Below are positions 1 through 64,000 of a stretch of 64,000 nt of DNA, one piece after another (positions within the stretch are counted from its first letter, which is position 1; every line of letters begins with the position of its first letter). This DNA comes from Deinococcales bacterium (GTDB taxonomy: Bacteria > Deinococcota > Deinococci > Deinococcales > JAAFIG01), in contig JAYWGM010000075.1 in the NCBI GenBank assembly GCA_043778225.1, forward strand, positions 11,747 through 75,746, given 5' to 3'. A program made the translations under genes and the position numbers. The notes below the pieces were generated by a model, which did not search any database, was not told the origin of the DNA, and saw only the letters and a program-made list of their open reading frames with translations.

Positions 1-225
1 GGATTTATCAATGCCAGCCTGCTCAAGCGCGATTTGAATCAGGCTTTGGCGCTCTTCGGCGGTAAACGGATTTTTAATACTGCGGGCATTCTTGGCACTG
101 CCAATCACCACAATTAGTTTTTGTACATTCTCTAGTGCCTCGAGCATGACAGCGATATGCGTTTGGTGTGGCGGCTGAAACCTGCCGATAAAAACGCCAT
201 AGGTGAATTGTGTTTCTGATTTCAT
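1..225 (-). CDS. Nicotinamide-nucleotide adenylyltransferase (NadM/cytidylyltransferase family), N-terminal part; gene runs off the window
   Basis: My translation of the minus strand from the ATG at 225 gives [59 protein letters not shown]. The GRFQPxHxxH motif followed by IxIGSA is typical of NadM-type nucleotidyltransferases. It is absent from the ORF track because it is partial. Confidence 0.6.
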
Positions 226-313
226 GTTATTCATAATAGAATTTTATTTATTAAAAACATGAGATTTAATCTAAGAGTAAACTCGAGTCGGCAAAATTCA
301 AGTCAGCCAAGTC

Positions 314-1126
314 TTATGAAACGACTGTACCCATGCCAGCCAATGCTTTAGAAACGGGTTTCTCAAGCCGTGCATCGCCAAAAATCACCCGTTTACAGCC
401 ACCCTGCACTGCTTCGGCAGCCCCAAGCACTTTTTTCTTCATGCGGTCTTGGGCAAACTCGAGGTACGATTCAACATCGTTGGCTGGGATGTGGGTAATT
501 AAACTCGATTCATCTGGAAAATGACGCAGTAAGCCCGGTACATTAGAAAGTAAAAGTAAGGCTTCGGCTTTGAGTTCGGTTGCCACGGCGGCGGCGGCTC
601 GGTCGCCATCAACGTTAATCGCCACGCCCTCAAAACTCGAGGCGGGTGGCGTTAGCACGGGTAAATATCCGTTCTCGAGCAGCAGATTCAGCAGTGCGCC
701 ATTGACTTTTTCGACTGTGCCAGTATGGTCGCCGCGCAAAATTTTAACCTTGCCATTTTCGACCGACCGAACCGAATCCTTGTGTTTACCTTCAAAAATC
801 CGACCATCCAAACCCGATAAACCGACCGCATTGACTCCACGGCGTTGTAAGCGCTCGACGATGCCTTTATTTTGTTTACCGCAGTAGACCATTTCAAAAA
901 TCTCGAGCGTTTCGCGGTCGGTAAAACGGCTGGTATAGCCACTTGGGCTGGTCACAAATTTAGGCGGATGCCCGAGCAATTCAGCAATTCGGTTGGTCTC
1001 GCTGCTGCCACCATGCACCAAAACAAGTTTTTTACCCTCAAGCCAGAGGTCGGCTATGTCGTTACACACTGCGTCATAATCAATTCCGAGGCTACCGCCA
1101 ACTTTAACAACAATCACAGGCGGCAT
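314..1126 (-). CDS. lysZ: [LysW]-aminoadipate kinase (acetylglutamate-kinase family), AAA lysine pathway
   Basis: ORF 314..1207. VIVVKVGGS...LVLVHGGSSETN...TLEIFEMVYCG...NVDGDRAAAA...GTVVS is nearly collinear with Thermus LysZ as I recall it. I trimmed the start to Met28 (MPPVIVVKVGG), where homologues begin; 1207 is the alternative start. Confidence 0.88.
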   Translation of the reverse strand: MPPVIVVKVGGSLGIDYDAVCNDIADLWLEGKKLVLVHGGSSETNRIAELLGHPPKFVTSPSGYTSRFTDRETLEIFEMVYCGKQNKGIVERLQRRGVNAVGLSGLDGRIFEGKHKDSVRSVENGKVKILRGDHTGTVEKVNGALLNLLLENGYLPVLTPPASSFEGVAINVDGDRAAAAVATELKAEALLLLSNVPGLLRHFPDESSLITHIPANDVESYLEFAQDRMKKKVLGAAEAVQGGCKRVIFGDARLEKPVSKALAGMGTVVS

Positions 1127-1221
1127 TCTAACATTCTGGCAGCCTAAACGATTTTTTTGCCTTGGATTTAAGGTTTCAAGGCGGGAATCGGTACATAAAA
1201 ACCTCATAATAACTATGACTT

Positions 1222-1845
1222 TTACATTGCCGAGAGCGAACCTGTGATGGCTGCCAGAATTTTTTCGTGGATAATTTCTGGCTCGAGGGTTGCATTCAGC
1301 ACCAAAAAGCGCTCTGGCTCGAGGTTAGCTAACTCGAGAAAACCAGCCCTGACTTTTTGATGAAACACCAAGTCGGCTTGTTCAAGGCGGTCGGGAGCGC
1401 TCACCTTGGCTGCTCGTGCTAAACCTAACCTTGGCTCGAGGTCGAGCAAAATCGTGACGTGTGGGCGTAATCCGCCAGTCGCTTCCCAAGTCACTTCGCG
1501 CAGGAAATCTAAATTTAAGCCGCGTCCAAACCCTTGGTAAGCAAGGCTTGAGTCAAAAAATCGGTCGCAGATGACCACATGATTGGCAGCCAAACTCGGC
1601 ACGATGATGTCCTTACAGAGTTGGGTTCTCGAGGCACTAAAGAGTAAAAATTCGGCAAGCGGGCTAATCTCGAGTTTGGGATTTAAGAGACTTTCTCGAA
1701 TTGCATTGCCAAGGTCTGTGCCACCGGGTTCTCGAGTCAGGGTGACAGCATAACCGGCTCGCTCGAGAGCAGCTTTGAGGAGTTTGGTTTGGGTGCTTTT
1801 TCCAGCCCCTTCTGGTCCTTCAAAAGTGATAAAAACGCCAAGCAT
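1222..1845 (-). CDS. tmk: Thymidylate kinase
   Basis: ORF 1222..1878. FITFEGPEGAGKSTQ P-loop plus the LTREPGGT and DRF motifs. The likely start is the internal Met (MLGVFITFEG) at 1845; 1878 is possible. Confidence 0.9.
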   Translation of the reverse strand: MLGVFITFEGPEGAGKSTQTKLLKAALERAGYAVTLTREPGGTDLGNAIRESLLNPKLEISPLAEFLLFSASRTQLCKDIIVPSLAANHVVICDRFFDSSLAYQGFGRGLNLDFLREVTWEATGGLRPHVTILLDLEPRLGLARAAKVSAPDRLEQADLVFHQKVRAGFLELANLEPERFLVLNATLEPEIIHEKILAAITGSLSAM

Positions 1846-1897
1846 GACTTTACTTATACCTTTTTTTGATCGCTTCAAAAGTCACGACTTGGGAAAA

Positions 1898-1947
1898 AAT
1901 TTACAATAATAATTTCACGAAATTGATTTAATCGTGAATCTTTTCAC
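1898..1947 (-). promoter_or_regulatory. Copy 1 of the 50-nt conserved element (GTGAAAAGATTCACGATTAAATCAATTTCGTGAAATTATTATTGTAAATT)
   Basis: Same alignment. It lies 19-52 nt upstream of tmk, depending on the start chosen. Confidence 0.8.
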
Positions 1948-2003
1948 ATAATCTGTATCGAACTGAGCGCTCGAGTGTATAGCTTAGCTCGAGCGCTCAA
2001 AAC

Positions 2004-3584
2004 TTACTGGGTATTAAAAACTCGAAGACTCGAGTTCAGCAAAGAAAAATCGCGGTTTATACCAAGGGTCGGATAACCACTTGACCAATTTTCACCTGTA
2101 AACGCATCAAGCGAAGCATAACCACCAAGGCTGACAACACCCCACGTGTATTTTTTGGCAGCCGTGACGCGAAACGAATACGAGGATGTGGTGGTGTAAT
2201 AAAAAGTTGTTCTGACATCCGTGCCAAGCACCACAACACTGACCGAATCCGCCACTGGGGTGTATTTGAGGGTCGCGGACAAACTAAAAATGCTCTGGTT
2301 GTTGCTGGGACTGGTTAATAAAGCTGGGGCTGGGATTGGTAAATTGAGGGCTGCACCCGACTGAATCCCGCTTTTTTGGATAATCGCTGTACCGCCGCTC
2401 GAGTGGTTGGCACTGACCGCCACCGAAAGGCTTTTGCCGGCAATATCTGGGACAGCATAGGTCGCGTTGGTATCTGGGGTCAGTTCGTTGACCAAGGCAA
2501 AAAACGATCTCGAGTCGAGGTTGACATAGACCCCGCGCCCAGAAATGGTTGTGCCACTCGAGGGCGCAATTGCCAGATTGATGTTACCTGTAGTAACGGC
2601 TGATAAAGCCATGTTTTGGGCGGCAGGATTGACCCCATTACTGAGCGTGACTGCTCGGCTGCCAAAGCCTTTGTAGCTTGTTGGACGGGTCAAACTGGCA
2701 GGGTCGGTCGCCCACTGAAGCGCATAGAGTGTTCCACTGACGCTGCTCGAGCCAGACCATTGACTGGTTAAGCTGTACGCGCCGCCCGTGCCAGCCAGCA
2801 AACCCGCCACATTTTTGATGTTGCCAGTCGCATAACTGGTCGGTGCATCGGCTTGGGCAAAAACAACTTGGGCAAGGTGGTTATTAGGATTTGGAAAGCC
2901 AGCCCCGCCGCTTAATGTTCCACTGACGGTGTTTGACCCTGAAAGCGGCGCACCGCCAGTGTTATTGAGCAGTGGTAGGGTCGGATTGGCTCGAGTTAAG
3001 CCGCTAAAAATATGGACTTGCGTACCAATGGTGACCGAAGCATTGTATGGTTTATCCACTTCCAAAAACTCAAATTCACCACTGGCGTTGGTCATCACGG
3101 CGGGTTTACCAGCCACCGAGATACTGGCATTGGCAATCGCTTGACCAAAGTTATTCAGCACTTTGCCAGCCACGGTAATTGTGGTTGGGGCTAAAACCGT
3201 GACCTCGAGCGAAAAGTCTCGAGCTTCGAGTTTATTTTCAATCAAGGCGCTGCCTTTGACCAACACGGTGTATGTACCGGGTGCGCTGGCAGCATCGGCA
3301 GTCAGGGTCAGGAGGCTGTCAGCTTTGGTTGGGTTAGCGGCATAGCTGCTCGATAATTTGGCGGCACTTTCAATCACAATGCTCGAGAGCGTCACATCGG
3401 CTGTAAAGCCATTTTCGGGTATCACCTTAATGCCAATCGTGGTATTGCTGTTTGGCTTTAAGGTGGCGGTCGTGACGGCTGCCTCGAGGCTAAAATTGGG
3501 GGTTGGGGCTGGCGGTAGCGGAGCGGGTTGGCAGGACATCAGGCTTAAAGCCAAGACCATCAAAGCGCAAATTACTTGATACAT
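2004..3584 (-). CDS. Hypothetical lipoprotein with a carboxypeptidase-regulatory-like beta-sandwich segment
   Basis: Lipobox signal MYQVICALMVLALSLMSC. The protein is Ser/Thr/Ala/Gly-rich. ITVAGKVLNNFGQAIANASISVAGKPAVMTNASGEFEF resembles CarboxypepD_reg. It overlaps the upstream gene by 13 bp. Confidence 0.7.
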   Translation of the reverse strand: MYQVICALMVLALSLMSCQPAPLPPAPTPNFSLEAAVTTATLKPNSNTTIGIKVIPENGFTADVTLSSIVIESAAKLSSSYAANPTKADSLLTLTADAASAPGTYTVLVKGSALIENKLEARDFSLEVTVLAPTTITVAGKVLNNFGQAIANASISVAGKPAVMTNASGEFEFLEVDKPYNASVTIGTQVHIFSGLTRANPTLPLLNNTGGAPLSGSNTVSGTLSGGAGFPNPNNHLAQVVFAQADAPTSYATGNIKNVAGLLAGTGGAYSLTSQWSGSSSVSGTLYALQWATDPASLTRPTSYKGFGSRAVTLSNGVNPAAQNMALSAVTTGNINLAIAPSSGTTISGRGVYVNLDSRSFFALVNELTPDTNATYAVPDIAGKSLSVAVSANHSSGGTAIIQKSGIQSGAALNLPIPAPALLTSPSNNQSIFSLSATLKYTPVADSVSVVVLGTDVRTTFYYTTTSSYSFRVTAAKKYTWGVVSLGGYASLDAFTGENWSSGYPTLGINRDFSLLNSSLRVFNTQ

Positions 3585-5797
3585 GACTCACTCCTGAGTT
3601 TCTGGGTGTAGCGCACTGGACGGTCTGCCCCAGCTTGGTTATCGGTTATCTCGAGCGTGATGAGGTAGCTGATACCGCAATCATTGGTAAATTTATCGAT
3701 GATTCTAAAACTGCGAACTGGCATATTGACGGCGCTCGAGCCATTGGTGGTGATTGTGTCGGTCGAAATATTAACCGTGACGTTATTGGCGACTCGAGTC
3801 AATAACCACTTGACGGTTAAGGACGGGCTGTCTGGGTCTTTGACATAGGCATTCAGGATAATCTGGGCATCGGTAAAATACTCGACTGTGCCGGCTGGGT
3901 CAACACTGGTTGGCGATAAAATTGCGCCAATCGGAGCAGCGTTAAAATTATTTGGCTTAGGAATCGCATTGACATTGCGGGTTTCAGAAGTTTGCTTGCC
4001 ACCAGAATCGGTCACGGTTAAGGTCACAGCATGAGTGCCGAGACTCGAGACTTTGGCACTTGGTTTACCGCAAGCATTGCTTGGGGTGGCTGGAGTGACA
4101 TTCTGAACGGTAGTACCACCCGCCACAGACCACATAATTTTATTGCAATCAAGCGCCTCGTTGCCATCTTTCCAACCAGCAATCAAGGAAAACTCGGTGT
4201 CCACATAGACCGAGGCTGCCTCGAGTGGTGCGGTAAAAAACACATCTGGTGGGGTGTTAATCACCGTAAAAGTAACCGTTTTTGGGGCGGAGGCTTTGCC
4301 CTGTGAATCGGTGATGCTGGCTGTGACCGTTTGCAGTCCTTCGCTTGTCCAATTGATGGTCGGGGTGCAAGAAGTCTGGTTTAAGTTAAAACTGCCCTTG
4401 CCAGAAACATTGACCGTGGCGGTGGCAATTTTATTTAAGCCATCTTCAAGATCGCTCGAGAGTAAGCAGACGGCTTTAGCGGTATTTTGTAGTAAATCGG
4501 CATTTGGGCTAATCAAGGTGATTTCAGGGGCGGTATTTTCGGCAGTCGCAATTGTGCCAAACGACTTATTAAAAAACTCGACATCGTAATTGAGGGTTTT
4601 GATCCCTAAATCTACGTGTAAACCTAAGCCCGCGACCGCCCCAGCCGACAACGACCAAACTGGATTGCGCGGCACAACCGCCTCGAGTTCGAGATACGCG
4701 CCAGCCCGCACATATGGACCAACCACGCCATACAACAAAATGTTGCCCTGAACATTGATTGTGGCTCGAGCCTTCATGCTGGCACTTGCGCCGCCACCCC
4801 CTGCGCTAAAATCTTGTCCAAAACTGCTGCAATTGTTAAAGCCACTGTTGTACTCGAGGCAACCAAAAGCATCAAACTTGGCATTGGCAGAAAAGGTGGT
4901 TTTAGCAGCCACTTGCCCTTTGGCATTTAAGGTGATAATCACTTGGGGTATAAAAACCAGTGGCACTGGTCCGACAAAAACCGTAATCGGCGCAAAATTG
5001 TACTGTGCCAGTTCGATTTCTTTTTCGACCACTTTCGTCAGGTCAATGGTGATGGTGGTGTTGGCTCGAGATTTAATGCCGTAAGCCACCTTAAAGTACA
5101 CACCGTTTGGGTAGACGGGTACACCCCAGACTTTTTTCCATTTTAAGCCAGCGCTGATGCCCTCGCCGGTCTCAAAGTTAAAACTGCCCTTGGCTCGCAC
5201 TTGGTCGTTGGTGGTGCTGCTGTTGCCGTCGTCATCGTAAACCACGCTGTCAAAGTTAAAGTCAAAAACTGCCAGTGGTCTTGCGCCTTGGGTCTTGACC
5301 GAATAGCTAGATTTCCCATTGGCAAATTTCAAGCCAGGTACAAGTGCCACTGCACTGGTCAACTGGGCTGGACTGAGTTTGACATCAAATTCGGCTTCGC
5401 CTTGCTCGAAAGCATCACCAAAAGCGGCTTCGGTCGCCAAAACTTCGGTGCTTGCGCCTTTTGGAGTGATACTCGAGACCGTAAACGAAAAGCCATTTGG
5501 GGCTTTGGGGCTTGGCGCACCAACCATCACGCTACCAACCGCTAAAGTGGTCAGAGCAGGGTCAGTGCTGGCAAAAACAAATTTGGCATTGCATTTTGGG
5601 CGTGTTTCGCCAAGGTCTTGGTTTAAGCAGGTCGCAGCATTCAAAAGTGTCAACGCCTCGAGTTTGGCAGCGGGTGGAATCACTCGAGTCGTGGCAGCCA
5701 CTTTTGATTCGACCTTGGGCAGTTCGGTTGTCGGGGTTGGACCACAGGCTGTGGCAATCACTCCAAATAAAATAAGTACACCGAGTGCAGCTTTCAT
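3572..5797 (-). CDS. Large hypothetical lipoprotein with C-terminal Ig/PKD-like repeats
   Basis: 741-aa ORF with lipobox LILFGVIATAC. C-terminal repeated beta-sandwich-like segments (TVTASITDSQGKASAPKTVTFTV, AVTLTVTDSGGKQTSETRNV). Co-oriented with and overlapping 2004..3584. Confidence 0.7.
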   Translation of the reverse strand: MKAALGVLILFGVIATACGPTPTTELPKVESKVAATTRVIPPAAKLEALTLLNAATCLNQDLGETRPKCNAKFVFASTDPALTTLAVGSVMVGAPSPKAPNGFSFTVSSITPKGASTEVLATEAAFGDAFEQGEAEFDVKLSPAQLTSAVALVPGLKFANGKSSYSVKTQGARPLAVFDFNFDSVVYDDDGNSSTTNDQVRAKGSFNFETGEGISAGLKWKKVWGVPVYPNGVYFKVAYGIKSRANTTITIDLTKVVEKEIELAQYNFAPITVFVGPVPLVFIPQVIITLNAKGQVAAKTTFSANAKFDAFGCLEYNSGFNNCSSFGQDFSAGGGGASASMKARATINVQGNILLYGVVGPYVRAGAYLELEAVVPRNPVWSLSAGAVAGLGLHVDLGIKTLNYDVEFFNKSFGTIATAENTAPEITLISPNADLLQNTAKAVCLLSSDLEDGLNKIATATVNVSGKGSFNLNQTSCTPTINWTSEGLQTVTASITDSQGKASAPKTVTFTVINTPPDVFFTAPLEAASVYVDTEFSLIAGWKDGNEALDCNKIMWSVAGGTTVQNVTPATPSNACGKPSAKVSSLGTHAVTLTVTDSGGKQTSETRNVNAIPKPNNFNAAPIGAILSPTSVDPAGTVEYFTDAQIILNAYVKDPDSPSLTVKWLLTRVANNVTVNISTDTITTNGSSAVNMPVRSFRIIDKFTNDCGISYLITLEITDNQAGADRPVRYTQKLRSESCIK

Positions 5798-5915
5798 AAC
5801 CTACCTCCTAGATGCTGAGTACAGCTAAAACAACCTTACATCCCAAGCGTCACAAAAAGCGTCACAAGCCGCCAACCCACTTAGGTTGCTCACCAAGTTT
5901 TTGTAACATACACCA

Positions 5916-7244
5916 ATGGCTCGAGCGACCACCCAATTCAAATGCAGTTCATGTGGCTATACCGCCGCCAAAACTCTTGGGCGTTGTCCGACGTGCAGCG
6001 CTTGGAATAGTTTTGAGGAAGTCTCGAGTAGCCCTGCTGCCAAGCGTAATTATTTACCCAGTGCGGCTCTGGTGCGGCTTGGTAGCGTTGCCAGTCAGTC
6101 CGAGCCGCGTATCTCGAGTGGTGTCTCCGAGCTTGACCGTGTGCTGGGTGGTGGCTGGGTAGCTGGCGGGGTGGTGCTGTTGGGCGGTGAACCGGGCATT
6201 GGCAAAAGTACCTTGTTGCTGCAAGTGGCACATCATTTGGCGGTTGCCGACCAAACGGTGCTTTATGTGGCTGGCGAGGAATCGCTCGAGCAAGTCCGTT
6301 TGCGGGCAGACCGCCTTGGGGTTTCGGGTAATATCTTGATGACTCGGGACATCACGGCTGGTGGAATAGCTGCCCTGCTTGAAGCTGAGCGTCCGCGCTT
6401 ATGTATCGTGGATTCGATTCAAACCATTCAAGCTGGCGAAACAGGGTCGCCGGGCAGTCTGACCCAAGTGCGAGAAGCCACCGCCCAATTGACTCGAGCC
6501 GCCAAAGAAACGGGCAGCAGCATGGTTTTGGTCGGTCATGTCACCAAGGATGGTTCGGTGGCGGGTCCAAAAGTGATGGAACATATTGTGGACGCAGTTT
6601 TAATGCTCGAGAGTGTTGGCAATTACCGAATGCTGCGCTCGATTAAAAACCGCTTTGGAAACGTCGGCGAACTTGGTGTTTTTGATATGCAAGAAATTGG
6701 CTTGGTGGCGGTGGACAACCCATCGGCAGCCTTTCTGGCTGAGCGCCCAATCGGTGCGCCCGGCAGCGTGGTTGCTGCCACCATGGATGGTCAGCGCCCG
6801 TTGCTGCTCGAGGTTCAAGCCCTCGCCGCCAAGACCCCATACCCAGCCCCCAAGCGGGTGGCGGTTGGTCTGGATGCACGGCGGGTGGATGTGGTGCTGG
6901 CGGTTCTCGAGCGCCGCTTGGATTTGAGTTTGGGCGGCTTAGATATTTATGTCAATTTGGCGGGTGGCTTACGGGTGGTAGACCCCGGTTTAGATTTAGC
7001 GATTGCGCTGGCGGTCTACAGTGCGGTGATGATGAAGCCAATCCCCGAAGGTATTGCGGTCTTTGGCGAAGTCGGCTTAGCTGGCGAGGTTCGCAGTGTT
7101 TCGCAACCCGCCCGTCGGGCAGCCGAAGCCAAGCGGGTTGGTATCGAACGATTGATTGCGCCTCCGGGCGTACAGGGCAGCAGCAGCATTACGATGGTGC
7201 GCGATGCGGTACAAATGATGTGGCAACAACGGGCTAAAGTCTAA
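5916..7244 (+). CDS. radA: DNA repair protein RadA/Sms
   Basis: N-terminal Zn-ribbon [24 protein letters not shown], Walker [20 protein letters not shown] motif and a Lon-like C-terminal domain. Confidence 0.95.
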
Positions 7245-7257
7245 ATGGGAGCAACGC

Positions 7258-8298
7258 ATGAAACCTGAACCTGATTTAATCCGAGCAATTATTCGCGGGG
7301 TGTTGGTGCTGCTGGGGGCAGCCATCGGCTGGCGGCTCAGTCCATTGTTGGTTCAAGATGGACTCAATCAAGCCTACTTTACGCTTTTAGGGGCGCTTTT
7401 AATTTCGTTGTTTACGGGGCGTTTAAGTTTTTGGTTGCGTGGCATTGTGGCTCGTGTTGCCGATGCTTGGGTTCATACACCACCCCAAACGGTTTTAGCA
7501 ACCACGGTGGCGGCTACTTTTGCTTTAATTCTGAGTTTGCTCTTAAACGGTGTGATTTCAAATATCCCCGGTTACACTTGGGTTTGGCAAATCGGCATTA
7601 CGGTCGTTTTGGCGGTTTTCTTGGTCAGTATCGCGATCATCAATCAACATTTTTTTACTCCATTTGCTGCGCCAAGTACCAAGACTCAAACAATTAAAGG
7701 CGCGGTTGGTTCGCTAAAACTGATCGATACCAACATTATTATTGATGGGCGAGTTCTCGATGTCGCTCGAGCGGGTTTTCTTGAAGGGATGCTGATTGTG
7801 CCGGGTTTTGTGCTGCGCGAATTGCAGTATTTTGCCGATTCGACCGATAAAGACCGCCGCGCAAAAGGCAGGCGCGGCTTAGATTTACTCGAGAAACTCA
7901 AAGCCGTGCGCCATCTCGAGGTGGTGGTGCGAGAATTTGCCGATTCAGGTGGCGATGTCGATGAGCGCCTGATCAAAGCAGCCCTCGAGATTAACGCCAG
8001 TGTGGTCACCAACGACACGGGTTTGGCGCGGGTAGCCAGTTTACAAGATGTCAAAACCCTGTCCTTAAATGTGCTTGCCGATGCCTTAAAACCCAAACTT
8101 GGGGCTGGCGACGAACTGACATTACACATCACCAAAGAAGGCAGCCAATCGGGGCAGGGCATTGGTTATCTCGAGGATGGAACAATGGTGGTGGTCGAGG
8201 ATGGCTTGGCGTTTAAGGGTCGAATCACCCAAGTTTGCATTCAAACCATCACCCAAACCGCCCTTGGGCGAATGGTTTTTGCTAAAGTCATCGGTTAG
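7258..8298 (+). CDS. PIN/TRAM domain membrane protein (YacL-like)
   Basis: N-terminal TM helices, a PIN core (IDTNIIIDGR...VVTNDTGL) and a C-terminal TRAM-like beta domain. It sits in the conserved position after radA. Confidence 0.85.
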   Translation: MKPEPDLIRAIIRGVLVLLGAAIGWRLSPLLVQDGLNQAYFTLLGALLISLFTGRLSFWLRGIVARVADAWVHTPPQTVLATTVAATFALILSLLLNGVISNIPGYTWVWQIGITVVLAVFLVSIAIINQHFFTPFAAPSTKTQTIKGAVGSLKLIDTNIIIDGRVLDVARAGFLEGMLIVPGFVLRELQYFADSTDKDRRAKGRRGLDLLEKLKAVRHLEVVVREFADSGGDVDERLIKAALEINASVVTNDTGLARVASLQDVKTLSLNVLADALKPKLGAGDELTLHITKEGSQSGQGIGYLEDGTMVVVEDGLAFKGRITQVCIQTITQTALGRMVFAKVIG

Positions 8299-8306
8299 AA
8301 TCGTTT

Positions 8307-9110
8307 GTGCCAGCCATTCTTGAGGTTTCTAAATCGCAGCCCTTGGCAATTATTTCGGACACCCACGCCAACCTGACGGCGCTTGAGGCGGTTTTAGCCG
8401 ATATTGCCCAGCGCGGCTTAAAGCAGATGGTGATGCTTGGCGATGTGGCAGGAAAAGGTCCGCGCCCCGCCCAAGTGTTGGACCGACTGCGCGACCTCGA
8501 GATTCCATGTTTGTTTGGTAACTGGGACGAATTGCTGGTGCGCCCACTGCAACCAGATGCCTTACCAGAAATGCCAAGCATGACCCAATCCTTGGCGTGG
8601 CAACGCGATCAAATTGGCTTAGAACGCCTCGAGTGGCTTCAATGCCTACCCTATGCCTTGGATGTGCAGCGCCATGCTGGGCTGGTCAGGCTGGTTCATG
8701 CCTCAAGCCATGGAGTCTGGACTCGAGTTCGAGAAAACGACCCACTGACCAGTTTTTATGGTCTTTTTGATGCCACCCAAAAAGTCGGTCTCGATGCACC
8801 GACCCCAATTGCTGTCGGTTACGGCGACATTCACACCACGCTTTTGCGCCATTTGCGTTCATTCCCGGAAATGAACCCGAGTCTGCGCGGTCGAATGGTC
8901 TTTAATGTCGGTTCGGTCGGCAATCCACTGGACTCAAACCAATCTAGTTATGCGGTGCTGCATGGCTCGAGCCAACTCGAAGTCAGTTTTATACGGGTGG
9001 CTTACGACAACGAACTCGAGTGTCGGGTGGCGATGCGTTCGGGGATGCCACAATTAGAAGAATACCTTGAGGAAACCCGAACAGGGATGTACCGCCCGCG
9101 TGGAGTATGA
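8307..9110 (+). CDS. Metallophosphoesterase family protein
   Basis: ISDTHAN, LGDVAGKGP and GNWDE motifs. GTG start at 8307. Confidence 0.8.
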   Translation: MPAILEVSKSQPLAIISDTHANLTALEAVLADIAQRGLKQMVMLGDVAGKGPRPAQVLDRLRDLEIPCLFGNWDELLVRPLQPDALPEMPSMTQSLAWQRDQIGLERLEWLQCLPYALDVQRHAGLVRLVHASSHGVWTRVRENDPLTSFYGLFDATQKVGLDAPTPIAVGYGDIHTTLLRHLRSFPEMNPSLRGRMVFNVGSVGNPLDSNQSSYAVLHGSSQLEVSFIRVAYDNELECRVAMRSGMPQLEEYLEETRTGMYRPRGV

Positions 9111-9145
9111 ACCAGAACTTTTTGAGAGATGCAGTAGAATAGACC

Positions 9146-10192
9146 ATGGTTCAGGCATTACGACTTCGATTTGCTAACGATTTCTTTGGGCAGACCCGTA
9201 ATCCCTACCGTTTATTTGGACTAATTTTTATTCTGGCAATCTCGATCACGGCGCTGGTTTATGTGACTGGCGGTACAAAATTTGTCTATGTACAACTGAT
9301 GTACATTCCCATTCTTTTGGCAGGTCTACTTTTTAATTTAAGGGCAGCCGTGCTGTTCTCGATTTTGGCGGGTTTATTGATGGGTCCACTGATGCCACTT
9401 GAAGTCTCGAGCCAAGTCTATCAACCACCTGAGGCGTGGTTGTTGCGGACGGTGCTTTTTTGCTTAAATGGCATGACCGCCGGAGCAGTGGCGGGTTTAC
9501 TGCGTTACCGTATTGGTTTACTCGAGAAAGTCAAGCACGAAATTGCCCTGACCTATGGGCGAACCCTACGAGCCTTGGTGGTGCTTATTGCCGAGCGCGA
9601 TGATGAAACCGCCGACCACTCCGAACGGGTGGCATACAATGCGGTCAAAATTGGCGAGGCAATCGGACTAACCCCAGAACGGCTCGAGGTACTTTATTGG
9701 GCGGCGTTACTGCACGACCTTGGCAAAATTGGGATTGCCGAAGCGATTCTCAATAAGCCAGCCGCTTTAACTGCGCCAGAACGACTCGAGATGCAGCGCC
9801 ATGTTGAAATTGGCTATCGTGTGATTGTTCATGCCAGCCGTGATTTTCTACCAATTGCCCAAGTGGTGGCAGCCCACCATGAACGGATTGATGGTCAAGG
9901 GTATCCAAACCGTTTAAGTGGTGAAAACATTCCACTCGAGGCGCGAATTTTAACGGTAATTGATGTTTTTGAAGCCCTGACTTCTAAAAGACCATATCAC
10001 GAAGCAGTGGATAGCCAAACTGCTTTAACGATGATTGTTGCCAGTTCGGGGACACATTTTGATCGCCAAGTGGTTGAAGTTTTTACCGACCTTTTAAGCA
10101 AAAATGATTTGATGACCCATCAAGATCATCATCTGCTCGAGCGAATCAAAGACCGCTATCATGGTGACGGATTATTTTTAGCCAATCTCTAA
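9146..10192 (+). CDS. HD-GYP domain phosphodiesterase with N-terminal membrane module
   Basis: HSERVA...LLHDLGKIGI...HHERIDGQGYP motifs, preceded by about 4 TM helices. Confidence 0.88.
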   Translation: MVQALRLRFANDFFGQTRNPYRLFGLIFILAISITALVYVTGGTKFVYVQLMYIPILLAGLLFNLRAAVLFSILAGLLMGPLMPLEVSSQVYQPPEAWLLRTVLFCLNGMTAGAVAGLLRYRIGLLEKVKHEIALTYGRTLRALVVLIAERDDETADHSERVAYNAVKIGEAIGLTPERLEVLYWAALLHDLGKIGIAEAILNKPAALTAPERLEMQRHVEIGYRVIVHASRDFLPIAQVVAAHHERIDGQGYPNRLSGENIPLEARILTVIDVFEALTSKRPYHEAVDSQTALTMIVASSGTHFDRQVVEVFTDLLSKNDLMTHQDHHLLERIKDRYHGDGLFLANL

Positions 10193-10224
10193 TCTAAATC
10201 CTATATTTGTGCTACCCTGATGCC

Positions 10225-11166
10225 ATGTCTCGGCTTTTTTGGATCATTGTTTTCTTTTATTTTCAAGCTGCTACAGCCCAAAATCTGGCTTGGTCGCCAG
10301 TCTTAGGAACAGGACAAATCTGGAAAGTCAGTATCTCTGGGGTCAGCGACTTTCAATTAACCATCGGCAATAAAAACCAGCGTGGCTTTATGGCGCAAGT
10401 CCTCAGCAACAATAAAAATTCAACTGCCGAACTGTTCTATCGGCAAAAAGAAGACACCCTTGAGCTAACGATTTTGCCCTATGCCTGTACTTTTAGCACT
10501 GCCAAAAGTGTTCAGGGTCTGAGTTTTATTGGAGCAGCTTATTATCTTGCTCCCAATGCAACCAGCTATCAGAACTTACAACGTCGTTGCGAAATGTCTT
10601 ATCTCGACCCAAGTTTGCGCGGTGCGCCAGTCCCAGCTTTGGGTGGTGCGCCAATCCCAGCTTTGGGTGGTGCGCCAGTCCCAGCTTTGGGTGGTGCGCC
10701 AATTTCTTCGGAAACCCTAAAGCGCTTAATTGGAAATTCTGTGCCAACTTCTGCCGCCGCGCCGCTTGATGGAGCTTTGGCTCGAGCATGGCAACCTACT
10801 TTTACCTTGGGTCAAACATGGGATATTGCTTTTGAAGGCGTTGGAACTTGGGCAGTCAATCTTTTTGCGCTCGAACAAAACCTTCCTTACGGCTATGCAG
10901 TTGGTGCAGACACTCGAGTTGGGCTTGGCATTTATGTCACACCAGAACAATCTGGAATTGGTACAGACTTAGCCATATTTGTGGTGGCTGGGCAAAAAGA
11001 TTTGTATTACTGTATTGTCTTGCCCCAGAATTCTCGCAACCGCACTTGGACAGGAATTGGTGCAGTCCAACCAAGCGGCAAAGAATTGCTGGCTACGGGC
11101 AAGGGTTGCCAAATCAGTCTGCGCCCAACCACGCTTGCCAGTTTGTTTGAAATTATTCGCCTTTGA
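10225..11166 (+). CDS. Secreted hypothetical protein with GAPVPALG tandem repeats
   Basis: ORF 10207..11166 (TTG). The ATG at 10225 gives the signal peptide MSRLFWIIVFFYFQAATAQN. It contains an internal 24-bp x3.5 repeat. Confidence 0.65.
   Translation: MSRLFWIIVFFYFQAATAQNLAWSPVLGTGQIWKVSISGVSDFQLTIGNKNQRGFMAQVLSNNKNSTAELFYRQKEDTLELTILPYACTFSTAKSVQGLSFIGAAYYLAPNATSYQNLQRRCEMSYLDPSLRGAPVPALGGAPIPALGGAPVPALGGAPISSETLKRLIGNSVPTSAAAPLDGALARAWQPTFTLGQTWDIAFEGVGTWAVNLFALEQNLPYGYAVGADTRVGLGIYVTPEQSGIGTDLAIFVVAGQKDLYYCIVLPQNSRNRTWTGIGAVQPSGKELLATGKGCQISLRPTTLASLFEIIRL
10621..10703 (+). repeat. In-frame 24-bp tandem repeat (ggtgcgccaRtcccagctttgggt) x about 3.5
   Basis: Direct reading: copies at 10621, 10645 and 10669, with a partial copy at 10693. 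It encodes GAPVPALG/GAPIPALG. Confidence 0.95.
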
Positions 11167-11929
11167 TGGTCTCGAGCATCGCTCGGTGCAAATGCCGATT
11201 GCTGGCGACGATTTTTTTGTTTTCATACTGGTACGATTCGCCTGTAAAGTTACTGACTTGTCCGCCAGCTTCCTCGACGATTAAAATGCCAGCTGCACAA
11301 TCCCAAGCGTTCAGTTTATATTCAAAAAAACCATCTATTCGCCCACAAGCCACATAGCATAAATCAAGTGCCGCCGCCCCCGGACGACGAATTGGTAAGC
11401 CGAGGGTTAAAAACCGCTTAAAAACCTCGAGTGCCAAAAGTGCGGTCGCGGTGTCGTATGGAAACCCTGTGGCAAGCATCGCACGCCCAGTTAAAGTGGC
11501 TTGGCTCGAGACCTGAATTGGCTGACCATTCAAAAATGCACCACCGCCTTGGGTGGCACTAAATAATTCATCGCGCACTGGGTCATAAATTACGCCAACG
11601 GCTCGAACGCCAGCAATCTCAAGGGCAATCGAAACACAATAGAACGGAAAACCATGGGCATAATTGACTGTGCCATCCAATGGGTCAACAATCCAGAGGT
11701 AATCGCTGCTGCCAACACTGCCGCCTTCCTCGCCCAAAATCTGGTGGCTGGCAAATGCCTCGAGAATCAGGTGGCGAATCGTGGCTTCGCACTCAGCATC
11801 GACAATTGTCACCAAGTCGGATTCGACACTTTTACTGCTGATACCAAGGTCGCGCCCAAGGTAATCGCGTTGAATTTGACCGGCGGCTCGAGCCGCTTTG
11901 ATTGCAAGGGCTAAAAATTCTGCATTCAT
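11153..11929 (-). CDS. suhB: Inositol monophosphatase family protein
   Basis: WIVDPLDGTVNYAHG and the AWDCAAG-type C-terminal motif. Its 3' end overlaps the convergent gene by 14 bp. Confidence 0.88.
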   Translation of the reverse strand: MNAEFLALAIKAARAAGQIQRDYLGRDLGISSKSVESDLVTIVDAECEATIRHLILEAFASHQILGEEGGSVGSSDYLWIVDPLDGTVNYAHGFPFYCVSIALEIAGVRAVGVIYDPVRDELFSATQGGGAFLNGQPIQVSSQATLTGRAMLATGFPYDTATALLALEVFKRFLTLGLPIRRPGAAALDLCYVACGRIDGFFEYKLNAWDCAAGILIVEEAGGQVSNFTGESYQYENKKIVASNRHLHRAMLETIKGE

Positions 11930-12123
11930 GAGCTAAGTCTAACCTGTTGCGCGTAGCCATGGTTTCATTGGCTCGAGCGCAAGTCCAGTTTTAGCTTTAG
12001 ACATAACTCGAGAATGTAGGTTGTACTTACTTCAGCCCCCATTCAGGCTCGGGTCACGTTGAATTTAAGTGGCTTTTGCATGATAACTGGAGTCTCGAGA
12101 AACGAGACAACAGGAGGATTCAA

Positions 12124-12693
12124 ATGGAACGAGTTACTGCACTTTTTCAAGACCGTCACCGCGCCGAGGAAGCCATCGAACTCTTACGAGCTATGGGTAT
12201 TAGCGACTCAAAACTATCGATCGTTGGTTCGCATGGCGAAGAAATGGCTGGCGAAGTCGGCGAAATGATGCAAAAAGATGTCACCTCTGGTGCAACCCGT
12301 GGCTTGACCGTGGGCGCTTCGGCGGGTGTCTTATTTGGTATCGCTGCTGCCCTCATTCCGGGGGTCGGTCCGTTTATCACGGCTGGCGCATTGGCGACCA
12401 GCCTTGGGGCTGTGGCTGGTGGAGCGGTGGCTGGGGCTGTGGTCGGTGGCACAGCAGGTTCTTTGGCTGGCGCTTTTTCGCAGGCTGGCTATGAAAAGGA
12501 CGAAGCCGACTTTTATGGTCAAGCTGTTCATCAAGGCGATTATATGGTTGCCGTGGACGCTGCCGATGCCGTCGAGGCGCAAAGTGTCCGTAGTGTCTTA
12601 AATAACGCGAGTGCCAAATACTACAAAGGTATGGATTCTGACCACACGAACACAATGTCCACCAACCAAGCCGCACCACCCATGACAAGGTAA
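12124..12693 (+). CDS. General stress protein (17M-like N-domain plus Gly-zipper membrane segment)
   Basis: ORF 12076..12693. The ATG at 12124 is preceded by AGGAGG. MERVTALFQDRHRAEEAIELLRAMGI is followed by a Gly/Ala-rich hydrophobic stretch. Confidence 0.7.
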   Translation: MERVTALFQDRHRAEEAIELLRAMGISDSKLSIVGSHGEEMAGEVGEMMQKDVTSGATRGLTVGASAGVLFGIAAALIPGVGPFITAGALATSLGAVAGGAVAGAVVGGTAGSLAGAFSQAGYEKDEADFYGQAVHQGDYMVAVDAADAVEAQSVRSVLNNASAKYYKGMDSDHTNTMSTNQAAPPMTR

Positions 12694-12699
12694 TCAAGC

Positions 12700-12727
12700 G
12701 ACCTCGAGGCAGCCGTGCCTCGAGGTC
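12700..12727 (+). terminator. Perfect 12-bp hairpin made of two CTCGAG sites (GACCTCGAGGCA-gccg-TGCCTCGAGGTC)
   Basis: Read directly. It lies immediately after the stop at 12693 and is followed by agatttt. Confidence 0.6.
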
Positions 12728-12748
12728 AGATTTTAGGAGATGATAACC

Positions 12749-13240
12749 ATGGAACTTGCCACCTTAAAAGATTTGTACATCGAACAACTGCGCGATTTAT
12801 ACTCTGCCGAATCGCAGTTGTGTGAAGCCCTGCCAAAAATGGTCAAAGCTGCCCACAATGCCGAACTCAAAAGCAGTTTTGAGCAGCACCTCAAAGAAAC
12901 CAAGCAACAACGCCAAGATGTTGGAGATTTAATTCGCGCTCATGGTCATGACCCCGAAGGTCACGAATGTAAAGCCATGAAAGGCATCATTGCCGAAGGC
13001 GAAGAAATGATCAAAGAAAAAGCTGATCCTGATGTCAAAGATGCTGGCTTGATAGCGGCGGCTCAGCGTGTTGAGCATTACGAAATTGCTGGCTACGGAA
13101 CTGTTTGTGCTTATGCTAAACGACTTGGCGATAAAAAAGGGGCAGAAATTCTGCACCGAATTGCCCAAGAAGAAGGCGACACTGACCAAAAGCTGACGAT
13201 GCTTGCCGAACAGGTAATCAATCCAGCCGCGATGCAGTAA
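12749..13240 (+). CDS. Ferritin-like DUF892/YciE family protein
   Basis: MELATLKDLYIEQLRDLYSAESQ...EHYEIAGYG is typical of YciE/YciF. AGGAGA lies 8 nt upstream of the ATG at 12749. Confidence 0.8.
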   Translation: MELATLKDLYIEQLRDLYSAESQLCEALPKMVKAAHNAELKSSFEQHLKETKQQRQDVGDLIRAHGHDPEGHECKAMKGIIAEGEEMIKEKADPDVKDAGLIAAAQRVEHYEIAGYGTVCAYAKRLGDKKGAEILHRIAQEEGDTDQKLTMLAEQVINPAAMQ

Positions 13241-13255
13241 AACAGATTGGCTTGG

Positions 13256-13291
13256 TTCACTTGTCTATTTTTAGGCAAGTGAATTTTTTTT
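13256..13291 (+). terminator. Rho-independent terminator
   Basis: TTCACTTG-12 nt-CAAGTGAA stem followed by T8. Confidence 0.7.
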
Positions 13292-13302
13292 GACCACTAT
13301 TT

Positions 13303-15318
13303 TTACTCAAGTTTCAGCAGTGGTAACTTGACAATCGCTTTTGTGCCAACATCAAGTTCACTCTCGAGATGGACTGTCCCACCATGCTGCTGCGCGATAC
13401 CTCGAGCAATGGTCAGACCTAACCCTGTACCACCGGGGTCAGTGCCACGGGCGCGACCTTGGTCAACTCGGTAGAACCGTTCAAAAACCAACTCGAGATT
13501 GCTTCTTGAAATACCCATGCCGCTGTCTTGGACACAGACCACCGCAAAATCGCTTTCGACTTCCAGCCAAACACGAACTGACCCGTTTTTTGGGGTGTAC
13601 TTAAAAGCATTTTCAAACAGAATAAAAAAGAGTTGCTTGAGTTTATCGCGGCTGCCTTTGACCACCACTTGAGTTGTCTTTGTGAGGTCAAGTGTATGTG
13701 AATCAGATAATAAACGGGCTGAACGAGTTGTTTGGTTGACAAGTTCATGCAGGTGAATGGGGATAAATTCGGATTTGACCTGAGTCTCACCTCGAGCCAA
13801 ATCCAATAAATCGGTAATTAAACGGCTCAGTCTCGAGGTTTCACGCTCGGCATCATCAAGCATTTCTTGGCGTTGGTCTTCGGGGATATTTGAATGGCGG
13901 CGTAAAAGCTGCAAGTTGCCGCGAATACTGGTCAAAGGCGCACGCAATTCGTGAGCAGCATCGGAGACAAAACGCCGTTGGGCTTGACTGACTTCGCGCA
14001 GTTTGGTCTCGAGTTCGGAGCGACTAGAAATATCGGTGTTGGTGCCAAACCAACGTATTGTCTTGCCTTGAGGGTCACGAATTGGTTCAATGCGCGTTAA
14101 AAACATTCGATAGTTACCATCGGCATTACGCAATGGAAATTCCATTTCGCTCGATTCACCATTTGCCAATATATTTTCCCATTGGGTGATCACGCTGGGT
14201 AGAATCTCTGGGTCATGAACACTCTGCCAACCAAGCCCCTGCATTTCTTGCGGGGTCGTGCCAGTGTATTCATACCAACGGCGGTTAAACCAAAAAATTT
14301 GCCCATCGGGTTCAGCAATCCAAGCCAATTGCGAAATACCATCAATCATGGTTCTAAAACGCTGCTCACTTGCCTCGAGTGCCAAAAACAAATCCTTTTT
14401 TTCGTCCTCGGCACGTTTACGTTTGGTAATGTCAATGGTGCTGCCGATGACTTGGCAAACTTTGCCTTGGGTGTTTCGCTCGGTCACGATACTATCTAGG
14501 ACATCAATCCAGTGTCCGTCTTGGTGGCGTACTCGGTACTCAAGGCTTAGCTCATCAATTTCTTGGATGTGAAGTCCAGCCAATTTTAATCGATCATCTG
14601 GATGAACCAAAGCTAACCACGCTTGGCTGGTCAGGGAAGTCGCTAAGTTTTCTGCCCCTAAAAATTTTGCGAAGCCAGCCGAGCGCCAAACCACTTGGGT
14701 TACCAGATTCCATTCGTAAATAAAGCCACCAACCGCCCGTTCGGCGGCTTCAAAACGAGCGCTGATGCGCTTTTCATTTTCAAAAAGCCGTGCCCGTTCA
14801 ACTGAACCGGCGGCTAAATCTGCCATGGACTCGAGAAAAACTTGGTCGCTTTGACTCCAGATTCGCACTTCATGAAAACTGAGGTTAAGTACACCAATCG
14901 CTTCTTGATGTGCAATTAAAGGAATGCTTGCGCCAGCTTGAAAAGCAGACTTTTCTATGGCGAGTGTCAAGTTTGGGTAAAGCTGCTTATACTGCTCGGC
15001 ACTTTGAATCCAAATTGAACCCCGAGAACGCATCGCATCGGTGGCTGGAGAACGTAAATCAAGTGGAATAGACCCATAGGCTTCGGCTGTTGGCTGGTCG
15101 TACCCAATCGAAGCCACAGTGAGCAAAACATTTTTTTCAAGCTGATGCAGAGCGCCACCTTGTGCGCCCAAGGCTTGAATCGCGTGTTCCAAAAAAGCAT
15201 CAAAAATTTGTTGTGGTGTGATGGCTCGAGCAAATGCCGCAGTTGCACTTTGTAAAGTCAACCAAGGGTTGGTCGCGTTATTCATTGGTTTGTTTGCCCG
15301 TGAAGTGCGGGAGGTCAA
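13303..15318 (-). CDS. Sensor histidine kinase with GAF and PAS domains
   Basis: N-terminal GAF-like region, two PAS/PAC segments, HisKA (SDAAHELRAPLTSI) and HATPase_c (DSGMGIS...GTGLGLTIA). Confidence 0.88.
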   Translation of the reverse strand: MTSRTSRANKPMNNATNPWLTLQSATAAFARAITPQQIFDAFLEHAIQALGAQGGALHQLEKNVLLTVASIGYDQPTAEAYGSIPLDLRSPATDAMRSRGSIWIQSAEQYKQLYPNLTLAIEKSAFQAGASIPLIAHQEAIGVLNLSFHEVRIWSQSDQVFLESMADLAAGSVERARLFENEKRISARFEAAERAVGGFIYEWNLVTQVVWRSAGFAKFLGAENLATSLTSQAWLALVHPDDRLKLAGLHIQEIDELSLEYRVRHQDGHWIDVLDSIVTERNTQGKVCQVIGSTIDITKRKRAEDEKKDLFLALEASEQRFRTMIDGISQLAWIAEPDGQIFWFNRRWYEYTGTTPQEMQGLGWQSVHDPEILPSVITQWENILANGESSEMEFPLRNADGNYRMFLTRIEPIRDPQGKTIRWFGTNTDISSRSELETKLREVSQAQRRFVSDAAHELRAPLTSIRGNLQLLRRHSNIPEDQRQEMLDDAERETSRLSRLITDLLDLARGETQVKSEFIPIHLHELVNQTTRSARLLSDSHTLDLTKTTQVVVKGSRDKLKQLFFILFENAFKYTPKNGSVRVWLEVESDFAVVCVQDSGMGISRSNLELVFERFYRVDQGRARGTDPGGTGLGLTIARGIAQQHGGTVHLESELDVGTKAIVKLPLLKLE

Positions 15319-15327
15319 GAACGCTCA

Positions 15328-16095
15328 TCAGGAAAAACCTAAACGTTGTGGGACAAGTCCAAACTGCTCGAGTTGAATCGTTTCACCTAGCTCGAGCAAT
15401 GCCCATGCACCACTGGCAACCCCATCTGACCAATGCGATTCGGTTGGACCAAGCAGCGTGATGTACTGAATTTGATCCACCGTGCGGTTGTCAAACCAGT
15501 GGGCATGACCCGAAACACAGAGCCGTACTTTACCGCTTTCTAAAAAGATTTGGCGTGCCAATTCAGCATTCTTTGGGCTGGCGTGCTGGCGGTACTCGGT
15601 TTCAAAATAAGGATTACCCTCGAGCCATTGTCCATGCAAAGGCTGGTGGCTAAAAACCACCACTGGTGTCTGGCAATTTTTCAGCGTTTCCTCGAGCCAC
15701 CTTAACGTGCTGTTGGACAGTAAGCCACCCGTTGTGGCATCGTAGGTCTCTAAAAAAACCAGTGTCCAACCCTTAAACTCGACTGCATGATTGCCTAAAT
15801 TTGCACCGAGAATGGCTTCTTGGTCGCTTTTGGCTAACATATCGTGGTTACCCGAAAGATGATGCCTTGGATAAGGCAGGCGCTTAAATTCATGCGCCAA
15901 CTCGAGTAAGCGCTGGCGGTCTACTTCGGGGTTTTCGTCAGTCAAGCGGTCGCCAAGTTCGATGACCGCATCTGGCTCGAGCAAATGAATCTCGCCAACA
16001 ATTTTAGTAAGCAAGGCTAGGGCTTGTGGACCACGAACTTTACCTGTGTCGCGTCCATGATGAAGGTCGGTAACAATTGCTAAACGAACACCCAT
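15328..16095 (-). CDS. Metallophosphoesterase (calcineurin-like)
   Basis: ORF 15328..16452 trimmed to Met120 (MGVRLAIVTDLHHG). GDRL, SGNHD and GHAHW motifs. The upstream 119 codons are antisense to potA and look non-protein-like. Confidence 0.8.
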   Translation of the reverse strand: MGVRLAIVTDLHHGRDTGKVRGPQALALLTKIVGEIHLLEPDAVIELGDRLTDENPEVDRQRLLELAHEFKRLPYPRHHLSGNHDMLAKSDQEAILGANLGNHAVEFKGWTLVFLETYDATTGGLLSNSTLRWLEETLKNCQTPVVVFSHQPLHGQWLEGNPYFETEYRQHASPKNAELARQIFLESGKVRLCVSGHAHWFDNRTVDQIQYITLLGPTESHWSDGVASGAWALLELGETIQLEQFGLVPQRLGFS

Positions 16096-16174
16096 GACCC
16101 GTAGAATACCGCATAAATCAGCAGGACATTGGTCAAAACTAAACTTGGTATTGCCCAATACGGTATGATGCTGC

Positions 16175-17305
16175 ATGGAACTCAACATCGGTGAGCGACG
16201 AAAACGGGTACTCGAGGACAGCGTGGATGTACATTTCAAGGACATCCGAAAGTCCTTTGGTGAGGTCGAAGTCTTAAAAGGCATTAACCTCGAGATTCGC
16301 CGTGGTGAATTTTTTAGTTTGCTCGGACCGTCTGGCTGCGGTAAAACCACGCTGTTGCGAATTCTGGCTGGTTTTGAATTTGCCGACTCTGGGGCAGTTT
16401 TGCTGCGCGGGCAGGATGTTGCGCCATTAGCCCCCAACCAGCGCAGTGTCAATACCGTTTTTCAAAACTATGCGCTTTTTCCTCACATGACGGTGGCTGA
16501 TAATGTCGCCTTTGGCTTAAAAATGCGAAAAATCCCAGCCGCCCAAATCCGTGATAAAGTCCAAAAAGCCCTCGAGATGGTCGAAATCAGTGGATTTGCC
16601 GACCGCAAACCGATGCAGTTAAGCGGTGGGCAGCGCCAGCGTGTCGCATTGGCTCGAGCCATTGTCAACGAACCACAAGTGCTGCTGCTCGACGAACCGC
16701 TCTCGGCACTTGACCGAAAACTGCGCGTCAATCTGCAAGTTGAACTGATGCGCTTACAGGCTCGCTTGGGCTTAACCTTTATTTTTGTGACCCACGACCA
16801 AGAAGAAGCGCTCACCATGTCTGACCGCATTGCCGTCATGAATAAGGGGGTGATTGAGCAACTTGGTGCTGTCCAAGAGATGTACGAGCGCCCAGCCAAC
16901 GCCTATGTGGCACAATTTTTAGGCTCAAGCAACTTACTCGAAGGCACGGTCACGGCTGCCGACACCGTTAAAACTAAACTCGGTCTACTCGAGGTGCGCG
17001 ACCACTTGCCCAATATCGGGCAAGACGTGCTGCTTTCGATTCGACCAGAAAAAATTCAGTTGTCTCGAGTCCAGACGACCCAGCAAAATACAGTCACGGT
17101 TAAAGTCACCGACGATATTTACCAAGGCGCAACCGGTGCGTACCGCGTCAAAACTGCCGACAACCTTGAACTCGAGGTCAACACCATGAATTCTGGTCTG
17201 ACTGACCTCGATTTTACAATAGATGATTGGCTGTTTGCCCATTTGCCAGCCAATTTAATCGTTGTCTTGGGCAGCAGCCACTTAGCAGAGGAGAGGTCAG
17301 CATGA
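16175..17305 (+). CDS. potA: Spermidine/putrescine ABC transporter ATP-binding protein
   Basis: Walker A GPSGCGKTT, signature LSGGQRQRVALARA, Walker B LLLDEP and a C-terminal TOBE-like domain. Confidence 0.9.
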   Translation: MELNIGERRKRVLEDSVDVHFKDIRKSFGEVEVLKGINLEIRRGEFFSLLGPSGCGKTTLLRILAGFEFADSGAVLLRGQDVAPLAPNQRSVNTVFQNYALFPHMTVADNVAFGLKMRKIPAAQIRDKVQKALEMVEISGFADRKPMQLSGGQRQRVALARAIVNEPQVLLLDEPLSALDRKLRVNLQVELMRLQARLGLTFIFVTHDQEEALTMSDRIAVMNKGVIEQLGAVQEMYERPANAYVAQFLGSSNLLEGTVTAADTVKTKLGLLEVRDHLPNIGQDVLLSIRPEKIQLSRVQTTQQNTVTVKVTDDIYQGATGAYRVKTADNLELEVNTMNSGLTDLDFTIDDWLFAHLPANLIVVLGSSHLAEERSA

Positions 17306-18225
17306 AAAAGCCCCCAAAACTCGAGGCGGCTGGCGGCGAGCTTTTAAGCCCAATGCAGCTTTTATCTCGAGCCGCCGTCAGTGCTGGACCCGGTATCATT
17401 TGGATTGCGCTCTTTTTGGTTTTGCCAATGCTGATTTTATTTGGCTATAGTTTTTTAACCCGCGATGAACTCGGCAATGCGGTCTTCCCACTGACGCTCG
17501 ATAACTATGTCCGTTTTGCTGGCTGGGACGTGCTTGGGTACGATGCTGCCTATTTAATTATCGTCGGGCGTACGATTGTGGTTTCTTTGGTCACAACCTT
17601 TTTTTGTGTTTTGATTGCCTATCCATTGGCTTTTTTTATTGCCGCCCACAAACCACTGGTCAGAGACCGACTGATGATTTTTGTGATTGTGCCAAGTTGG
17701 GTCAATTTGGTGATTCGCACTTATGCGTGGATGATTATGTTTAATCCCTCGAGTCCGATTACGCAGTTGGCTGCCAGTCTTGGAATTGTTAAGCCCAATG
17801 AAGGTTTATACCCGTCGGATTTTGCAGTCTATATCGGTATGGTGAATATTTATTTGCCATTTATTGTTTTGCCACTTTACAGTGCGGTCGAGCGAATAGA
17901 TTGGTCGCAACTCGAGGCAGCCCAAGACCTCTATGCCACCAAAACTCAAGCCTTTTTTCAAGTGCTTGTGCCACAAACCTTACCCGGTTTGACTGCCGGA
18001 ATTATTCTCACTGCCATTCCAGCCTTGGGAATGTTTGTTGTGCCAGACTTACTTGGTGGAGCTAAAGTGGCTTTAATTGGCAATAGCATCGCCCAACAAT
18101 TTGGTGCATCCAGAGATTACCCGTTTGGCGCAGCCATCAGCTTTTTGGTGATGGGTTTAACGCTGCTGGTTTTGTGGTTGTACGCCCGTCGAGTAGGGGA
18201 GAAGGGAATGCGTGATTTGTTATGA
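17302..18225 (+). CDS. potB: Polyamine ABC transporter permease
   Basis: ORF 17227..18225. The ATG at 17302 has a GGAGAG SD and an ATGA overlap with the potA stop. BPD_transp_1 topology with the EAAQDLYA loop. Confidence 0.88.
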   Translation: MKKPPKLEAAGGELLSPMQLLSRAAVSAGPGIIWIALFLVLPMLILFGYSFLTRDELGNAVFPLTLDNYVRFAGWDVLGYDAAYLIIVGRTIVVSLVTTFFCVLIAYPLAFFIAAHKPLVRDRLMIFVIVPSWVNLVIRTYAWMIMFNPSSPITQLAASLGIVKPNEGLYPSDFAVYIGMVNIYLPFIVLPLYSAVERIDWSQLEAAQDLYATKTQAFFQVLVPQTLPGLTAGIILTAIPALGMFVVPDLLGGAKVALIGNSIAQQFGASRDYPFGAAISFLVMGLTLLVLWLYARRVGEKGMRDLL

Positions 18226-18267
18226 AGGTTAAAAGGTCAAAAGGTCAAAGGGTTAAAAGGTCAAAGG
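18225..18267. repeat. Tandem GGTYAAAR octamer-like repeats in the potB-potC spacer
   Basis: aaggttaaaaggtcaaaaggtcaaagggttaaaaggtcaaagg, read directly. The same word family recurs inverted at 22198-22280. Confidence 0.85.
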
Positions 18268-18376
18268 CGACCATGCTCGTTAGCGAACCTGCCCGTGTGG
18301 TGGTTCAAGACAGGTGCTGCTTTAAGGTCAAGAAGGCTAAAAGTTATGGCATTGTGTTTGGCTGGGGGAAGAGCTG

Positions 18377-19270
18377 ATGTTTTGGGTTATTTTTTTGCTG
18401 GTTACGCTGCTTTTGTTTGTGGCTTGGTATTTTGGGTTGCGTCGTTCTCAGGTTCGTCAAGCCAGTTTAGGCTTGTCTTTAACCAGTTTTTTTGCTTTTG
18501 CCTTTTTATATGCGCCGATTCTGGTGGTGGCGGTGATGAGCTTTAATAACTCGAGATTTCGCCTAGATTGGGTTGGTTTTACCACCAAATGGTATGCCAA
18601 AATTTTTGGCGATGAAAGCGTGACGGGTGGACTCGAGGGGGCGCAATTGTTGGCAGCCACCCAAAATACGTTAATTCTGGCAATCATCAGCACCGCCATT
18701 GCCACGATAATCGGTTCTTTATTGGGCTATGGCTTGCATCGTTATCGCTTTCCGGGTTCGCAACTGACCGCTTGGCTGATGTATATCCCAGTCGTCACGC
18801 CCGATATTGTGATGGCGATTTCTTTACTGCTGTTGTATCAAGTGCTGCGAAATGTCTTGCCATTTTTTGAACCCGGAATGCCCGCGATGGTGATTGCCCA
18901 TGTGACTTTCCAAATTGCTTTTGTGGCAATAGTGGTGCGCTCAAGACTCGCGACGCTCGACCCCGCGCTCGAGGAAGCGGCTCGAGACTTGTATGCCTCA
19001 CCGCTCGAGACGGTGCGCCATGTGGTGCTGCCGCTCGCCCTGCCGGGTGTGATGGCTGGGGCATTGCTGGCATTTACGCTTTCGATTGATGATTTTGTGA
19101 TTTCATTTTTTACTTCTGGTCCAGAATCGCAAACCCTCCCGATTCTGATTTATGCCTCGGTCAAGCGCGGTATTACCCCAGACATCAATGCCCTTTCGAC
19201 GATTATTGTGCTGCTGACCATGGCTGGGGTTTTTTTAAGCCAAATTTTACAGCGCAACCAAAAAAATTAA
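18377..19270 (+). CDS. potC: Polyamine ABC transporter permease
   Basis: BPD_transp_1 permease with the EEAARDLYA loop, following potB. Confidence 0.88.
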   Translation: MFWVIFLLVTLLLFVAWYFGLRRSQVRQASLGLSLTSFFAFAFLYAPILVVAVMSFNNSRFRLDWVGFTTKWYAKIFGDESVTGGLEGAQLLAATQNTLILAIISTAIATIIGSLLGYGLHRYRFPGSQLTAWLMYIPVVTPDIVMAISLLLLYQVLRNVLPFFEPGMPAMVIAHVTFQIAFVAIVVRSRLATLDPALEEAARDLYASPLETVRHVVLPLALPGVMAGALLAFTLSIDDFVISFFTSGPESQTLPILIYASVKRGITPDINALSTIIVLLTMAGVFLSQILQRNQKN

Positions 19271-19296
19271 ACGCCTTACAAAATGTAAGGCGTTTC
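19271..19296. terminator. Bidirectional hairpin terminator between convergent genes
   Basis: ACGCCTTACA-aaa-TGTAAGGCGT followed by TT. It is flanked by an A-run on the other side. Confidence 0.7.
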
Positions 19297-19311
19297 TCGA
19301 GAAAATAGTTA

Positions 19312-20196
19312 TTACTTGATTTTACCGTTGAGACCATTTGGGAAAAATCCGCCTTTGCCATTTCCGCCCAAGTAAACAATTTTTAAGACCTGTTCGGTGG
19401 TGCGGCTAAAAGCAATGCTGTTTTCGTCGGTTGGTACAAGGTTGGCTTTATTTTTCATGGTCACGCCTTGGTCAATCACGGTTGCGCCATCGACTGAATC
19501 GCGTAAGAATGAAATCGCTTCAACAACTTGCTCGACGTTGTAACCTGTGGCAACTTTGGTGGCTCGTTGTTGATACAAAAGGGTACGGACAATGCCAGCG
19601 TGATAGGCTTCGACAGCTAAGATACCCGCCGCAGCCTCGAGATAAGCTGGATTGGTAATTAAAGCAGCAGCACCTTTGTAGGCGGTTACGCCAACGTCTT
19701 CAAAAATAAATGCGCCGTGCAAGAAAAAGAGTTCGTTGGTATAGGGACTAAAGTTTTTAATCCCATTTTTACTTGCGGCGGCTGCCGCCGCCGCAAACGC
19801 AGGTCCGATGTCAATGGTCGGGCGAGCCACGGCTTTGTCGCCAAGGGCTTTACGCAAAAAGATAACGTGATTTTCTTCGTCGGTGGCAATTTCTTCGGCA
19901 TAATCTCGAGCCGCTCGACCTGCAGCAGTATTCGAGAACTTGACTGGCTTACCACCAATCACATTACCTGGGGGTACGCCTCCACCCGAAATCTCGTAGC
20001 TTGGTCTGCGTCCTACGGCTGCCAAGTAAAACTCGGCTTCGAGGTATTCGAGGTTCAGCGCGAAATTGAGGACATCAACATCAATGTCCGGCTTCATATT
20101 TTGGGCAAGTCCAAGGTTTGGAGCAGCGACTGCGCCGACTCCGAGCATTGCTGCACCCATTAAAACTTGACGACGGTTCAACGATTTTAAGTTCAT
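19312..20196 (-). CDS. Ferritin-like domain protein with twin-arginine signal
   Basis: MNLKSLNRRQVLMGAAMLGVGAVAAP (Tat motif). LNFALNLEYLEAEFY and EENHVIFL are ferritin-like helices. Confidence 0.8.
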   Translation of the reverse strand: MNLKSLNRRQVLMGAAMLGVGAVAAPNLGLAQNMKPDIDVDVLNFALNLEYLEAEFYLAAVGRRPSYEISGGGVPPGNVIGGKPVKFSNTAAGRAARDYAEEIATDEENHVIFLRKALGDKAVARPTIDIGPAFAAAAAAASKNGIKNFSPYTNELFFLHGAFIFEDVGVTAYKGAAALITNPAYLEAAAGILAVEAYHAGIVRTLLYQQRATKVATGYNVEQVVEAISFLRDSVDGATVIDQGVTMKNKANLVPTDENSIAFSRTTEQVLKIVYLGGNGKGGFFPNGLNGKIK

Positions 20197-20291
20197 ACAT
20201 TCTCCGTGGTTCTGGTTTGACTTTTGGAACGTTTTTATCAGAACATTGCTGACTAAAGCCCAGATTTGGTTAAGCTGAAGACCAGATGAAA

Positions 20292-20341
20292 GAATTACAA
20301 TAAATAATTCACGAAATTGATATAATTGTGAATTATTTCAC
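20292..20341 (-). promoter_or_regulatory. Copy 2 of the 50-nt conserved element (GTGAAATAATTCACAATTATATCAATTTCGTGAATTATTTATTGTAATTC)
   Basis: Aligned by eye with 1898..1947(-), 48471..48520(+) and 51191..51240(+). It lies 95 nt upstream of the ferritin-like gene. Confidence 0.8.
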
Positions 20342-20360
20342 TTAATCGGCTTGCCTCTAC

Positions 20361-21515
20361 TTATCTAGGTATTTTCAATACGAAAACAGCCCCAGCCGCA
20401 TTGACAGCCGTTAGTGTTCCGCCATGTGCCTCAGCAATGGCTTTTGCAATCGCTAACCCTAAACCATGATGTGGTATTCCAGTGCGTTCTCGAGCCACAT
20501 CATCGCGGTAAAACCGTTCAAAAACTCGGTCTGGGTGGAGGAGACCACGCCCGTTGTCCGCCACAGAAATCACCAAGCTATTTTCCTCGAGTTTACTGCT
20601 GACCACAACCCGATTTGCGCCACTATGTTCTAAGGTATTCTCGAGTAAGTTACGAATCACCCGCTCGAGTTGCAATGGGTCAAACAAAGCCGTTATATCT
20701 GGGCTTGGAGCTAAAATTAAAGTGATGCCAGCCTCTATGGCTTGGGTTTCTAAAGAACCTAAAATCTGCTCAAGCCAGACTTGTACCTGTATCGTTTGTT
20801 TTTCGAGCCTCAGTGTGCCAGTTTCGGCAGTTGAAAGGGTGCGTAAATCACCGACCATTCGTGAAATTAAACTGACTTCGTTCAGTAAACGCTCTAAACT
20901 TGCGTCATCCCTTGGGCGAATACCATCCTGCATCGCCTCGAGTTCTGCCTGCATCACCCCAAGCGGATTTCGTAGGTCGTGGGCAATATCCGAAACCACT
21001 TGTTGCCGCCAAGCCTCTTGCCGTTCTAAATTTTCGGAGAGTTGATTAAAAGCTAAACTGACGGTTTGTAACTCGTCTTTTTGTTCTGGCACTGGCACAC
21101 GAACCCCGCGCTGACCATTGGAAACAGCTTTGGCGGCTTCTTCAAGGGCAATCAAAGGTTTGGTTAAGCGCCGAGTGACCAAGGCGGCGGCAAGTGCCGA
21201 AAAAACCACCGCCCCAAAACCGCCCCAAAAAACTGTTCCTGTCATGTTCTGAAAAGTCCGTCGCGCTTGGGCAATTCTCGAGTCATCATCAAACTTAAAG
21301 CCGCCAAATCCCCAAGCATCGAGTGGCACTTTGATTCGTGTACCATCTGGAAAAACAAAGGTTCTCGAGACATCGGTGGCGGCACGTTGAATCGCTCGGA
21401 TGCTTAAAAAACCCGTAAAGCCGACCGCTGCCAACGCCACAATCACAAACCACATCGTTAATCGCCGCCGTAAACCAGAAGAGCGTTTTTTGAATTTTTT
21501 AGCAATCCATGGCAT
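20361..21515 (-). CDS. Sensor histidine kinase (TM-HAMP-HisKA-HATPase)
   Basis: SDIAHDLRNPL H-box and ADNGRG...GLGLAIAKAI. The start abuts the stop of the upstream response regulator. Confidence 0.9.
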   Translation of the reverse strand: MPWIAKKFKKRSSGLRRRLTMWFVIVALAAVGFTGFLSIRAIQRAATDVSRTFVFPDGTRIKVPLDAWGFGGFKFDDDSRIAQARRTFQNMTGTVFWGGFGAVVFSALAAALVTRRLTKPLIALEEAAKAVSNGQRGVRVPVPEQKDELQTVSLAFNQLSENLERQEAWRQQVVSDIAHDLRNPLGVMQAELEAMQDGIRPRDDASLERLLNEVSLISRMVGDLRTLSTAETGTLRLEKQTIQVQVWLEQILGSLETQAIEAGITLILAPSPDITALFDPLQLERVIRNLLENTLEHSGANRVVVSSKLEENSLVISVADNGRGLLHPDRVFERFYRDDVARERTGIPHHGLGLAIAKAIAEAHGGTLTAVNAAGAVFVLKIPR

Positions 21516-22190
21516 TTAAGCCCCCCGCAAACGATAGCCAACACCGCGCACGGTCTCGAGTAAATCGCCATGCAGCCCCAATTTTTTACGGATATTTTTG
21601 ATGTGCGCGTCCACAGTACGCTCATCGGCAAAAGAATCCAAGCCACCACTCTGCTCGAGCAATTCAGAACGCAAACGCACCCGAGAAGGTTCTTTGGCGA
21701 GTAAACCGAGTATTCTTACCTCGGCAGTCGTCATCGCAATATCTTGTCCAGCCACCGAAACCTCGAAAGTGGTTAGATTAACTTCGATTACGCCAACCCG
21801 CAAAGATTGTGGCAGCACCACCGCGCCTTGGACTCGCCGCAAGACCGCCTTGACTCGAGCCATAACCTCACGTGGGCTGTACGGCTTAACCACATAATCA
21901 TCTGCACCTAAACCTAAGCCAACCAATTTATCCACCTCGTCATCCCTTGCCGTGAGCATGATAATCGGGGTACTCGATTCGGCTCGAACCCGCCGTGCAA
22001 CCTCGAGACCATCGAGTTCTGGCAGCATTAAATCCAATAAAATTAAGTCTGGATTGGCAGCCCGCCAAAGCTCGAGCGCTCGAGTGCCAGTGCGGGCGCG
22101 TTCGGTCTTAAAACCCTCACGGCGAACATATTCCTCGAGAATATCCGCTAATCGGGTTTCATCTTCAACAATCAAAATTGTGCCAGACAT
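21516..22190 (-). CDS. OmpR/PhoB-family response regulator
   Basis: Receiver domain (ILIVEDE...LLDLMLP) plus winged-helix domain (VDAHIKNIRKKL...VRGVGYRL). Confidence 0.93.
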   Translation of the reverse strand: MSGTILIVEDETRLADILEEYVRREGFKTERARTGTRALELWRAANPDLILLDLMLPELDGLEVARRVRAESSTPIIMLTARDDEVDKLVGLGLGADDYVVKPYSPREVMARVKAVLRRVQGAVVLPQSLRVGVIEVNLTTFEVSVAGQDIAMTTAEVRILGLLAKEPSRVRLRSELLEQSGGLDSFADERTVDAHIKNIRKKLGLHGDLLETVRGVGYRLRGA

Positions 22191-22197
22191 GGGGCAT

Positions 22198-22280
22198 AGG
22201 TTAAAGGGTAAAAAGGTGAAAAGGTTAAAGGGTAAAAATTAACCTTTTCTCCCTTTAACCTTTTTACCCTGCCTTTAACC
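22198..22280. repeat. Inverted array of GGTNAAAR units forming a long hairpin (core AAAAGGTTAAAGGG / CCCTTTAACCTTTT at 22219-22232 / 22251-22264)
   Basis: Read directly. On the minus strand the hairpin is followed by CACCTTTTT, so it can terminate gene 22275..22727. Confidence 0.75.
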
Positions 22281-22727
22281 AAGTGCGTTCTTGATCATCT
22301 GGAAAGTTTCGAGTGTGATTTCGCCACTGGCAAGGCGTTGACGAGCGATTTTTAGGGCTGGGTCGGATTCGCTGCTGATTTCGAGTTGGGTTTTTAGGTC
22401 TTCAAACTGCTCTGGGGTCAGTTCGGATTTGGCGAGGCGGACTCGAGCCATTTGTAAAGCATCGTCGGAAGAACCCGTTTGCCATTTATTGCGCCATTCT
22501 TGCTTACCTTGTTGCCACATTGATTTGAAATTCTCACGTCCCTGACCAGACCATGCCATACGACGGCTGTGTTTGAACCAACGGATTGCCCAAAAAATGG
22601 CGGCAATCAGAAAAACAAACCACAGCACCTTAAAAAAACCAGCCAAGAAAAACCAACCGGGGTCGACCATCTGCATACCACTCCGAAAACCATCGTTCCA
22701 CATAAGTCTTGCTCCTTTTCTACTCAA
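22275..22727 (-). CDS. SHOCT-domain membrane protein
   Basis: One TM helix, then two SHOCT-like repeats (RVRLAKSELTPEQFEDLKTQL and RQRLASGEITLETFQMIKNAL). The start is uncertain because there are several Met codons. Confidence 0.7.
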   Translation of the reverse strand: MSRKGARLMWNDGFRSGMQMVDPGWFFLAGFFKVLWFVFLIAAIFWAIRWFKHSRRMAWSGQGRENFKSMWQQGKQEWRNKWQTGSSDDALQMARVRLAKSELTPEQFEDLKTQLEISSESDPALKIARQRLASGEITLETFQMIKNALG

Positions 22728-22929
22728 GAACTGGTCTCGAGCGATGAGAGAATCATGCTCCTAAGCTATGAAGCAGGCTTGTTCAAAATATGAACTCCAG
22801 ATGAATGTGACCAAAAAACTTTATTTTCGCACTCAAGGCTCGAGTTTACCCAAAAAACCGTGATTCATAAAATCTGCTGTAAACAGTCAAGACCTCGAAT
22901 AATTTGTGCAACCGTAGGTTTTTCTGCCT

Positions 22930-25900
22930 ATGCTTTTGGCTATTGACATCAAATTGACAATGGCGCAGAGTGACCAGATGATACGCAAATACTCCAACCT
23001 CATTTTTCCACTTGGAGCATTTATTTTTGTGATGATCATCACTCTTAGCCTCTGGACAGCCTTACAGCGTGCGGAGCTTATGGCTGCTGATGAACGTGCC
23101 CACAGCAGTGGCAGAGAAGCTGCTGCCGCCCTTGGACAGTCGTATATCGGGCGACAACTGGCACTTGAACGGATGGCGCAACGCTGGGCAAAAAGCGATG
23201 GTCTGCCAGAAGCCGAATGGCGCAGTGATGCCTTGGGCTATGCTCGAGATTTTCCGGATTTTTTGGCGGTTGAATGGGTGGATACGCAAAATGTGGTGCG
23301 TTGGGTTGAACCACAAGCCAGTAACCAAGCTGTGGTTGGTCGAGATTTAAGCTATGAATCCGTGCGTCGTTTGGCACTCGAGACAGCACGAATTGAGCAA
23401 AAGTCGGTCACTTCACCGACCATCACACTTCTACAAGGTGGTCGTGGATTTTTAAGTGTCCATCCAATTTATCGCAATCAAGTTTTTCTGGGTTTTATAA
23501 TTGGCATTTTTCGGATTGAAACTTTTGCCTTTGCTACCTTAAAAACTTTTGCCAAAGAAGGTTTGGCATTTCGTATTTTTGCAGGTTCGGATTTGATTTA
23601 TCAATTACAAGCATCTGCGGCGACTGCCAGCCGCCAAAATCTTCGGCTTGGCACAATCGTATGGAAACTCGAGGCACGTGCGACAGCCGATGCAATAGCA
23701 CGCGCCAGAACTTGGCTGCCATGGTCAGTTTTGGCGGCTGGCTTGTTTGTGGCGTTGCTTTTAGGGGTAGCAGTCTATTTGGTTGGTCAGACCGCCAAGC
23801 AGAGTTTAGCCATAACAGCAATCAATCATGATTTAACCCAAGAACGCGATTTTGCCAAACTGGTTCTCGAGACCATGGGGCAAGGCTTAATCGTGACTGG
23901 AGCAGACGGGCGTTTTACCTATGTCAATGCTGCTTTTGCACGGCTGGTTGAAGATAGCCCCAGTCGGCTGCTTGGGCGTTCTATTAGTGAATACACTTTA
24001 CCCAGCGACCAAGAATTGTTAAATAAAGCCCGCCAAGAACGAAGTGCTGGTCAAACCACCTCTTATGAAATTCGCCTTCTTGGTGATAAGCCAGTGCTGA
24101 TTACAGGTGTACCACGCCTTTTGGCTGGTCAGTTTGATGGTTCAGTAGCAGTGGTCAGCGATTTGCGCCAACACTTTGATGCCGAGCGAATCCTACGCCG
24201 TGAACGTGATTTTACCAGTGCGATTCTCGAGACGGCTGGAGCGCTGGTGATTGTGCTTGACCGCCTTGGGCAAGTGGTGCGTTTTAATCGGGCTTGCGAA
24301 CAAACCACTGGCTATACCTTAGAAACTTTTCGGGGTTTACCATTCTGGGAATTGCTGATTCCACCCCAAGAAAGCCAAGCCGTCAAACTGGCATTTTTAG
24401 CTTTGCAGGCTGGCGATTTTCCGGGGGTATTTGAAAATCATTGGCTGACTCGAGGCGGTGGGCAAAGGCTGATAAGTTGGGCAAATACAGTTCTGTTTGA
24501 TGAGGCTGGAAATGTTGAATTTATCATCGGGACTGGCATTGATATTACTGAACGCCGCCTTGCCGAAGAGGGCTTACGCGCCAGTGAAGCCCGTTACCGT
24601 GCAGTTGTGACCTCACTCGAAGAAGGAGTGATTGTCCAAAATCGGGCTGGAAAAATCATTTCAGTCAATGCTTCGGCAGAACGCTTACTTGGTTTAACTT
24701 GCGACCAACTGCTTGGGCAAACACACTTTTATGAAAATTTGCGATTTATTGAACAAAACGGCACACCAATTCGTGCTATTTATTCACCTTTTTCGCTTAA
24801 CAGCACCCCACGTTCAGGACAATTTGTTGGTTTACATCGTACCGATGGCACATTGCTGTGGTTATCGGTCAATTCGCGCCCACTCGAGTATAGCGAGGGC
24901 GGCACGGACGGTGTGGTCTCGTCGTTTTTTGACATTACCGAGCGTAAATTGGCAGAAGACCAACTGGCATATGAAGCCATGCACGATGCCTTAACTGGTC
25001 TACCAAATCGGGTGATGTTCCGAGACCGAGTGAGCGATGAAATCCGCCGCGCCACTCGAGAAGGCTTGACTTTTGCGGTCGCCTTTGTTGACCTCGACCG
25101 CTTTAAGCACGTCAACGATACTTTGGGACACGGGATTGGCGATTCATTGCTACAAGTGATCGCCAATCGTCTGCAAAAAGCGGTGCGTGACACCGACATG
25201 GTGGCTCGTATGGGTGGTGATGAATTTACCTTGCTTTTGGCTGGGGTAAAAACACCAGAAGGCGCGGCTGTAGTTGCTAAAAAGGTACTCAATGCCCTGA
25301 CCCCAGTCATTCATATCCAAGGACATGACTTATTTATCAGTGGCAGCATTGGCTTGGCGTTATATCCAAGCGACGGTACAGATGGTGAAACACTGCTTAA
25401 AAATGCCGATGGCGCTTTATATGCGGCTAAAGACGCTGGGAAAAATAATTATCAATTTTTTAACGCTCCAACTGGAGCGCGGGTTGCCGAGCGACTCAAC
25501 TTAGAGACCAAATTGCGTCGAGCCTTTGAGCGCAATGAGTTTAGACTGCACTATCAGCCACAAGTTCAGTTGCCCACGCGCCAAGTTATTGGTATCGAAG
25601 CCCTTTTGCGCTGGAGTGACCCAGAAGATGGTTTAGCTGTTGCACCACTGCGCTTTGTTCCAATCCTCGAGGAAAGTGGAATGATTGTGCCAGTCGGAGC
25701 TTGGGTGATGCGCGAAGCCTGTACTCGAGCCGCCGCTTTGCAAAACCCGATTCGAGTGGCAGTCAATGTCTCGGCAGTTCAATTTGCCCGCTCTGATTTT
25801 TTATATTTGATTGCTGAAACGCTTGAGGTCAGTGGACTTGCGCCGCATTTACTTGAGTTAGAACTGACCGAAAGTGTGGTCATGCGCGACCCCGAAGCTG

Positions 25901-26259
25901 TGGCAGTGCGGATGTCAAAACTGCGTGAACTCGGAGTGCGTTTATCGGTTGATGACTTTGGTACAGGTCACTCGAGTTTAGGTTATTTGCAGCGTTTACC
26001 AGTTGAATGTCTCAAAATTGATCGTTCGTTTATTATTGCCATGGACGCTGGCGGGGAATCCTTGGTGCGCGGTATTATTGATTTAGCCCATAATTTAGGG
26101 ATGACTGTGGTTGCCGAGGGTGTAGAAACCGAATGCCAATGCCAAACCTTAATAGAAATGGGCTGTGACTTTGCCCAAGGCTACTTATTTTCTGAACCAC
26201 TGCCCACCGAAATGCTCGAAAGTTACTTTCAGTCAAGCAGCCATAGCCTCACGCTTTAA
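22930..26259 (+). CDS. CHASE-PAS-PAS-PAS-GGDEF-EAL signalling protein (c-di-GMP turnover)
   Basis: Periplasmic CHASE-like region between two TM helices, three PAS/PAC segments, RMGGDEFTLLL (GGDEF), EALLRW...DDFGTG (EAL). The start could be 22930, 22960 or 22978. Confidence 0.9.
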   Translation: MLLAIDIKLTMAQSDQMIRKYSNLIFPLGAFIFVMIITLSLWTALQRAELMAADERAHSSGREAAAALGQSYIGRQLALERMAQRWAKSDGLPEAEWRSDALGYARDFPDFLAVEWVDTQNVVRWVEPQASNQAVVGRDLSYESVRRLALETARIEQKSVTSPTITLLQGGRGFLSVHPIYRNQVFLGFIIGIFRIETFAFATLKTFAKEGLAFRIFAGSDLIYQLQASAATASRQNLRLGTIVWKLEARATADAIARARTWLPWSVLAAGLFVALLLGVAVYLVGQTAKQSLAITAINHDLTQERDFAKLVLETMGQGLIVTGADGRFTYVNAAFARLVEDSPSRLLGRSISEYTLPSDQELLNKARQERSAGQTTSYEIRLLGDKPVLITGVPRLLAGQFDGSVAVVSDLRQHFDAERILRRERDFTSAILETAGALVIVLDRLGQVVRFNRACEQTTGYTLETFRGLPFWELLIPPQESQAVKLAFLALQAGDFPGVFENHWLTRGGGQRLISWANTVLFDEAGNVEFIIGTGIDITERRLAEEGLRASEARYRAVVTSLEEGVIVQNRAGKIISVNASAERLLGLTCDQLLGQTHFYENLRFIEQNGTPIRAIYSPFSLNSTPRSGQFVGLHRTDGTLLWLSVNSRPLEYSEGGTDGVVSSFFDITERKLAEDQLAYEAMHDALTGLPNRVMFRDRVSDEIRRATREGLTFAVAFVDLDRFKHVNDTLGHGIGDSLLQVIANRLQKAVRDTDMVARMGGDEFTLLLAGVKTPEGAAVVAKKVLNALTPVIHIQGHDLFISGSIGLALYPSDGTDGETLLKNADGALYAAKDAGKNNYQFFNAPTGARVAERLNLETKLRRAFERNEFRLHYQPQVQLPTRQVIGIEALLRWSDPEDGLAVAPLRFVPILEESGMIVPVGAWVMREACTRAAALQNPIRVAVNVSAVQFARSDFLYLIAETLEVSGLAPHLLELELTESVVMRDPEAVAVRMSKLRELGVRLSVDDFGTGHSSLGYLQRLPVECLKIDRSFIIAMDAGGESLVRGIIDLAHNLGMTVVAEGVETECQCQTLIEMGCDFAQGYLFSEPLPTEMLESYFQSSSHSLTL

Positions 26260-29131
26260 TCGTTAGAAGCGAATCCTCAAATAACTCGAGCCTCCCCAAA
26301 GCGTACTGCATGGCTTCTTTAGGACTTAAACTTTTAGCTTGGGCTATAAAAAGCTGTAATTGTTCGGTACTAAAAAACTGGCTGCTTTGCACTTCTATAA
26401 ATTGATTAGGTTCTAAATCATCTAAGTTAAAATCCTGACCGGGCAGGAAACGCCATGTGTTGGCAATCGCATTCAGTCTTAAGCCCTTGGCATGGCGCTG
26501 TTGTTGCTGCATGACCGCCGCACTCAAGGCATAAAAACACGTAAAGCAAGCCGCATCTTGCACTTGCGGACAGAGAAGCCCAAGTTCTTGCAGTAAAGCG
26601 ACAACTCCAAGCCGATTGCCCCGCCGAAACATGACATTGCAAAGTGTCAGCAACGTAGCACATAAATTCACCATGTTTTTGACTTCACGGTAAATCAAAA
26701 TCGCTTGCTCGAGCAGATTCTGAGCTTTTTCTAAATCGTTTTGGGTAATGTAGACATAGGCAAAATTGGCTAAACCATTGGCTAAACCACGTTTATTTTT
26801 GTTAGCTCGAGACTTGCTAATTAAATTTTCAAAAGTCTCAATCGCCAAAGCAGTTTCGCCTTGCTGCCAGTACAAAAACGCCAATGAATTCAAACAATCG
26901 ATTTGGACATTAGCGTTTGGCACATTTTCTAGAATCTCGAGTGCAGCTTTGATACAAGAGCTTGCTCTGTCAAAGTCGCCAATATCGCCGCTAACTTCAC
27001 TAATGGCGTTCAATGCCCTTGCCTGAGCGCTCAAATCACTGATTTCCAAGGCGATTTCTAGGGCAGCTTCGGCATCGGCTAAGCGAACATCGGTGTTGTG
27101 CAAACGCATTCCAAGCACACTGCGAACGGACAGTAAATTGGATCGCGTTGAATCTTGAGCTTGCAACTCAGGTAACTCGAGCAATTGATTTAACCACTGC
27201 ATCCCTAATGGTTTTCGAGCCGCAGCAATCCAAAAATACAGAGTTGAATAGACAATTTTGGCACAGACGAGCGGATTGGTTTTCACCGACCACTCAAGGG
27301 CTAAACTGACGTTCTCAAATTCTTGTTCAAATTGTTTAACCGTCTCGGAAACAGGTTTAGCAGGGTCATGGGTTGCCACTGCCACTGCCCAATCCTGTGC
27401 CAATAAACCGAGCTCGAGTAACGCTGCTTCTTTTTGCACAGGCTCGAGTTGCTGTTCGCTAAATTGGCGAATGACTTCGTGAATAATAAAACGATTATTG
27501 CTACGGGTGATTAAGGACTTGCCGACTAACACAAATAAAATGCTCGGATTGGCTTTAGCGACTCGAGCCAGCGACTCAAGCGTAAATCCACCACGCAACA
27601 AACTCAGCTTAGCCAAAACCAATTGTTGCTCGAGTGTTAATAATTGCCAACTGGCATTAAAAACCGCCCGCATACTGCGGTGACGCAATGGCATATCTGG
27701 TTGATTTGCCAATAGAAAATCCAAGCTCAAATGAATTTCTTGCACCACTTCCTCGAGATTTAAGATTCGCAACCAATGACTGGTCAGTTCTATGGCAAGC
27801 GGTGAGCCTTGCAATAACTGACAAAGCTCGATGACAAAAGGTTTATCTTTAGGCTCAAGGACAAAACGCGGATTGACCCGTTTGGCATTACGTAAAAGCA
27901 GTTGCACCGAATCAAAAATTTCGATTTGCTCCGAATCATTTTTTGGCACATTTAAGCCCAACACATCCACCAAATACTCAGCTTGGACCTGCAGGGCTTC
28001 GCGGCTGGTGATTAAAATACGCAATCTAGGCACAGCCGCTAGTAACTCGAGAATCACCATAGACTCGTCCAGCAAATGCTCCATGTTATCAAGTACCAGC
28101 AACAAATGCTGTTCGGACAAATAATTTTTAAGAAAAACCAATTGATTCTCTAAGCCCTGCGCTGGTAAGTGCAAAGCCGCAATAATGGCTGGCACAAGCG
28201 CATCCACCGCAGCCAAAGGCACAAAAAGTGCCCCATCTGCAAATTGAGCAGCTTGTTCAGTTGCCACCTGAACCGCTAAACGGGTTTTGCCCATGCCGCC
28301 AGCCCCGACCAAAGTAATCAGCCGAACTTCTGGTTGTACAAAAAATGAAGCGATTTCGGATAAATCCACATCTCGCCCAACAAAAGCACTGACTTCTACA
28401 GGAAAATTTTGCAACAACGACTTCTCGATTAGCGCTTGAACAGGTTTTAATTCTAAAGCCGCCGCCAATTGCACGGTCGTTTCGAGTGGCGACAAACCAA
28501 GCTCGAGTTTCAAAACCCTCTTAAACGACTCAAACGCCCTAAGCGCCTCGAGCCGCCCGCCTGTTTGTATCGCACAGTTAAGCAGTAGTTGCAAAATATC
28601 CTCGGCAAGCGGGTCGGTGCTTAAAACCCGCAAGCAAATGGCTTGCGCCGCCTCAAAATTGGCTTCTACCACCAATTGCTTGGCTGCTAAAAGCGCTGTG
28701 TCTCGAAAAGCATTGTGCAGCGCCTCACGCTCTTGCTCGAGCCAATCAGACAAGTCTGGCACATCCGAATGCAACCCACTCAAAAAACTTCCCTGATACA
28801 AATTGAACGCCTCGAGATACTGATTAGAACTCATCAAGCCTTGAAACTCAGCCGCATCCGAGCGCACCAACCAACGCACAAGTTCGCCACTGGACTCGAG
28901 AACCGCAAACTCCAAAGCCCGCACCCGAGACAGCAAATGCCGCAAATTCTTCCGAGCAGCCACCGAATCAGAATCCTCAAAGAACAACACCGACAATGCT
29001 TCTCGAGAAACCCAATCTGCCTTAAAAGCCAAGTATGCCAGCAGCAAAAAACGCTTATCCGATAAGAAAATAACCTCTTGGGACTCGAGGCTTACCTTGG
29101 CAACACCCAGCAGTTGAACAGAAGGAAGCAT
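26249..29131 (-). CDS. AfsR/SARP-like regulator: winged-helix plus BTAD plus NB-ARC ATPase plus TPR (STAND class)
   Basis: ORF 26249..29257 trimmed to Met43 (MLPSVQLLG). wHTH/BTAD region (YQGSFL...WLEQEREAL...LEALRAFESFKRVLKLELGLSP), Walker A GAGGMGKTRLA and C-terminal TPR-like repeats. Confidence 0.85.
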   Translation of the reverse strand: MLPSVQLLGVAKVSLESQEVIFLSDKRFLLLAYLAFKADWVSREALSVLFFEDSDSVAARKNLRHLLSRVRALEFAVLESSGELVRWLVRSDAAEFQGLMSSNQYLEAFNLYQGSFLSGLHSDVPDLSDWLEQEREALHNAFRDTALLAAKQLVVEANFEAAQAICLRVLSTDPLAEDILQLLLNCAIQTGGRLEALRAFESFKRVLKLELGLSPLETTVQLAAALELKPVQALIEKSLLQNFPVEVSAFVGRDVDLSEIASFFVQPEVRLITLVGAGGMGKTRLAVQVATEQAAQFADGALFVPLAAVDALVPAIIAALHLPAQGLENQLVFLKNYLSEQHLLLVLDNMEHLLDESMVILELLAAVPRLRILITSREALQVQAEYLVDVLGLNVPKNDSEQIEIFDSVQLLLRNAKRVNPRFVLEPKDKPFVIELCQLLQGSPLAIELTSHWLRILNLEEVVQEIHLSLDFLLANQPDMPLRHRSMRAVFNASWQLLTLEQQLVLAKLSLLRGGFTLESLARVAKANPSILFVLVGKSLITRSNNRFIIHEVIRQFSEQQLEPVQKEAALLELGLLAQDWAVAVATHDPAKPVSETVKQFEQEFENVSLALEWSVKTNPLVCAKIVYSTLYFWIAAARKPLGMQWLNQLLELPELQAQDSTRSNLLSVRSVLGMRLHNTDVRLADAEAALEIALEISDLSAQARALNAISEVSGDIGDFDRASSCIKAALEILENVPNANVQIDCLNSLAFLYWQQGETALAIETFENLISKSRANKNKRGLANGLANFAYVYITQNDLEKAQNLLEQAILIYREVKNMVNLCATLLTLCNVMFRRGNRLGVVALLQELGLLCPQVQDAACFTCFYALSAAVMQQQQRHAKGLRLNAIANTWRFLPGQDFNLDDLEPNQFIEVQSSQFFSTEQLQLFIAQAKSLSPKEAMQYALGRLELFEDSLLTIKA

Positions 29132-29189
29132 TGTTAGACAACAGTTTACCAGCTTTTTGTGTTGCCGCGTCGCACGGATTCTTATCCAT

Positions 29190-29222
29190 GCGACGCTCAT
29201 GCGACGCTTAGACCAGTAAACT
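29190..29222 (+). promoter_or_regulatory. Candidate activator-dependent promoter A: GCGACGCT-cat-GCGACGCT-N8-TAAACT
   Basis: Read directly in the divergent region between the SARP-like gene and 29277..29732. The same architecture occurs at 32399 and 35193. Confidence 0.6.
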
Positions 29223-29276
29223 GTCCGCATCGCTCGAGAAGAACACCAAAATAGCAAGACTCGAGCAGGAGGATTT

Positions 29277-29732
29277 ATGAAAAAATGGTTCTTAATCTTG
29301 GTTGCAGTATTGGGTTTCTCGGGCTTAGCTGGCGCACAAAAATTCTCGGTCGGTGGCGGTTTAACCAGTCAGTTTCAAAATGGTTTTGTACTGGGTTTTG
29401 GCATTAACTTAGGCGCAGAAGACTTGGTAAAATTCAGCAAAGACTTTGGACTTGATGCTCGAGTTGACCTCGAAGGTTCATTTGGCGCGGGTGCTTTTTT
29501 ATTTGGTTTGGGCGCAGGTGTATACGCTTCGTACCAAATTTCTGATATTGACATTTACTTTGGACCTCGAGTGATTGTGCTACTGTCCCCAGCTTCAGCT
29601 TTTGGCTTTGGGGCGTTGCTCGGTCTGCGTTATGACTTGTCAAATACGCTTGCACTGTACAGCGAAGTACGGTTTTTGTTCACACCAGCTTTTGATTACC
29701 AAGCTGCCCTTGGCGTGCGAATCCTGCTCTAA
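29277..29732 (+). CDS. Small outer-membrane beta-barrel-like protein
   Basis: Signal peptide MKKWFLILVAVLGFSGLAGAQ, an alternating Gly/aromatic beta-strand pattern and the aromatic-rich C-terminal strand FDYQAALGVRILL. AGGAGG SD. Confidence 0.7.
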   Translation: MKKWFLILVAVLGFSGLAGAQKFSVGGGLTSQFQNGFVLGFGINLGAEDLVKFSKDFGLDARVDLEGSFGAGAFLFGLGAGVYASYQISDIDIYFGPRVIVLLSPASAFGFGALLGLRYDLSNTLALYSEVRFLFTPAFDYQAALGVRILL

Positions 29733-29747
29733 AAACCTTCTCTTGCG

Positions 29748-29774
29748 AGGCTCGAGACCCCCTACTCGAGCCTC
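29748..29774 (+). terminator. Hairpin built from two CTCGAG sites (GAGGCTCGAG-acccccta-CTCGAGCCTC)
   Basis: Perfect 10-bp inverted repeat 16 nt after the stop at 29732. There is no T-run, so terminator function is uncertain. Confidence 0.4.
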
Positions 29775-30014
29775 CACACCAAACCTTAAAAGACCAAAAG
29801 CTCGAGCAATCAAGGACTCGAGTCAGGTGAAACATTTTCAAATTTGCACTCTCTCAAGCGTTACAGGGAAAACAAGTATGACCAAAGAACCTTTGCAAAC
29901 CTATGTTCGACCAGTCCTCGAGCCGCAACCAGCCTATGCACTGGTGACTGCTGGTTTTTCTTTTCCTGTTGGTTCAACTTCGGCACTTGAACCCTTGAAT
30001 GATGTGGAGAAAAA

Positions 30015-30734
30015 ATGAAACGTTTTTTACTATCCCTTCCTTGGCTGGCACTGACCTTCATGGCGTGTCAACAAACCACGCTGAACCAACCTAAACCAAT
30101 TGACCGCAATGGAAGCGCAATGCAGGCACAAGCCTTGATTGACTGGTTTCACAAGGATGCGCCCGAAAAATACCGTGCTTCAATCATGGGCGGAGTTCCT
30201 GAGGGTTGGCGTACCGGTACGAACACCTCACAATCTGGGGCTGAGTGGGCTAAAGTTTACCGTTCGTTGGATGTTATCAGTCCGTGGGCTGTGGGAAGAT
30301 TTGCTGATAATGCTGGCGCAGATCGGTTCAACCAAAATTACATCATTCCAGATTTGCTCGAGACCAAGCGATTAGGGATTGAATATATGCCCGTGGTTTT
30401 TCCTGGTTTTTCTTGGAACAATCTTAAAAATAACGGACGAGTCAATCAAATTCCCCGCAATGGAGGTCGTTTTTATTGGAATCAAGTTTATAATGCGATC
30501 ACTTCTGGCGCGACGATGATGAAAACAGCCATGTTTGACGAAGTAGACGAAGGAACAGCGATTTTCAAAATCTCTGAAGGGAAAGCATCCGCACCTGTCG
30601 AGTTTCCAATGGTCAATCTCGATGTAGACGGAGAAAAATTACCCTCCGACTGGTATTTGCGTGTGACCGGAGCAGCTACCCAAGTGCTGAAAAAAGAAAG
30701 AAAATTGACGAAGGATTTACCGTTACGTCCTTAG
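30015..30734 (+). CDS. Hypothetical lipoprotein (possibly glycoside-hydrolase-like)
   Basis: Lipobox LALTFMAC. The only function hint is my weak recollection of similar C-terminal regions in glycosidase-like proteins (VFPGFSWNN...DEVDEGTAIFK). Confidence 0.6.
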   Translation: MKRFLLSLPWLALTFMACQQTTLNQPKPIDRNGSAMQAQALIDWFHKDAPEKYRASIMGGVPEGWRTGTNTSQSGAEWAKVYRSLDVISPWAVGRFADNAGADRFNQNYIIPDLLETKRLGIEYMPVVFPGFSWNNLKNNGRVNQIPRNGGRFYWNQVYNAITSGATMMKTAMFDEVDEGTAIFKISEGKASAPVEFPMVNLDVDGEKLPSDWYLRVTGAATQVLKKERKLTKDLPLRP

Positions 30735-30768
30735 CAAATTAAGTACCAATCAATGGTACAAAATGGAT

Positions 30769-31365
30769 TTAACTGAGCATTGCCACCAAAATCCCTAGAA
30801 TTTCAGGTAGTTCCTCCAAGTCATAAGACCGATTATCCACGGTTAAAACCCGATGCTCGAGGTGTAAGAACTGCCAAGAATTTCCAATCGTCACAGCCCC
30901 ATAAACTCGAGTTTGAGGCTTGCCCTCGCGTTCATTAAAAATTTGGGTGGCGACCATTTCGGCTGTGGCTTGGGCGATACCTTGCTTAAAATTCTCGTTC
31001 TTGGCTTCTACGACTATCAAAACAGGCGCTTCTAAATATAACTGCTGAGTTGACTTAGAAAAAAGAAAATCACAAATCCCAATTAAACCTTGTTCAGAAT
31101 CCACGTTAAATTCCACGCCACTAAACACCGAAACTTGGTCATGCACCAGTCCACGAACCTCGAGCAGAATCGGTGCAATAATAAATTCGCTTCTGGCTTT
31201 TTCCGTATTTTGTTTGACTGCTACCGAAGCACCACGTTCAAGAATATAAGTTAGCGCGGGTGTTGGTTGGATTGGCGTAAAAGCAACTCCCAAAGGCTGG
31301 TTATCAATTAATTGCAAATCAAATTTTTTAATCACGGTTGGTAAAGTAAAATTACTGTATGCCAT
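30769..31365 (-). CDS. PD-(D/E)XK nuclease-fold protein (HsdR-N-like), paralogue 1
   Basis: CDFLF...VVEAKNENF matches a D...(D/E)xK core. About 70% identical by eye to 57641..58237. Confidence 0.7.
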   Translation of the reverse strand: MAYSNFTLPTVIKKFDLQLIDNQPLGVAFTPIQPTPALTYILERGASVAVKQNTEKARSEFIIAPILLEVRGLVHDQVSVFSGVEFNVDSEQGLIGICDFLFSKSTQQLYLEAPVLIVVEAKNENFKQGIAQATAEMVATQIFNEREGKPQTRVYGAVTIGNSWQFLHLEHRVLTVDNRSYDLEELPEILGILVAMLS

Positions 31366-31397
31366 TTGTTTAGTGTAGTCGTTTCGTTCCTGAGTTT

Positions 31398-32342
31398 CTA
31401 CGAGGAAAATAAGTATTTTCTTAAAGCAACTATTTGTGAGTTTCGGAAATCCCGAACCACTTGAATTTGCGGATCAAAAACATCAAAACCATGAAATGCA
31501 CCTCCGACCACTACAAGTTCAGTCTCGATGCTACTTGCTTCTAACCGCTTTGCATACGTTAAATCTTCGTCATAAAAAACATCCAGAGACCCCACGCCAA
31601 TCCAAACGGGAGGCAAACCAGTGAGGTCTTCTCGGCGGGCAGGTACGGCATAAGGAGGTGTGGTTTTTGCGCCACACGCTGTTCCTAAGTAGCTCTCCCA
31701 ACCAAATTGATTACTTTTTTGCGTCCAAGTCACATTTTGGCTGTCATCTATTTCGGTACGCAGTACAGTTCGATCATCAAGCATCGGGTAGATAAGTAAT
31801 TGAAGTGCCACTTTGAATTCTTGTCGGTCATAAATAAGTTGTACCAGAGCCGCAGCCAGTCCACCACCTGCGCTCGCCCCGCCAATGGCAATTCGGTTTA
31901 GATCTATGCCCAGTTCTCGAGCTTGCGAAACAACCCATTTTAAGGCAGCATAACAGTCGTCTAATCCAATTGGAAAAGGATACTTTGGTGCGTACCGGTA
32001 ATCCACTGAAACCACTGTGATGCCTAATTCTTGAACATACTGCGAACAACAACCATCATCTTGTTCTGGCTTGCCGACCACATAACCACCGCCGTGCATC
32101 CAAATCAGCACAGGAGTTGGTGTTGTTGCCATTTTTGGTTTGTAGACCCGTACACGAATCTTTGCTTGACCTGATTCGATAAAAATATTTTCGATGAAAA
32201 CACTTTGCGGAGTTTTGGCTTTAGGCATGATGGACATAATCAAACGCATCAGCCAAAGGTTTTTTTTATTAAAATCAAATTTTGGAGTTCTGTTTGCAAT
32301 TTGTAAAAGCTGAGGATGAATTTTAGAAATTTCTTTTTTCAT
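31398..32342 (-). CDS. Alpha/beta hydrolase, HSL-type esterase/lipase
   Basis: HGGGYV oxyanion motif, GASAGG nucleophile elbow and a C-terminal HGF motif. Confidence 0.85.
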   Translation of the reverse strand: MKKEISKIHPQLLQIANRTPKFDFNKKNLWLMRLIMSIMPKAKTPQSVFIENIFIESGQAKIRVRVYKPKMATTPTPVLIWMHGGGYVVGKPEQDDGCCSQYVQELGITVVSVDYRYAPKYPFPIGLDDCYAALKWVVSQARELGIDLNRIAIGGASAGGGLAAALVQLIYDRQEFKVALQLLIYPMLDDRTVLRTEIDDSQNVTWTQKSNQFGWESYLGTACGAKTTPPYAVPARREDLTGLPPVWIGVGSLDVFYDEDLTYAKRLEASSIETELVVVGGAFHGFDVFDPQIQVVRDFRNSQIVALRKYLFSS

Positions 32343-32398
32343 GCGAATACTCCGTGTGCGTTGTTGGTTTGAACAGAGTCTACCTCAGTTTCCACCGT

Positions 32399-32431
32399 GC
32401 GACGCTGATGCGACGCTTTGTGTAGCATAAT
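32399..32431 (+). promoter_or_regulatory. Candidate activator-dependent promoter B: GCGACGCT-gat-GCGACGCT-N8-CATAAT
   Basis: Read directly, 40 nt upstream of the P450 ATG. The downstream ATCGCTCGAGAA is shared with promoter A. Confidence 0.6.
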
Positions 32432-32470
32432 CATCGTATCGCTCGAGAACTCGAGGAAAAAAGGAGCATC

Positions 32471-33712
32471 ATGTCTGAACCCACTTCCGTAGCGGCGAGC
32501 CGCAAATACGACCTGTACAGCCAGACCACCAAAGATAATCCGTATCCTGTGTTTGCCCAGATGCGTCTCGAGAATCCTGTCTATTCGCAACTTGGGTTGG
32601 ATGGAAAAACCAAAATTTGGTTTGTGACTCGCTTTGAAGATGTTCAATACATTCTGCATCACGATGAACTTTTTGTGCGTGACTCCAAAAATGCTCTACC
32701 CGCCGATAAAGTACATCAGCCCAGCCAACTCGAGGCGTTGATGTTTAACCATATGCTCAATAAAGACGGCGAAGATCACCGCCGCTTACGCACCTTGGTC
32801 AGCCAAGCCTTCACCCCGTCTCGAGTGCGTGAAATGCGACCTCAAGTCCAAGCCATTAGCGATGATTTAATCGCAGCCATTAAGTCCAAAGGGCAAATGG
32901 ATTTAATTGCTGATTATGCGTTTGCATTACCAACGATTGTGATTTCCCAAATGCTGGGTATTCCCACCACAGACCGTGAGCGTTTTAAGCAATGGACCGA
33001 AGCCACCATCGCGCCAGCCCTGACACCAGAAGCCCAAGCCAAGGCAGGAGCGCTGTTGCAAGAATTTGCGGCATACTTAGGCGAACTGTTTGCTGCGCGG
33101 CGTTTGAATCCACAAAACGATTTGATTTCGGCGTTGCTCCAAGCCGAAGAAGCCGGCAATCAACTTTCCGAATCTGAACTTTATAGCACCGTTGTGCTGC
33201 TGATTATTGCTGGACATGAAACCACCGTCAACCTAATTGGCAATTCGATTCTTGCACTGATGCGTTTCCCCGAAGCTCGAGCAGAGTTGCAACAACACCC
33301 CGAACAAATGGCTGGCGCTTTAGATGAATTCCTGCGTTACGATAGCCCTGTCGAACGGGCTTTCTCGAGATGGGCTGCTAAGGATACCGAACTTGGCGGG
33401 CAGCAAATCAAACAAGGCGATTTGGTCATGGGCATATTAGGCGCTGCTAATCACGACCCAGAAAAATTCCCTAACCCAGAGGTGCTTGACCTTTCGAGAG
33501 ATGCAAAACGCCAATTGGCATTCGGACACGGAATGCACTTTTGTCTGGGGATGCCTTTGGCTCGGCTCGAGGGTGAAATTGCCCTGAATTCCTTGTTGCA
33601 AAACCTGCCGAATTTGCGCCTTGGGGTCGGCGAAGAAGACCTGACTTGGCGTACCCTGCCAATGTTTCGTGGCATGAAACAAATTCCAATCGTTTGGGAT
33701 ATGAGTACATGA
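32471..33712 (+). CDS. Cytochrome P450
   Basis: AGHETT I-helix, ExxR (EFLRYD) and the heme-Cys loop FGHGMHFCLG. Confidence 0.93.
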   Translation: MSEPTSVAASRKYDLYSQTTKDNPYPVFAQMRLENPVYSQLGLDGKTKIWFVTRFEDVQYILHHDELFVRDSKNALPADKVHQPSQLEALMFNHMLNKDGEDHRRLRTLVSQAFTPSRVREMRPQVQAISDDLIAAIKSKGQMDLIADYAFALPTIVISQMLGIPTTDRERFKQWTEATIAPALTPEAQAKAGALLQEFAAYLGELFAARRLNPQNDLISALLQAEEAGNQLSESELYSTVVLLIIAGHETTVNLIGNSILALMRFPEARAELQQHPEQMAGALDEFLRYDSPVERAFSRWAAKDTELGGQQIKQGDLVMGILGAANHDPEKFPNPEVLDLSRDAKRQLAFGHGMHFCLGMPLARLEGEIALNSLLQNLPNLRLGVGEEDLTWRTLPMFRGMKQIPIVWDMST

Positions 33713-34242
33713 AACCCATTTTTTTAATCATGGGAACACCTGCCGCAGGCAAAAGCACCATTGCTAAAGCCTTGACGCAGCGCTTTGAGAAGGGGCTGCA
33801 TATTCCCGTGGATGACCTGCGCCACATGGTCGTCTCGGGCTTGTCAGACATGGGTTTTGAAGTTCCACCCGCCACGCTCGAACAGGTGCGCTTGGCTCGA
33901 GAAGCCGCTTCGAGCATGGCAAGGATTTACTCAGATAACGAATTTGCAGTTGCTATAGATGATTTTTGGTACGGTGATAAACCCGACGAAGTGTACGCGC
34001 AAAAAATCGGGCAACGTGTGACCCGAGTTTTACTGCTCCCAAACCTCGAGACAACAGTGCAGCGCTTGTACTCGAGAAACCCAGAAGAGGGCAGTTTTAA
34101 GCAGATTCTCGAGCAAGCGATTCGGCAATTGCATGTCCAGATTGCAGTGCATCCAAAGATTAATTGGCTGGTGATTGACTCGAGCGGTTTGAGTGTTGAA
34201 CAGACTGTAGATAAAATCCTTGCGAGAACGGAAAGAACTTGA
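33709..34242 (+). CDS. P-loop kinase/AAA-family protein (phosphotransferase-like)
   Basis: ORF 33646..34242. The ATG at 33709 overlaps the P450 stop (ATGA). MKPIFLIMGTPAAGKSTIAKAL Walker A. Confidence 0.75.
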   Translation: MKPIFLIMGTPAAGKSTIAKALTQRFEKGLHIPVDDLRHMVVSGLSDMGFEVPPATLEQVRLAREAASSMARIYSDNEFAVAIDDFWYGDKPDEVYAQKIGQRVTRVLLLPNLETTVQRLYSRNPEEGSFKQILEQAIRQLHVQIAVHPKINWLVIDSSGLSVEQTVDKILARTERT

Positions 34243-34311
34243 AGACAAGGCTTTTGATGACGTTATACAAAGAGCCCAATCCCTAGAAGCGTTCCGTCCC
34301 CGTCTTGAGTC

Positions 34312-34794
34312 CTAGAGGTGTTCTTGCAACCGATCTTGCACCCGCCAGAGTAGTTGAATCAGTTTCTCTTGCTCTTTTGGACTCAGCACCTCCATCCATA
34401 TTTTTTCTGCGCGGTGAATCGGTACGCGCACTTCGTCCGCTACCCTGCGCCCCTCATCGGTGATTTCAACAAGGAGCATTCGGCGGTCCGACGGGTGCGG
34501 TTTGCGCTGGACGTAACCCCGGCGTTCAAGTGAGTCGAGCAATCCGGTGATGGTCGCTCGGGTCACGACCAGTCTATCGCTAATCTCGTGCGGCGAGAGG
34601 GGACTGTTCGCATTTGCCAATGCGATCAGTGCCAGCCCCGTGGCGATACTGAGGTCGAACGGACGCTTAATTGTCTCGATGTGACTGAGCAAAAGATCAT
34701 TGGTGCGGACGATGTTCAAGACGCACTCTGTGGCTTTTCTGCTACTCTCGGGCCAGCGTTGCTCGAATCCTTCGGATAGTGTTATGTGTTGCAT
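34312..34794 (-). CDS. MarR family transcriptional regulator
   Basis: wHTH region LSPHEISDRLVVTRATITGLLDSLERRGYVQRKPHPSDRR. Confidence 0.9.
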   Translation of the reverse strand: MQHITLSEGFEQRWPESSRKATECVLNIVRTNDLLLSHIETIKRPFDLSIATGLALIALANANSPLSPHEISDRLVVTRATITGLLDSLERRGYVQRKPHPSDRRMLLVEITDEGRRVADEVRVPIHRAEKIWMEVLSPKEQEKLIQLLWRVQDRLQEHL

Positions 34795-34857
34795 GGTGTG
34801 CTATTCTCCTTCTTTTTACTATTGGCACAGATAATCAGCACCAAGATAGTTAGGGAC

Positions 34858-34886
34858 TTGACAAATTTAGTTTGACCCCTTATTAT
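34858..34886 (+). promoter_or_regulatory. Sigma-70-type promoter TTGACA-17-TATTAT, divergent from marR
   Basis: Exact hexamers and 17-nt spacer read directly. Confidence 0.55.
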
Positions 34887-35014
34887 CACCTTACAAGCAA
34901 TCAGGTCGGGTGTAAAGATACATTCGTAATCACGCGACACACATGCAAGGCCTCTGCTGAGAAACGACCTATCTGGCTGGTTAAAACTTGGCGCTCTGAA
35001 TACTCGAAGTGTCT

Positions 35015-35129
35015 AAGAAAATACCTCACGCAATCATTTTCGCATTTACCAAGATTTTGACATCAAAACCCCAACATCCCCGAACGCCCTTGAAGTCGAA
35101 AGGAGCGAAGTGTCAAGTATTGTCTGTCC
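35015..35129 (+). repeat. Leader module copy 1 (49-nt block identical to 36757-36805; second block 35078-35129 about 88% identical to 36863-36913)
   Basis: Direct comparison of the two loci. Confidence 0.9.
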
Positions 35130-35192
35130 TAGACCATTGTTTGCATCCATGATACCCACAACCCCCAATGCCGAGCTGGGCTGGAAGTCCAC

Positions 35193-35225
35193 GCGACGCT
35201 CACGCAACGCACCCTTTGGCATACT
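35193..35225 (+). promoter_or_regulatory. Candidate promoter C: GCGACGCT-cac-GCAACGCA-N8-CATACT
   Basis: Same spacing as A and B, but the second repeat is degenerate. It lies 114 nt upstream of 35339. Confidence 0.4.
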
Positions 35226-35338
35226 GGCATCGTTCACCTATTGAATACCAGCCGTCAGTGTGGCTCTTGTGTTCGCAGCAAAGGAGAATACGTATTTTGG
35301 CACTCGACCCCAAGCCCTCTAGCCCAAAGGAGAAAAGC

Positions 35339-35623
35339 ATGACTACCCTATTTGTAAGACACCAAGTGAGCAATTTTGATAACTGGAAAAAGATCTACGA
35401 CGAGCTTGGAGCTACTCGCGAAAAGATGGGGGTCAGCGCAGCCAGCGTCCACCGTGATGGTACCGACCCCAATACAGTAATGGTTACCCACCGGTTTCCC
35501 AACATCGGTGCAGCCACCGCTTTTGCCAACTCCGAGGAACTCAAAGCTGGCATGGGACGGGCTGGGGTTACCAGCCAACCGGAGATGTGGTTTACCGACG
35601 ACGTTGAACACACCGCGCACTAG
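35339..35623 (+). CDS. Small alpha/beta-barrel (ABM/Dabb-like) protein, paralogue 1
   Basis: ORF 35168..35623 trimmed to MTTLFVRHQV with an AAAGGAG SD. Paralogous to 37028..37297. Confidence 0.7.
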   Translation: MTTLFVRHQVSNFDNWKKIYDELGATREKMGVSAASVHRDGTDPNTVMVTHRFPNIGAATAFANSEELKAGMGRAGVTSQPEMWFTDDVEHTAH

Positions 35624-35855
35624 ACCAAAGCTAGAACACTCGCTCGAGACCACCTGAATTTTGCAAGCAACCATCGAGCCAGTCTGGGATATTCTTTCCG
35701 ACCCCTACACTGGCTCACTTGATTCCCAACGTTTTGTAAGGTGCGCTCGAGCACCGCACTACCTACCTATTTTGGAGTTTTATACCGAAGGTACGGTATT
35801 ACTAATTAGGCTGGTGTCAGTAAACTCACATTAGAAATAACCAAGGTGTCTGAAA

Positions 35856-36377
35856 ATGCTAACTATTTCTCAAGTCAACTCAGAAGCCGAAATTGTAGCT
35901 GTTCAAGAACTAATGCGCGAATACGCAACGTGGGCTTTCACACTCATCCCGGGCAGTAATGAAGCGCCTACTTGGGAGGGATTCGACGAGGAGTTGGCGA
36001 CATTACCCGGTATTTATGCACCACCAGGGCGTTTACTACTAGCCATGCAAGATGGAAAGCCAGCAGGGTGTGTATGTCTCAAAGCACATGATGCCAATAC
36101 CAGTGAACTCAAGCGGCTCTACGTGCGTCCCATCTTTCGGGGACAAAACATTGGTCAGCAATTAGTCAAAATTCTTGTTAAAGAGGCACGTCAATCCAGA
36201 TATCAACGGATCGTGCTGGATAGCCACGCTTCGATGAAAAAAGCACATGCAATCTATTTGGAAGTTGGATTTAGATTGGTGAGCGCCCCGAATGATTTTC
36301 CAGAGGAACTCAAACCAGTTGTGGTGTTCATGGAGTGTGATCTATCTGATGCAACCAATGAAAATGAAGTAGATTGA
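35856..36377 (+). CDS. GNAT family N-acetyltransferase
   Basis: RLYVRPIFRGQNIGQQLV acetyl-CoA binding motif (R/Q-x-x-G-x-G/A). Confidence 0.88.
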   Translation: MLTISQVNSEAEIVAVQELMREYATWAFTLIPGSNEAPTWEGFDEELATLPGIYAPPGRLLLAMQDGKPAGCVCLKAHDANTSELKRLYVRPIFRGQNIGQQLVKILVKEARQSRYQRIVLDSHASMKKAHAIYLEVGFRLVSAPNDFPEELKPVVVFMECDLSDATNENEVD

Positions 36378-36756
36378 AAGTGTTACAGACTTTATTCGCA
36401 CTGCGCCCAACTCAGCGTGTAGCCGACCCGTCCAGTTGCATCCAGAGAAGGCTTTTTTTGCACAATAGATAACGCAAAACCAAAAATATTTGAACCACTA
36501 TGTCAAAACATGATTTGCCACTGAGACTGTTGGTAATGTCCAAAAAAACCTAACAAAGCAGGGATCTATTCAAATGATTAGATGATCTTCCGTTTCATAC
36601 ACAACCCTCTTGGAATTTACATAAGCAATATCAGTTTTTTTCTGTTTACGACACTGATTTTCTGGTTCCTCGAGAAATCAATCAAATCAATTCACAACTT
36701 GCTTAAAAATACACTCTTCCCAAAGTTGCTTGGCAGTACACAATTGCAAAAAACTC

Positions 36757-36913
36757 AAGAAAATACCTCACGCAATCATTTTCGCATTTACCAAGATTTT
36801 GACATGCTTAACTCCTGACAAGAAATTGCTTACATTCAGCTTCAAAATCGAAAACCCAAAGTCCCAGAACGCCCCTGAAGTCGAAAGAAGCGACGTGTCA
36901 AATACTGTCTGCC
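36757..36913 (+). repeat. Leader module copy 2
   Basis: See 35015..35129. Here the two blocks are separated by a 57-nt insert. Confidence 0.9.
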
Positions 36914-36947
36914 CGCGCCCTAAGCCCTCTCGCAAAAGAGAAATTTT

Positions 36948-37016
36948 ATGGTTCAGATCATCGTTCACCACACCCTCACCGATTGCGCCAGATTCAAGCC
37001 CAACTCGAGCAAATAA
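36948..37016 (+). pseudogene. 22-codon remnant (or uORF) of a third ABM-like paralogue (MVQIIVHHTLTDCARFKPNSSK*)
   Basis: Its N-terminus aligns with MTTLFVRHQVSNFDNWK and MTQLLVKHAVRDFNLWK. The upstream sequence taagccctctcgcaaaagagaaa matches the RBS region of 35339. Confidence 0.5.
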
Positions 37017-37027
37017 AGGAGCAACAC

Positions 37028-37297
37028 ATGACACAACTTTTAGTCAAACATGCCGTCAGAGACTTCAACCTCTGGAAAACCGTCTACGACTCGCTGGCGG
37101 ACCTGCGAGACCAGCATGGCTTTGTTAGTTCCCGCATCTTGCGAGACGCGGATAACCCCAATCAGGTCGTGGTAATCGAGGAATACCGCACGCTCGAGGG
37201 AGCCAAAAACTTCGCACAATCTACAGCGTTGCGTGTGGCAATGGGTCATGGGGGTGTGATCAGTACGCCCGACATTACCTTTCTCGAGTCCGTTTGA
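37028..37297 (+). CDS. Small alpha/beta-barrel (ABM/Dabb-like) protein, paralogue 2
   Basis: ORF 36983..37297 trimmed to MTQLLVKHAV with an AAAGGAG SD. Confidence 0.7.
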   Translation: MTQLLVKHAVRDFNLWKTVYDSLADLRDQHGFVSSRILRDADNPNQVVVIEEYRTLEGAKNFAQSTALRVAMGHGGVISTPDITFLESV

Positions 37298-37363
37298 ATC
37301 AACACTGAACCAGACCTCGCTCGAAACCAATTTCAACTGCAAACCACACCACAGGAGGAAATC

Positions 37364-37945
37364 ATGAATCGTCGTCAAATGCTCAAATTGGGACTGTCCA
37401 GCGCCGCCACAAGCATGATCGTACCCGCTTTGCCCGGATTACTCTCGAGCGCCAGCGCCCAAGCCCTCGTGCCTGCCTTCGGCACCCGTCGCTCCATTGA
37501 AAACAGCGTTTATTACAACGGAAACGTCTTCAGTTTCCTCGCCGACTCGAGAGCCACTAGCGGAAGTTACGCGATGTATGAGGTAACTATCCGTCAAGGT
37601 CTCGAGCCGCCACCGCACACGCACACCCGCGAGGACGAAATCTTCTTGATCCTAGAAGGCGAGGCAACTTTTAAAAGCGGCAATGTCACCGACGAAGGCA
37701 AACCTGGCGACCACATCTTCCAACCGCGCAACGAATTGCACTCGTTCAAAATCAAAACCCCAACCCTACACGCCATCATCATGGTCACACCAGGCGGACT
37801 CGAGAAGGCGTTCCAAGCGCGGGGCAAACCCGTGACCTCGCTCGAGTTGCCACCAGTACCCGCACCGCCCACGCCCGAACAGATCGCAGCGACTTTCAAG
37901 TTCTTCGCGGACAACTACGGCGTTATCTACGCACCGAGACAGTAA
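37364..37945 (+). CDS. Cupin-domain protein with Tat signal
   Basis: MNRRQMLKLGLSSAATS...ASAQA. The cupin motifs are PPHTHTREDEIFLILEG and the later H in ELHSF. Confidence 0.8.
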   Translation: MNRRQMLKLGLSSAATSMIVPALPGLLSSASAQALVPAFGTRRSIENSVYYNGNVFSFLADSRATSGSYAMYEVTIRQGLEPPPHTHTREDEIFLILEGEATFKSGNVTDEGKPGDHIFQPRNELHSFKIKTPTLHAIIMVTPGGLEKAFQARGKPVTSLELPPVPAPPTPEQIAATFKFFADNYGVIYAPRQ

Positions 37946-37990
37946 GCGTCAGAGCGCATTGTGCCACCACCGCTTAAAAAACACTCGGTC

Positions 37991-38331
37991 GTGGCGAAGC
38001 TGACCCCGATTGCGAAACAAAACGGACTGGAGATTTTAGATCCTCCCGGCGCATCGAAGGCTTAAAGCTCGAGAATGTCCAAATTCGGGTACTCGAGACG
38101 TTGATTCGCCCCAATGAAGAAACAGCCGTGCATACCCACATTTGGTCTGGGGTTTTGTACATCATCTCTTGGAGCGATTTTATTCGTTATGACGAGCATC
38201 GCAATGTCATGATGGATTCGAGCCGCATGACAAGTGCGCCACTTGAGGGAAGGGAACGGCAATTCTGGCTACACCTCTGCCGCCGCATTCACTGCGAAAT
38301 GTTGGAACTAAAAACATTCATGTCGTTCTGA
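37991..38331 (+). pseudogene. Possible frameshifted cupin-like remnant
   Basis: The ORF 38101..38331 (TTG start) reading frame stays open upstream to 37978 without an ATG. A second frame starting with GTG at 37991 ends at 38063. ETAVHTHIW resembles a cupin metal motif. Confidence 0.3.
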
Positions 38332-38417
38332 CTGAATTCAAAACCTGACTTCGCCTCGAGTCTGAAAGGACAGCCCTGTTTGGTATATACTCTCGGTAAT
38401 ACCATCAGGAGGTCTTT

Positions 38418-38657
38418 ATGATTGCCACTGCCAAGCTATTTAAGAATGGACGAAGCCAAGCCGTCCGACTGCCAAAAGAATTTCGTTTTGAAGGTACAGA
38501 AGTGCTGATTGAAAAAGTTGGGAATACAATTGTTCTTACCCCAAAAGAAAATCGTTGGGACAGAATGTTGGCGGCACTGGAAATGTTTGACGGTGCAGAT
38601 ATTGAACGCAACCAACCATCTGCTCAAGAACGCGATTGGGGAGATTTGTGGGAATAG
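38418..38657 (+). CDS. vapB: VapB-type antitoxin (AbrB/SpoVT fold)
   Basis: AKLFKNGRSQAVRLPKEFRF is the canonical SpoVT/AbrB-like VapB N-terminus. GGAGG SD. Confidence 0.9.
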   Translation: MIATAKLFKNGRSQAVRLPKEFRFEGTEVLIEKVGNTIVLTPKENRWDRMLAALEMFDGADIERNQPSAQERDWGDLWE

Positions 38658-38662
38658 ATTTT

Positions 38663-39055
38663 ATGCTTGATACAAACATTTGTATTTACATAATAAAGAA
38701 TCACCCACCAAAAGTCAGACAAATACTCGAGCAGAAAAAGGATTTTGAGATTGTCCTTTCAACTGCTGTGGTTTTTGAACTCCAATATGGTATCGAAAAA
38801 AGTCTGGCTCGAGAAAAGAACCAAATTGCGTTGGAGGAATTTTTGATAGGTTTTGAAATTGCTACTTTTGATAGAGCCGCCGCAACTCGAGCCGCAAGTA
38901 TTCGGGCTGGACTTGAAAGAAAAGGAACGCCAATTGGTGCGTATGATTACCTGATTGCGGCTCATGCCCTTGAGTTAGGCGCAACTTTAGTCACCAATAA
39001 CCTCAAAGAATTTAGGCGAGTGCAAGGCTTACACCTCGAGAATTGGTTTGCTTAG
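38663..39055 (+). CDS. vapC: VapC PIN-domain toxin
   Basis: MLDTNICIYII...ELQYG...YDYLIAAHA...TNN contains the PIN acidic residues. The start is 6 nt after the vapB stop. Confidence 0.9.
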   Translation: MLDTNICIYIIKNHPPKVRQILEQKKDFEIVLSTAVVFELQYGIEKSLAREKNQIALEEFLIGFEIATFDRAAATRAASIRAGLERKGTPIGAYDYLIAAHALELGATLVTNNLKEFRRVQGLHLENWFA

Positions 39056-39365
39056 TTAAGCGACACGACTCAAGTACCCACGCCAAGATACGCATCTTAT
39101 CTCGAGGTTTGCCACAGACCCCGACGAATTTAAAAACACACCGATTCGTTCTCTACGATTTGTCAGTGATGCAGAAGGTCATGTTGTCAAAGCCGAAATG
39201 TTCGGACGAGGTACGAGACTATCAAAAAATCTTGAATCACTTTATCCAAATTCTGTAGAATTGGTAAAAAATATGTCCATCACAACTTAATTTTGTATTA
39301 CGCGCTGTGAGCCTCGAGAAGCCGCCTTGAAATTGGCTCGAGGGTTCTAACACCTTATAATCTGG

Positions 39366-40418
39366 TCACTCGAGGTCATCACGCATTTTTTCCATTTTCT
39401 CGAGGGCTTCGCGTCTGGTCTCCATGTCCATCTTGGCATAAATAGCCGAAGTATTGACACTGGCATGACCGAGTAAATCTGCAACAACGTGTAAATCCTT
39501 GGTGGCTCGGTACAAGTGCGTTCCAGCAGTTCGCCGCAGCGTATGCAGTCCCCACATCTCACTTGGTAGCCCAGCGCCCACGTAATAACCCTTGGCTATA
39601 AATCTTGCGCCATGCGTGGTTAAACGCCGTCCGTGACGCTGATTCCTCGAGATACTGACAATCAGTGCTTTTTCGATTTCAGGAATTTCACCGCGCAATT
39701 CAAGACCACCCCGCACCTCGAGCCAACGCTTCAATAAAAGAATCAATTCGTTAGCAATCGGTATAATGCGTTTTTTGCCGCCTTTACCGCTTTGGACTGT
39801 GATTCGTTTAAGACTAATTTCAACGTCGGTCACATCTAAACTAATGATTTCTTTGGCTCGCAACCCACCCGAGCCACCAAGCGCAATTAAAAGTCCATCT
39901 CGAGTACGACGCGGGTCGTCCACATTGTACTTCTCGAGTGGTGCATTAACAATTTCACGGTACAGGGCAGGGGAGAGCGCCGACTTTTTCAAATGGGCTG
40001 GGGTGGGGTCTCGAGGGGCTTTGACCTCGGCGGCAGGATTGACTGTTGTGGCTTTTGCCCAAATTAAAGCGCGATACAAACAACGAACACCATTTAAGTA
40101 CGTGATGATGCTCCCAGCTTTCATGCCCTCAGCTTGCAAAGTCACCAACCAAGTTTCCATATCATCCGCCTCGAGCCGTGTGACCTCGAGCCGATTAGAA
40201 GCTCGGCTACAAAACTCGAGAAAGCGCTTGACCGACGCAGCATAGAGGAGACGAGTATCGTTAGAAGTTAAGGCTTTACGCGCACTTTTTAGGGTTAAGT
40301 AATGGTTTAGTAACTCGAGCAGGGTAGCCAAGTCTTGTTCGTGTGCGGCGCGGACAGCTTCGCGTTTACGGTTTTCAGCAGATTGGAATTTACTGGAAAG
40401 AACTAGCTCGAGACTCAT
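39366..40418 (-). CDS. Tyrosine recombinase/integrase (XerC/D-like)
   Basis: SAM-like N-domain, then RAKEI...HTLRRTAGTHLY...LLGHASVNTSAIY (R..HxxR..Y catalytic set). Confidence 0.9.
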   Translation of the reverse strand: MSLELVLSSKFQSAENRKREAVRAAHEQDLATLLELLNHYLTLKSARKALTSNDTRLLYAASVKRFLEFCSRASNRLEVTRLEADDMETWLVTLQAEGMKAGSIITYLNGVRCLYRALIWAKATTVNPAAEVKAPRDPTPAHLKKSALSPALYREIVNAPLEKYNVDDPRRTRDGLLIALGGSGGLRAKEIISLDVTDVEISLKRITVQSGKGGKKRIIPIANELILLLKRWLEVRGGLELRGEIPEIEKALIVSISRNQRHGRRLTTHGARFIAKGYYVGAGLPSEMWGLHTLRRTAGTHLYRATKDLHVVADLLGHASVNTSAIYAKMDMETRREALEKMEKMRDDLE

Positions 40419-40960
40419 GTTTCTATACCGATTTGTTCTTTGAATAAATCAAATAAATCACCAAGCTGGTCAGGAAATCCCCAACCCATATCTGAGGTTG
40501 ACTTAACAATTTTTTGAAGTTGAGCCATGTACACCCGTGGTGTTGGATGTTTTGCAATTTGTTTTAAGACTTCTTCAAAAACAGTTTCAATACTAATGTA
40601 AAATTGCTCGTCAATATCACCATATGTTGCGGTACACCGAATTCCCATTTCTACAAAGTGCAACTGAATTGCTATGGCTTCTTGTATTGGAGCAACTTTG
40701 ATATATTGTCGCATTGCTTTACGAGCCGCACCTGTTTTACAACTTGGAAAGCCCCGTGGTGGGTCAAAGGCTTTTTCGATTTCTTTCATCACAGGCGCTT
40801 CTAAAGCCTCAAGGCTGGCTTGTTTATCCACCACACCCATGAGAAAGGATTTATTGGGAGTGGATAAATCATAGAATTGTTTGATAAGCTCGAGTAAATC
40901 GGTACTATCAAAGTTTTGCAGTTCTTTTTTAATGGCTGTCCAAGTTGGTTTTGTAGGCAT
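40415..40960 (-). CDS. Hypothetical protein co-transcribed with the integrase
   Basis: 181-aa ORF. Its stop overlaps the integrase start by 4 bp. I recognised no motif. Confidence 0.6.
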   Translation of the reverse strand: MPTKPTWTAIKKELQNFDSTDLLELIKQFYDLSTPNKSFLMGVVDKQASLEALEAPVMKEIEKAFDPPRGFPSCKTGAARKAMRQYIKVAPIQEAIAIQLHFVEMGIRCTATYGDIDEQFYISIETVFEEVLKQIAKHPTPRVYMAQLQKIVKSTSDMGWGFPDQLGDLFDLFKEQIGIET

Positions 40961-41042
40961 AGATTAAATTATAGCATATAGATTCGTTTACTGAAAGAAA
41001 GGTAAGTATAATTTTGAGCCTCAAGAAGTTCTAAACTAAACC

Positions 41043-42125
41043 ATGACTGGACTCGAGCGACTGATTGCTAACCCTAAGAACCTTGGACGTGCTGCGCTGT
41101 ACACCAACCACACAGGGGTGACTCGAGACTTTACGCCAGCAGCAGTAGCCATTCAAAAGGCTGGGATGAAACTCGAGAAACTGTTCGCGCCAGAGCATGG
41201 TATCGATGGAAGTGGTAAGGAAGGCGAAGCCCCAGAGGTGGCGTTCGATACTGCCAGTGGTTTACCAGTAGTCACACTTTATGACAAGTCACCCTCCGAG
41301 GTTGTTTCAGCACTCGAGGGCTTAACGTGTGTGCTGTTTGATATTCAAAGCGTTGGGACACGTTTTTACACCTACTTAGCGAGTCTGGCACGACTGCTCG
41401 AGGCGTGCCGTGAAGCTGAAGTTCCTTTGATTGTGCTTGACCGCCCTAATCCCAACGGAAACCGTATTGAAGGCGCAATGCTCGAGCCAAGTTACGCTTC
41501 GTTTGTCGGTATCCCAGATGTACCGTTGCGCTTTGGACTGACCTATGGCGAAATGGCAATTCACTTATCGAATGATTGGGATGGTCTCGAGGTGATTCAA
41601 TGCGATTTGTCTGACCCTCTCACTTGGGTTGCACCTAGCCCCAATATGCCAACGCTCGAGACCGTGGCGCTTTACCCCGGAATGTGTTTACTCGAGGGTA
41701 CGGATTGGTCTGAAGGTCGCGGTACAGCCCTCCCCTTTCAAGTTTTTGGTGCGCCAAATGTGGATGCCCATGGTTTGGTCAAAAGATTAAATGCGCTCGA
41801 GTTACAGGGTCTGCGTTTTCGAGCGACATATTTCACGCCAACTTATCAAAAACACAATGCTTTACTTTGTGCTGGAGCGCAAATTCATGTTATCGGGCAA
41901 CTCGAGGATATGCTACCAATTGGGCTGAGTATCCTAACAGTGGCACAGGAGTTTGGGGCAGAGTATAAGTTGGCATGGTTGCAAAAGCTGCTGGGTACGG
42001 GCATTCTCGAGTCGGATTTAACCTTAGAGAACATCCCAAATCTGATTCGGGCTTGGAATGAAGCGACAAAACGCAGTTGGGTGATGGAAGGTATTTTATA
42101 TCCTCGGGATTTAATCTTGTCTTGA
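41043..42125 (+). CDS. DUF1343 family protein (exo-beta-N-acetylmuramidase NamZ-like)
   Basis: N-terminal GLERLIANPKNLG...ALYTNHTGV, then LFAPEHG and FDIQSVGTRFYTY, characteristic of DUF1343. Confidence 0.8.
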   Translation: MTGLERLIANPKNLGRAALYTNHTGVTRDFTPAAVAIQKAGMKLEKLFAPEHGIDGSGKEGEAPEVAFDTASGLPVVTLYDKSPSEVVSALEGLTCVLFDIQSVGTRFYTYLASLARLLEACREAEVPLIVLDRPNPNGNRIEGAMLEPSYASFVGIPDVPLRFGLTYGEMAIHLSNDWDGLEVIQCDLSDPLTWVAPSPNMPTLETVALYPGMCLLEGTDWSEGRGTALPFQVFGAPNVDAHGLVKRLNALELQGLRFRATYFTPTYQKHNALLCAGAQIHVIGQLEDMLPIGLSILTVAQEFGAEYKLAWLQKLLGTGILESDLTLENIPNLIRAWNEATKRSWVMEGILYPRDLILS

Positions 42126-42179
42126 AATTTATGGCTAAACACGTCAGAATGCAGGTCTACAAAAATTGAGGAGGATAGT

Positions 42180-43919
42180 ATGCAACTAAAAAATCGTTTT
42201 GCGTTGGTGTTCAGTGCTTTGGCAGCCGTCGCCGTAGCCCAAGGCAGTATTCCCGCGACCGTTCCCGCCGTGATGTTTCAACAAGAAGGTAAACGTGGTG
42301 GCGTTTTTACCCAAGCCATTACCACTGCGCCCGTCACCTTTAATTATTATAATGCGATAGACGGTGCAACCCAAACGGTTCTGAACAATGTCTTCGACAG
42401 ACTTTTAACCTTAAATCCATACACCAATAAAATCTATCCAAATTTGGTCGAATCTTGGCAGTTTTCAGAAGATGGCTTGGTTTTAACGATGCGTTTGCGC
42501 GATATAAAATGGTCGGATGGTACGCCCATGACTGCTGATGATGTGCTGTTTACGGTGGATGACCTTGCCAATAATCCAAACTTACGGGCAAATTTTACCA
42601 CCCAGTTGCGAATTGGTGGCAAGTCTTTGGTTTTTGAAAAAATCAATGCTCGAGCCTTTAAAATCATCATGCCAGTCCAGTATGGCGCGATTCTCAATGT
42701 CCTGACTTTTTTCCCAATCATGCCAAAGCATAAACTCGAGCAATTTGACCCCAAAGGTAAACCAGCCGAATTTGCTCGAGCTTGGGCAACTGACTCTAAA
42801 TTATCCGAGATTGTTGGCACAGGTCCGTTTGTGTTATCAAGTTATGTGGCAAATCAAAAAGTGACGATGGGGCGCAATCCCAACTCTTGGCGCAAAGACC
42901 CTTCGGACAATCAACTGCCCTACACCGATAAACTCGAGTATTTGGTGATTAACTCGCCAGAAGCCCAAATTGCCCAACTTAAAGCGGGTACTTTAGATAG
43001 CCTAAGCATCACTGGGGCGCAGTTTCCAGACCTCAAAGCCGCCGAAGTGCGCGACAATAAAGTCAAAGTCTTGCGCGGCATCGGCTTAAACAGCCCACCG
43101 TGGCATTGGTCGTTTAATATGGACTCGAGCAACCCAGATTTAGCCAAAGTCTTTAGGGACCTTAAATTCCGTCAAGCCATGAATCTGGCACTCAACCGCG
43201 AGCGCGTGATCGAAAGTGTGTTTAATGGTTTAGCCAGTTTACCCGGACATGGGGTTGCCCCAACTTCGGATTGGTACTTTAATACCCGCGATTATTTTCC
43301 CAAGTGGAATCTCAAGGCAGCCGACGACTTATTGGATAGTATCGGCTTAAAAGATACCGATGGTGATGGTGTTCGCAATCTTGGTTCTGGCAAGCAACTC
43401 GAGTTTTCTTTGACCCACGCGGCTGACTCGAGTGTTGCTCCAGCCATGGGCGCAATCATTCAAAATGACTTAAAGCAAATCGGGGTTCGGGTCAATCTGC
43501 GTGGTGTGGCAGGAAATACGGTGCTTGGAACTGGGCAAGCTGGTAATTTTGACAGCATTCTATTGACATTTGGCGATCAACCCGACCCACAATTGCGTAA
43601 GGATATTTGGCAACCCGGGCGAGGCTTAAATTATTGGCGCAAGAGCTTACAGCCACAAGGTACAGCCGCGATTAACACCAAAAATATGTTCCCCTACGAA
43701 CGCCGTATTTTTCAGATTTTTGAAGAAGCCGAACGGCTTGGCGACCAAAATCGCCGTAAAGCCCTGTACGACGAGTGGCAAGTCTTATTTGCTAAGCATA
43801 TGCCCGTTATTTTAATTACCAAGCCAGATGTTTTGGCAGTCGCCAATAACCGCATTGGCAACTTTTTTGCTCGAGATAACCGAGTTTTATGGAGTCCAGC
43901 AACGGTCTACGAAAAATAA
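42180..43919 (+). CDS. ABC transporter substrate-binding protein, family 5 (peptide/nickel type)
   Basis: Signal peptide, then LVESWQFSEDGLVLTMRLRDIKWSDG (the family-5 SBP signature region). Length 579 aa. Confidence 0.88.
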   Translation: MQLKNRFALVFSALAAVAVAQGSIPATVPAVMFQQEGKRGGVFTQAITTAPVTFNYYNAIDGATQTVLNNVFDRLLTLNPYTNKIYPNLVESWQFSEDGLVLTMRLRDIKWSDGTPMTADDVLFTVDDLANNPNLRANFTTQLRIGGKSLVFEKINARAFKIIMPVQYGAILNVLTFFPIMPKHKLEQFDPKGKPAEFARAWATDSKLSEIVGTGPFVLSSYVANQKVTMGRNPNSWRKDPSDNQLPYTDKLEYLVINSPEAQIAQLKAGTLDSLSITGAQFPDLKAAEVRDNKVKVLRGIGLNSPPWHWSFNMDSSNPDLAKVFRDLKFRQAMNLALNRERVIESVFNGLASLPGHGVAPTSDWYFNTRDYFPKWNLKAADDLLDSIGLKDTDGDGVRNLGSGKQLEFSLTHAADSSVAPAMGAIIQNDLKQIGVRVNLRGVAGNTVLGTGQAGNFDSILLTFGDQPDPQLRKDIWQPGRGLNYWRKSLQPQGTAAINTKNMFPYERRIFQIFEEAERLGDQNRRKALYDEWQVLFAKHMPVILITKPDVLAVANNRIGNFFARDNRVLWSPATVYEK

Positions 43920-44041
43920 TCCAGCAGCTAAGAACGGCAATCTTGCACACAGAAGCTGTTTTTACGTTAGACTGTAAGGCGTTGCACCAGTTCATGGTCT
44001 GTTTTCGTCAATCACTCAACAAGTTTTTTGGAGGTCTCGAG

Positions 44042-44398
44042 ATGAAGTTATTACTGGTTGGTTTCGTTGCACTGCTTGCTTTTACGTCCTGCGCTCCAGA
44101 TTTGAATCGTCCCACACTGCGTCCTGTGATTATCAAACTTTCTGAACCCGCTAAAATTGGCGAAACCGTCACGATTCAAGGTCGCTACCTTGGCAGCAAA
44201 GAAAATGGCTTGGTTTTATTTAATGCTGATGCGCTTGGTAAAAGCGGAGTCAATGCAGGCACAGCTGATGTCATTTCTTGGACTGCTTCGGAAATCCAAG
44301 TAAAAATTCCGATTGAAGCTCGTCCCGGCGGGAATTTCTTGTTTGTCAGCGTCGGTGGAATTCTCAGCAATGGTATGGCATACAGCGTCACTAAGTAA
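44042..44398 (+). CDS. IPT/TIG-domain lipoprotein
   Basis: ORF 43889..44398 trimmed to MKLLLVGFVALLAFTSC (lipobox) with a GGAGG SD. VTIQGRYLG...ISWTASEIQVKIP is an Ig-like pattern. Confidence 0.7.
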   Translation: MKLLLVGFVALLAFTSCAPDLNRPTLRPVIIKLSEPAKIGETVTIQGRYLGSKENGLVLFNADALGKSGVNAGTADVISWTASEIQVKIPIEARPGGNFLFVSVGGILSNGMAYSVTK

Positions 44399-44408
44399 AT
44401 TAACTCGA

Positions 44409-44444
44409 GGACGAAAGCGACTAGGCTTTCGTCCTTATTCTTTT
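44409..44444 (+). terminator. Rho-independent terminator
   Basis: GGACGAAAGC-gactag-GCTTTCGTCC followed by TTATTCTTTT. Confidence 0.8.
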
Positions 44445-44472
44445 CTGGTTCAAGCCACAGTAGAATCAGGTC

Positions 44473-45795
44473 ATGAAGTTTCAAACCATCAAAGGCACTT
44501 TTGACCGTTTACCAGCCGACTCGAGTCAATGGCGCTTTATCCAAGAAACCGCCCGCACTGTTCTCGAGCGCTTTGGAGCAGGGGAAATTCACACGCCAGT
44601 TTTTGAAGATGTTGGCGTTTTTCTAAAAGCGGTTGGCGATTCTTCGGATATTGTGCGTAAAGAAATGTATACCTTTACCGACCGAGGCGGACGCAATTTA
44701 TGTTTACGTCCAGAAGCCACGGCTGGCATGGTACGCGCCTATCTCGAGCATGGCTTTGGTTCAAAGCCCACACCGGTCAAATTCTGGACGTTTGAGCCGA
44801 TGTTTCGCGGCGAGAAACCACAAAAAGGACGTGAGCGCCAATTTCATCAAGTTGGTTTTGAAATCCTTGGGCTTGCCGATGCCCTTGCCGATGCTGAAAT
44901 CATTGATGCAGGAGTGCAGCTTCTCTCGAGCTTGGGAATTAAGGATTATGTGATTCACCTTGGTTCAGTTGGCGACCCAGAAGATAGAGCAACTTATAAT
45001 CAGTATTTGCGCGATACCCTCTCCCCTGTTCTTGAGCAGTTGAGTCAAGATTCTCGGGAGCGTCTGGTCTTAAATCCAATGAGAATTTTAGACAGCAAAG
45101 ACAAAGCCGATCAAGCGCTGTTGCTCGAGTTACAAGTCAAACCAATGCTCGAGTTTCTAGGCGTGGCGGCTCGAGAACACTTTGAAGCGGTTCAAAAGTG
45201 CTTAATTGCTTGGGAGATTCCTTTTGTGGTGGACTCGAGCATTGTGCGTGGCTTAGATTATTACCGTCGCACAGCTTTTGAGTTTATCCATAACGACCCA
45301 AGTATGGCTGGGTGCAGCACGATTCTGGCAGGTGGGCGTTACGATGGTCTTGCCGAGATTCTGGGCGGACAGCACACGCCGGGCGTAGGCTGGGGTTGCG
45401 GCGTAGAACGGGTAATCCTTGCGATGGAAGCCGAGCAGATTGCTGTGCCAGACCTTGAGAAACCACTGGTTTACGTTATCCCACTGGATGAAGACAGTAT
45501 TTTATATGCACAAAATGTGGCTCGAGCCGTGCGAAGTATTGGGCAAGCGCTTTGTGCTTATAAACCTAAAAAACTTGGAAAAGCCTTAGATGAGGCAAAT
45601 AAAAACGGCGCAAAGTTCTTAGTTTTTATTGGCGACCGCGAACGTGATTTCAATAAAGTAACATTTAGGATTATGGCAACTGGAATGTTTTCCAACGTTA
45701 TGTACTTAAATGAATTTATTGAACGACTAAAAAATCCAGAGGAACTAATTCAATATATTGAGTCTCTACCAATGGAATCTTCAATAAAACCTTAA
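44473..45795 (+). CDS. hisS: Histidine--tRNA ligase
   Basis: Class II motifs (MYTFTDRGGRNLCLRPE, FHQVGFE, GGGRYDGL) and a C-terminal anticodon-binding domain. Confidence 0.95.
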   Translation: MKFQTIKGTFDRLPADSSQWRFIQETARTVLERFGAGEIHTPVFEDVGVFLKAVGDSSDIVRKEMYTFTDRGGRNLCLRPEATAGMVRAYLEHGFGSKPTPVKFWTFEPMFRGEKPQKGRERQFHQVGFEILGLADALADAEIIDAGVQLLSSLGIKDYVIHLGSVGDPEDRATYNQYLRDTLSPVLEQLSQDSRERLVLNPMRILDSKDKADQALLLELQVKPMLEFLGVAAREHFEAVQKCLIAWEIPFVVDSSIVRGLDYYRRTAFEFIHNDPSMAGCSTILAGGRYDGLAEILGGQHTPGVGWGCGVERVILAMEAEQIAVPDLEKPLVYVIPLDEDSILYAQNVARAVRSIGQALCAYKPKKLGKALDEANKNGAKFLVFIGDRERDFNKVTFRIMATGMFSNVMYLNEFIERLKNPEELIQYIESLPMESSIKP

Positions 45796-45814
45796 TCTCG
45801 AGTATAGTGTTTCT

Positions 45815-46387
45815 ATGACTGCACTGCTTGAACCTCCAATTACCAGAGGTGCAATTCCAATACCGCTCATGCGCGTGGATTTAGCCCATTATGACCGTAT
45901 GATTGCGGCTGGTGTGTTCGATGACCAAAAAGTGGAGTTGTTAGACGGTCTGATTTTGGAGCGTGAACCCATGAAACCTGTTCATTACACTCGAGTTAAA
46001 CGTATTTATGATCGTTTGCTTAGTCAGTTTTCTGGATTAGCTACGGTGTATTCCGAAGTTCCGATCGAATTACCGCATGATGGTCGTCCACATCCTGATG
46101 TTTTACTGGCTCGAGTTGGCGCAGGCGACGAAAATTACACAATGCCAGAAGATATTTTTTTGCTGCTCGAGGTAGCGGATACTTCTTTGGAGCGAGACCG
46201 AGAATTCAAGAGTTTTTTATATACAAGAGATTTTATTGGTGAATATTGGATTTTGAATTTGCGGCTGAATCAACTCGAGGTGTACCGTGAACCAAATGGC
46301 GAGGCGTATACTTCTAAATTGGTTTTTCCTTTTGGGGTCAAGGTCGCGTGTTTGGCTTTTCCAAACCTCGAGATTGATTGGTCATAA
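45815..46387 (+). CDS. Uma2 family endonuclease (DUF820)
   Basis: ELLDGLILE...PDVLL...LLLEVADTS matches the Uma2 PD-(D/E)XK pattern. Confidence 0.85.
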   Translation: MTALLEPPITRGAIPIPLMRVDLAHYDRMIAAGVFDDQKVELLDGLILEREPMKPVHYTRVKRIYDRLLSQFSGLATVYSEVPIELPHDGRPHPDVLLARVGAGDENYTMPEDIFLLLEVADTSLERDREFKSFLYTRDFIGEYWILNLRLNQLEVYREPNGEAYTSKLVFPFGVKVACLAFPNLEIDWS

Positions 46388-46388
46388 T

Positions 46389-46580
46389 ATGAACTCGAAT
46401 TGGGTTGAAGAATTTGAGGCAGCCGCTAAACGCCCGTTAAAAACACGTCTCAAATATGCTTTTATCAAAACTTATAAGCCAATTCTCGACGACGAACCTT
46501 TTCATGCCTTTAAGACCATGCACGACTACCGAGAATGGTGCAAGCAATTACCTTCGTGGCTTGGGTTTGAACGTGTTTAA
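46389..46580 (+). CDS. Small hypothetical protein
   Basis: ORF 46287..46580 trimmed to the ATG at 46389, directly after the Uma2 stop. 63 aa with no motif. Confidence 0.45.
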   Translation: MNSNWVEEFEAAAKRPLKTRLKYAFIKTYKPILDDEPFHAFKTMHDYREWCKQLPSWLGFERV

Positions 46581-46670
46581 TTACCAACAAGCCCTTGAAG
46601 TTCGTGATGCTTTTGAGCGTTAATAATTTATGAGTCGCTTGCCCTAGCGTTTGCCTGTTAAACTCGAGCG

Positions 46671-48425
46671 ATGAAACGAACCCACTATTGTAATGACCTC
46701 TCGCAAAGCCACGTCGGTCAAATTGTGACCTTAAACGGCTGGGTTTCTCGAGTGCGCGAATTCCCCGATACCCGTTTTATTGTGCTGCGTGACCGCTCTG
46801 GCATCGTGCAAATTACGGTAGACTCGAGCAATTTATGTTTTGCGATCGCCGACCAGTGCAAGTCCGAATATGTTCTCGAGGTCGTAGGAATTGTTCAGGC
46901 TAGAAGCGAGCAAAATAAATCGGCTGCCTATGCCACGGGTGCAATAGAAATTATTCCAACCACTCTCGAGATTTTAGCCAAATCCAAACCCGTACCGTTT
47001 CCAGTGGATGGCACGCCAATCACCACCTCCGAAGAAATTCGCTTAAAGTATCGCTATTTGGATTTGCGCCGTGAGCCTTTGCGCGAAGCCTTAAAGCTGC
47101 GCTCTAAAACAATTTCGAGTATTTATCAGTTTTTGGACTCCGAAGGTTTTATCAGTGTCGAAACACCAATGCTGACCAAATCCACCCCAGAAGGCGCACG
47201 AGATTACCTTGTTCCAAGCCGTACCAGTGCTGGCAATTTTTATGCGCTGCCGCAAAGTCCACAGCTTTTTAAGCAACTTTTGATGATTGCTAATTTTGAT
47301 AAGTATTTCCAGATTGCGCGTTGTTTTCGTGATGAAGATTTACGAGCCGACCGCCAACCAGATTTTACGCAACTCGATATTGAGATGAGCTTTGTGGATG
47401 TGGACGATGTTCTTTTATTAAACGAACGTTTGATTCAACACGTTTTTAAGCAAACCCTAAATGTGGATGTACCTCTCCCCTTGCCGCGTCTAAGCTATGA
47501 AGATGCACTTAACCGCTTTGGTTCAGATAAACCCGACCAGCGTTTTGGTCTCGAGATTCAAGATGTCTCAGGAATCGTTGCAGAAACTGGGTTTGCGGTC
47601 TTCAAAACTGCCCTCGAGTCTGGCGGAACGGTACGGGTTTTAACTGTACCAGCCGAACTCAGCCGTAAACAAATCGAAAGCCTCGAGCAAGTGGCAAAAC
47701 AAAATGGTGCAAAAGGCTTGGCATGGACAAAAGCCACCGCTTTGGGTTTTGAAGGCGGAATCGCTAAGTTCCTCTCCCCTGCCGAAGTTGCTTTGTTGCT
47801 CGAGCAAACAGGTGCAGTTATAGGGCAGACGCTACTTTTTGGGGCAGATACTCGAGATACAGCCCTCAAGGCTTTAGGTGCGGTTCGCTTGGCATTGCGC
47901 GACGAGTTAAAACTGATTAGCGCAGATTCGCCACGCTTTCACTTTTCTTGGATTACAGATTTCCCGTTGCTCGAGTGGGATGAAGACAACCAGCGTTTTA
48001 CCTTTATGCACCACCCGTTTACCAGCCCGAGTCTGGAAGATATGCACAAATTTGGAACAGCCGAAATGGGCAGCATGAAGGCTCGAGCTTATGATTTAGT
48101 CCTAAATGGTTATGAAGTTGGCGGCGGTAGCATCCGAATTCACCAGCCAGAAATCCAAGAAAAAATGTTTAACGCGATTGGTTTTAGCACACTTCAGGCT
48201 CGAGAACGCTTTGGGTTTTTTATGGAAGCGCTCGAGTATGGCACACCACCACATGGCGGAATTGCATGGGGCTTAGACCGTATGGTGTCAGTCATGGCTG
48301 GGGCTGAGACCATCCGCGATGTGATTGCTTTTCCTAAAAACACCAAGGGTATAGACATTATGGCAGATGCACCAAGTATCGTGGACGAAAAACAACTGGC
48401 GGATTTGCATATCAAATTGCGCTAA
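46671..48425 (+). CDS. aspS: Aspartate--tRNA ligase
   Basis: OB-fold N-domain, FQIARCFRDEDLRADRQPDFTQLD (motif 2), the bacterial insertion domain and GGGSIR...GLDR (motif 3). Confidence 0.95.
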   Translation: MKRTHYCNDLSQSHVGQIVTLNGWVSRVREFPDTRFIVLRDRSGIVQITVDSSNLCFAIADQCKSEYVLEVVGIVQARSEQNKSAAYATGAIEIIPTTLEILAKSKPVPFPVDGTPITTSEEIRLKYRYLDLRREPLREALKLRSKTISSIYQFLDSEGFISVETPMLTKSTPEGARDYLVPSRTSAGNFYALPQSPQLFKQLLMIANFDKYFQIARCFRDEDLRADRQPDFTQLDIEMSFVDVDDVLLLNERLIQHVFKQTLNVDVPLPLPRLSYEDALNRFGSDKPDQRFGLEIQDVSGIVAETGFAVFKTALESGGTVRVLTVPAELSRKQIESLEQVAKQNGAKGLAWTKATALGFEGGIAKFLSPAEVALLLEQTGAVIGQTLLFGADTRDTALKALGAVRLALRDELKLISADSPRFHFSWITDFPLLEWDEDNQRFTFMHHPFTSPSLEDMHKFGTAEMGSMKARAYDLVLNGYEVGGGSIRIHQPEIQEKMFNAIGFSTLQARERFGFFMEALEYGTPPHGGIAWGLDRMVSVMAGAETIRDVIAFPKNTKGIDIMADAPSIVDEKQLADLHIKLR

Positions 48426-48470
48426 GCTAACTTTTTTGGTCTGGATAAATTATAGGATTATGGGTAATAA

Positions 48471-48520
48471 GTGAAATAATTCACGATTATGCTAATTTCG
48501 TGAATTATTTATTGTAAATT
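48471..48520 (+). promoter_or_regulatory. Copy 3 of the 50-nt conserved element (GTGAAATAATTCACGATTATGCTAATTTCGTGAATTATTTATTGTAAATT)
   Basis: Aligned with the other three copies. It lies 79 nt upstream of 48600 and contains the 11-bp inverted repeat ATAATTCACGA/TCGTGAATTAT. Confidence 0.8.
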
Positions 48521-48599
48521 AGTCAATGAGTTTACCTTCACAGTTTTCACACTGGAAACACGTGTCTCTACTGTAAACTCGGGCATACTAAGGAGAACC

Positions 48600-49322
48600 A
48601 TGAAAAAGTTAATTATTGGCGCGTTATTCTCGAGTTTTATTATTGTTGCTTGTAATCCAACACCAATCCCAGATACGTTTGTTCGCTTTGTCAATACCAT
48701 GCCCGACTCTACTGGTGTTAAGGTGTTTTTCGCACAGGACTTAATTAGCGGAGAAACCCCTGTTCCTTTTAAGGGAGCTTTCCCATCACTCACTTCGTTC
48801 CGTACCGAGAAACCAACTAACTTAACCTACAGTTTATGTCCAGCCGATTTACTCGATTGTCCAACGGTTGTTAAAAACAAAACCATTAATTTAGTTAGCA
48901 ATATTCAAAACACTGTTTTCTTAATCGGAACGAAAATGACAACCGATGATTCAGGGACAGATGCTCGACCTTTGGAAGTCTTAAATTTCACAAGCGAAAC
49001 AGCTACGCCTTCGGTTGGTAAAGCACGAATTCGAGTTCTTCATGCGCTGCCGAATCTTGATGCTAAAAAACTTGACTTATACATCACTGCCCCAGATGCC
49101 GCCCTGAGCGGTTTTCCACCGGAATTACTCTATAAAAATATCTTTGATTATCGTGACTTAACTGCTGGTTCGTATCAGATTCGTGCAACCGCTCCAGCCG
49201 TCACCGACACGATTTTGGTAGACTCTGGGACGCTGGCGCTTGAAGCAGGGAAAACCTATACCGCCGTATTGGTAAAACCAGATGTCAATAAATTAGGCGT
49301 AATACTTCTAACCGATAAATAA
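48600..49322 (+). CDS. DUF4397-domain lipoprotein
   Basis: Lipobox FIIVAC. Repeated motifs (RFVNTMPDS...VKVF, IRVLHALPN...LDLYI) are typical of DUF4397. Confidence 0.75.
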   Translation: MKKLIIGALFSSFIIVACNPTPIPDTFVRFVNTMPDSTGVKVFFAQDLISGETPVPFKGAFPSLTSFRTEKPTNLTYSLCPADLLDCPTVVKNKTINLVSNIQNTVFLIGTKMTTDDSGTDARPLEVLNFTSETATPSVGKARIRVLHALPNLDAKKLDLYITAPDAALSGFPPELLYKNIFDYRDLTAGSYQIRATAPAVTDTILVDSGTLALEAGKTYTAVLVKPDVNKLGVILLTDK

Positions 49323-49326
49323 GGAA

Positions 49327-50319
49327 TCAATCGAGGTTTTGAGTTAAATAATTTGCCGCCGCCAAACCGCTTTCAAAAGCGGTTTCAATTCTGCTGTTAC
49401 CATCTGGAGCGCACCAATCGCCACAAAAAACAAGTTTATTCTGGGCTAAAAACGCTTCGGGATGAGGCTGGCTGGCTTGGGCATAACGCCAGCGATGAGC
49501 GATGACTTCAGTGGTCTCGAGTGGTGCGGCAAAGAGTTCTTGGATGGCTGCCAATAATTCAGCAATGATGGCTTGAGAATTTTGCTCGAGGTTGAGAAGA
49601 CTCCATTGTGCATTGGCGTGAGCCACCAAAACTGGCTCTCCACCGCGCTTGGTGTGTTCTAAACTGACCCAAGAAAGAATCGGATGTTCCAAGCGTAAGG
49701 ATTTCCAAGCCACCGATGGCAATTCTTTAAGCGCCACAATCAAAGCCCAGCATGGCACAAAACGAACCGCTTCTAGAGCAGTGGCAGTTGTTGGCTCGAG
49801 GATGGCTCGAGTCAATGCCAAGGCTTGCAGGGCTGGTGTATTGACCAAGACTGCTCGAGCTAGGTGTCTATCGCCATGCTCGAGAACGACTTGATGTTGG
49901 TCTACAACTGCACTGACCAAGGCATTTTGAACGATTTCGAGCGGTGGCTCGGAATCATCTCCATCGCGCAAGACTTTACCCAAAGTCGTCATACCCGCCG
50001 CGATGCTGTAGCGTGGATAGCCATTGGTGCTTTGGATTTGCCCAGATTGCCAAGTTTGGATACCGTGCTGCCAAACCTGTACGATGCCTCGAGACTCGAG
50101 TTGTTTGACAAAAGCCGCAAATGCCTCATTTCGCACCGTAAAAAATGGCGCACCATAATCTGCCAGCGCTCCAGAAGACAAGCGCTTGGTAGCAGCCCGA
50201 CCAGCCACACCACGCGATTTCTCGAGAACCCGCACCGTAAAACCAGACCGCATCAAGGCTCGAGCGGCGGTTAGCCCTGCTACACCCGCACCAATAACCA
50301 AAACATCCACTTTTTCCAT
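49327..50319 (-). CDS. FAD/NAD(P)-dependent oxidoreductase (amine-oxidase/renalase-like)
   Basis: VLVIGAGVAGLTAARAL dinucleotide-binding motif and a C-terminal FCGDW motif. Confidence 0.82.
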   Translation of the reverse strand: MEKVDVLVIGAGVAGLTAARALMRSGFTVRVLEKSRGVAGRAATKRLSSGALADYGAPFFTVRNEAFAAFVKQLESRGIVQVWQHGIQTWQSGQIQSTNGYPRYSIAAGMTTLGKVLRDGDDSEPPLEIVQNALVSAVVDQHQVVLEHGDRHLARAVLVNTPALQALALTRAILEPTTATALEAVRFVPCWALIVALKELPSVAWKSLRLEHPILSWVSLEHTKRGGEPVLVAHANAQWSLLNLEQNSQAIIAELLAAIQELFAAPLETTEVIAHRWRYAQASQPHPEAFLAQNKLVFCGDWCAPDGNSRIETAFESGLAAANYLTQNLD

Positions 50320-50389
50320 GCTGCCATTTTTTCAGTTTTTGCTGGTACTTTCTGCACTGTACACTGCACTTGGGATAAGCTGTTAGACA

Positions 50390-51175
50390 ATGCTGACCCC
50401 TGAACACAAACAAAAAGTTCGTCAACTTGCTAGGGATTTTGTCGAAGTTTACGATGCCCGAGAGCCTTTTGACCTCGCCAATGCAATTGGCGTAAGGCTC
50501 GAGTACGGCGATCTCGGCGATAAGGATGGGGCGTTTGACCCCGAGCGCAATGTGGTCTTCTTGTCTAAAAAGTCTAGCCTCGAGCGGCAGCGCTTTACCA
50601 TGGCGCACGAAGTCAGCCACTTTTTAATTTTAGCCGATGATGAATTTTTATCCGATTTACACGATGCTTACGAAGGCGATTTACTCGAGGCAAACATTGA
50701 AACGCTATGTAACATCGGTGCAAGTGCGATTTTGGTTTCCGAAGAACAACTCGAGGTGGTTTTAACTCGCTATGGGCAGAGCGCTCGAGCGGTCAGTAAA
50801 ATTGCCCAGACTTTTGGTATTTCTAAACCCGCCGCCTGTGTGGTGCTGAGCGAAAAAATGCTTGAGCCAGCCGTGGTGGCAATTTTACGCGCCAAAGGAA
50901 AGAACACCACCCGACGCGAAATGCTCCACGATGGAGAAACACCACTTCGCAGCCTTGAAGTCAGCTTTGCCGCCAAAAGCGAAAGCATGAAGTACACCCT
51001 TGCCAACGGCACAATTATTCCTAACGAGCATCCAGCCTATGTGGCACTTGAGACAGGCTTACCAATCGAAGAAGAAAGTTACTTGCCTTTTAAGAGCGGC
51101 AAAAAAATGCCAGCTTTGGTGGACGCACATTCAGAAGGCAATATCGTCATTGTGGTCTTTCGTATTGAAGCATGA
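50390..51175 (+). CDS. irrE: IrrE/PprI-type (ImmA/IrrE family) metalloprotease
   Basis: ERQRFTMAHEVSHFL (HExxH preceded by the QRFT seen in IrrE), a central HTH-like segment AVSKIAQTFGISKPAACVVLSE and a C-terminal sensor-like domain. Confidence 0.8.
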   Translation: MLTPEHKQKVRQLARDFVEVYDAREPFDLANAIGVRLEYGDLGDKDGAFDPERNVVFLSKKSSLERQRFTMAHEVSHFLILADDEFLSDLHDAYEGDLLEANIETLCNIGASAILVSEEQLEVVLTRYGQSARAVSKIAQTFGISKPAACVVLSEKMLEPAVVAILRAKGKNTTRREMLHDGETPLRSLEVSFAAKSESMKYTLANGTIIPNEHPAYVALETGLPIEEESYLPFKSGKKMPALVDAHSEGNIVIVVFRIEA

Positions 51176-51190
51176 ACAGTGTAGTATCAT

Positions 51191-51240
51191 GTGAAATATA
51201 TCACGATTATACTAATTTCGTGAAATTTTTATTGTGAATT
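51191..51240 (+). promoter_or_regulatory. Copy 4 of the 50-nt conserved element (GTGAAATATATCACGATTATACTAATTTCGTGAAATTTTTATTGTGAATT)
   Basis: It lies 16 nt after the irrE stop. No ORF of 60 aa or more follows on this strand. Confidence 0.8.
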
Positions 51241-51314
51241 TCCCTAGCAAAGTCAATCCAAGGAAACTCAAGTAGCAAGTAACGACCGCGAGTCTCAAAG
51301 ATAAAAACGCTTTC

Positions 51315-52103
51315 TTATTTAACAGCTTCAAGCAACCATGCCCGAACATGAATTTGTGCCGAAAAATGCAGCAGTTCCGGCTTGGGCGGCAATCTAAAGC
51401 CGAGCCAATCGGTCATGGTGTTACTCGAGAAATCGGCTTGGGCGGGTTGCAATTGCCACGGCTGATGGTCAATCTCGCCTCGGAAAATTTGCCCAGTACG
51501 GTTAGCACTGTATAAACAATAGCGCTCTGTTAGCCAATGCTCAAGCGAACCTACTTGGCTTTGGTAAACTGCACCAGTCGGCTGGTATTGGCACGAAAAA
51601 TCTGCTTTTGGCTCGGCTTGGTGGGTTCTCTGGCTGGCATAAGTGATGATCTTATTTTGACTCAAGACTTGCATTTTTGCATCCATGTAAGGCAGATGAA
51701 AACCAAATCGCGCCGCCCGCACGGCAAACAGGTTATTGCAATCGAGCGAAAAAAACCAAACACCAGACTTTTTACCGTTCGTCACATAAGTACGAACGTT
51801 TAATTCGTCAAAATCCGAAAGCCCCGGCACAGTCAGCCATTTTCGAGGACTGGTCTGGCGCATTTGAAACGGAACAACGCCAAGCCATGCAAAACCGTCA
51901 AAAGTCTCGAGTTGTAAGCCCTTGGGCAGCAGTGGCTCGAGTAGGCTTGGCTTGACTGCCCAGTGAGCAAACAGCAAGTTGTGCCACTCCATGTACATCA
52001 CCCACGGGCGCGAAGGGATTTGCCACGGGCGGTGACTCACGATAAAAAACGCTTTTTGAGTTCTGGGGTCGGCATCATACACGAGACTTGCCGACCAAAC
52101 CAC
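51315..52103 (-). CDS. DUF2071 (YqjF-like) family protein
   Basis: WHNLLFAHWAV...NVRTYV is the DUF2071 signature. The GTG start at 52103 overlaps the upstream gene by 67 bp, so the true start is uncertain. Confidence 0.75.
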   Translation of the reverse strand: MVWSASLVYDADPRTQKAFFIVSHRPWQIPSRPWVMYMEWHNLLFAHWAVKPSLLEPLLPKGLQLETFDGFAWLGVVPFQMRQTSPRKWLTVPGLSDFDELNVRTYVTNGKKSGVWFFSLDCNNLFAVRAARFGFHLPYMDAKMQVLSQNKIITYASQRTHQAEPKADFSCQYQPTGAVYQSQVGSLEHWLTERYCLYSANRTGQIFRGEIDHQPWQLQPAQADFSSNTMTDWLGFRLPPKPELLHFSAQIHVRAWLLEAVK

Positions 52104-52432
52104 GCATAACGATTTTTGGCAAGGAATTTATAGACAGCATCGCGCACAAATTTTGGCACAATCAGCAGTGCAAATGCCCAAGACCACGGCGCACCCAAGG
52201 CTCGAGCCAAGCGCAAAACCGCCTCCGAACGCGAATAGACCACGCCATTCTCGAGAAAAATCATGCTCTCGAGTCTGGTTGTATCCACCCCAAAAGGCTC
52301 GAGTTTATCTTGTGCGGCTTTGGATTGTAGGGCGGCAAAAACAATGGTTTTTTGTGTATCATGGCGCAAAATCCATTGCACCGTACCATTGCACAAATTA
52401 CAAACACCGTCAAAGAACAGAATGCGTTCCAT
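52037..52432 (-). CDS. Thiol-disulfide oxidoreductase DCC family (DUF393)
   Basis: ILFFDGVCNLCNGTVQWILRHD contains the DxxCxxC motif. Confidence 0.85.
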   Translation of the reverse strand: MERILFFDGVCNLCNGTVQWILRHDTQKTIVFAALQSKAAQDKLEPFGVDTTRLESMIFLENGVVYSRSEAVLRLARALGAPWSWAFALLIVPKFVRDAVYKFLAKNRYAWFGRQVSCMMPTPELKKRFLS

Positions 52433-52506
52433 GGATTTAGTTTACTGCCCAAAGCTCGAGATTTTGTCCCAGAGGAGGCTATGCGCTTTGGGCAAGACGT
52501 TTCCTC

Positions 52507-53031
52507 TCATGACTCGAGAACGATTCGATAAATCACAACTGGCTCGAGTAACATCTGATTTTCTTCTGGTTGTTGTTGAATTTGACGCAGCACTTCAAAA
52601 CCTTCGAGGGTTTGACCAAAGGCGGCAAAGCCTTGTCCATCGGGATTGCGCTGACCGCCATAGTCGAGTTCGGGCTGGTTGCCGATACACACAAAGAACT
52701 CTGAATGGGCTGTACCAGGCTCGAGACGACTCATCGAGATTGTACCGTTTATGTGCTTTAAGCCAGTCTCGAGGGTGGTTTGATGCTCAATAAATTTGGC
52801 TTTTTTGGGGTGCGAATTCATCCCAAGTCCACCTTGAACCACCGCGATTTTGACAGCTTGATGGTCTTGGTTACGCTCATGCACGACCCGATAAAACGAA
52901 CTGCCATCAAAAGCACCTGATTCGACATACCGTAAGAAGTTTTGGGCGGTTAAGGCAGCACGGTTGGTCTCGAGTTGGACGCGAATCACCCCAAGTGCAG
53001 TTTCGATACGAACAATCGGCAAGTTAGGCAT
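52507..53031 (-). CDS. Peptidyl-prolyl cis-trans isomerase, cyclophilin type
   Basis: FYRVV...GTISMSR...SEFFVCIG...AAFGQTLEG cyclophilin motifs. Confidence 0.88.
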   Translation of the reverse strand: MPNLPIVRIETALGVIRVQLETNRAALTAQNFLRYVESGAFDGSSFYRVVHERNQDHQAVKIAVVQGGLGMNSHPKKAKFIEHQTTLETGLKHINGTISMSRLEPGTAHSEFFVCIGNQPELDYGGQRNPDGQGFAAFGQTLEGFEVLRQIQQQPEENQMLLEPVVIYRIVLES

Positions 53032-53104
53032 AAAGATAGTCTAGCATTGGTTTGACTTATCAAACAAAGTTTGATACTTTTTAACAAACATCATAAGGAG
53101 CAGC

Positions 53105-53686
53105 GTGCTTTCGCCATCAATCCCAGAAATCAGTCCCAAACTCGAGGAAATGCGGCTTGGGAAAATGATGCAAAGCCGTCGTAAGCAATTGGGCTTGACC
53201 TTGCGCCAGTTGGCGACCAATGCCAGCCTGAGCGCTCCATTTTTATCGCAAATCGAAAATGGCAGCACCACCCCTTCGGTCACTTCGATGGTCAAAATTG
53301 CGGCGGCGCTGGGTGTGCCGACCTCGTATTTTTTAGACATTGCCAACAGCAATACCTTGGTGCATCAATCCAGCCAAACGCATTTTTATCGTTTAGACCA
53401 AAGCCATGTGCGCTATGGCAGAATCGGCTCGAGCTTGCCCGAGCGCCAACTCGAGCCGATGATTTTGATTTATCCGCCCAATTATGCTTCTGAACCCGTG
53501 ACCCACAGTGGAGAAGAATTTTTATATGTGCTGCAAGGGCGGGTTCGCTTAACGATTGGCAGCGAAACCCAAGTTCTCGAGGTTGGCGACAGCGCCCATT
53601 TTAATTCTGGGTTACGCCATTTATGGAGCAACGACACCGACCAAGAATTGCGGGTTTTATGGGTTGGGACACCCGCGCTTTTATGA
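53105..53686 (+). CDS. XRE-family HTH regulator with C-terminal cupin domain
   Basis: HTH_3 (RRKQLGLTLRQLATNASLSAPFLSQIENG) plus cupin (HSGEEFLYVLQGRV...GDSAHF). GTG start with an AAGGAG SD. Confidence 0.85.
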   Translation: MLSPSIPEISPKLEEMRLGKMMQSRRKQLGLTLRQLATNASLSAPFLSQIENGSTTPSVTSMVKIAAALGVPTSYFLDIANSNTLVHQSSQTHFYRLDQSHVRYGRIGSSLPERQLEPMILIYPPNYASEPVTHSGEEFLYVLQGRVRLTIGSETQVLEVGDSAHFNSGLRHLWSNDTDQELRVLWVGTPALL

Positions 53687-54348
53687 TTTCGTTTTTGCTG
53701 CAACGCTTTGGGTTAGCCTTGGTTTCTCTATTGGGCGTGATGATTCTGGTCTTTGCAATGGTGCGCCTTGTGCCGGGCGATGTCGTGACCAATTTAGTCG
53801 GCTTAGACAGCAACATCACCCCAGAGCGACTCGAGGAATTACGGCGCTTATTTGGTTTGGATTTACCGATTTACACCCAGTTTGGCAAATGGTTTAGCGG
53901 CTTACTGCAAAGCGACCTAGGCTCGAGTTTACGCACCGACCGACCTGTGCTGACCGACTTGGCACTGCGTTTTCCAGTGACGCTGCAACTGACTTTACTT
54001 TCAATGCTGATTGCACTCCTTATCGCCATTCCGCTTGGTGTGGCAGCTGCCAACAACCGTGGCAAGTGGATTGATACTTTTGCCAGTTCTTTTGCGCTGT
54101 TGGGCATTGCTGCGCCCAGTTTTTGGATTGCGATTTTGTTGGTTTTGTTTTTTTCGTTGCAGTTGCGCTGGTTTCCACCATCTGGCTATGTGCTTTTTAA
54201 TGAAGACCCGGTTGGTAACTTAAAAAGTATGTTTTTGCCGTCTTTAGCGCTGGGTTTATCATTGGCGGCAGCCACCACGCGAATTGTCCGCAGTAGTTTA
54301 CTCGAGGTTTTTTGGCATTTAGTTGGCGCACCAGTAAGGACAACCTGA
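53683..54348 (+). pseudogene. ABC peptide-type permease (DppB/OppB-like), truncated after about 209 native codons
   Basis: MISFLLQRFGLALV...VRLVPGD...TRIVRSSLLEV, then an unrelated 12-codon tail. The conserved ...DYIRTARAKG... continuation and the last TM helices are missing. The ATG overlaps the XRE stop (ATGA). Confidence 0.75.
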
Positions 54349-55616
54349 CTTGGACATTCACCATGCGCCAAGGGGTTAAATTCCATAACGGTCGCACTTT
54401 GGATGCTTCCGATGTCGCTTTTTCAATCAACCGCATCAAAGACCCTGCCTTAAAGTCGCCTCGAGCCAATTCATTTGACCAAGTGGCTTCGATTAGCGCC
54501 CCAAACGCCACAACCGTGGTGATGAAACTGAAACAGCCATTCTCGCCGTTGTTGTCAAAATTGGCATTTAGCTTAAATGTGATTATCCCCAAAGAAGCCG
54601 CTGCCACGATTGCCACCAAGCCAGTGGGGACTGGACCGTTTATGTTCTCGGAGTACATCCCTAGCACCCGCATGGTCTTAAAGAAGAACCCAAGTTTTTG
54701 GGAGCGCGACGCTAAAGGCAACAAACTGCCGTATCTCGAGGGCATCACCTACAGCTATTTACCAGATGCCACCGCCCGCAGCACCGCCTTGAGGACAGGC
54801 AACGTTGACTGGATTGAGTACGTGCCAGCTGCCGATATTGCCAACATCAAACGCGATCCAAAACTCGAGGTGGTTGGTGGACTGTCGGCAAATTTCCGCA
54901 GCTTGTACTTTAACCTCAAGGACAAACCGCTCGATGATGTGCGGGTGCGTCAAGCCATTGCTTATGCCATCAACCCTAAAGAAGTGGTGGATGTGGCGCT
55001 GTTTGGTACAGGTGGCGTGGTCGCCAAAGGCACAACCATTCCAGGCGGTGGGTTCTATTCGTTTAACGATAGCCCATACGGTACACCCAACCTCGAGAAA
55101 GCCAAAGCCTTGCTGCGTGAAGCTGGCTATCCAAATGGCTTTTCTTTAGACCTCAAAGTCACCAGCACTTACGACTTTCTGCGTACCCCAGCCGAAGTGC
55201 TACAAGCACAACTGGCTAAAATTGGGGTCAACTTAAAAATTCAAGCCGAAGAATGGAGCGTTTACCTGCCTAATTTTACGGGCAAGCGATTTGTTAGCAC
55301 AATTATTGGTGAATCTGGACAGGGCGACCCAGACGATTACTTGTACAATGTTTTCCACACCAAAGGTGGCGGCAACTTTATGAACTTCTCCGATGCGGCA
55401 CTCGATAAATTGCTCGAGCAAGGACGGACGGTTTCTAACCAAGAAGCCCGCAAAACCATCTATGGTCAAGCCCAAGAACGCATTTTGCAACTTGTGCCAA
55501 TGGTTCCGCTTTTCCACTCGGCACAGTACGAAGGCATCGCCACCTATGTCAAAGGCTTTGAGCATTACTCGAATAGTTCATACCTTGGCTTACGCACGAC
55601 TTACCTCGATAAGTAA
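54312..55616 (+). pseudogene. Family-5 ABC substrate-binding protein lacking the signal peptide and about 90 N-terminal residues
   Basis: It starts abruptly in the conserved LAxSW...TWTFxxRxGVKFHNG region. There is no signal peptide or RBS, and it is in a different frame from the permease fragment. Confidence 0.7.
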
Positions 55617-55668
55617 TTCGCACGTTACCTCGATAAATGATTCGCACGTTACCTCGATAAATAAGTAA
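55590..55668 (+). repeat. Tandem repeat spanning the stop codon (TTCGCACGTTACCTCGATAAATRA, x about 3)
   Basis: Copies at 55590-55616 (27 nt), 55617-55640 and 55641-55668. Each ends in an in-frame stop. Confidence 0.9.
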
Positions 55669-55677
55669 ACAAAGAAG

Positions 55678-55705
55678 AACCAGACCAATATGGTCTGGTT
55701 TTTTA
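55678..55705. terminator. Bidirectional rho-independent terminator
   Basis: AACCAGACCA-ata-TGGTCTGGTT followed by TTTT, lying between convergent genes. Confidence 0.85.
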
Positions 55706-56611
55706 TTGGCTCGAGCGCCTTGCCATTTGCATATCGGGAAACTCGCCTTCTAGGAATTCTTCGGGTTCAACATGAATCGTTACATTGGCATTGGGTAAAA
55801 TAGCCAAAATGGCATTCTCGAGCGTATCACAGCGCGTATGTGCCTCGAGAACCGTTAAGCCAGACGGCAGAATCAGATGAAAATCCACAAAGCAACGCGC
55901 ACCAGATAGACGTGTCCGCAAATCGTGAATCTCGAGATACTGGCTTTGATGTTGCTCGAGAACTGCATTTAACTTTTCTAAATCAGCTGGCTCGAGGGCA
56001 GCATCCATTAAGTAATTGAGGTTTTGGCGCAATAAACGCCCAGCCGTAAAAAGCAGCAGAATACCGACTCCCAAAGCCAGAGCGGGGTCAAGCCACGAAA
56101 CTCGAGTCCAAGTTGCCAACAATGCACCCGCCAAGACCCCGACACTGGTGGTGACATCGGCTAAAACGTGCCGACCATCAGCTTCTAAAGCTGGCGAATG
56201 TAAACGCTGCCCTGCCGAGACCAGATAACGACCTAAGCCTAAGTTAATCAGGCTGGCAAAAATCGTGACGACCACACCCAACAGCGAAAACTCAAGGATT
56301 GTTGGATTCGAGAAGCGATTAAATGCCGCCGTCATCACCAGAGCGGCTGCCACACCAATCAGCAATGCCTCAAGCAGACTCGAAAGTGATTCAGCTTTGT
56401 CATGCCCATAAGGATGGTCTTTGTCGGGTGGACGCAAAGCAATACTGACCGCCCACGCCATGACCGCCGCCGCCGCAATGTTGACGGTACTCTCGAGCGC
56501 GTCTGAAAGGACACCAACCGAGCCAGTCAAGAATGCACCGAGCAATTTGAGGGCAAAAACCAATAAGCCACCCAAGAGCGCCACTCGAGCCGCTATCAGT
56601 TTTGGGTTCAT
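55703..56611 (-). CDS. Cation diffusion facilitator family transporter
   Basis: Six TM helices with SDALESTVN and HVLADV metal-site motifs, plus a C-terminal cytoplasmic domain. Confidence 0.9.
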   Translation of the reverse strand: MNPKLIAARVALLGGLLVFALKLLGAFLTGSVGVLSDALESTVNIAAAAVMAWAVSIALRPPDKDHPYGHDKAESLSSLLEALLIGVAAALVMTAAFNRFSNPTILEFSLLGVVVTIFASLINLGLGRYLVSAGQRLHSPALEADGRHVLADVTTSVGVLAGALLATWTRVSWLDPALALGVGILLLFTAGRLLRQNLNYLMDAALEPADLEKLNAVLEQHQSQYLEIHDLRTRLSGARCFVDFHLILPSGLTVLEAHTRCDTLENAILAILPNANVTIHVEPEEFLEGEFPDMQMARRSSQ

Positions 56612-56612
56612 T

Positions 56613-57563
56613 TCAGTAAGCTCGTCGAACCACAGTCATGCCTTGGGTCTCGAGCCAATCAGCCACCACACCAACTGCTTTTTTGACTCCGGAAGTGATT
56701 AAAGGCTGACCAAACGACTCGAGTTGGGCAATAATCCGCCCGTCTTCGTTTTGACCTACGCCAATCAAAAGTTCTTGGGCATAATCGGGTTCTTCGACCC
56801 GCGCCAAAATAATCAGGCGGTTTGCTCGAGCAAATGACTCGAGTAAAATGACGGTGCTGTTCTCGAATCGGGCAACGGTTTTTTCTAAGGGCTGGGCTGG
56901 AATGATTCCAGTCAACTGAGCGTGTGGCATAACTTTTTCCTTTTGAATCTCGAGCCGCCTAAATTCTTGACTCGAGCTTTTTTTGACGCGAAAACGAAGG
57001 TGCTGGATGCTTAACCCTTGCTGCTGCCAGCGCATGGCATATTTGGTTTGCAGGGCAGCCGCCGGCGGTTCGGTGCTGACAACCGAGAATAAACCAGTGC
57101 TATCGGCTTGCTCGAGTGCAAATTCGGCATAGGGCGGATGGTCGGTGGTCAGCCACAACTCGCCATTTGGAGCAAAACGACTCGATAAAAGCTCGAAAGT
57201 CTCGGCACGGACAAAACGGTGTTCTTGGTGTTTTTCCTTAAACCACGGGTCTGGAAAATTCAGGTAAAGCCGCTCGATGCTTTTTTCGGGCAGGGCATTA
57301 CGGATTAAAAACTCGGCGCTGATTCGCGTCAGTACAGCATTATCGCCAATACCAGCCGCTTTATAGCGGGTAAAAGCCTTTTGCAAACTGACCCCAGAAA
57401 CTTCTAAGCCCAGATAATTGACTGCCCCCTCGAGCTTATGCTGTTCTGCCCAAAAACGCCCATCGCCAAAACCAACCTCGAGAAAAAGTGGATAAGGCTG
57501 GGTAAATAAATCCTCGAGTGGTTGTGGGTACAAAAATTGATTAGGTCGTAAAAATCGCGGCAT
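56613..57563 (-). CDS. trmB: tRNA (guanine46-N7)-methyltransferase, long form with C-terminal extension
   Basis: LEVGFGDGRF...LGLEV...YLNFPDPWFKEKHQEHR. The ~316-aa length matches the long Thermus-type TrmB as I recall it. Confidence 0.85.
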   Translation of the reverse strand: MPRFLRPNQFLYPQPLEDLFTQPYPLFLEVGFGDGRFWAEQHKLEGAVNYLGLEVSGVSLQKAFTRYKAAGIGDNAVLTRISAEFLIRNALPEKSIERLYLNFPDPWFKEKHQEHRFVRAETFELLSSRFAPNGELWLTTDHPPYAEFALEQADSTGLFSVVSTEPPAAALQTKYAMRWQQQGLSIQHLRFRVKKSSSQEFRRLEIQKEKVMPHAQLTGIIPAQPLEKTVARFENSTVILLESFARANRLIILARVEEPDYAQELLIGVGQNEDGRIIAQLESFGQPLITSGVKKAVGVVADWLETQGMTVVRRAY

Positions 57564-57640
57564 CGCGCAAGATTATAACGAGTTTTATGAACGGCTTAAA
57601 ACTGATTGCCTAAACATAAAATTGAGACTAGACTGGAGTC

Positions 57641-58237
57641 ATGCCATACAGCAGTTTTAACTTATCCACGGTTTTTAAGCAATTTGAATTGCTGCAAGCC
57701 ACAGTGACCACATTGCCACTCGAGTTTGAGACCATAACGCCATCAGGTATCCTTATCAATACCTTAGAGCGTGGTGTAAGTATTGCGGTCAGGCAAGCCA
57801 CAGAAAAAGCCCGAAGTGAGTTTATTATTGCGCCGATTTTACTCGAGGTTTGTAGTATTGTCGGTAAATCCATTTCTGTTTTCAGTGGGATTGAATTTAA
57901 CGTGGACAGCGAGCAAGGCTTGGTCGGGGTTTGCGATTTTTTGTTTTCGCGCTCGAGTCAGCAAATGTTTTTAGAAGCTCCTGTACTGACCATAGTTGAA
58001 GCCAAAAACGAGAATTTTAAGCAAGGCATTGCCCAAGCAGCAGCCGAAATGGTGGCGGCTCAGATTTTTAATCAGCGCGAAGGAAAACCACAAGCACGTA
58101 TTTATGGCGCAGTGACCATCGGGAACGAGTGGCAATTTATGATGCTCGAGCATAAAACCTTAACCATAGATGACCGCTTTTATGACCTCGATGACTTGCC
58201 CAGCATTCTTGGGATTTTAGTCGCCATGTTGCGCTGA
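57641..58237 (+). CDS. PD-(D/E)XK nuclease-fold protein (HsdR-N-like), paralogue 2
   Basis: Collinear with 30769..31365 (EKARSEFIIAPILLEV, EFNVDSEQGL, VEAKNENFKQGIAQA, LGILVAML). Confidence 0.7.
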   Translation: MPYSSFNLSTVFKQFELLQATVTTLPLEFETITPSGILINTLERGVSIAVRQATEKARSEFIIAPILLEVCSIVGKSISVFSGIEFNVDSEQGLVGVCDFLFSRSSQQMFLEAPVLTIVEAKNENFKQGIAQAAAEMVAAQIFNQREGKPQARIYGAVTIGNEWQFMMLEHKTLTIDDRFYDLDDLPSILGILVAMLR

Positions 58238-58258
58238 TTCTCGAGTAGACTGACCAGC

Positions 58259-58951
58259 GTGAAATTTCGTTATTTTGATTTAATTCTGGCTGCCTTTGCG
58301 GTTTGCTTGGTAGTTTCTAACATTGCCAGCACCAAAGTTGCCACCTTAGACCTTGGATTTTGGAAACCGATTTTTGACGGTGGGACGTTTTTATTTCCGA
58401 TTACTTATATTTTTGGCGATGTCCTGACCGAGGTCTACGGCTATAAAAACGCACGGCGAGTGATTTGGTTTGGACTGGGCGCGAGTCTTTTCTCGAGCCT
58501 TGTTTTTGCTTTGGTCGGGCTATTACCAACCCACGACTCGAGTTTTACCAAAGGTGCATTTGAAACCGTGCTGGGCTTTGTGCCGCAGATTGTGCTGGCA
58601 AGTTTGGTGGCGTTTTTCTTTGGCGAATTTTTGAACAGTTATGTGCTGGCTAAACTCAAAATCGTCACGGCTGGCAAGTTTTTTGCGGCTCGAGCCATCG
58701 GTAGTACACTGGTTGGACAAGCCGCCGATACGCTGATTTTTACTTTTATTGCCTTTGGAATTGGGGCTGGGGCTGTGCCAAACGAAGTGCTTTGGAGCAT
58801 TATTTTCACCAATTATCTTTATAAAGTTGGACTCGAGGTGCTGCTGACTCCGCTGACCACACTGGTGGTACAAAAATTAAAACGTGCCGAAGGTGTGGAT
58901 AGTTTTGACCATAGTACCAACTTCAATCCATTTGCACTGCGTCATCAGTGA
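58259..58951 (+). CDS. Queuosine-precursor transporter (YhhQ/DUF165)
   Basis: GGTFLFPITYIFGDVLTEVYGY and QAADTLIF motifs with about 6 TM helices. GTG start. Confidence 0.82.
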   Translation: MKFRYFDLILAAFAVCLVVSNIASTKVATLDLGFWKPIFDGGTFLFPITYIFGDVLTEVYGYKNARRVIWFGLGASLFSSLVFALVGLLPTHDSSFTKGAFETVLGFVPQIVLASLVAFFFGEFLNSYVLAKLKIVTAGKFFAARAIGSTLVGQAADTLIFTFIAFGIGAGAVPNEVLWSIIFTNYLYKVGLEVLLTPLTTLVVQKLKRAEGVDSFDHSTNFNPFALRHQ

Positions 58952-59011
58952 CTGCAATCTGGCTTACAACTGGGTTGAAAATCCCATCGCTCTTGCTCCA
59001 GACTTAACATT

Positions 59012-59935
59012 ATGAGTCAAGGCTTAAAAATTGTCGTCACAGGTGCTACTGGTTACGTCGGACATTATGTATTGCGCGAACTGCTCGAACGTGGACACGA
59101 GGTTACAGCCATCTCGAGAAGTGGCGCAAAATCCAGCACCGCCAGTGGTAAAAACTTAGCAACCTTTGATGGGGTCAAATACATTGGGGCAGATGTGGCG
59201 ACCGGGCGCAACCTCGAGACCGCTTTTGCTGGGGCAGATGCCGTGGTTCATTTGGTTGGGATAATTAGCGAACACAAAGACCAGACTTTTGCAAATGTTC
59301 ATGTGGGCGGCACAAAAAATGTGCTTGAGGCAGCCAAAAAAGCTGGAGTCAAACGCTATTTGCACATGAGCGCTTTGGGGGCGGCTGCCAATGCGATGAG
59401 TGGTTACTCGAGTTCTAAATTTGCTGCCGAAGAATTGGTGCGTGCCAGTGGTCTCGAGTACACGATTTTTCGCCCAAGCCTGATTTTTGGTCAGGGTGAC
59501 GATTTTTTTGGACGGGTCTTAAAAAACTTGGTCTCGAGTGCGCCAATCGTGCCACAAATTGGTGATGGTAGCTTTCCATTCAGACCAGTCTGGGTCGGCG
59601 ATGTAGCTGCCTGCTTTGCCCAAGCGCTTGATATACCCCAGACCATCGGACAAAATTACGATTTGGTCGGCAGCCAAGAATTTAGTTTCAAAGAACTGTT
59701 GCACCTCGAGATGAAGGCTCTTGGCATCAAAAAACCGATTATCCCAGCCCCAATTTTTTTCATGGACATCGCCGTACCATTAATGCAGATTTTAGGCTCG
59801 CTCGCCCCGATTACCACCCATCAGTACGCAATGCTCAAAGCTGGCAACACCGCCGACCCAAGCAAGATGAACGCTACTTTTAAGCTCGAGAACAAAAGTT
59901 TGGAGACCGAATTGCCGAAGTTACTCAAGTCATAA
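59012..59935 (+). CDS. NAD(P)H-binding SDR (NDUFA9/NmrA-like)
   Basis: VVTGATGYVGHYV Rossmann motif and YSSSK catalytic pattern. Confidence 0.82.
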   Translation: MSQGLKIVVTGATGYVGHYVLRELLERGHEVTAISRSGAKSSTASGKNLATFDGVKYIGADVATGRNLETAFAGADAVVHLVGIISEHKDQTFANVHVGGTKNVLEAAKKAGVKRYLHMSALGAAANAMSGYSSSKFAAEELVRASGLEYTIFRPSLIFGQGDDFFGRVLKNLVSSAPIVPQIGDGSFPFRPVWVGDVAACFAQALDIPQTIGQNYDLVGSQEFSFKELLHLEMKALGIKKPIIPAPIFFMDIAVPLMQILGSLAPITTHQYAMLKAGNTADPSKMNATFKLENKSLETELPKLLKS

Positions 59936-59980
59936 GCCCACGTTGTTACTCAAGCCATAAGCCCACGTTGTTACTTAGAC
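59920..59980 (+). repeat. 25-bp tandem repeat spanning the stop codon (GTTACTCAAGYCATAAGCCCACGTT, x about 2.4)
   Basis: Copies at 59920-59944 and 59945-59969, with a partial copy from 59970. Confidence 0.9.
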
Positions 59981-60047
59981 ATCTAAAAACCATCAAGCGC
60001 TCGTAAATCCTTTTAAGGCAGCCAGTTATTGCCTACCAAGGAGATTT

Positions 60048-60902
60048 ATGAAAATAGAAAAACCATTGATTGCCGTTGCCGCTTTGGCTGTGCTTTTTGG
60101 GGCTTGCGCTCCAATGAGTGCCTCGAGTACACCAGCAGGACGCACCATGTACGCCACCACCCAAGACAACCGCTTGGTTAAATTTGGCTCGGAGAACCCA
60201 ACCTCGAGCGCCTCGAGCATCGGTTTTGGCGGTTTAGCGGCTGGAGAAGTGATGCTTGGGATTGATTTTGGTCCTCGAGATGGCAAATTGTACGGGGTTA
60301 GCAATCAGAACCGTATTTTCACGATTGACCCAACCACGGGCAACAGCACCCCAATTGGCTCGAGTGCCTTTGCTCCGGGGATTACAGGCGCAGCCATTGG
60401 CATGGATTTTAACCCAACTGTCAATCGGATTCGGATTCATTCAGATGCTGACTACAACGCCCGCTTAAACCAAGAAACAGGTGCAGTTGTGGATTTTGAT
60501 GCGGCGATGGCTGGAATTCAGACCGATTTAGCCCTGAATTACAACGCCACCGATTCTGGCGCAAATGCCAACCCAAGTGTGGTTGCCAGTGCCTACACCA
60601 ACAGCAACGCCACTGCGACCACCACGACTTTATTTGCCATAGACTCGACCCGCGATGTGCTGGTGAGTGTTGCTCCGCCCAACGATGGAAAACTGACCAC
60701 AGTTGGCGCACTTGGCACAGACACTGGTGCAGCTTCGGGGTTTGACATCAGTGGTGCAGCCGACGGAACAGCTTTTGCGACCCTTTCGGCTGTGGGCGGT
60801 TTCTCAAGCCTCTATAAAATTAATTTACAGAATGGTCAGGCAACTTTGGTCGGGGCAGTTGGCGGGAGTTTGACTTTAACTGGTTTAGCGATTGCTCCGT
60901 AA
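60048..60902 (+). CDS. DUF4394-domain secreted protein
   Basis: Signal/lipobox AVLFGAC. LVKFGSENP...GIDFGPRDGKLYGVS...IFTIDPTTG...GMDFNP is the DUF4394 pattern. Confidence 0.8.
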   Translation: MKIEKPLIAVAALAVLFGACAPMSASSTPAGRTMYATTQDNRLVKFGSENPTSSASSIGFGGLAAGEVMLGIDFGPRDGKLYGVSNQNRIFTIDPTTGNSTPIGSSAFAPGITGAAIGMDFNPTVNRIRIHSDADYNARLNQETGAVVDFDAAMAGIQTDLALNYNATDSGANANPSVVASAYTNSNATATTTTLFAIDSTRDVLVSVAPPNDGKLTTVGALGTDTGAASGFDISGAADGTAFATLSAVGGFSSLYKINLQNGQATLVGAVGGSLTLTGLAIAP

Positions 60903-60917
60903 GGCTTTAGGAAATTA

Positions 60918-60948
60918 AAGCCCGTTCTCGAGACTCGAGAACGGGCTT
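60918..60948. terminator. 15-bp perfect hairpin containing two CTCGAG sites (AAGCCCGTTCTCGAG-a-CTCGAGAACGGGCTT)
   Basis: Read directly, between convergent genes 60048..60902 and korB. Confidence 0.75.
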
Positions 60949-60968
60949 ACTTTATTACCTTTTGACCT

Positions 60969-62009
60969 TTAGGCGTAGCTTGCCATAACCTTATCAAGGC
61001 TTTCACGGTTTGGTCGGGTCAGGCTTTCTGGCAAAAGCGCCAACGCGGTATCATGGACGTGTTCGGTGTCTATTAAAGTGCGGCGGCTTTCATTGAGGTA
61101 CACCAAGCCCGTCACCAATTCGCCACTGCGCTGACCGTCTTGCAGTAACTTTAAGGCGCTGAGTTTATCGGTTGGGTTGTGGTCTTTGGAAAGTTTTTTA
61201 AGTTGAATCGTTGGACCTTCGTGCAGCTTGACGCTCAGGACTTCGCCGGGTTCGTAATCCACAGCAATTTCGTTAAAATCTTGAACAAATGTAATATCGT
61301 GAATCGGCACTTCGTGTTCTTTACCGTAACTGTAACTCTTGGTACTGCTTTCGTCGTTATTAAAAGTGACGCAGGGCGAAATAATATCCAGCACCGCAAT
61401 ACCGTTAAAGCTCAAGGCTGCTTTTAAGAGTTCGGTGACTTGTTTGGCATCGCCAGCAAAACTACGGGCTACAAAACCAGCCCCTGCCACGATTGCTTCA
61501 GCGCACAAATCGAGCGGCGGTTGTTCATTTGTGCCAGCGTATTTGAGGGTTTGCCCTTCGTCGGCAGTGGCGCTAAATTGACCCTTGGTTAAACCATACA
61601 CACCATTATTTTCGATGATGTAAACCATCGGAACATTGCGGCGCACAATATGCTTAAACTGCCCAAGTCCAATGCTGCCAGAGTCGCCGTCGCCCGAGAC
61701 TCCAATTGCCGTCTGGTGGCGTTGTGCCAACATTGCACCCGTGGCAACGCTCGGCATCCGCCCGTGAACCGTGTTGATGCCGTGTGCGCCGTTCATAAAA
61801 TAAGCTGGCGATTTACTCGAGCAACCAATACCGCTTAGTTTCATGACTTCGTGGGGCTTTAAGCCAATTTGGTATGCCGCGTCAATAATTCGCATCGAGA
61901 TGCTGTCGTGTCCGCAACCGGGGCAAAGGGTACTGGTTAAACCTTTGTAATCGGCTTTGGTCAGTCCAACGCTGTTGGTATTTTCGGGCTTGGGGGCAAC
62001 TGCAGTCAT
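60969..62009 (-). CDS. korB: 2-oxoglutarate/2-oxoacid:ferredoxin oxidoreductase beta subunit
   Basis: CPGCGH, TPP-binding GDGDSGSIG...NNGVYGLTKGQ. ORF 60969..62030 trimmed to the ATG at 62009 (AAGGAG SD, 1 nt after the korA stop). Confidence 0.9.
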   Translation of the reverse strand: MTAVAPKPENTNSVGLTKADYKGLTSTLCPGCGHDSISMRIIDAAYQIGLKPHEVMKLSGIGCSSKSPAYFMNGAHGINTVHGRMPSVATGAMLAQRHQTAIGVSGDGDSGSIGLGQFKHIVRRNVPMVYIIENNGVYGLTKGQFSATADEGQTLKYAGTNEQPPLDLCAEAIVAGAGFVARSFAGDAKQVTELLKAALSFNGIAVLDIISPCVTFNNDESSTKSYSYGKEHEVPIHDITFVQDFNEIAVDYEPGEVLSVKLHEGPTIQLKKLSKDHNPTDKLSALKLLQDGQRSGELVTGLVYLNESRRTLIDTEHVHDTALALLPESLTRPNRESLDKVMASYA

Positions 62010-62010
62010 G

Positions 62011-63843
62011 TTATTTGACTCCTTTGGCAAGGGATTGGGTCACTCGAGTGGCGACAAATTCACCACTCAGCGGCAAGCCGTCGCAGTGGGCAATGCTGTG
62101 AATCCGCACCGCAAATTCTGGATACTCGGTGCGTAGCAAAATCGCCAATTGACCATGCTGGTTCATTTCAACCACAATCACTTTTTCGTGGTTGGCAATA
62201 AATTCTTGGACTTCTGCGCCAAATGGCAACGCCCGAACTCGCATATAGTCGGTTGCAACACCATCCTGAGCCAGCATCACTCGACCTTCGACCATGGCTG
62301 GGTCTACGCTGCCCATCGCAATTAAGCCAAGGCTCGAGCCAGAGCCATCTATGATGGCTTTTGGCACAATGTCTCGGGCGTGGTTGTGCTTACGGTCTAA
62401 ACGCGCCAAGTTGTCCTGCCAGTCTTTGGGGCGTTCGGAATAGGTTGCCAGGTCGGTGTGACCCGTGCCTCGAGTAAAGTAGGCTGCGCCCATTGCGTCT
62501 GTTCCTGGCAAAGTGCGCGGTCCAACGCCTAAGCCGTCTACGTCTTTATAGCGGGCAAAAGTATAGCCAGCATTTTTGACATCTTCGGCGCTTAAAACCT
62601 TACCACGATTCATTGGCTCGGTTGGGTATTCAAATGGCTCGGACATCCAGATGTTCATGCCCAAATCCAAATCGGAATTGACAAAAACTGGAGTTTGTAG
62701 TTGGTCAGCCAAGTCAAAGGCTCGCCAGCCAAACTCAAAGCATTCTTTGGGGTCAGACGGCAGCAACACAATATGTTTGGTGTCGCCGTGCGACAAGTAA
62801 TAGGTGCTGAGTAAATCGCCCTGCGAGACTCGAGTCGGCAAACCAGTGCTTGGACCCATGCGCTGGACATTCCAAATCACAATTGGCACTTCGGCAAAAT
62901 AGGCATAACCCGCAAATTCGGACATTAAGGAAATTCCAGGACCCGAAGTGCTGGTCATGGCTCGAGCGCCAGCCCAGCCAGCCCCAATCAGCATCCCGAT
63001 AGCCGCAAGTTCGTCTTCGGCTTGGACAATTGCAAAAGTGGCTTTGCCCGTTTCTTTGTCTTGGCGCAGCTTTGGCATCCATTCAATCATGCCGTCGGCA
63101 AGGCTGGTGGCTGGGGTAATTGGATACCATGCCAGCACCGTGCAGCCACCATAAATTCCGCCGAGTGCGCCAGCCATATTGCCATCTATAAGAATTTTAC
63201 CTTTGGTGGCATCCATTCGTTCAACACGGTATGGGTCGGATTTTGTAAGGTTGGCAGCGCACCAGTCAAAAGCGGCTTTGGCAATACTGAAATTACTCTC
63301 GACAACTTTGGTTTTGCCAGCGAAGTTTTTGTTTAAGTAGGCATAGATTGTCTCCATCTCGATGCCAATGACTTGCGCCACTGCACCGACATAGACTAAG
63401 TTAATCATGCGGTCTCGAAATTTGGGGTCTACATTTTGTTCTTTCATAATGGCATTGGCGGGCAACGCATAGACACTGACATCATCTCTCGAGCCAACCA
63501 ACTTGATGTTGTCGGGGTAAAACATCACGCCGCCCGTTGGCAAAGTACGGAAATCTTCTTCGATAGATTTGGCATTAAACGCCACCAGAATTTCGGAGTT
63601 ATCGCGCCGCGCTGTAAAACCCGCCCCACTGGCACGTATCGAATACCAAGTTGGTAGCCCTTTGATGTTGCTCGGGAATAAATTCTTAGCGTTGACCGGA
63701 ATACCCATTTGAAATAAGGCATTGACAAGCGTAGCGTTGGCGGTCTGTGAACCTGAACCGTTGACCGTAGCGACGTTAATCGTAAAATCATTGATTATCG
63801 GAGCGCGATTGGTGCTGACTGGACGTTCTGCGAGTTGCGTCAT
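62011..63843 (-). CDS. korA: 2-oxoglutarate/2-oxoacid:ferredoxin oxidoreductase alpha subunit
   Basis: 610 aa with a fused gamma-like N-domain (NVATVNGSGSQTAN) and the alpha domain (YPITPATS...). Confidence 0.9.
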   Translation of the reverse strand: MTQLAERPVSTNRAPIINDFTINVATVNGSGSQTANATLVNALFQMGIPVNAKNLFPSNIKGLPTWYSIRASGAGFTARRDNSEILVAFNAKSIEEDFRTLPTGGVMFYPDNIKLVGSRDDVSVYALPANAIMKEQNVDPKFRDRMINLVYVGAVAQVIGIEMETIYAYLNKNFAGKTKVVESNFSIAKAAFDWCAANLTKSDPYRVERMDATKGKILIDGNMAGALGGIYGGCTVLAWYPITPATSLADGMIEWMPKLRQDKETGKATFAIVQAEDELAAIGMLIGAGWAGARAMTSTSGPGISLMSEFAGYAYFAEVPIVIWNVQRMGPSTGLPTRVSQGDLLSTYYLSHGDTKHIVLLPSDPKECFEFGWRAFDLADQLQTPVFVNSDLDLGMNIWMSEPFEYPTEPMNRGKVLSAEDVKNAGYTFARYKDVDGLGVGPRTLPGTDAMGAAYFTRGTGHTDLATYSERPKDWQDNLARLDRKHNHARDIVPKAIIDGSGSSLGLIAMGSVDPAMVEGRVMLAQDGVATDYMRVRALPFGAEVQEFIANHEKVIVVEMNQHGQLAILLRTEYPEFAVRIHSIAHCDGLPLSGEFVATRVTQSLAKGVK

Positions 63844-64000
63844 CGAAAAAGTACCTCGAGAGAAAAGAAAGAATTTTTAGCTCGAGCCACCGTGACCCGA
63901 GTACCGCCCTGCATTTTAGCAAACTCGAGGACTCGAGAATGGGCATTTTGCCCACAGAGTTTACGTGCCTTTGACGGGGACAACAAGAATTGCCCTATAC

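What the first reader, a model, noticed from the sequence alone, without database searches (positions are those of the whole stretch)
1..64000. CTCGAG is a hyper-abundant palindrome (roughly 20-fold excess) across genes, frames, strands and spacers
**Count.** A line-by-line hand scan found about 360 CTCGAG sites in 64 kb, and this is probably an undercount. There are 22 in the first 3 kb and about 19 in the 3-kb SARP-like gene. A random hexamer at this composition should occur about 16 times.

**Not a codon-pair effect.**
- Frame 1: CTC-GAG encodes Leu-Glu, as in LysZ TLEIFE.
- Frame 2: gCT-CGA-Gcg, as in RadA M-A-R-A.
- Frame 3: gcC-TCG-AGt, as in LysZ A-S-S.
- It is also dense in non-coding DNA, with 4 sites in 63850-63940.

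I saw no extended flanking consensus, so the 6-mer itself is the unit. Sites often come in close pairs 7-9 nt apart (22070/22078, 32443/32452, 50087/50095, 60203/60212, 60927/60934, 63925/63933).

**Interpretation.** The closest known analogue is the cyanobacterial HIP1 octamer GCGATCGC. I am not aware of a described CTCGAG equivalent. CTCGAG is the XhoI/PaeR7I-class restriction site, and hosts of cognate R-M systems normally avoid their own sites. Such an excess therefore implies one of three things: a DNA-level drive (methylation-linked very-short-patch-type biased repair or gene conversion), a protein-binding or uptake/recombination signal, or obligatory full methylation.
Basis: partly seen in the sequence, partly recalled or inferred. 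Interest (0 to 1): 0.92.

Follow-up and report, generated by a model that had tools for sequence, protein, structure and literature searches.

The report
Hyper-abundant CTCGAG palindrome in uncultured Deinococcus relatives
The six-letter palindrome CTCGAG occurs about every 177 bases in this uncultured relative of Deinococcus, 25 to 60 times more often than expected, and it even reshapes protein sequences; it is a second, independent case of the still unexplained "highly iterated palindromes" of cyanobacteria.

Summary
**Observation: confirmed.**
- The window holds 361 CTCGAG sites, against about 8 expected from dinucleotide shuffles and 38 from synonymous-codon shuffles.
- Sites occur in all three reading frames and are densest in non-coding DNA.
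- There is no flanking consensus.

**Source.** The window is a metagenome contig from an uncultured clade whose closest named relatives by AspRS are Deinococcus species.
- All 20 trait-positive loci examined (GC 44-75%) have CTCGAG as their commonest hexamer, at 3-9 per kb.
- Two interleaved uncultured lineages have none or little. D. maricopensis and D. radiodurans have none.

**Evolutionary behaviour.**
- About 60% of positions that can carry the motif synonymously do carry it.
- Site retention between relatives stays near 0.62-0.66 although four-fold sites are near saturation.
- One-mismatch variants are unusually unstable.
- Leu-Glu is the most over-represented dipeptide, and it often replaces residues that outgroups conserve.
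- A foreign-looking 2.4-kb island lacks the signature. A probable phage carries it at intermediate density.

**Reading.** This is a HIP1-like phenomenon in a new phylum, with a new and shorter word at higher density. The likeliest driver, inferred only, is methylation-linked biased repair, possibly used as a self-mark in transformation. I found no methyltransferase, and the tools could not reach the rest of these genomes.

The parts
1..64000 (.). 361 copies of the palindrome CTCGAG spread over the whole window. Mean spacing is 177 nt and median spacing is 119.5 nt.
   Evidence: Exact counts. Markov, masked-background and shuffle nulls. Spacing.
46671..48425 (+). Aspartyl-tRNA synthetase gene with 13 sites. 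It served as the marker for cross-lineage mapping of site positions and of the trait.
   Evidence: NCBIfam hit. There are 30 site positions across 13 clade members. Lineage-specific Leu-Glu or x-Arg-x stands where outgroups have LT, FE, LK or AQA.
26249..29257 (-).
39366..40418 (-). Tyrosine-recombinase (Xer-like) gene with 12 sites (11.4 per kb), one of the densest genes. A Phage_integrase-family gene also lies near hisS/aspS in the related loci, so this is probably a resident gene rather than a mobile element.
   Evidence: Gene neighbourhoods.
29733..30014 (.). Stretch without a supported gene that carries 5 sites (29751, 29765, 29801, 29817, 29917), about 18 per kb.
   Evidence: The ORF at 29575-30018 has no Pfam hit.
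52104..52506 (.). Intergenic stretch with 5 sites (52201, 52250, 52268, 52298, 52455).
63844..64000 (.). Intergenic stretch with 4 sites (63855, 63881, 63924, 63932).
34243..36668 (.). Counter-example island with MarR, ABM-like and GNAT genes. It has only 2 CTCGAG sites, none inside a gene. It also holds both of the window's GGCC sites, and GATC is enriched across the surrounding 34-38 kb bins. It looks like recently acquired DNA that has not taken on the host signature.

Best explanation
CTCGAG here is a true 'highly iterated palindrome' of an uncultured, cold-freshwater clade related to Deinococcus.

**Shown**
- The unit is the bare hexamer. It is not a repeat element and not a codon effect.
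- A genome-wide pressure at the DNA level keeps about 60% of all positions that could carry it occupied.
- That pressure adds extra Leu-Glu, x-Arg-x and x-Ser-Ser/Arg to proteins.
- Occupancy holds while synonymous sites randomise.
- The pressure is present or absent in neighbouring lineages.

**Inferred mechanism, not shown**
- The clade carries a sequence-specific DNA system, most likely an orphan CTCGAG methyltransferase.
- Mismatches or recombination heteroduplexes are corrected preferentially towards the strand that carries the complete, methylatable site. This is an Elhai-type ratchet, a form of biased gene conversion.
- Such a bias acts on every site regardless of how many already exist. 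It would explain the very high density, the random spacing, the equal saturation of different frames, the instability of one-mismatch variants, and the spill-over into a resident phage but not into fresh foreign DNA.
- The resulting dense 'self' mark may secondarily be used in natural transformation or recombination, as recently reported for HIP1.

My confidence that this is a DNA-level, HIP-type phenomenon is about 0.95. The figure of 0.42 below refers to the methylation-linked biased-repair mechanism.
For: **The excess is real and not a coding effect**
- Searches give the counts and nulls; one search gives the codon shuffles.
- All frames and non-coding DNA are affected, with non-coding the densest.

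**Saturation**
- 64% of Leu-Glu dipeptides carry the motif.
- 60% of [TPAS]-Arg-[VADEG] tripeptides carry it.
- 36% of X-Ser-[Ser/Arg] tripeptides carry it.
- Codon usage outside the motif predicts only about 2.6% for Leu-Glu.

**Retention behaves like an equilibrium**
- Retention of window sites is 0.66 in close relatives and 0.62 in distant ones. For all hexamers it is 0.30 and 0.16.
- Four-fold-site identity is only 0.36-0.54.
- The retention plateau roughly equals the occupancy, as expected for a stationary, position-independent pressure.
- At Leu-Glu conserved in distant relatives, the relative carries the motif in 84% of cases when the window does, and in 6 of 7 cases when it does not.

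**Near-sites are unstable**
- One-mismatch variants are conserved less than the average hexamer (0.11 and 0.09), and about 20% are full sites in the relative.

**Protein footprint**
- Leu-Glu is the top dipeptide at 2.28x.
- Leu-Glu with the motif stays Leu-Glu in 90% of distant orthologues; without the motif, 35%.
- Leu-Glu present only in the relative carries the motif in 40 of 53 cases.
- Replacements of Val or Ile by Leu that create the site appear to have arisen convergently.

**No sign of selection for coverage**
- Spacing is Poisson-like, with no regularity.

**Residence-time signal**
- The island at 34.2-36.7 kb lacks the signature.
- Phage contig L235 is about 7x enriched.

**An on/off factor**
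- The trait is patchy across lineages, as expected if one gene or system is gained or lost.

**Precedent**
- Alternate HIPs co-occur with cognate methyltransferases, and the ratchet model comes from that work (PMC4390886).
- Orphan CTCGAG methyltransferases exist (PMC4752239).
Against: - No methyltransferase, Vsr-like gene or XhoI-family gene was found in the window, in the rest of its 97.5-kb contig, or in about 0.4 Mb of clade DNA. That is roughly 10% of one genome's worth, so the absence is weak evidence.
- No methylation data are available.
- A simple deamination-repair (Vsr-type) bias is contradicted. Its product CTTGAG/CTCAAG is 2.4x enriched rather than depleted, and many gains are transversions at position 1.
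- Xu et al. read positional conservation of HIP1 as selection rather than replenishment (PMC5861425). The same reading is possible here.
- The comparison showing equal occupancy rests on only 7 cases in one arm.
Confidence: 0.42

Rival explanations
1. The sites are individually useful and kept by natural selection as a species 'watermark'. The watermark would be read during natural transformation (an uptake signal like DUS/USS) or would stimulate homologous recombination (like Chi). This is now proposed for methylated HIP1.
For: - Sites are conserved far above controls.
- The motif is created at the cost of amino-acid changes.
- It is absent from foreign-looking DNA.
- Deinococcus relatives are naturally transformable (own knowledge).
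- Methylated HIP1 raises transformation more than 100-fold in Synechococcus PCC 7002 (bioRxiv 10.1101/2024.09.10.611283).
- HIP1 abundance co-varies with what the cited preprint calls Type IV secretion system proteins, which it links to DNA uptake (bioRxiv 10.64898/2026.06.24.733823).
Against: - At about 17,000 sites per 3 Mb (extrapolated), the fitness gain from any single extra site should be too small for selection to saturate 60% of permissive positions and to override protein sequence.
- Spacing is random, with no sign of a coverage requirement.
- One-mismatch variants are not conserved, unlike HIP1* sites.
- A 6-mer gives little specificity as a receptor ligand. Known uptake sequences are 9-12 nt and not palindromic (own knowledge).
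- A probable phage also carries the excess.
Confidence: 0.27
2. CTCGAG is the binding or loading site of an abundant lineage-specific DNA-binding protein involved in nucleoid compaction, chromosome domains or segregation. Its density is selected for chromosome architecture.
For: - HIP1 shows 10-90 kb periodicity, which has been interpreted this way (PMC5861425).
- Deinococcus nucleoids are unusually condensed (own knowledge).
- Conservation and clade-wide presence fit this reading.
Against: - There is no regular spacing at the scales visible in 64 kb.
- Density is higher than any known architectural site.
- The trait is absent in close sister lineages, which presumably share nucleoid biology.
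- No candidate protein has been identified.
Confidence: 0.12
3. An active XhoI/PaeR7I-type restriction-modification system is present, and the excess merely coexists with full protective methylation.
For: CTCGAG is a classical type II site. CTCGAG methylation is reported in several prokaryotes.
Against: - R-M systems select against their own sites in hosts and phages. In the same window, GGCC shows what avoidance looks like: 2 sites against 261 expected.
- The probable phage L235 is enriched in CTCGAG, not depleted.
- An R-M system offers no force that would create sites.
Confidence: 0.04
4. The excess is a by-product of codon or dipeptide usage, of a dispersed repeat family, or of an assembly or adapter artefact.
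For: - 60% of genic sites are CTC-GAG (Leu-Glu).
- High-GC genomes can reach 2-6 CTCGAG per kb.
Against: - Codon-preserving nulls give 38 and 17 sites against 316 observed.
- Non-coding DNA is the densest.
- There is no flanking consensus.
- The same trait appears in independent assemblies from NCBI, JGI, ENA and Logan.
- GC-matched relatives lack it: L418 at GC 0.63 has 0.3 per kb.
Confidence: 0.01

Closest known systems
HIP1 (GCGATCGC), the highly iterated palindrome of cyanobacteria
   Same: - Both are short GC-rich palindromes that are hyper-abundant (HIP1 is 15-300x over expectation).
- Both lie in all reading frames and between genes.
- Both are conserved at orthologous positions above controls.
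- Both are clade-wide, with lineages that lack them.
- Function is unresolved in both (PMC4390886, PMC5861425).
   Different: - The phylum is different (Deinococcota).
- The word is unrelated and has no GATC/CGATCG core.
- It is 6 nt rather than 8.
- Density is 5.6 per kb, against 0.3-2.7 per kb for HIP1.
- One-mismatch variants are unstable here, whereas HIP1* variants are conserved.
- A cognate methyltransferase has not been demonstrated.
- Periodicity at 10-90 kb cannot be tested in 64 kb.
Alternate HIPs of individual cyanobacteria: GGCGCC in Calothrix PCC 7103; GCsGC in Cyanothece PCC 7822; rCCGGy in Oscillatoria PCC 10802; GGGATCCC in Synechococcus JA strains; CAGGCCTG in Synechococcus PCC 6312
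   Same: - They show that the HIP phenomenon is not tied to one word.
- They include 5-6-mers that are restriction-type sites.
- Each co-occurs with a methyltransferase predicted to recognise it.
   Different: - All lie within cyanobacteria.
- CTCGAG is not among them.
- Here the trait covers a multi-species clade spanning GC 44-75%, not single genomes.
DNA uptake sequences (Neisseria DUS, Pasteurellaceae USS)
   Same: Both are genome-wide over-represented short words. Both tolerate coding regions, are missing from recently acquired DNA, and mark 'self' DNA for transformation (own knowledge).
   Different: Uptake sequences are 9-12 nt, not palindromic, occur at about 1 per kb, and are often paired in terminators. 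They are recognised by a dedicated receptor. None of this is seen or testable here.
Orphan CTCGAG methyltransferase of Nocardia, with CTCGAG clusters at the replication origin (Blow et al. 2016, PMC4752239)
   Same: It is the same hexamer, read by a conserved orphan methyltransferase with no restriction partner. It shows that CTCGAG methylation can have a housekeeping role.
   Different: The enrichment there is local, between dnaA and the DNA polymerase III gene. It is not a genome-wide excess of tens of fold.
Dcm/Vsr very-short-patch repair footprint in E. coli
   Same: A methyltransferase-linked repair bias shifts the genome-wide frequencies of a short palindrome and its neighbours (own knowledge).
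   Different: - The effect there is less than 2-fold and restricted to T:G to C:G correction.
- Here the excess is 25-60x.
- The deamination product is not depleted.
- Gains include transversions.

Membership tests
Highly iterated palindromes (HIP type) | A short GC-rich palindrome at least about 15-fold over expectation genome-wide | tested here: met
   361 sites against 8.3 from shuffles; 25-64x depending on the model. It is the commonest hexamer.
Highly iterated palindromes (HIP type) | Present in all reading frames and in non-coding DNA; not explained by codon usage | tested here: met
   189, 73 and 54 sites by frame plus 45 outside genes. Codon-preserving nulls give 38 and 17 against 316 observed.
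Highly iterated palindromes (HIP type) | Sites conserved at orthologous positions above control motifs | tested here: met
   Retention is 0.66 and 0.62, against 0.30 and 0.16 for all hexamers and 0.26 and 0.23 for same-composition words. Four-fold sites are near saturation.
Highly iterated palindromes (HIP type) | Shared by a clade, with member lineages that have lost it or never had it | tested here: met
   20 trait-positive loci, against L418, L417 and D. radiodurans MP1 (none) and L421 (weak).
Highly iterated palindromes (HIP type) | A methyltransferase recognising the word, or its core, is encoded in the genome | not testable with these tools
   None turned up in about 0.4 Mb of clade DNA. 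Whole genomes could not be searched.
Highly iterated palindromes (HIP type) | Long-range (10-90 kb) periodic distribution | not testable with these tools
   The window is 64 kb. At short range the spacing is Poisson-like.
HIP1 proper (GCGATCGC) | The word contains the GATC/CGATCG core read by DmtA/DmtC | tested here: not met
   The word is CTCGAG. GATC itself is depleted in the window: 52 sites.
DNA uptake sequences (DUS/USS) | A 9-12-nt non-palindromic word with an extended consensus | tested here: not met
   It is a 6-nt palindrome, and no flank position exceeds 36% for any base.
DNA uptake sequences (DUS/USS) | The word increases uptake or transformation of DNA that carries it | not testable with these tools
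   This needs an experiment.
Vsr-type very-short-patch repair footprint | Depletion of the T-containing deamination neighbour of the methylated site | tested here: not met
   CTTGAG plus CTCAAG total 59 against 24.6 expected, a 2.4x excess.
Dispersed repeat element (REP or MITE type) | Copies share sequence beyond the core | tested here: not met
   Flank composition is near background, and all 16 of the NCTCGAGN octamers occur.
Restriction-site avoidance or R-M footprint | The recognition site is under-represented in the host and its phages | tested here: not met
   The opposite sign is seen for CTCGAG. GGCC in the same window shows true avoidance: 2 sites against 261 expected.

The most novel reading that the evidence does not exclude
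An independently evolved 'motif ratchet' may exist: a sequence-specific, biased gene-conversion or repair system in a Deinococcus-related radiation. It would drive one hexamer to near-saturation, rewrite protein sequences as a side effect, and be switched on and off between sister lineages. If so, this clade is a natural gain-and-loss experiment. From it the long-sought machinery behind highly iterated palindromes, HIP1 included, could be identified by simple phyletic comparison.
Probability: 0.35. Interest if true: 0.9.

Novelty: new variant of a known kind. Interest (0 to 1): 0.8.

Why it matters
- **A replicate for an old puzzle.** HIP1 has been unexplained for about 30 years and had been described only in cyanobacteria. 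A second, unrelated word in another phylum turns a single curiosity into a class of phenomenon. That phylum is known for natural competence and exceptional DNA repair.
- **A natural experiment.** The trait is present in some lineages and absent in close neighbours at similar GC content. Comparing a few complete genomes could pinpoint the responsible genes. Existing long-read metagenomes, such as the 1.4-Mb contig of JGI 3300035014, could give the methylation state directly.
- **Motif pressure overrides protein sequence.** Leu-Glu is 2.3x over-represented, and the same replacements appear to have arisen convergently. This can mislead dN/dS, codon-usage and convergence analyses.
- **Practical value.** The k-mer is a sharp binning and host-assignment signature for this clade and its phages.

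Tried and rejected
**1. Hunt for the methyltransferase (no result)**
- I screened all ORFs for methyltransferase motifs (NPPY-type; PCQ plus ENV). The screen covered the window, the contig flanks and every clade locus. The only hits were chance matches in transporters and small ORFs.
- Pfam and NCBIfam annotation of the window genes found no DNA-modification gene.
- I walked the source contig about 10 kb beyond each end of the window and found none.
- I used M.TaqI, which shares the TCGA core, as a probe. I recalled its sequence from memory and checked it against PDB. The big protein collection returned only true TaqI orthologues from Thermus, Anaerolineae, Armatimonadota and similar groups.
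- The same probe in plasmids gave 1,731 unspecific N6-methylase hits with no way to assign specificity.
- A Xanthomonas methyltransferase paper contained CTCGAG only in its primers.

**2. Pattern scans for more clade DNA (mostly unproductive)**
- Two viral scans and the single metagenome scan, using triple-site patterns, returned mostly high-GC genomes, tandem repeats or chance hits.
- They did yield L317 and the phage contig L235.

**3. Polymorphism test (not possible).** All other contigs carrying the window's genes are 100% identical to it.

**4. Ideas rejected**
- A codon or dipeptide artefact, a repeat element and an assembly artefact are all rejected (see the rival explanations).
- A TCGA-only signal is rejected. 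TCGA outside CTCGAG is not enriched: 192 sites.
- A link to Uma2 nucleases is not supported. Only 2 copies occur in about 100 kb, and I did not test it further.

Full report
**1.

The window (64,000 nt, 48.3% GC) contains exactly 361 CTCGAG sites.
- Dinucleotide-preserving shuffles give 8.3 +/- 3.1 sites, with a maximum of 18.
- Markov expectations are 14.5 (order 0), 8.8 (order 1), 24.7 (order 2) and 97.7 (order 3). CTCGAG is the top-ranked hexamer by z-score under the order-1 and order-3 models that I ranked.
- At order 4 the ratio falls to 1.15. This only reflects that the overlapping 5-mers CTCGA and TCGAG come mostly from the sites themselves.
- When the sites are masked before estimating the background, expectation is 5.6-7.0, so the excess is 52-64-fold.
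- The seven next commonest hexamers all overlap the motif. The next palindromic hexamer has 42 copies.

**2. It is not a coding effect**

I used a 59-gene model, with the doubtful gene calls checked against Pfam.
- 316 sites lie in genes:
  - 189 as CTC-GAG
  - 73 as xCT-CGA-Gxx
  - 54 as xxC-TCG-AGx
- 45 sites lie outside genes.
- Non-coding DNA is the densest, at 7.2 per kb against 5.5 per kb.
- Shuffling synonymous codons within each gene keeps the proteins and the already inflated codon usage. It gives 38.1 +/- 5.5 sites, with a maximum of 54. Shuffling codon order gives 17.1.
- Of 296 Leu-Glu dipeptides, 189 (64%) are spelled CTC-GAG. Codon usage outside the motif (CTC 10% of Leu, GAG 26% of Glu) predicts about 2.6%.
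- 60% of [TPAS]-Arg-[VADEG] tripeptides and 36% of X-Ser-[Ser/Arg] tripeptides carry the motif.

**3. The unit and its spacing**

No flanking position exceeds 36% for any base, and all 16 NCTCGAGN octamers occur. GCTCGAGC is the commonest (42 copies) and CCTCGAGG the rarest (4 copies). The hexamer itself is therefore the unit and not part of a repeat element.

TCGA outside the hexamer is not enriched: 192 sites.

Spacing is close to exponential, with mean 177, median 119.5 and a coefficient of variation of 0.98.
- Gaps of 10 nt or less are fewer than chance: 6 against 19.7 expected.
- Gaps of 20 nt or less are also fewer than chance: 17 against 38.4 expected.
- The number of gaps over 500 nt is as expected: 18 against 21.5.

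**4. Whose DNA this is**

The window is part of a 97.5-kb metagenome contig, ENA ERZ27314325 k141_692632.

Its aspartyl-tRNA synthetase (AspRS) has relatives at 74-90% identity only in uncultured 'Deinococcales/Deinococcota bacterium' MAGs. Many of these come from glacier-fed-stream and similar projects. Named Deinococcus species follow at 57-60% identity.

- All 15 related loci from the genome collection (GC 44-59%) have CTCGAG as their commonest hexamer, at 3.0-8.1 per kb.
- The 37 unrelated loci retrieved in the same search have 0-0.28 per kb.

**5. The trait is patchy**

I sampled further lineages along the AspRS identity gradient.

| Locus | AspRS identity | GC | CTCGAG per kb | Note |
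|---|---|---|---|---|
| L424 | 78% | not recorded | 6.0 | positive |
| L420 | 71% | 0.60 | 4.4 | positive |
| L421 | 68% | 0.51 | 1.1 | weak; 8x over expectation, not the top hexamer |
| L418 | 67% | 0.63 | 0.32 | none |
| L422 | 63% | 0.75 | 5.8 | positive |
| L419 | 61% | 0.59 | 9.0 | positive; 144 sites against 6.1 expected |
| D. maricopensis (L417) | 59% | 0.70 | 0.28 | none |
| D. radiodurans plasmid MP1 (L423) | n/a | 0.63 | 0.16 | none |

- On any tree this needs at least two changes of state, and GC content does not explain it.
- The tree is a single-gene neighbour-joining tree without support values.
- The number of Leu-Glu dipeptides in AspRS is a protein-level proxy for the trait. 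Trait-positive lineages have mostly 8-15, whereas L418 and L421 have 6-7 and all named Deinococcus have 1-7.
- No cultured species among the 120 best hits looks trait-positive.

**6. Evolutionary behaviour**

Retention of sites:
- Window sites are CTCGAG at the aligned position in 62-72% of cases in relatives at 78-82% nucleotide identity. The figure is 45-72% in relatives at about 70% identity.
- Pooled retention is 0.66 in close relatives and 0.62 in distant ones. The controls are:

| | Close relatives | Distant relatives |
|---|---|---|
| All hexamers | 0.30 | 0.16 |
| Words of the same composition | 0.26 | 0.23 |

- Four-fold synonymous sites outside the motif are only 36-54% identical, which is near saturation.
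- Retention barely drops with distance, and its plateau roughly equals the occupancy of permissive positions (about 60-64%). This is what a stationary, position-independent pressure predicts.
- At Leu-Glu positions conserved in distant relatives, the relative has the motif in 84% of cases when the window has it (91 of 108). When the window lacks it, the figure is 6 of 7, a small sample.

Instability of near-sites:
- One-mismatch variants are less conserved than the average hexamer, at 0.11 and 0.09.
- 18-22% of them are full sites in the relative.
- Near-sites are therefore transient states. This differs from HIP1*, whose variants are conserved.

Abundance of one-off variants:
- All three changes at the outer position are 2.2-2.6x over expectation.
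- The transitions at positions 2 and 3 are 1.5x and 2.4x over.
- The transversions at position 2 are depleted, at 0.39x.

**7. Footprint in proteins**

- Leu-Glu is the most over-represented dipeptide, at 2.28x.
- In AspRS there are 30 site positions across 13 clade members. Many lie where outgroups conserve something else. Examples: Leu-Glu against Leu-Thr/Leu-Gly, Phe-Glu or Leu-Lys, and Ala-Arg-Ala against Ala-Gln-Ala.
- Separate trait-positive branches appear to have independently changed Val or Ile to Leu. This converts GTCGAG or ATCGAG to CTCGAG, a transversion at position 1.
- Leu-Glu carrying the motif stays Leu-Glu in 90% of distant orthologues. Leu-Glu without it stays in only 35%.
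- Leu-Glu found only in the relative carries the motif in 40 of 53 cases.
- The DNA word, not the peptide, is what is being kept.

**8. Foreign and phage DNA**

The longest site-free gaps lie at 34.2-36.7 kb. This stretch encodes a MarR regulator, an ABM-like protein and a GNAT acetyltransferase.
- It has only two CTCGAG sites, both intergenic.
- It contains both of the window's GGCC sites. The window as a whole has 2 GGCC against 261 +/- 14 expected.
- GATC is enriched across the surrounding 34-38 kb bins.
- It looks like recently acquired DNA that has not yet taken on the host's oligonucleotide signature.

A viral contig, IMG/VR UViG_3300021185_002377 (L235, GC 0.44), gives the converse case.
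- It encodes a tape-measure protein and virion proteins.
- It has 30 CTCGAG sites against 4.4 expected, and no GGCC against about 35 expected.
- It is probably a phage of this clade, although the host assignment is inferred from the signature only.
- It carries the motif at about a third of the host density.
- This argues against restriction at CTCGAG. It suggests that DNA residing in these cells acquires the word.

Avoidance of GGCC and GATC varies between sister lineages, as R-M footprints do. The CTCGAG excess does not vary in that way.

**9. How it most likely works**

Shown:
- A strong DNA-level pressure is specific to the exact hexamer.
- It is uniform over frames and non-coding DNA.
- It is able to override protein sequence.
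- It is at equilibrium at about 60% occupancy.
- It is heritable as an on/off trait of lineages.

Inferred: with an extrapolated 17,000 or so sites per genome, the benefit of any single extra site should be negligible. A per-site conversion bias therefore explains the following better than site-by-site selection:
- the saturation of permissive positions
- the random spacing
- the unstable near-sites
- the spill-over into phage DNA

The best-precedented bias is Elhai's methyl-directed ratchet. It is supported in cyanobacteria by the co-occurrence of each alternate HIP with a cognate methyltransferase (PMC4390886). Orphan CTCGAG methyltransferases also exist elsewhere (PMC4752239).

A plain Vsr-like deamination repair does not fit. 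Its product is not depleted, and many gains are transversions.

A selected role as a self-mark in transformation or recombination is the main rival, and it may well coexist with the drive. Methylated HIP1 raises transformation more than 100-fold, and HIP1 co-varies with proteins that the cited preprint links to DNA uptake.

I could not locate any methyltransferase, so every step involving methylation is inference.

**10. Comparison with known systems, and novelty**

The phenomenon meets the testable defining features of highly iterated palindromes. It is not HIP1: the word, length and phylum all differ, and there is no GATC core. Density is about 2-19 times the HIP1 range given by Elhai.

None of my literature searches found CTCGAG hyper-abundance, or any HIP-type word outside cyanobacteria. 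The library lacks most subscription journals, so an earlier mention cannot be excluded.

I rate this a new variant of a known kind. Interest is high for two reasons. It gives an independent replicate of an old unsolved phenomenon. Its patchy distribution among close lineages makes the responsible machinery findable by comparison.

**11. Limits**

- Only about 0.4 Mb of clade DNA was reachable.
- No methylation or polymorphism data were available; all other copies of the window's genes are 100% identical.
- The trait map rests on one locus of 12-22 kb per lineage and on a single-gene tree.
- The phage's host is inferred.

Noticed in passing
window 1-64000 (the only sites are at 34751 and 34949); also L175, L178, L003 and L011: GGCC is almost absent: 2 sites against 261 +/- 14 expected, about 130-fold depletion. 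Both sites lie in the foreign-looking island. The contig flanks and some sister genomes (L003, L011) have 0-1. L007, L419 and L420 are only about 2-3-fold below their composition expectation. This is a strong, lineage-variable HaeIII-type site avoidance. GATC is also depleted in the window (52 sites) but not in L011 or L007.
   Followed up: partly
window 34243-36668: An island encoding a MarR regulator, an ABM-like protein and a GNAT acetyltransferase has atypical oligonucleotide usage. It is CTCGAG-poor and bears GGCC, and GATC is enriched across the surrounding 34-38 kb bins. It is probably a recent acquisition. The 34-36 kb bin also has the most one-mismatch CTCGAG variants of any 2-kb bin (15).
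   Followed up: partly
L175 15209-17392 (same contig, about 4 kb beyond the window start): A 727-aa family-B DNA polymerase gene (DNA_pol_B_exo1, RNase_H_2 and DNA_pol_B domains) sits among housekeeping genes of this relative of Deinococcus.
   Followed up: no
window 45815-46387; L178 9252-9836: Two Uma2-family (PF05685) PD-(D/E)XK nuclease genes, about 52% identical, lie on one 97-kb contig. The first sits between hisS and aspS and is conserved in L002 and L005. From my own knowledge, this family is greatly expanded in cyanobacteria, the other group with highly iterated palindromes. A link is pure speculation.
   Followed up: partly
L235 1-14541 (IMG/VR UViG_3300021185_002377): A tailed-phage structural module (tape-measure and virion proteins) has 30 CTCGAG sites against 4.4 expected and no GGCC. 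TCGA (185) and GATC (133) are over-represented. It is probably a phage of the CTCGAG-rich clade.
   Followed up: partly
L418 and L421 (AspRS genes at 10001-11755): Two lineages with no or weak CTCGAG excess still have 6-7 Leu-Glu in AspRS, against 1-4 in most Deinococcus. Several sit at the columns where the clade has CTCGAG, but are spelled CTGGAA, CTTGAG or TTGGAA. These may be protein-level relics of a lost drive.
   Followed up: partly
window, all sites: The octamer CCTCGAGG accounts for only 4 of 361 sites, where about 10 would be expected from the flank frequencies. GCTCGAGC is the commonest, with 42.
   Followed up: no
L317 1-12761 (JAESGJ010000050.1) and L345 1-1778: Further CTCGAG-rich contigs turned up in the metagenome scan. 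L317 has GC 0.61 and 5.6 sites per kb; it carries tsf and pyrH and is related to L007. L345 has GC 0.62 and 12.9 sites per kb, the densest seen.
   Followed up: partly

What the first reader, a model, noticed from the sequence alone, without database searches (positions are those of the whole stretch)
26249..35225. AfsR/SARP-like STAND regulator with three candidate target promoters of SARP architecture
**Regulator.** Gene 26249..29131(-) encodes wHTH plus BTAD plus NB-ARC plus TPR domains.

**Promoter A (29190-29222).** It sits in the divergent spacer of the regulator gene and reads GCGACGCT-cat-GCGACGCT-N8-TAAACT. It lies upstream of the small OMP-like gene.

**Promoter B (32399-32431).** The same module, GCGACGCT-gat-GCGACGCT-N8-CATAAT, precedes the cytochrome P450/kinase pair.

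**Promoter C (35193-35225).** A degenerate copy, GCGACGCT-cac-GCAACGCA-N8-CATACT, precedes the ABM-like gene.

The repeats have 11-bp periodicity and the proximal repeat lies 8 bp from the -10 box. This replaces a -35 element and is the established arrangement for Streptomyces SARP activators. A and B also share ATCGCTCGAGAA at the predicted start site.

Together this suggests a small regulon (barrel protein, P450 plus kinase, ABM-like protein) under a signal-sensing STAND activator in a Deinococcus-Thermus background. As far as I know, such regulators are uncharacterised there.
Basis: partly seen in the sequence, partly recalled or inferred. Interest (0 to 1): 0.7.

Follow-up and report, generated by a model that had tools for sequence, protein, structure and literature searches.

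The report
SARP-type activator regulon in Deinococcota
An uncultured Deinococcus relative carries an AfsR-like "antibiotic regulatory protein" and three nearby promoters built like the promoters such proteins switch on in Streptomyces. This is strong sequence-only evidence that this regulator family, usually described as confined to actinobacteria, also works in another phylum.

Summary
I rate it a new member of a known kind, from sequence evidence only.

- **Sites:** GCGACGCT-N3-GCGACGCT-N8-(-10) occurs at 29190 and 32399, with a 2-mismatch copy at 35193. These are the only three matches in 64 kb. All are intergenic, point at the downstream gene and lack a -35 element.
- **Regulator:** gene 26249..29131(-) is a large SARP.
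  - A profile of residues 1-235 aligns end to end with the SARP domains of AfsR and EmbR.
  - The AlphaFold model (pLDDT 94.9) finds only those two proteins by fold.
  - An NB-ARC domain with Walker A and B motifs and a TPR domain follow.
- **Conservation:** the module recurs at 25 sites in 13 loci whose regulators are 27-86% identical. Only the repeats and the -10 hexamer stay fixed.
- **Independent scan:** in a motif-only metagenome scan, all four promoter-like hits lay within about 420 bp of a SARP-STAND gene.
- **Recognition helix:** ARKNLRHLLSR(V/T)R is kept in every regulator beside such a site whose N-terminus could be read. It differs where the repeat differs.
- **Geometry:** it matches the AfsR afs box.
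- **Host:** an uncultured Deinococcota lineage.
- **Correction:** the shared ATCGCTCGAGAA is partly explained by about 40-fold genome-wide CTCGAG enrichment.
- **Unknown:** protein binding, transcription start sites, the signal sensed and the physiological role.

The parts
26249..29131 (-). Regulator gene, 960 aa: a large SARP (SARP domain, then NB-ARC/STAND ATPase, then TPR). The start is the ATG at 29131.
   Evidence: The ORF and its translation are. Orthologues begin at the same Met (MLPSVQLLG). Pfam finds BTAD, NB-ARC and TPR. The best match among solved structures is AfsR 8k60/8jke.
28442..29131 (-). SARP domain, residues 1-230: an OmpR-type winged helix-turn-helix (three strands, helices 26-37, 43-50 and 56-71, wing 78-87) followed by the all-helical BTAD. 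The recognition helix is SVAARKNLRHLLSRVR.
   Evidence: Profile A2 aligns with AfsR 8hvr_I residues 48-285 (E=1.5e-16) and EmbR 2fez (E=1.9e-13). The AlphaFold model has pLDDT 94.9 and pTM 0.86. The top Foldseek hits are AfsR and EmbR only. Helix conservation is shown.
27392..28384 (-). NB-ARC/STAND nucleotide-binding module, about residues 250-580. Walker A is GAGGMGKT; Walker B is LLLVLDN.
   Evidence: Pfam finds NB-ARC, AAA_22 and AAA_16. Both motifs are visible in the translation. G276, G279, G281, K282 and D348 are invariant in 25 orthologues. The module aligns with the AfsR nucleotide-binding domain.
26432..27154 (-). C-terminal TPR array, about residues 660-900: the presumed sensor or autoinhibitory module.
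   Evidence: Pfam finds TPR_12, TPR_MalT and TPR_8. The full-length model shows regular helix pairs with pLDDT of about 90 over residues 660-895.
29143..29151 (-). Likely promoter of the regulator itself: an extended -10 (TGGTAAACT on the minus strand), 11 nt before the ATG. This implies a leader of about 5 nt with no Shine-Dalgarno sequence.
   Evidence: Read from the sequence. The block AAAAGCTGTTAAACT is conserved in orthologues, including L004 where the divergent gene is absent. This is an inference; no start-site data exist.
29167..29173 (-). A single inverted GCGACGC half-site, 17-18 bp upstream of the regulator's own -10 hexamer. It may serve autoregulation.
   Evidence: Read from the sequence. 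It is only partly conserved: exact in the window and L169, one mismatch in L084, L086 and L087, absent in L004. Weak evidence.
29190..29222 (+). Promoter A: upstream repeat 29190-29197, downstream repeat 29201-29208, 8-bp spacer, -10 TAAACT 29217-29222.
   Evidence: (39.5 bits). The repeats are invariant in seven aligned barrel-gene promoters. There is no -35.
29229..29240 (+). ATCGCTCGAGAA at the predicted start of transcript A.
   Evidence: CATCGCTCGAG is invariant in the orthologous promoters. The start site is predicted only.
29277..29732 (+). Target gene A: a 151-aa secreted, glycine-rich protein with alternating hydrophobic residues, possibly a small beta-barrel.
   Evidence: The translation shows a signal peptide. 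The Pfam OMP_b-brl match is E=0.003, below threshold. Orthologues are 76-88% identical and lie behind the same promoter in L084, L085, L086 and L088.
32399..32431 (+). Promoter B: upstream repeat 32399-32406, downstream repeat 32410-32417, 8-bp spacer, -10 CATAAT 32426-32431.
   Evidence: (34.5 bits). The same promoter lies before the kinase in L084. The P450 genes of L004, L085, L086 and L087 carry the repeats with a 7-bp spacer.
32438..32449 (+). ATCGCTCGAGAA at the predicted start of transcript B.
   Evidence: It sits at the same offset from the repeats as in promoter A (39 nt).
32471..33712 (+). Target gene B1: a cytochrome P450 of the CYP107-like bacterial class.
   Evidence: Pfam p450, E=2e-34. 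The best solved relatives are PksS, CYP267B1 and Vdh. Orthologues are 85-90% identical behind the same operator.
33709..34242 (+). Target gene B2: a P-loop kinase (AAA_33 / chloramphenicol-phosphotransferase-like). Its start overlaps the P450 stop (ATGA).
   Evidence: Pfam AAA_33 and CPT hits near threshold. Orthologues are listed.
35193..35225 (+). Promoter C: upstream repeat 35193-35200, degenerate downstream repeat GCAACGCA 35204-35211, 8-bp spacer, -10 CATACT 35220-35225.
   Evidence: 2 mismatches; 33.6 bits.
35339..35623 (+). Target gene C: a 94-aa ABM-like (ferredoxin-like fold) protein.
   Evidence: Pfam ABM, E=9e-4, below threshold. Translation. Homologues lie downstream of the same operator in L089 (37% identical) and L124 (55%).

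Best explanation
Gene 26249..29131(-) encodes a large SARP, an AfsR-type STAND transcription activator, in an uncultured Deinococcota bacterium.

**Proposed mechanism**
- Two SARP domains bind side by side, head to tail, to two 11-bp direct repeats. Each repeat has 8 conserved bp, (c/t)a(t/c)GCGACGC(t), and about 3 free bp.
- The repeats occupy roughly -39 to -18 of three promoters that have a -10 hexamer but no -35 element.
- The bound dimer stands in for the -35 contact with sigma region 4 and recruits RNA polymerase. This is the 'sigma adaptation' mode described for AfsR.
- Three units are switched on:
  - a secreted 151-aa barrel-like protein;
  - a P450 plus P-loop kinase operon;
  - a 94-aa ABM-like protein.
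- The NB-ARC ATPase and the TPR array probably hold the SARP domain inactive until ATP, and perhaps an unknown ligand, is bound.
- The regulator gene itself seems to be read from an extended -10 promoter as a nearly leaderless mRNA.

**Shown:** domain identity, site architecture, site conservation, and the physical and evolutionary link between sites and SARP genes.

**Inferred:** binding, activation rather than repression, start sites, ATP or ligand control, and the physiological role. My guess for the role is oxidation and phosphorylation of a small molecule plus a change in the cell envelope.
For: 1. **Regulator family.**
   - The N-terminal profile aligns over positions 6-231 with the SARP domains of AfsR (8hvr, E=1.5e-16) and EmbR (2fez, E=1.9e-13).
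   - The model of residues 1-235 has pLDDT 94.9. Its only significant fold matches (E<=0.001) are AfsR and EmbR, at TM 0.60-0.69.
   - BTAD, NB-ARC and TPR are found by Pfam, and Walker A and B motifs are present and invariant.
2. **Site architecture.** There are exactly three sites in 64 kb, all intergenic and co-oriented with the next gene. The repeats are spaced 11 bp apart and the 3' repeat lies 8 bp from an nAnnnT hexamer. No -35-like hexamer exists at 16-18 bp. The generic sigma-70 scan does not call these promoters.
3. **Published SARP rule.** The 3' repeat lies 8 bp from -10 and repeats are 11 or 22 bp apart. In AfsR the afs box spans -40 to -19, with 8 contacted and 3 uncontacted bp per repeat (PMC10936776).
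4. **Conservation.**
   - 25 sites in 13 loci carry about 1.4-1.6 bits per position at both GCGACGC cores and little at most flanking positions.
   - In seven barrel-gene promoters the conserved block begins exactly at the first repeat, even where the promoter is no longer next to the regulator (L085, L088).
   - The operator follows the P450/kinase and barrel genes through rearrangements.
5. **Independent link to SARP genes.** A metagenome scan for the motif alone returned 117 stretches, mostly GC-rich chance hits inside genes. The four with promoter-like context (L169, L124, L113, L164) all lie 60-420 bp from a SARP-STAND gene.
6. **Specificity.**
   - ARKNLRHLLSR(V/T)R is kept in every regulator next to a GCGACGC site whose N-terminus could be read, including paralogues only 37-43% identical overall (one has S for the first A).
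   - It differs in L031, whose divergent promoter carries GAAACGCT repeats, and in the Meiothermus, Calidithermus and Trueperaceae homologues, which have no GCGACGC pair.
   - No site was found near the regulator in 1.2 Mb of loci of distant homologues.
Against: - No experiment supports any step. Binding, activation, start sites and the inducing signal are all inferred.
- Architecture alone cannot separate SARPs from OmpR/PhoB-type response regulators, which also bind 11-bp-phased direct repeats at the -35 position. One such regulator is encoded 7 kb away (21516..22190).
- Related genomes carry two or more SARP-STAND paralogues with the same recognition helix close together. The source genome may have others outside the window, so which paralogue serves which promoter is open.
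- Site C has a degenerate proximal repeat.
- Many -10 hexamers start with C (CATACT, CAAACT), and the spacer is 7, 8 or 9 bp in different promoters.
- The full-length AlphaFold model is poor at the N-terminus (pLDDT 30-54).
- Single-sequence searches do not see the winged helix-turn-helix.
- No biosynthetic core genes lie nearby, unlike classical SARP regulons.
Confidence: 0.8

Rival explanations
1. The repeats are real operators, but another winged-helix protein binds them. The obvious candidate is the OmpR/PhoB-type response regulator at 21516..22190(-) with its histidine kinase. Such regulators also recognise 11-bp-phased direct repeats that replace the -35 element.
For: - The response regulator and kinase pair lies 4-7 kb from the SARP gene in the window, L086 and L087, at 94-96% identity.
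- Pho-box-like architecture is formally the same as what is seen here (established knowledge of PhoB).
Against: - No orthologous response regulator lies within +/-10 kb in L084, L088, L089, L090 or L091, nor on L169, L124, L113 or L164. L085 has only a 34%-identical regulator.
- A SARP gene lies within 60-420 bp of at least one motif copy in every locus examined except L004. That includes the loci found by the motif alone.
- The SARP recognition helix tracks the repeat sequence.
Confidence: 0.07
2. A SARP binds the sites, but the effect or the partner differs from the simple model. Either the protein represses or merely occupies the sites, or a different SARP-STAND paralogue encoded elsewhere in the genome is the true regulator of B and C. 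In that case this gene would control only the adjacent promoter A.
For: - Paralogues with an identical recognition helix sit beside identical operators in L004, L086, L089, L090 and L091.
- Sites B and C lie 3.2 and 6 kb from the regulator.
- An inverted half-site sits near the regulator's own promoter.
Against: - Only one SARP gene exists in the 64-kb window.
- The promoters lack any -35 element, so occupancy at -39 to -18 is expected to activate, as in AfsR.
- In L085 the orthologous regulator is directly divergent from the P450 operon.
Confidence: 0.1
3. The repeated module is not a protein operator. It could be a duplicated promoter cassette, a leader-RNA element or a small mobile repeat, or its recurrence could be chance in a genome rich in short repeats such as CTCGAG.
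For: - A and B share a further 12-mer at the same offset, which could mean simple duplication.
- The genome is full of CTCGAG.
Against: - Conservation is confined to the two repeats, the -10 hexamer and, in barrel promoters, the +1 block. Spacers and flanks vary freely among genomes 64-86% identical in the regulator.
- Rfam finds nothing at E<=1.
- The predicted leaders fold no better than shuffles: z = -1.15, +0.34 and +1.51.
- The motif itself contains no CTCGAG.
- Chance expectation is 0.33 hits per window, against 3 observed.
Confidence: 0.02

Closest known systems
AfsR of Streptomyces coelicolor (large SARP; PDB 8hvr, 8k60, 8jke)
   Same: - The domain order is the same: OmpR-type winged helix-turn-helix, BTAD, NB-ARC/NOD, TPR. 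The size is similar (960 against 993 aa).
- The SARP domain aligns end to end and has the same fold. The nucleotide-binding domain also aligns.
- The operator geometry is the same: two 11-bp direct repeats, 8 conserved bp each, spanning about -40 to -19, at a promoter without a usable -35.
   Different: - Sequence identity is only about 18-21% in the SARP domain.
- It is not an AfsR orthologue: the NCBIfam AfsR model scores 68 bits against a cut-off of 1430.
- The host is Deinococcota, not Actinomycetota.
- The repeat sequence GCGACGC is a different operator.
- The targets are a barrel protein, a P450/kinase pair and an ABM-like protein, not afsS.
- No AfsK-type Ser/Thr kinase lies next to it.
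Pathway-specific large SARPs such as PolY (polyoxin) and RslR3 (rishirilide)
   Same: They have the same SARP, NB-ARC and TPR build and act as activators of neighbouring genes (review PMC10972967).
   Different: They sit inside biosynthetic gene clusters. Here no PKS, NRPS or other core biosynthetic gene lies within +/-10 kb.
EmbR of Mycobacterium tuberculosis (PDB 2fez, 2ff4)
   Same: The SARP domain fold (winged helix-turn-helix plus BTAD) is shared: Foldseek E of about 5e-7, TM of about 0.6; profile E=1.9e-13.
   Different: EmbR ends in an FHA domain and is controlled by PknH phosphorylation. This protein ends in NB-ARC and TPR.
PhoB/OmpR response regulators and pho boxes
   Same: Winged-helix proteins bind as tandem head-to-tail dimers to 11-bp-phased direct repeats that replace the -35 element (established knowledge).
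   Different: This protein has no receiver domain. It carries BTAD, STAND and TPR modules instead.
[quoted passage not shown]
   Same: It is the only SARP-type protein of Deinococcus I found discussed in the literature. Its targets are unknown (PMC3564903).
   Different: It has a different build, with a CheY receiver followed by a SARP domain. It has no STAND or TPR module and no known operator.

Membership tests
SARP family (Streptomyces antibiotic regulatory proteins), large / AfsR-type subclass | N-terminal OmpR-type winged helix-turn-helix DNA-binding domain | tested here: met
   Single-sequence Pfam and PDB searches miss it. A 36-sequence profile aligns positions 6-231 with AfsR 8hvr residues 48-285 (E=1.5e-16) and EmbR 2fez. 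The AlphaFold model (pLDDT 94.9) shows three strands, three helices and a wing. The only Foldseek hits at E<=0.001 are AfsR and EmbR.
SARP family (Streptomyces antibiotic regulatory proteins), large / AfsR-type subclass | Bacterial transcriptional activation domain (BTAD) directly after the DNA-binding domain | tested here: met
   Pfam PF03704: E=9.2e-15, 55.7 bits against a cut-off of 22.1, residues 104-226.
SARP family (Streptomyces antibiotic regulatory proteins), large / AfsR-type subclass | Central NB-ARC/NOD ATPase with Walker A and B motifs | tested here: met
   Pfam NB-ARC scores 24.6 bits against a cut-off of 23.5. GAGGMGKT and LLLVLDN are in the translation and invariant in 25 orthologues. 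The module aligns with AfsR residues 203-620.
SARP family (Streptomyces antibiotic regulatory proteins), large / AfsR-type subclass | C-terminal TPR domain | tested here: met
   TPR_12 scores 42 bits against a cut-off of 30.1, and TPR_8 scores 37.5 against 25.7. The model shows regular helix pairs over residues 660-895.
SARP family (Streptomyces antibiotic regulatory proteins), large / AfsR-type subclass | [quoted passage not shown] | tested here: met
   The rule is quoted from PMC10936776. Sites A, B and C fit it exactly. It is conserved in 25 sites, with spacers of 7-9 bp.
SARP family (Streptomyces antibiotic regulatory proteins), large / AfsR-type subclass | The protein binds the repeats and activates transcription | not testable with these tools
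   This needs gel-shift or footprint assays and in vitro or in vivo transcription. Only indirect support exists: co-localisation and co-variation of helix and repeat.
SARP family (Streptomyces antibiotic regulatory proteins), large / AfsR-type subclass | Taxonomic and functional habit as described in reviews: actinobacterial, controlling secondary-metabolite gene clusters | tested here: not met
   The host is Deinococcota: the best named AspRS hit is a Deinococcota MAG at 88%, and cultured Deinococcus reach 58-60%. The closest reference genome is a Deinococcales MAG. No core biosynthetic genes are nearby. The review says 'exclusively found in actinobacteria'. I treat this as a habit of the known members, not as a molecular definition.
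AfsR orthologue group (NCBIfam NF053617, equivalog) | Full-length score above the curated cut-off | tested here: not met
   68.1 bits against a cut-off of 1430, and the best-scoring stretch matched is the TPR part. It has the AfsR build but is not an AfsR orthologue.
OmpR/PhoB response regulators | N-terminal CheY-like receiver domain with a phospho-acceptor Asp | tested here: not met
   No Response_reg hit. The winged helix-turn-helix is at the extreme N-terminus.
Antiphage STAND NTPases (Avs / bacterial NLR-like defence) | Match to a defence STAND model and an N-terminal effector such as a nuclease or protease | tested here: not met
   PADLOC gives only a marginal TPR hit (E=3e-4). The N-terminal domain is a DNA-binding SARP domain.

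The most novel reading that the evidence does not exclude
An uncultured Deinococcota lineage holds a family of SARP-STAND paralogues that share one recognition helix and one operator (GCGACGC-N4-GCGACGC) but have different TPR sensors.

- Several signals would then converge on a shared, fluid regulon:
  - small secreted or barrel-like proteins;
  - tailoring-type enzymes (P450 with kinase, ABM-like proteins, glutaminyl cyclase, PLP decarboxylase);
  - 46-68-aa ORFs.
- That regulon could be a cryptic small-molecule or peptide-modification pathway.
- The AfsR-type 'sigma adaptation' mode of activation would then be an old, cross-phylum mechanism rather than an actinobacterial speciality.
Probability: 0.35. 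Interest if true: 0.65.

Novelty: new member of a known kind. Interest (0 to 1): 0.5.

Why it matters
- **Family range.** Reviews describe SARPs as found exclusively or mainly in actinobacteria, and their activation mechanism has been worked out only for Streptomyces AfsR. Here is a complete regulator-plus-operator set, conserved across genomes, in Deinococcota. The same promoter logic therefore seems to operate with a distant RNA polymerase and sigma factor.
- **Testable system.** The operator is sharply defined, there are three promoters of graded quality, and the regulon is small. It could be tested in tractable Deinococcus or Thermus hosts.
- **Annotation.** The result gives a rule for finding targets of the thousands of unstudied SARP-STAND genes in Deinococcota and Chloroflexota: look for 11-bp-phased repeats 7-9 bp upstream of a -10 hexamer next to the regulator gene.
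- **Limit.** The biology controlled is still unknown, which limits the immediate impact.

Tried and rejected
- **Single-sequence searches of the N-terminus.** Pfam at E<=10 on residues 1-110 found nothing. phmmer against the PDB on residues 1-230 gave only a marginal BTAD match. A 36-sequence profile replaced them.
- **Full-length AlphaFold run.** With 25 close orthologues the winged helix-turn-helix came out at pLDDT 30-54. I reran residues 1-235 with a more diverse alignment.
- **Scan of reference genomes with the regulator profile.** The source genome was not recovered. Orthologous loci were fetched by exact-protein look-ups instead.
- **Metagenome motif scan.** Most of the 117 hits were chance matches in GC-rich DNA. 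Only four were informative.
- **A fourth site in the window.** The best extra candidate (34934, 14.7 bits) is below the shuffle maximum of 19.8 and has no -10 hexamer. Rejected.
- **RNA-element reading of the leaders.** No Rfam hit and no significant folding. Rejected.
- **Defence-system reading of the STAND protein.** No PADLOC support. Rejected.
- **Organism names from cluster look-ups.** None returned. AspRS homologues were used instead.
- **A third in-phase repeat upstream of the sites.** None is visible in the sequences. L086 has an extra GCAACGCT 14 bp upstream of the first repeat, out of phase.
- **Autoregulation through the inverted half-site at 29167-29173.** It is out of phase with the -10 and only partly conserved. 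Left open.

Full report
**1. The observation**

- A: GCGACGCT-cat-GCGACGCT-tagaccag-TAAACT, 29190-29222.
- B: GCGACGCT-gat-GCGACGCT-ttgtgtag-CATAAT, 32399-32431.
- C: GCGACGCT-cac-GCAACGCA-ccctttgg-CATACT, 35193-35225.

They are more than chance.
- GCGACGCTNNNGCGACGCT with up to three mismatches has only these three hits in the 64-kb window on both strands. Shuffles give 0.33 on average.
- A weight matrix built from related sites scores them 39.5, 34.5 and 33.6 bits. The next position scores 14.7 and the shuffle maximum is 19.8.
- All three lie in non-coding DNA, which is about 13% of the window, and point at the next gene.
- At 16-18 bp upstream of each -10 hexamer the sequence is GCTCAT, CGCTCA or similar. 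Nothing resembles TTGACA.
- A generic sigma-70 scan does not call these promoters. That fits promoters which depend on an activator.

The shared ATCGCTCGAGAA is real and sits 6 nt after each -10 hexamer in A and B. Its weight must be cut, because CTCGAG occurs 361 times in the window against about 8 expected.

**2. The regulator**

The ORF 26249..29131(-) encodes 960 aa. Orthologues start at the same methionine.

Pfam finds three of the four domains.
- BTAD: E=9e-15.
- NB-ARC: just above its cut-off.
- TPR.

Walker A (GAGGMGKT) and Walker B (LLLVLDN) are present and invariant in 25 orthologues. By sequence, the best match among solved structures is AfsR.

A full-length AlphaFold run also modelled it poorly. 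I therefore tested it in two further ways.
- A profile of 36 diverse N-terminal regions aligns over positions 6-231 with the SARP domain of AfsR (8hvr residues 48-285, E=1.5e-16) and of EmbR (2fez, E=1.9e-13).
- A model of residues 1-235 reached pLDDT 94.9. It shows three strands, three helices and a wing, followed by an all-helical domain. Its only Foldseek hits at E<=0.001 are AfsR and EmbR chains, aligned over 249-261 columns with TM 0.60-0.69.

The protein is therefore a large SARP. It is not an AfsR orthologue: the NCBIfam AfsR model scores 68 bits against a cut-off of 1430.

**3. The host**

- The window is chromosomal. It carries RadA, HisRS, AspRS and a 2-oxoacid oxidoreductase.
- The best named relative of its AspRS is a Deinococcota MAG at 88% identity. 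Cultured Deinococcus and Deinobacterium reach only 58-60%.
- The only close relative of the regulator among species-representative genomes is a Deinococcales MAG at 64%.

The 'Deinococcus-Thermus background' is correct, and the lineage is uncultured.

**4. Comparative test of the promoters**

I fetched loci encoding regulators 49-86% identical to this one and scanned them.

- Every locus carries the same module.
- In all 25 sites, the pair of GCGACGC cores is followed after 7-9 bp by an nAnnnT hexamer: CATACT, CAAACT, CAGACT, TAAACT, TATACT, CATAAT or GATAGT.
- Information content is about 1.4-1.6 bits per position across both cores. It is about 0.8-1.0 bits at the (c)A(t/c) before each core, and lower at most positions just after the second core.
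- An alignment of seven barrel-gene promoters shows invariant repeats, a free spacer, the -10 hexamer and an invariant CATCGCTCGAG at the predicted start. Conservation begins exactly at the first repeat, even where the promoter is no longer beside the regulator (L085, L088).

Gene order around the regulator is shuffled between genomes, yet the operator stays with the same genes.

| Target | Loci where the operator precedes it |
|---|---|
| Barrel gene | window, L084, L085, L086, L087, L088 |
| P450/kinase operon | window, L004, L085, L086, L087 |
| Kinase alone | L084 |
| ABM-like genes (downstream of the operator) | window, L089, L124 |

More distant orthologues place the operator before other small ORFs and enzyme genes.

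**5. Is the SARP the binder?**

Architecture alone would also fit an OmpR/PhoB response regulator, and one is encoded at 21516..22190. Three results favour the SARP.

- **A motif-only scan.** I scanned public metagenome contigs for the motif alone (GCGACGC-N4-GCGACGC-N9/10-ANACT). It gave 117 stretches, nearly all chance matches inside genes of GC-rich genomes. Four had promoter-like context: L169, L124, L113 and L164. All four lie 60-420 bp from a SARP-STAND gene, either divergent from it or just downstream of it.
- **The response regulator is not consistently linked.** Its orthologue is absent from the +/-10 kb flanks in most loci.
- **The recognition helix tracks the repeat**.
  - ARKNLRHLLSR(V/T)R is kept in every SARP next to a GCGACGC operator whose N-terminus could be read. 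That includes paralogues only 37-43% identical overall; one has S for the first A.
  - The L031 paralogue has ARNALRLIFHRAKQ, and its divergent promoter carries TGAAACGCT-aa-TGAAACGCT.
  - The Meiothermus, Calidithermus and Trueperaceae homologues have other helices and no GCGACGC pair.

No such site turned up near the regulator in 1.2 Mb of loci encoding distant homologues. The three matches there, at up to two mismatches, had no promoter context, and two of them fall inside the regulator's own coding sequence.

**6. Mechanism proposed**

Take the -10 hexamer as -12 to -7. The 22-bp operator then spans about -39 to -18.

In the AfsR-afsS complex the afs box spans -40 to -19. It consists of two 11-bp repeats. 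The first 8 bp of each are contacted by one SARP protomer of a side-by-side dimer. The dimer also holds sigma region 4, the beta flap tip, the beta' zinc-binding domain and the alpha C-terminal domain (PMC10936776).

I therefore propose the same sigma-adaptation mode here. Two SARP domains sit on the two repeats and stand in for the missing -35 contact. By analogy with AfsR, the NB-ARC and TPR parts would inhibit the SARP domain until ATP, and perhaps a ligand, binds.

These steps are inferred. Only the domains and the DNA architecture are shown.

The regulator's own promoter looks constitutive.
- It has a conserved extended -10 (TGGTAAACT, 29151-29143 on the minus strand) 11 nt before the ATG. 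This implies a nearly leaderless mRNA.
- A single inverted GCGACGC at 29167-29173 might allow autoregulation. It is out of phase and only partly conserved.

**7. The regulon**

| Promoter | Gene(s) | Evidence |
|---|---|---|
| A | 151-aa protein with a signal peptide and a glycine-rich alternating pattern |; the Pfam OMP beta-barrel hit is below threshold, so 'OMP-like' is plausible but not shown |
| B | CYP107-like P450 and a translationally coupled P-loop kinase | |
| C | 94-aa ABM-like protein | |

- Neighbouring genes include an HSL-family esterase, a MarR regulator, a GNAT and a cupin. These suggest modification of small molecules.
- No core biosynthetic genes are present.
- The physiological role is unknown.

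**8. Rivals**

| Rival | Main evidence against | Estimate |
|---|---|---|
| Binding by a response regulator | co-localisation with SARP genes and helix/repeat co-variation | about 0.07 |
| Another SARP paralogue is the true partner of B and C, or the SARP represses | only one SARP gene in the window; promoters lack a -35 | about 0.1 |
| RNA element, mobile cassette or chance | no Rfam hit; leader folds no better than shuffles; pattern of conservation | about 0.02 |
| Antiphage STAND system | no PADLOC support | not scored |

**9. Comparison with the known, and novelty**

The protein meets every molecular criterion of a large SARP, and its promoters meet the SARP rule. It fails only the habit of known members, which are actinobacterial and cluster-situated.

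A 2024 review calls SARPs 'exclusively found in actinobacteria' (PMC10972967). The AfsR paper says 'mainly'.

Database annotation already labels such Deinococcota and Chloroflexota proteins as SARP-family, and there are more than 3,900 homologues at E<=1e-10. The only SARP-type Deinococcus protein I found discussed in the literature is a differently built response regulator with unknown targets (PMC3564903).

This is therefore a new member of a known kind, with an unusually well-supported operator and regulon in a new phylum.

- Interest: 0.5.
- Confidence in the proposed mechanism: 0.8.

Noticed in passing
whole window (for example 29748-29776, 29801-29822); also L004, L007, L031, L049, L082, L169: CTCGAG is extremely over-represented in the window.
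- **Count:** 361 copies (5.6 per kb) against about 8 expected from shuffles. It is the most enriched hexamer by far.
- **Position:** it occurs in all three codon phases and is denser in non-coding DNA.
- **Coding bias:** 61% of Leu-Glu dipeptides are written CTCGAG, although CTC and GAG are minority codons.
- **Relatives:** related Deinococcales loci show 5.7-7.4 per kb.
- **Hairpins:** pairs form intergenic hairpins, such as GAGGCTCGAG-N7-CTCGAGCCTC after the barrel gene.
- **Cause:** unknown.
   Followed up: partly
L004 9879 and 12818; L086 1020-4040 and 10100; L089 3782 and 10001; L090 10001 and 19479-22466; L091 1554-2642, 10001 and 13010-15997: Several SARP paralogues sit within about 10 kb of each other. 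They are 32-54% identical to the window regulator, and one in L091 is a 362-aa 'small' SARP. Those at L004 12818, L086 1020, L089 3782 and L091 1554 keep the window regulator's recognition helix (with one or two conservative changes in L004 and L086). The 995-aa paralogues of L090 and L091 carry a variant, ARKNLRHLIGRIK. GCGACGC operators lie near them. How specificity between paralogue and promoter is set is unclear.
   Followed up: partly
L031 about 9935-9960 (minus strand); L082 about 360-395; L025 about 9610-9640: More distant SARP-STAND genes of Deinococcales and Thermaceae have their own 11-bp-phased direct repeats in the region next to the gene. These are TGAAACGCT x2 followed by CAAAGT, GGGCGTAAA x2 followed by TATAAT, and TGATCGG x2 followed by CACACT. 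The architecture looks general for the clade.
   Followed up: partly
window 30769-31365 (-) and 57641-58231 (+): The 198-aa ORF between the barrel operon and the esterase matches a PD-(D/E)xK nuclease model strongly (PADLOC PDLC01472, E=1e-51). It is 91-93% conserved in L085 and L086, and a 68.5%-identical paralogue lies elsewhere in the window.
   Followed up: no
L004 9690-9840: In L004 the region upstream of the orthologous regulator holds about five tandem copies of a roughly 31-bp unit (ctgaccgcacccgc.gttcacagagg). They take the place of the divergent barrel-gene promoter.
   Followed up: no
L087 9730-9860: In L087 the barrel-gene leader carries an insertion of about 120 bp with a GC-rich palindrome (GTAGGGACGCAGCGCGCTGCGTCCCTAC). 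The barrel ORF there is called as only 43 aa, so the gene may be decaying.
   Followed up: no
window 31398-32342 (-), 33709-34242 (+), 34312-34794 (-), 35856-36377 (+): Several genes cluster around promoters B and C: an HSL-family esterase, a kinase with a weak chloramphenicol-phosphotransferase-like hit, a MarR regulator and a GNAT. The esterase has below-threshold similarity to chloramphenicol hydrolase (E=5.6e-49). The set resembles a xenobiotic or antibiotic-modification island.
   Followed up: no
window 34934-34957 (+): This is a weak repeat-like sequence, GCGACACAcatGCAAGGCC, between the MarR gene and promoter C. It scores 14.7 bits, below the shuffle maximum, and has no -10 hexamer at the right distance. 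It is probably not a site.
   Followed up: yes
window 29878-30018 (+): A 46-aa ORF (MTKEPLQTYVRPVLEPQP...) is called between the barrel gene and the 239-aa gene. Small ORFs of 62-68 aa are also the first genes after the operator in L089, L090 and L091. Their function is unknown, and a peptide-precursor role is pure speculation.
   Followed up: no
L004 3306, L085 10000, L086 5331 and 1019, L087 7035: P450-type promoters in relatives form a second spacing class. The proximal repeat is fused to CTCGAG (GCGACGCTCGAG) and lies 7 bp, not 8 bp, from TATACT or TAAACT, and the leader is short. Promoter B of the window instead resembles the barrel-gene promoter, which suggests promoter remodelling.
   Followed up: partly

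What the first reader, a model, noticed from the sequence alone, without database searches (positions are those of the whole stretch)
34189..36667. CTCGAG-free islands mark the marR / ABM-like / GNAT segment as compositionally foreign
The window averages about one site per 150-200 bp. Against that background I found none between 34189 and 35641 (1.45 kb: marR, the long leader and the first ABM-like gene). I also found none between 35750 and 36667 (0.9 kb: the GNAT gene plus an AT-rich tail).

The neighbouring accessory genes are also poor in sites:
- lipoprotein 30015..30734: 1 site
- esterase 31398..32342: 1 site
- hypothetical 40415..40960: 2 sites, both at the gene ends

If the palindrome accumulates with residence time, as proposed for HIP1, its local density is an internal clock for horizontal acquisition. 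By contrast the tyrosine recombinase gene has about 13 sites per kb, which suggests an old resident.

Caveat: gaps of 600-880 bp also occur in core genes (radA 3' end / PIN-TRAM 5' end, yciE-like, korB). Only the 1.45-kb gap is clearly exceptional.
Basis: partly seen in the sequence, partly recalled or inferred. Interest (0 to 1): 0.55.

Follow-up and report, generated by a model that had tools for sequence, protein, structure and literature searches.

The report
Imported genes lacking the genome's CTCGAG signature
This freshwater Deinococcales genome is peppered with the palindrome CTCGAG, and the one stretch that truly lacks it is a small strain-specific insertion of imported genes, so a missing motif does flag foreign DNA here, but motif density cannot be used as a clock.

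Summary
CTCGAG occurs 361 times in 64 kb (about 8 expected). The two longest site-free gaps are 34179-35643 (1464 bp) and 35746-36669 (923 bp).

Gap length alone is weak evidence. Sites in genes sit mostly at Leu-Glu codon pairs, and these three genes offer only 5 such chances. A null that respects this gives a gap this long in 32% of simulations. After the same correction, however, 34.5-37.0 kb is the only significantly depleted stretch (3 sites against 13.9 expected; scan-corrected p about 0.003).

The stretch lies in a 4.1-kb block (about 34245-38370) that two sister genomes lack at this position. The block is a mosaic:
- marR-ABM1: no sites and the most atypical codon usage in the window.
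- GNAT: no sites, and about 86% DNA identity to copies in two unrelated genomes with no CTCGAG excess, so a clear import.
- ABM2-cupin: site-rich, with sites at the same codons in higher-GC CTCGAG-rich contigs, so it arrived pre-loaded or is older.

Absence of the motif therefore marks DNA from outside the CTCGAG-rich lineage. Presence does not show long residence. The same idea was published for HIP1 in cyanobacteria. What I could not find in the literature is this motif, this lineage, and its effect on proteins (Leu-Glu at 2.3 times expectation).

The parts
34185..35642 (.). First CTCGAG-free gap (between the sites at 34179 and 35643). It covers marR, the 544-bp leader and ABM1.
   Evidence: The opportunity model expects 7.2 sites here and 0 are seen.
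35752..36668 (.). Second CTCGAG-free gap (between the sites at 35746 and 36669). It covers the GNAT gene and the start of the A+T-rich spacer.
   Evidence: Expected 3.75 sites, observed 0.
34245..38370 (.). Strain-specific 4.1-kb block. L006 has about 75 bp of unrelated sequence in its place. The block is 49% non-coding and holds the three longest intergenic spacers of the window.
   Evidence: tblastn synteny, ORFs of L006, breakpoint alignment, spacer list.
34312..34794 (-). MarR-family regulator. It has 0 of 3 possible CTCGAG positions filled, the most atypical codon usage in the window, and GC3 of 0.63.
   Evidence: Pfam MarR_2 at 5e-13.. Nearest homologue is 72% identical, on L084.
34795..35338 (.). 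Divergent leader between marR and ABM1, with no site in 544 bp. Positions 34843-34895 are 85% identical to the same place on L084 and are probably the promoter or operator.
35015..35129 (+). Copy 1 of a local repeat upstream of ABM1.
   Evidence: 49 nt at 100% identity plus 64-68 nt at 84% identity to 36757-36914. It is absent from all other loci and has no stable fold.
35339..35623 (+). ABM-like small protein 1 (94 aa), with 0 of 1 possible positions filled.
   Evidence: Weak Pfam ABM hit. 64% identical to the ABM gene next to marR on L084.
35806..36430 (+). GNAT module (coding sequence 35856-36377). This discrete unit of about 625 bp is shared with unrelated genomes and has no CTCGAG.
   Evidence: 86.3% DNA identity over 635 bp to L124 and 85.4% over 533 bp to L123, with unrelated flanks. 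Those contigs have CTCGAG at or below expectation.
36757..36914 (+). Copy 2 of the local repeat, upstream of ABM2.
37028..37297 (+). ABM-like small protein 2 (89 aa). Both of its Leu-Glu pairs are coded CTCGAG. GC3 is 0.62.
   Evidence: Pfam ABM at 7e-7..
37364..37945 (+). Cupin_2 protein. It has 5 CTCGAG sites, GC3 of 0.67 and atypical codon usage. It is absent from the sister loci.
   Evidence: Homologues at 72-78% lie on CTCGAG-rich contigs of 55-64% G+C, and 4, 2 and 1 of the five sites are at the same codons there.
38418..39055 (+). MazE-type antitoxin gene plus PIN-domain toxin gene. The pair is conserved in L006 (82% and 73%) and marks the right edge of the insertion.
39366..40418 (-). 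Xer-like tyrosine recombinase with 12 sites (11.4 per kb). It is an old resident.
   Evidence: 85-90% identical and next to namZ in L004-L007, with sites shared. It scores below the XerC, XerD and integron-integrase cut-offs.
40415..40960 (-). A+T-rich hypothetical gene (G+C 0.39, 1 of 5 positions filled). It is absent between the recombinase and namZ in L005, L006 and L007.
   Evidence: There are no family hits.
29277..32342 (.). Second flexible block: beta-barrel-like ORF, lipoprotein, hypothetical gene and esterase. It is missing between the BTAD/TPR gene and the P450 gene in L005 and L006. 7 of 14 possible positions are filled.
   Evidence: The esterase is present on L007 at 73% identity and is also site-poor there.

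Best explanation
The window is chromosomal DNA of an uncultured freshwater Deinococcales bacterium. Its lineage carries CTCGAG as a highly iterated palindrome: one site per 177 bp, about 41-fold over expectation, in all three reading frames and in spacers.

Shown here:
- Between orthologues, site differences include single-base changes (CTTGAG, CTCGAA or CTCGGG against CTCGAG). Some are silent and some change the protein.
- Existing sites are kept about twice as well as other hexamers.
- The pressure is strong enough to make Leu-Glu the most over-represented dipeptide in the encoded proteins.

Against that background the CTCGAG-free stretch is the part of a 4.1-kb strain-specific insertion (about 34245-38370) that has not been through this process. 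The insertion lies in a flexible zone beside a conserved Xer-like recombinase. In sister genomes that zone holds a Tn3 transposase and a filamentous-phage-like element.

The insertion is a mosaic of three parts:
- The GNAT module was imported from outside the CTCGAG-rich lineage (shown).
- marR-ABM1 most likely also came from outside, or is a module that moves too often to acquire sites (inferred).
- ABM2-cupin came from, or has long lived in, CTCGAG-rich relatives with higher G+C and carried its sites with it (shown for the cupin).

Motif absence therefore works as a tag for DNA that is not native to the lineage. Motif density is not a measure of residence time.

What drives the enrichment could not be determined from this window. 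Candidates are repair biased by a methyltransferase, or selection of the motif as an uptake or self-recognition signal.
For: Enrichment and its nature:
- 361 sites against 8.3 expected.
- The motif is exactly the hexamer, with no flank preference, and one-off variants are near expectation.
- 192 of 299 Leu-Glu pairs are coded CTCGAG.
- Leu-Glu observed/expected is 2.28, against 0.84 for Glu-Leu. NamZ has 12 Leu-Glu pairs, against a mean of 2.0 in 75 distant homologues.

Lineage trait:
- Sister Deinococcales loci L004-L007 have observed/expected of 32-45.
- 63% of sites are conserved against L006, compared with 28.6% of other hexamer windows.
- Site differences between orthologues involve both silent and amino-acid changes.

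Depletion of this stretch:
- It is the only significantly depleted stretch after correcting for coding opportunities.
- 0 of 5 coding opportunities are filled (p = 0.012).
- Its 1136 bp of non-coding DNA hold 2 sites against 8.9 expected (p = 0.007).
- Leu-Glu observed/expected is 0.51 in these three proteins, against 2.3 elsewhere (p = 0.006).
- The ratio of exact to one-off sites is 0.13, against 1.5 for the window.

Accessory status:
- The block is absent at this junction in L005 and L006.
- The marR/CPT junction is reproduced in independent assemblies.

GNAT import:
- 85-86% DNA identity, confined to the gene plus roughly 35-55 bp of flank, in two contigs of different G+C (0.59 and 0.47) with no CTCGAG excess.

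Cupin pre-loaded:
-.

Generality:
- Shared genes fill 200 of 305 possible positions. Strictly flexible genes fill 46 of 125 (p = 6e-8).
- In each of the four sister loci the largest gap lies in a gene not shared with the other loci, or in L007's case shared only with the window (the esterase, 73%). One is a 1601-bp gap inside a phage-like insertion on L004.
Against: - The marR-ABM1 pair has its closest known relative (72% and 64%) in another CTCGAG-rich contig, L084. There too it has no sites at 5 possible positions, while its neighbours have them. This could mean the module resists the motif for functional reasons rather than being young.
- Only two sister genomes cover the left junction, so loss in those lineages cannot be excluded.
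- No target-site duplication, attachment site or mobility gene bounds the block.
- G+C of the stretch is ordinary.
- The non-coding expectation rests on only 6.1 kb of spacer DNA.
- Everything rests on 64 kb plus about 56 kb of relatives, not whole genomes.
Confidence: 0.65

Rival explanations
1. Chance plus protein constraints. The three genes happen to encode almost no Leu-Glu or other compatible peptides, and the long spacers happen to lack the motif. Nothing about origin is implied.
For: There are only 5 coding opportunities in 1290 bp of genes, against about 10 per kb on average. With proteins held fixed, a gap of at least 1464 bp occurs somewhere in 32% of simulations. Core genes such as korB reach 0.9 sites per kb.
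Against: - The opportunity-corrected scan gives p of about 0.003, and no other stretch comes close.
- The scarcity of opportunities is itself a signal: Leu-Glu observed/expected is 0.51 here against 2.3 genome-wide.
- The block is absent in relatives.
- There is independent evidence that the GNAT gene was transferred.
Confidence: 0.1
2. Local selection against the motif. marR, its operator region and ABM1 avoid CTCGAG because a site would disturb regulation or expression. The module may be old in the lineage and simply lost from L005 and L006.
For: The orthologous marR-ABM pair on CTCGAG-rich L084 is also site-free at 5 opportunities, while neighbouring genes there fill 7 of 12. For HIP1, scarcity in some native genes is attributed to selection or codon preference (PMC3025956, PMC5861425).
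Against: - The marR-ABM spacer on L084 does carry 3 sites, so the region is not intrinsically refractory.
- This does not explain the GNAT gap.
- marR codon usage is the most atypical in the window, and not in the direction of the local norm.
Confidence: 0.15
3. Assembly artefact. The site-free stretch is DNA of another organism joined in by the metagenome assembler.
For: The window comes from a metagenome contig.
Against: - The exact MarR protein lies on five contigs of 50-200 kb.
- Two short contigs from other sequencing runs show the same marR, CPT and P450 junction.
- The block also contains CTCGAG-rich genes and is flanked on both sides by syntenic Deinococcales genes.
Confidence: 0.03
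4. Integron-type cassette array. The same-strand small genes (ABM1, GNAT, ABM2, cupin, mazE-PIN) are gene cassettes captured by the adjacent tyrosine recombinase. That would explain both the mosaic and the foreign GNAT.
For: - In L123 and L124, GNAT homology starts at GTTGAGC and GTTGGGC, which fit the cassette core GTTRRRY (the consensus is from my own knowledge). A GCCCAAC follows the stop codon in the window and in L124.
- L123 is a run of small same-strand genes.
- A repeat precedes both ABM genes.
Against: - The recombinase scores 68 bits against the integron-integrase cut-off of 265 and looks Xer-like.
- It converges on the genes instead of diverging from them.
- Neither the repeat nor the GNAT downstream region folds into an attC-like hairpin (z-scores near 0).
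- The window's left core is ATTAGGC, not GTTRRRY.
Confidence: 0.07

Closest known systems
HIP1 (GCGATCGC) of cyanobacteria, and the use of its scarcity to flag recently acquired genes (Delaye et al. 2011, PMC3025956; Elhai et al. 2012, PMC3497702)
   Same: - A single palindrome is tens of times over-represented, dispersed in genes and spacers, and not part of a mobile repeat.
- It is conserved between relatives beyond background, as Xu et al. 2018 (PMC5861425) showed for HIP1. Here the figures are 63% against 29%.
- Genes with too few copies plus odd codon usage were read as xenologs in PCC 7942.
   Different: - The motif is a hexamer, CTCGAG, not an octamer built around GATC.
- The lineage is Deinococcales, not cyanobacteria.
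- The density is several-fold higher: 5.6 per kb, against 7402 copies in the 2.7-Mb PCC 7942 genome (PMC3025956), about 2.7 per kb.
- The coding imprint is mainly one dipeptide (Leu-Glu), which is enriched 2.3-fold.
- No cognate methyltransferase was seen, though only 64 kb was available.
Exceptional hexamer and pentamer HIPs in single cyanobacteria (GGCGCC in Calothrix PCC 7103, GCsGC in Cyanothece PCC 7822, rCCGGy in Oscillatoria PCC 10802; Elhai 2015, PMC4390886)
   Same: A short palindrome that matches a restriction or methylation site is strongly over-represented in one lineage.
   Different: Those cases are tied to identified methyltransferases and are sporadic in single strains. Here the trait spans several species and a range of 46-64% G+C, and the enzyme is unknown.
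DNA uptake sequences of Neisseria and Pasteurellaceae, and the recent proposal that HIP1 acts as an uptake signal (bioRxiv 10.64898/2026.06.24.733823)
   Same: A lineage-wide over-represented short motif that imported DNA from outside the lineage lacks. DNA exchanged within the lineage carries it, as the cupin does here.
   Different: Uptake sequences are 9-12 nt, non-palindromic and roughly one per kb (from my own knowledge). No competence link was tested here.
Amelioration of horizontally acquired DNA (Lawrence and Ochman model; from my own knowledge)
   Same: Imported DNA starts with the donor's signature and drifts toward the recipient's.
   Different: The signature here is one specific hexamer and one dipeptide rather than base composition. 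G+C gives no signal for this stretch.

Membership tests
Highly iterated palindrome (HIP) phenomenon | One palindromic oligomer far above compositional expectation | tested here: met
   361 sites against 8.3 expected. CTCGAG is the top hexamer at 41-fold, and the next are only its overlapping shifts.
Highly iterated palindrome (HIP) phenomenon | Dispersed as a bare motif in coding and non-coding DNA, not as part of a longer repeat | tested here: met
   Flanking positions are near background. Sites occur in all three frames and in spacers at 6.7 per kb.
Highly iterated palindrome (HIP) phenomenon | Sites conserved between related genomes more than control oligomers | tested here: met
   29 of 46 sites (63%) against 1601 of 5607 (28.6%) other hexamer windows, window against L006.
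Highly iterated palindrome (HIP) phenomenon | Cognate (orphan) DNA methyltransferase for the motif or its core | not testable with these tools
   No DNA methyltransferase or restriction gene is present in the 64-kb window. The rest of the genome was not available.
HIP1 proper | The sequence GCGATCGC in a cyanobacterial genome | tested here: not met
   The motif is different, and the relatives are Deinococcales metagenome-assembled genomes.
Horizontally acquired genomic islet | Absent from the syntenic position in close relatives | tested here: met
   L005 and L006 lack 34245-38370 between the CPT-like gene and the downstream genes. Only two genomes cover the junction.
Horizontally acquired genomic islet | Atypical composition by a measure independent of the motif | tested here: inconclusive
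   With the motif masked, codon usage gives marR z = -2.95, cupin -2.19, ABM2 -1.71 and GNAT -1.2. G+C of the stretch is ordinary.
Horizontally acquired genomic islet | Nearest homologues in unrelated genomes | tested here: met
   Met for the GNAT gene only: 86% DNA identity to contigs without the motif and with different G+C. For marR and the cupin, the nearest homologues are in CTCGAG-rich contigs.
Horizontally acquired genomic islet | Mobility signatures at the borders (direct repeats, attachment site, integrase belonging to the island) | tested here: not met
   No duplication at the breakpoints. The nearby recombinase is conserved in all relatives regardless of content.
Integron or cassette array | Integron integrase (IntI) adjacent to and divergent from the cassettes | tested here: not met
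   TIGR02249 scores 68 bits against a cut-off of 265. The best match is XerC-like at 139 bits, below its cut-off of 335. The orientation is convergent.
Integron or cassette array | attC recombination sites (imperfect hairpins) after each cassette | tested here: not met
   DNA folds of the spacers and of the repeat are no better than shuffles. No attC model was available.

The most novel reading that the evidence does not exclude
CTCGAG in this freshwater Deinococcales lineage is a second, independently evolved highly iterated palindrome system outside cyanobacteria. It is denser than HIP1, spans species from 46% to 64% G+C, and is strong enough to have rewritten proteins, with Leu-Glu at twice its expected frequency. 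Its presence or absence sorts imported DNA into two classes: from inside the lineage (cupin) and from outside it (GNAT). That behaviour is what a self-recognition or uptake signal would produce.
Probability: 0.4. Interest if true: 0.75.

Novelty: new member of a known kind. Interest (0 to 1): 0.45.

Why it matters
The island itself is a small, ordinary insertion of accessory genes. Its value is as a worked example with three lessons:
- A hyper-abundant palindrome can flag imports that G+C misses.
- The test must be corrected for what the encoded protein allows. Here that means counting how many Leu-Glu and similar positions are actually filled.
- The flag reports the donor lineage, not the age of the insertion.

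The background phenomenon matters more. What HIP1 is for remains unsettled, and it has been studied almost entirely in cyanobacteria. An unrelated lineage with its own palindrome would give an independent case. One could ask whether a methyltransferase, a repair bias or DNA uptake travels with such motifs. It also shows how far a DNA-level pressure can reshape protein sequences.

Tried and rejected
- **Raw gap-length statistics.** Rejected as the test, because the opportunity-aware null gives p = 0.32.
- **Integron cassette array.** Considered because of GTTRRRY-like edges around the GNAT module and a repeat before both ABM genes. Rejected on the integrase score, the orientation and the lack of attC-like folds.
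- **The repeat 35015-35129 / 36757-36914 as a structured RNA or mobile element.** There is no Rfam hit, no stable fold and no other copy in the window or any fetched locus. It remains unexplained.
- **Scan of JGI metagenome contigs with MarR.** No relative above 53% identity, so it was uninformative.
- **GNAT against plasmids.** The best match is 55% identity, so there is no evidence of plasmid carriage.
- **Small ORFs in the long spacers.** No Pfam hits, so no recognisable pseudogene remnants.
- **Early conversion of the GNAT copy towards CTCGAG.** None seen: 2 one-off sites in the window's copy against 4 in the foreign copies.
- **hyp181 against the gene at the same place on L004.** Unrelated.
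- **Literature on CTCGAG over-representation.** Nothing found.
- **Methyltransferase or restriction gene in the window.** None found.


Full report
**1. The observation.**
CTCGAG occurs 361 times in the 64-kb window, against 8.3 +/- 3.1 in dinucleotide-preserving shuffles. The mean spacing is 177 bp.
- Sites at 34179 and 35643, a gap of 1464 bp.
- Sites at 35746 and 36669, a gap of 923 bp.

The next longest gaps are 887, 882 and 860 bp. The counts given for the lipoprotein, the esterase, the hypothetical gene at 40415-40960 and the recombinase are right to within one site.

**2. What the motif is.**
- It is exactly the hexamer. Flanking positions are near background, one-off variants are near expectation, and no other hexamer comes close.
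- It sits in all three reading frames and in spacers.
- 192 of 299 Leu-Glu dipeptides are coded CTC-GAG. 76 of 126 (Ser/Pro/Thr/Ala)-Arg-(Val/Ala/Asp/Glu/Gly) tripeptides use NCT-CGA-GNN. 58 of 155 X-Ser-(Ser/Arg) tripeptides use NNC-TCG-AGN.
- Non-coding DNA carries 41 sites in 6.1 kb.
- The pressure reaches the proteins. Leu-Glu is the most over-represented dipeptide (299 against 131 expected, ratio 2.28), while Glu-Leu is at 0.84. NamZ has 12 Leu-Glu pairs, against a mean of 2.0 in 75 distant homologues.

**3. Whose genome.**
- The window is part of a 97.5-kb metagenome contig.
- It carries housekeeping genes: radA, hisS, aspS, korAB and an IrrE-like peptidase.
- The nearest genomes are uncultured Deinococcales assemblies with NamZ 82-85% identical.
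- Their loci (L004-L007, G+C about 0.46) show the same enrichment, with observed/expected of 32-45.
- Contigs L084 (G+C 0.49) and L125-L127 (G+C 0.55-0.64) also show it, at 12-27-fold.
- A plasmid of cultured Deinococcus sp. KNUC1210 has 1 site in 50 kb against 22.5 expected.
- Against L006, 63% of the window's sites are conserved, compared with 28.6% of other hexamer windows in the same alignments.
- Site differences between orthologues include silent changes and amino-acid replacements, for example Leu-Glu-Gly against Val-Glu-Gly in NamZ.

**4. Is the gap more than chance?**
- A plain exponential model expects 0.1 gaps of this size. It ignores the fact that coding sites need a compatible peptide.
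- marR, ABM1 and GNAT offer only 5 such positions.
- I held the proteins fixed and filled each position with its phase-specific probability, with spacers at their own rate. A gap of at least 1464 bp then appears in 32% of simulations, mostly in korB. Gap length alone is therefore not evidence.
- Measured as observed against expected sites, 34501-37000 is the most depleted 2.5-kb stretch: 3 observed, 13.9 expected, p = 5e-4. About 0.3% of simulations reach that value anywhere in the window, and the runner-up has p >= 0.04.
- The components are 0 of 5 coding positions filled (p = 0.012) and 2 sites in 1136 bp of spacer against 8.9 expected (p = 0.007).
- Two further signals do not depend on that model. 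Leu-Glu observed/expected is 0.51 in these three proteins against 2.3 elsewhere (p = 0.006). The ratio of exact to one-off sites is 0.13, against 1.5 for the window.

**5. What the segment is.**
- Synteny with L005 and L006 runs BTAD/TPR, P450, CPT-like kinase, then different content, then Xer-like recombinase, namZ and the peptide-binding protein.
- marR, ABM1, GNAT, ABM2 and the cupin are missing from both.
- Against L006 the break is at the CPT stop codon (about 34245) and about 45 bp before mazE (about 38370). I saw no target duplication.
- The block is 49% non-coding, against 9.5% for the window. It holds the window's three longest spacers.
- The same flexible zone holds a split Tn3 transposase in L005, a two-component system and a YHYH protein in L006, and an HNH, Zot-like and Rep_trans set in L004 that looks like a filamentous prophage.
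- The recombinase is 85-90% identical in all four loci. It scores below the XerC, XerD and integron-integrase cut-offs.

**6. The block is a mosaic.**

*(a) GNAT.*
- More than a hundred homologue clusters lie at 65-88% identity.
- The DNA is 86.3% identical over 635 bp to L124 (G+C 0.59) and 85.4% over 533 bp to L123 (G+C 0.47).
- Homology is confined to the gene plus roughly 35-55 bp of flank, and the neighbours are unrelated.
- Neither contig has a CTCGAG excess.
- This is a clear transfer between unrelated genomes. The divergence is comparable to that between the window and its sister species (75-85% DNA identity).

*(b) marR-ABM1.*
- The nearest relative is on L084 (72% and 64%), with the same divergent arrangement.
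- L084 is CTCGAG-rich, yet marR and ABM have no sites at 5 possible positions there, while the spacer and the neighbours do.
- marR has the most atypical codon usage in the window, z = -2.95, with GC3 of 0.63 against a mean of 0.475.
- Its origin outside the lineage is likely but not shown.

*(c) ABM2-cupin.*
- These genes are equally absent from the sister loci and atypical (GC3 0.62 and 0.67; codon z -1.7 and -2.2).
- They are site-rich (2 of 2 and 3 of 4 Leu-Glu pairs filled).
- Cupin homologues at 72-78% lie on CTCGAG-rich contigs of 55-64% G+C.
- Four, two and one of the window's five sites are at the same codons there. The sites were inherited, not accumulated at this locus.

**7. Generality.**
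- Across the window and the four sister loci, genes shared between genomes fill 200 of 305 possible positions. Unshared ORFs fill 146 of 348 (p = 2e-9).
- Genes strictly inside the flexible zones fill 46 of 125 (p = 6e-8). The unshared class includes some genes that merely lie beyond the sampled range, and a few doubtful ORFs.
- In each sister locus the largest gap lies in a gene not shared with the other loci, or in L007's case shared only with the window (the esterase, 73%). One is a 1601-bp gap in the L004 phage-like insertion.

**8. Verdict on the interpretation.**
- Supported: absence of the motif flags DNA that is not native to the CTCGAG-rich lineage, and the recombinase is an old resident.
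- Not supported: density as a clock.
- Density depends first on the protein. Core korB has 0.9 sites per kb with one opportunity.
- Density depends second on the donor. The cupin arrived loaded.
- The marR-ABM1 pair stays empty in two CTCGAG-rich genomes.
- The stretch is not foreign by G+C.

**9. Relation to what is known.**
- Using scarcity of a hyper-abundant palindrome plus codon usage to find xenologs was done for HIP1 in Synechococcus elongatus PCC 7942, with the same caveat about native genes that lack the motif (PMC3025956). Its effect on oligomer-based transfer detection was analysed in PMC3497702.
- Conservation of HIP1 beyond background is in PMC5861425.
- Hexamer HIPs and a methyltransferase and mismatch-repair ratchet model are in PMC4390886.
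- An uptake-signal proposal for HIP1 is in bioRxiv 10.64898/2026.06.24.733823.
- I found no paper reporting CTCGAG over-representation in any lineage. That search covers only the held open-access library.
- No methyltransferase gene is in the window, so the driver is open.

**10. Scores.**
- The island is a new example of a known kind of marker, in a new lineage with a new motif. Interest is moderate.
- The background phenomenon deserves its own follow-up.

Noticed in passing
whole window (61 ORFs): Leu-Glu is the most over-represented dipeptide in the encoded proteins (299 against 131 expected, ratio 2.28), while Glu-Leu is at 0.84. NamZ has 12 Leu-Glu pairs, against about 2 in 75 distant homologues. 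The DNA motif appears to have reshaped protein sequences.
   Followed up: partly
window 35015-35129 and 36757-36914: A two-copy repeat sits upstream of each ABM gene: 49 nt are 100% identical and the next 64-68 nt are 84% identical, with about 43 extra bases between the two parts in the second copy. It has no Rfam hit, no stable fold and no copy in any other locus. It may be a shared promoter or operator, or a recent conversion tract.
   Followed up: partly
L004:1359-9032: In one sister genome, 8.6 kb lies between the Xer-like recombinase and namZ. It encodes an HNH endonuclease, a Zot/pI-like morphogenesis protein and a Rep_trans rolling-circle initiator, a gene set that looks like an integrated filamentous phage. 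It contains 1601-bp and 991-bp CTCGAG-free gaps, but its Rep gene is site-saturated (8 of 10).
   Followed up: partly
L005:3341-6116: A Tn3-family transposase is split into two ORFs (DUF4158 plus the DDE domain) in the same flexible zone of another sister genome. Its CTCGAG filling is low (9 of 25).
   Followed up: no
L128 (Deinococcus sp. KNUC1210 plasmid NZ_CP092191.1, 1-50000): CTCGAG is strongly avoided: 1 site against 22.5 expected. Within one order the same hexamer therefore ranges from near-absent to about 40-fold enriched. This rests on a single replicon.
   Followed up: no
window 35806-36430; L123:4199-4731; L124:1987-2621: The shared GNAT module begins at GTTGAGC and GTTGGGC in the two foreign contigs (ATTAGGC in the window). 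It is followed by GCCCAAC in the window and in L124. These resemble integron cassette core sites. L123 is a run of small same-strand genes. No attC-like hairpin was found.
   Followed up: partly
window 34243-38417: The block is 49% non-coding, against 9.5% for the window. It contains the window's three longest intergenic regions (544, 650 and 472 bp). The small ORFs in them have no Pfam hits.
   Followed up: partly
window 34843-34895: A 53-bp stretch next to the marR start is 85% identical to the same place on L084, although the rest of the leader is unrelated. It is probably the marR/ABM1 promoter and operator.
   Followed up: no
window 40415-40960: This hypothetical gene is very A+T-rich (G+C 0.39, GC3 0.29). 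Its end overlaps the start of the recombinase gene, and it is absent from three sister loci. It has no hit in Pfam, NCBIfam or PHROGs.
   Followed up: partly
window 37364-37945: The cupin starts with a twin-arginine-like signal (MNRRQMLKLGLSSAATS...). Its homologues on L125-L127 sit among SnoaL-like and ABM genes, which suggests an exported small-molecule-modifying set.
   Followed up: no
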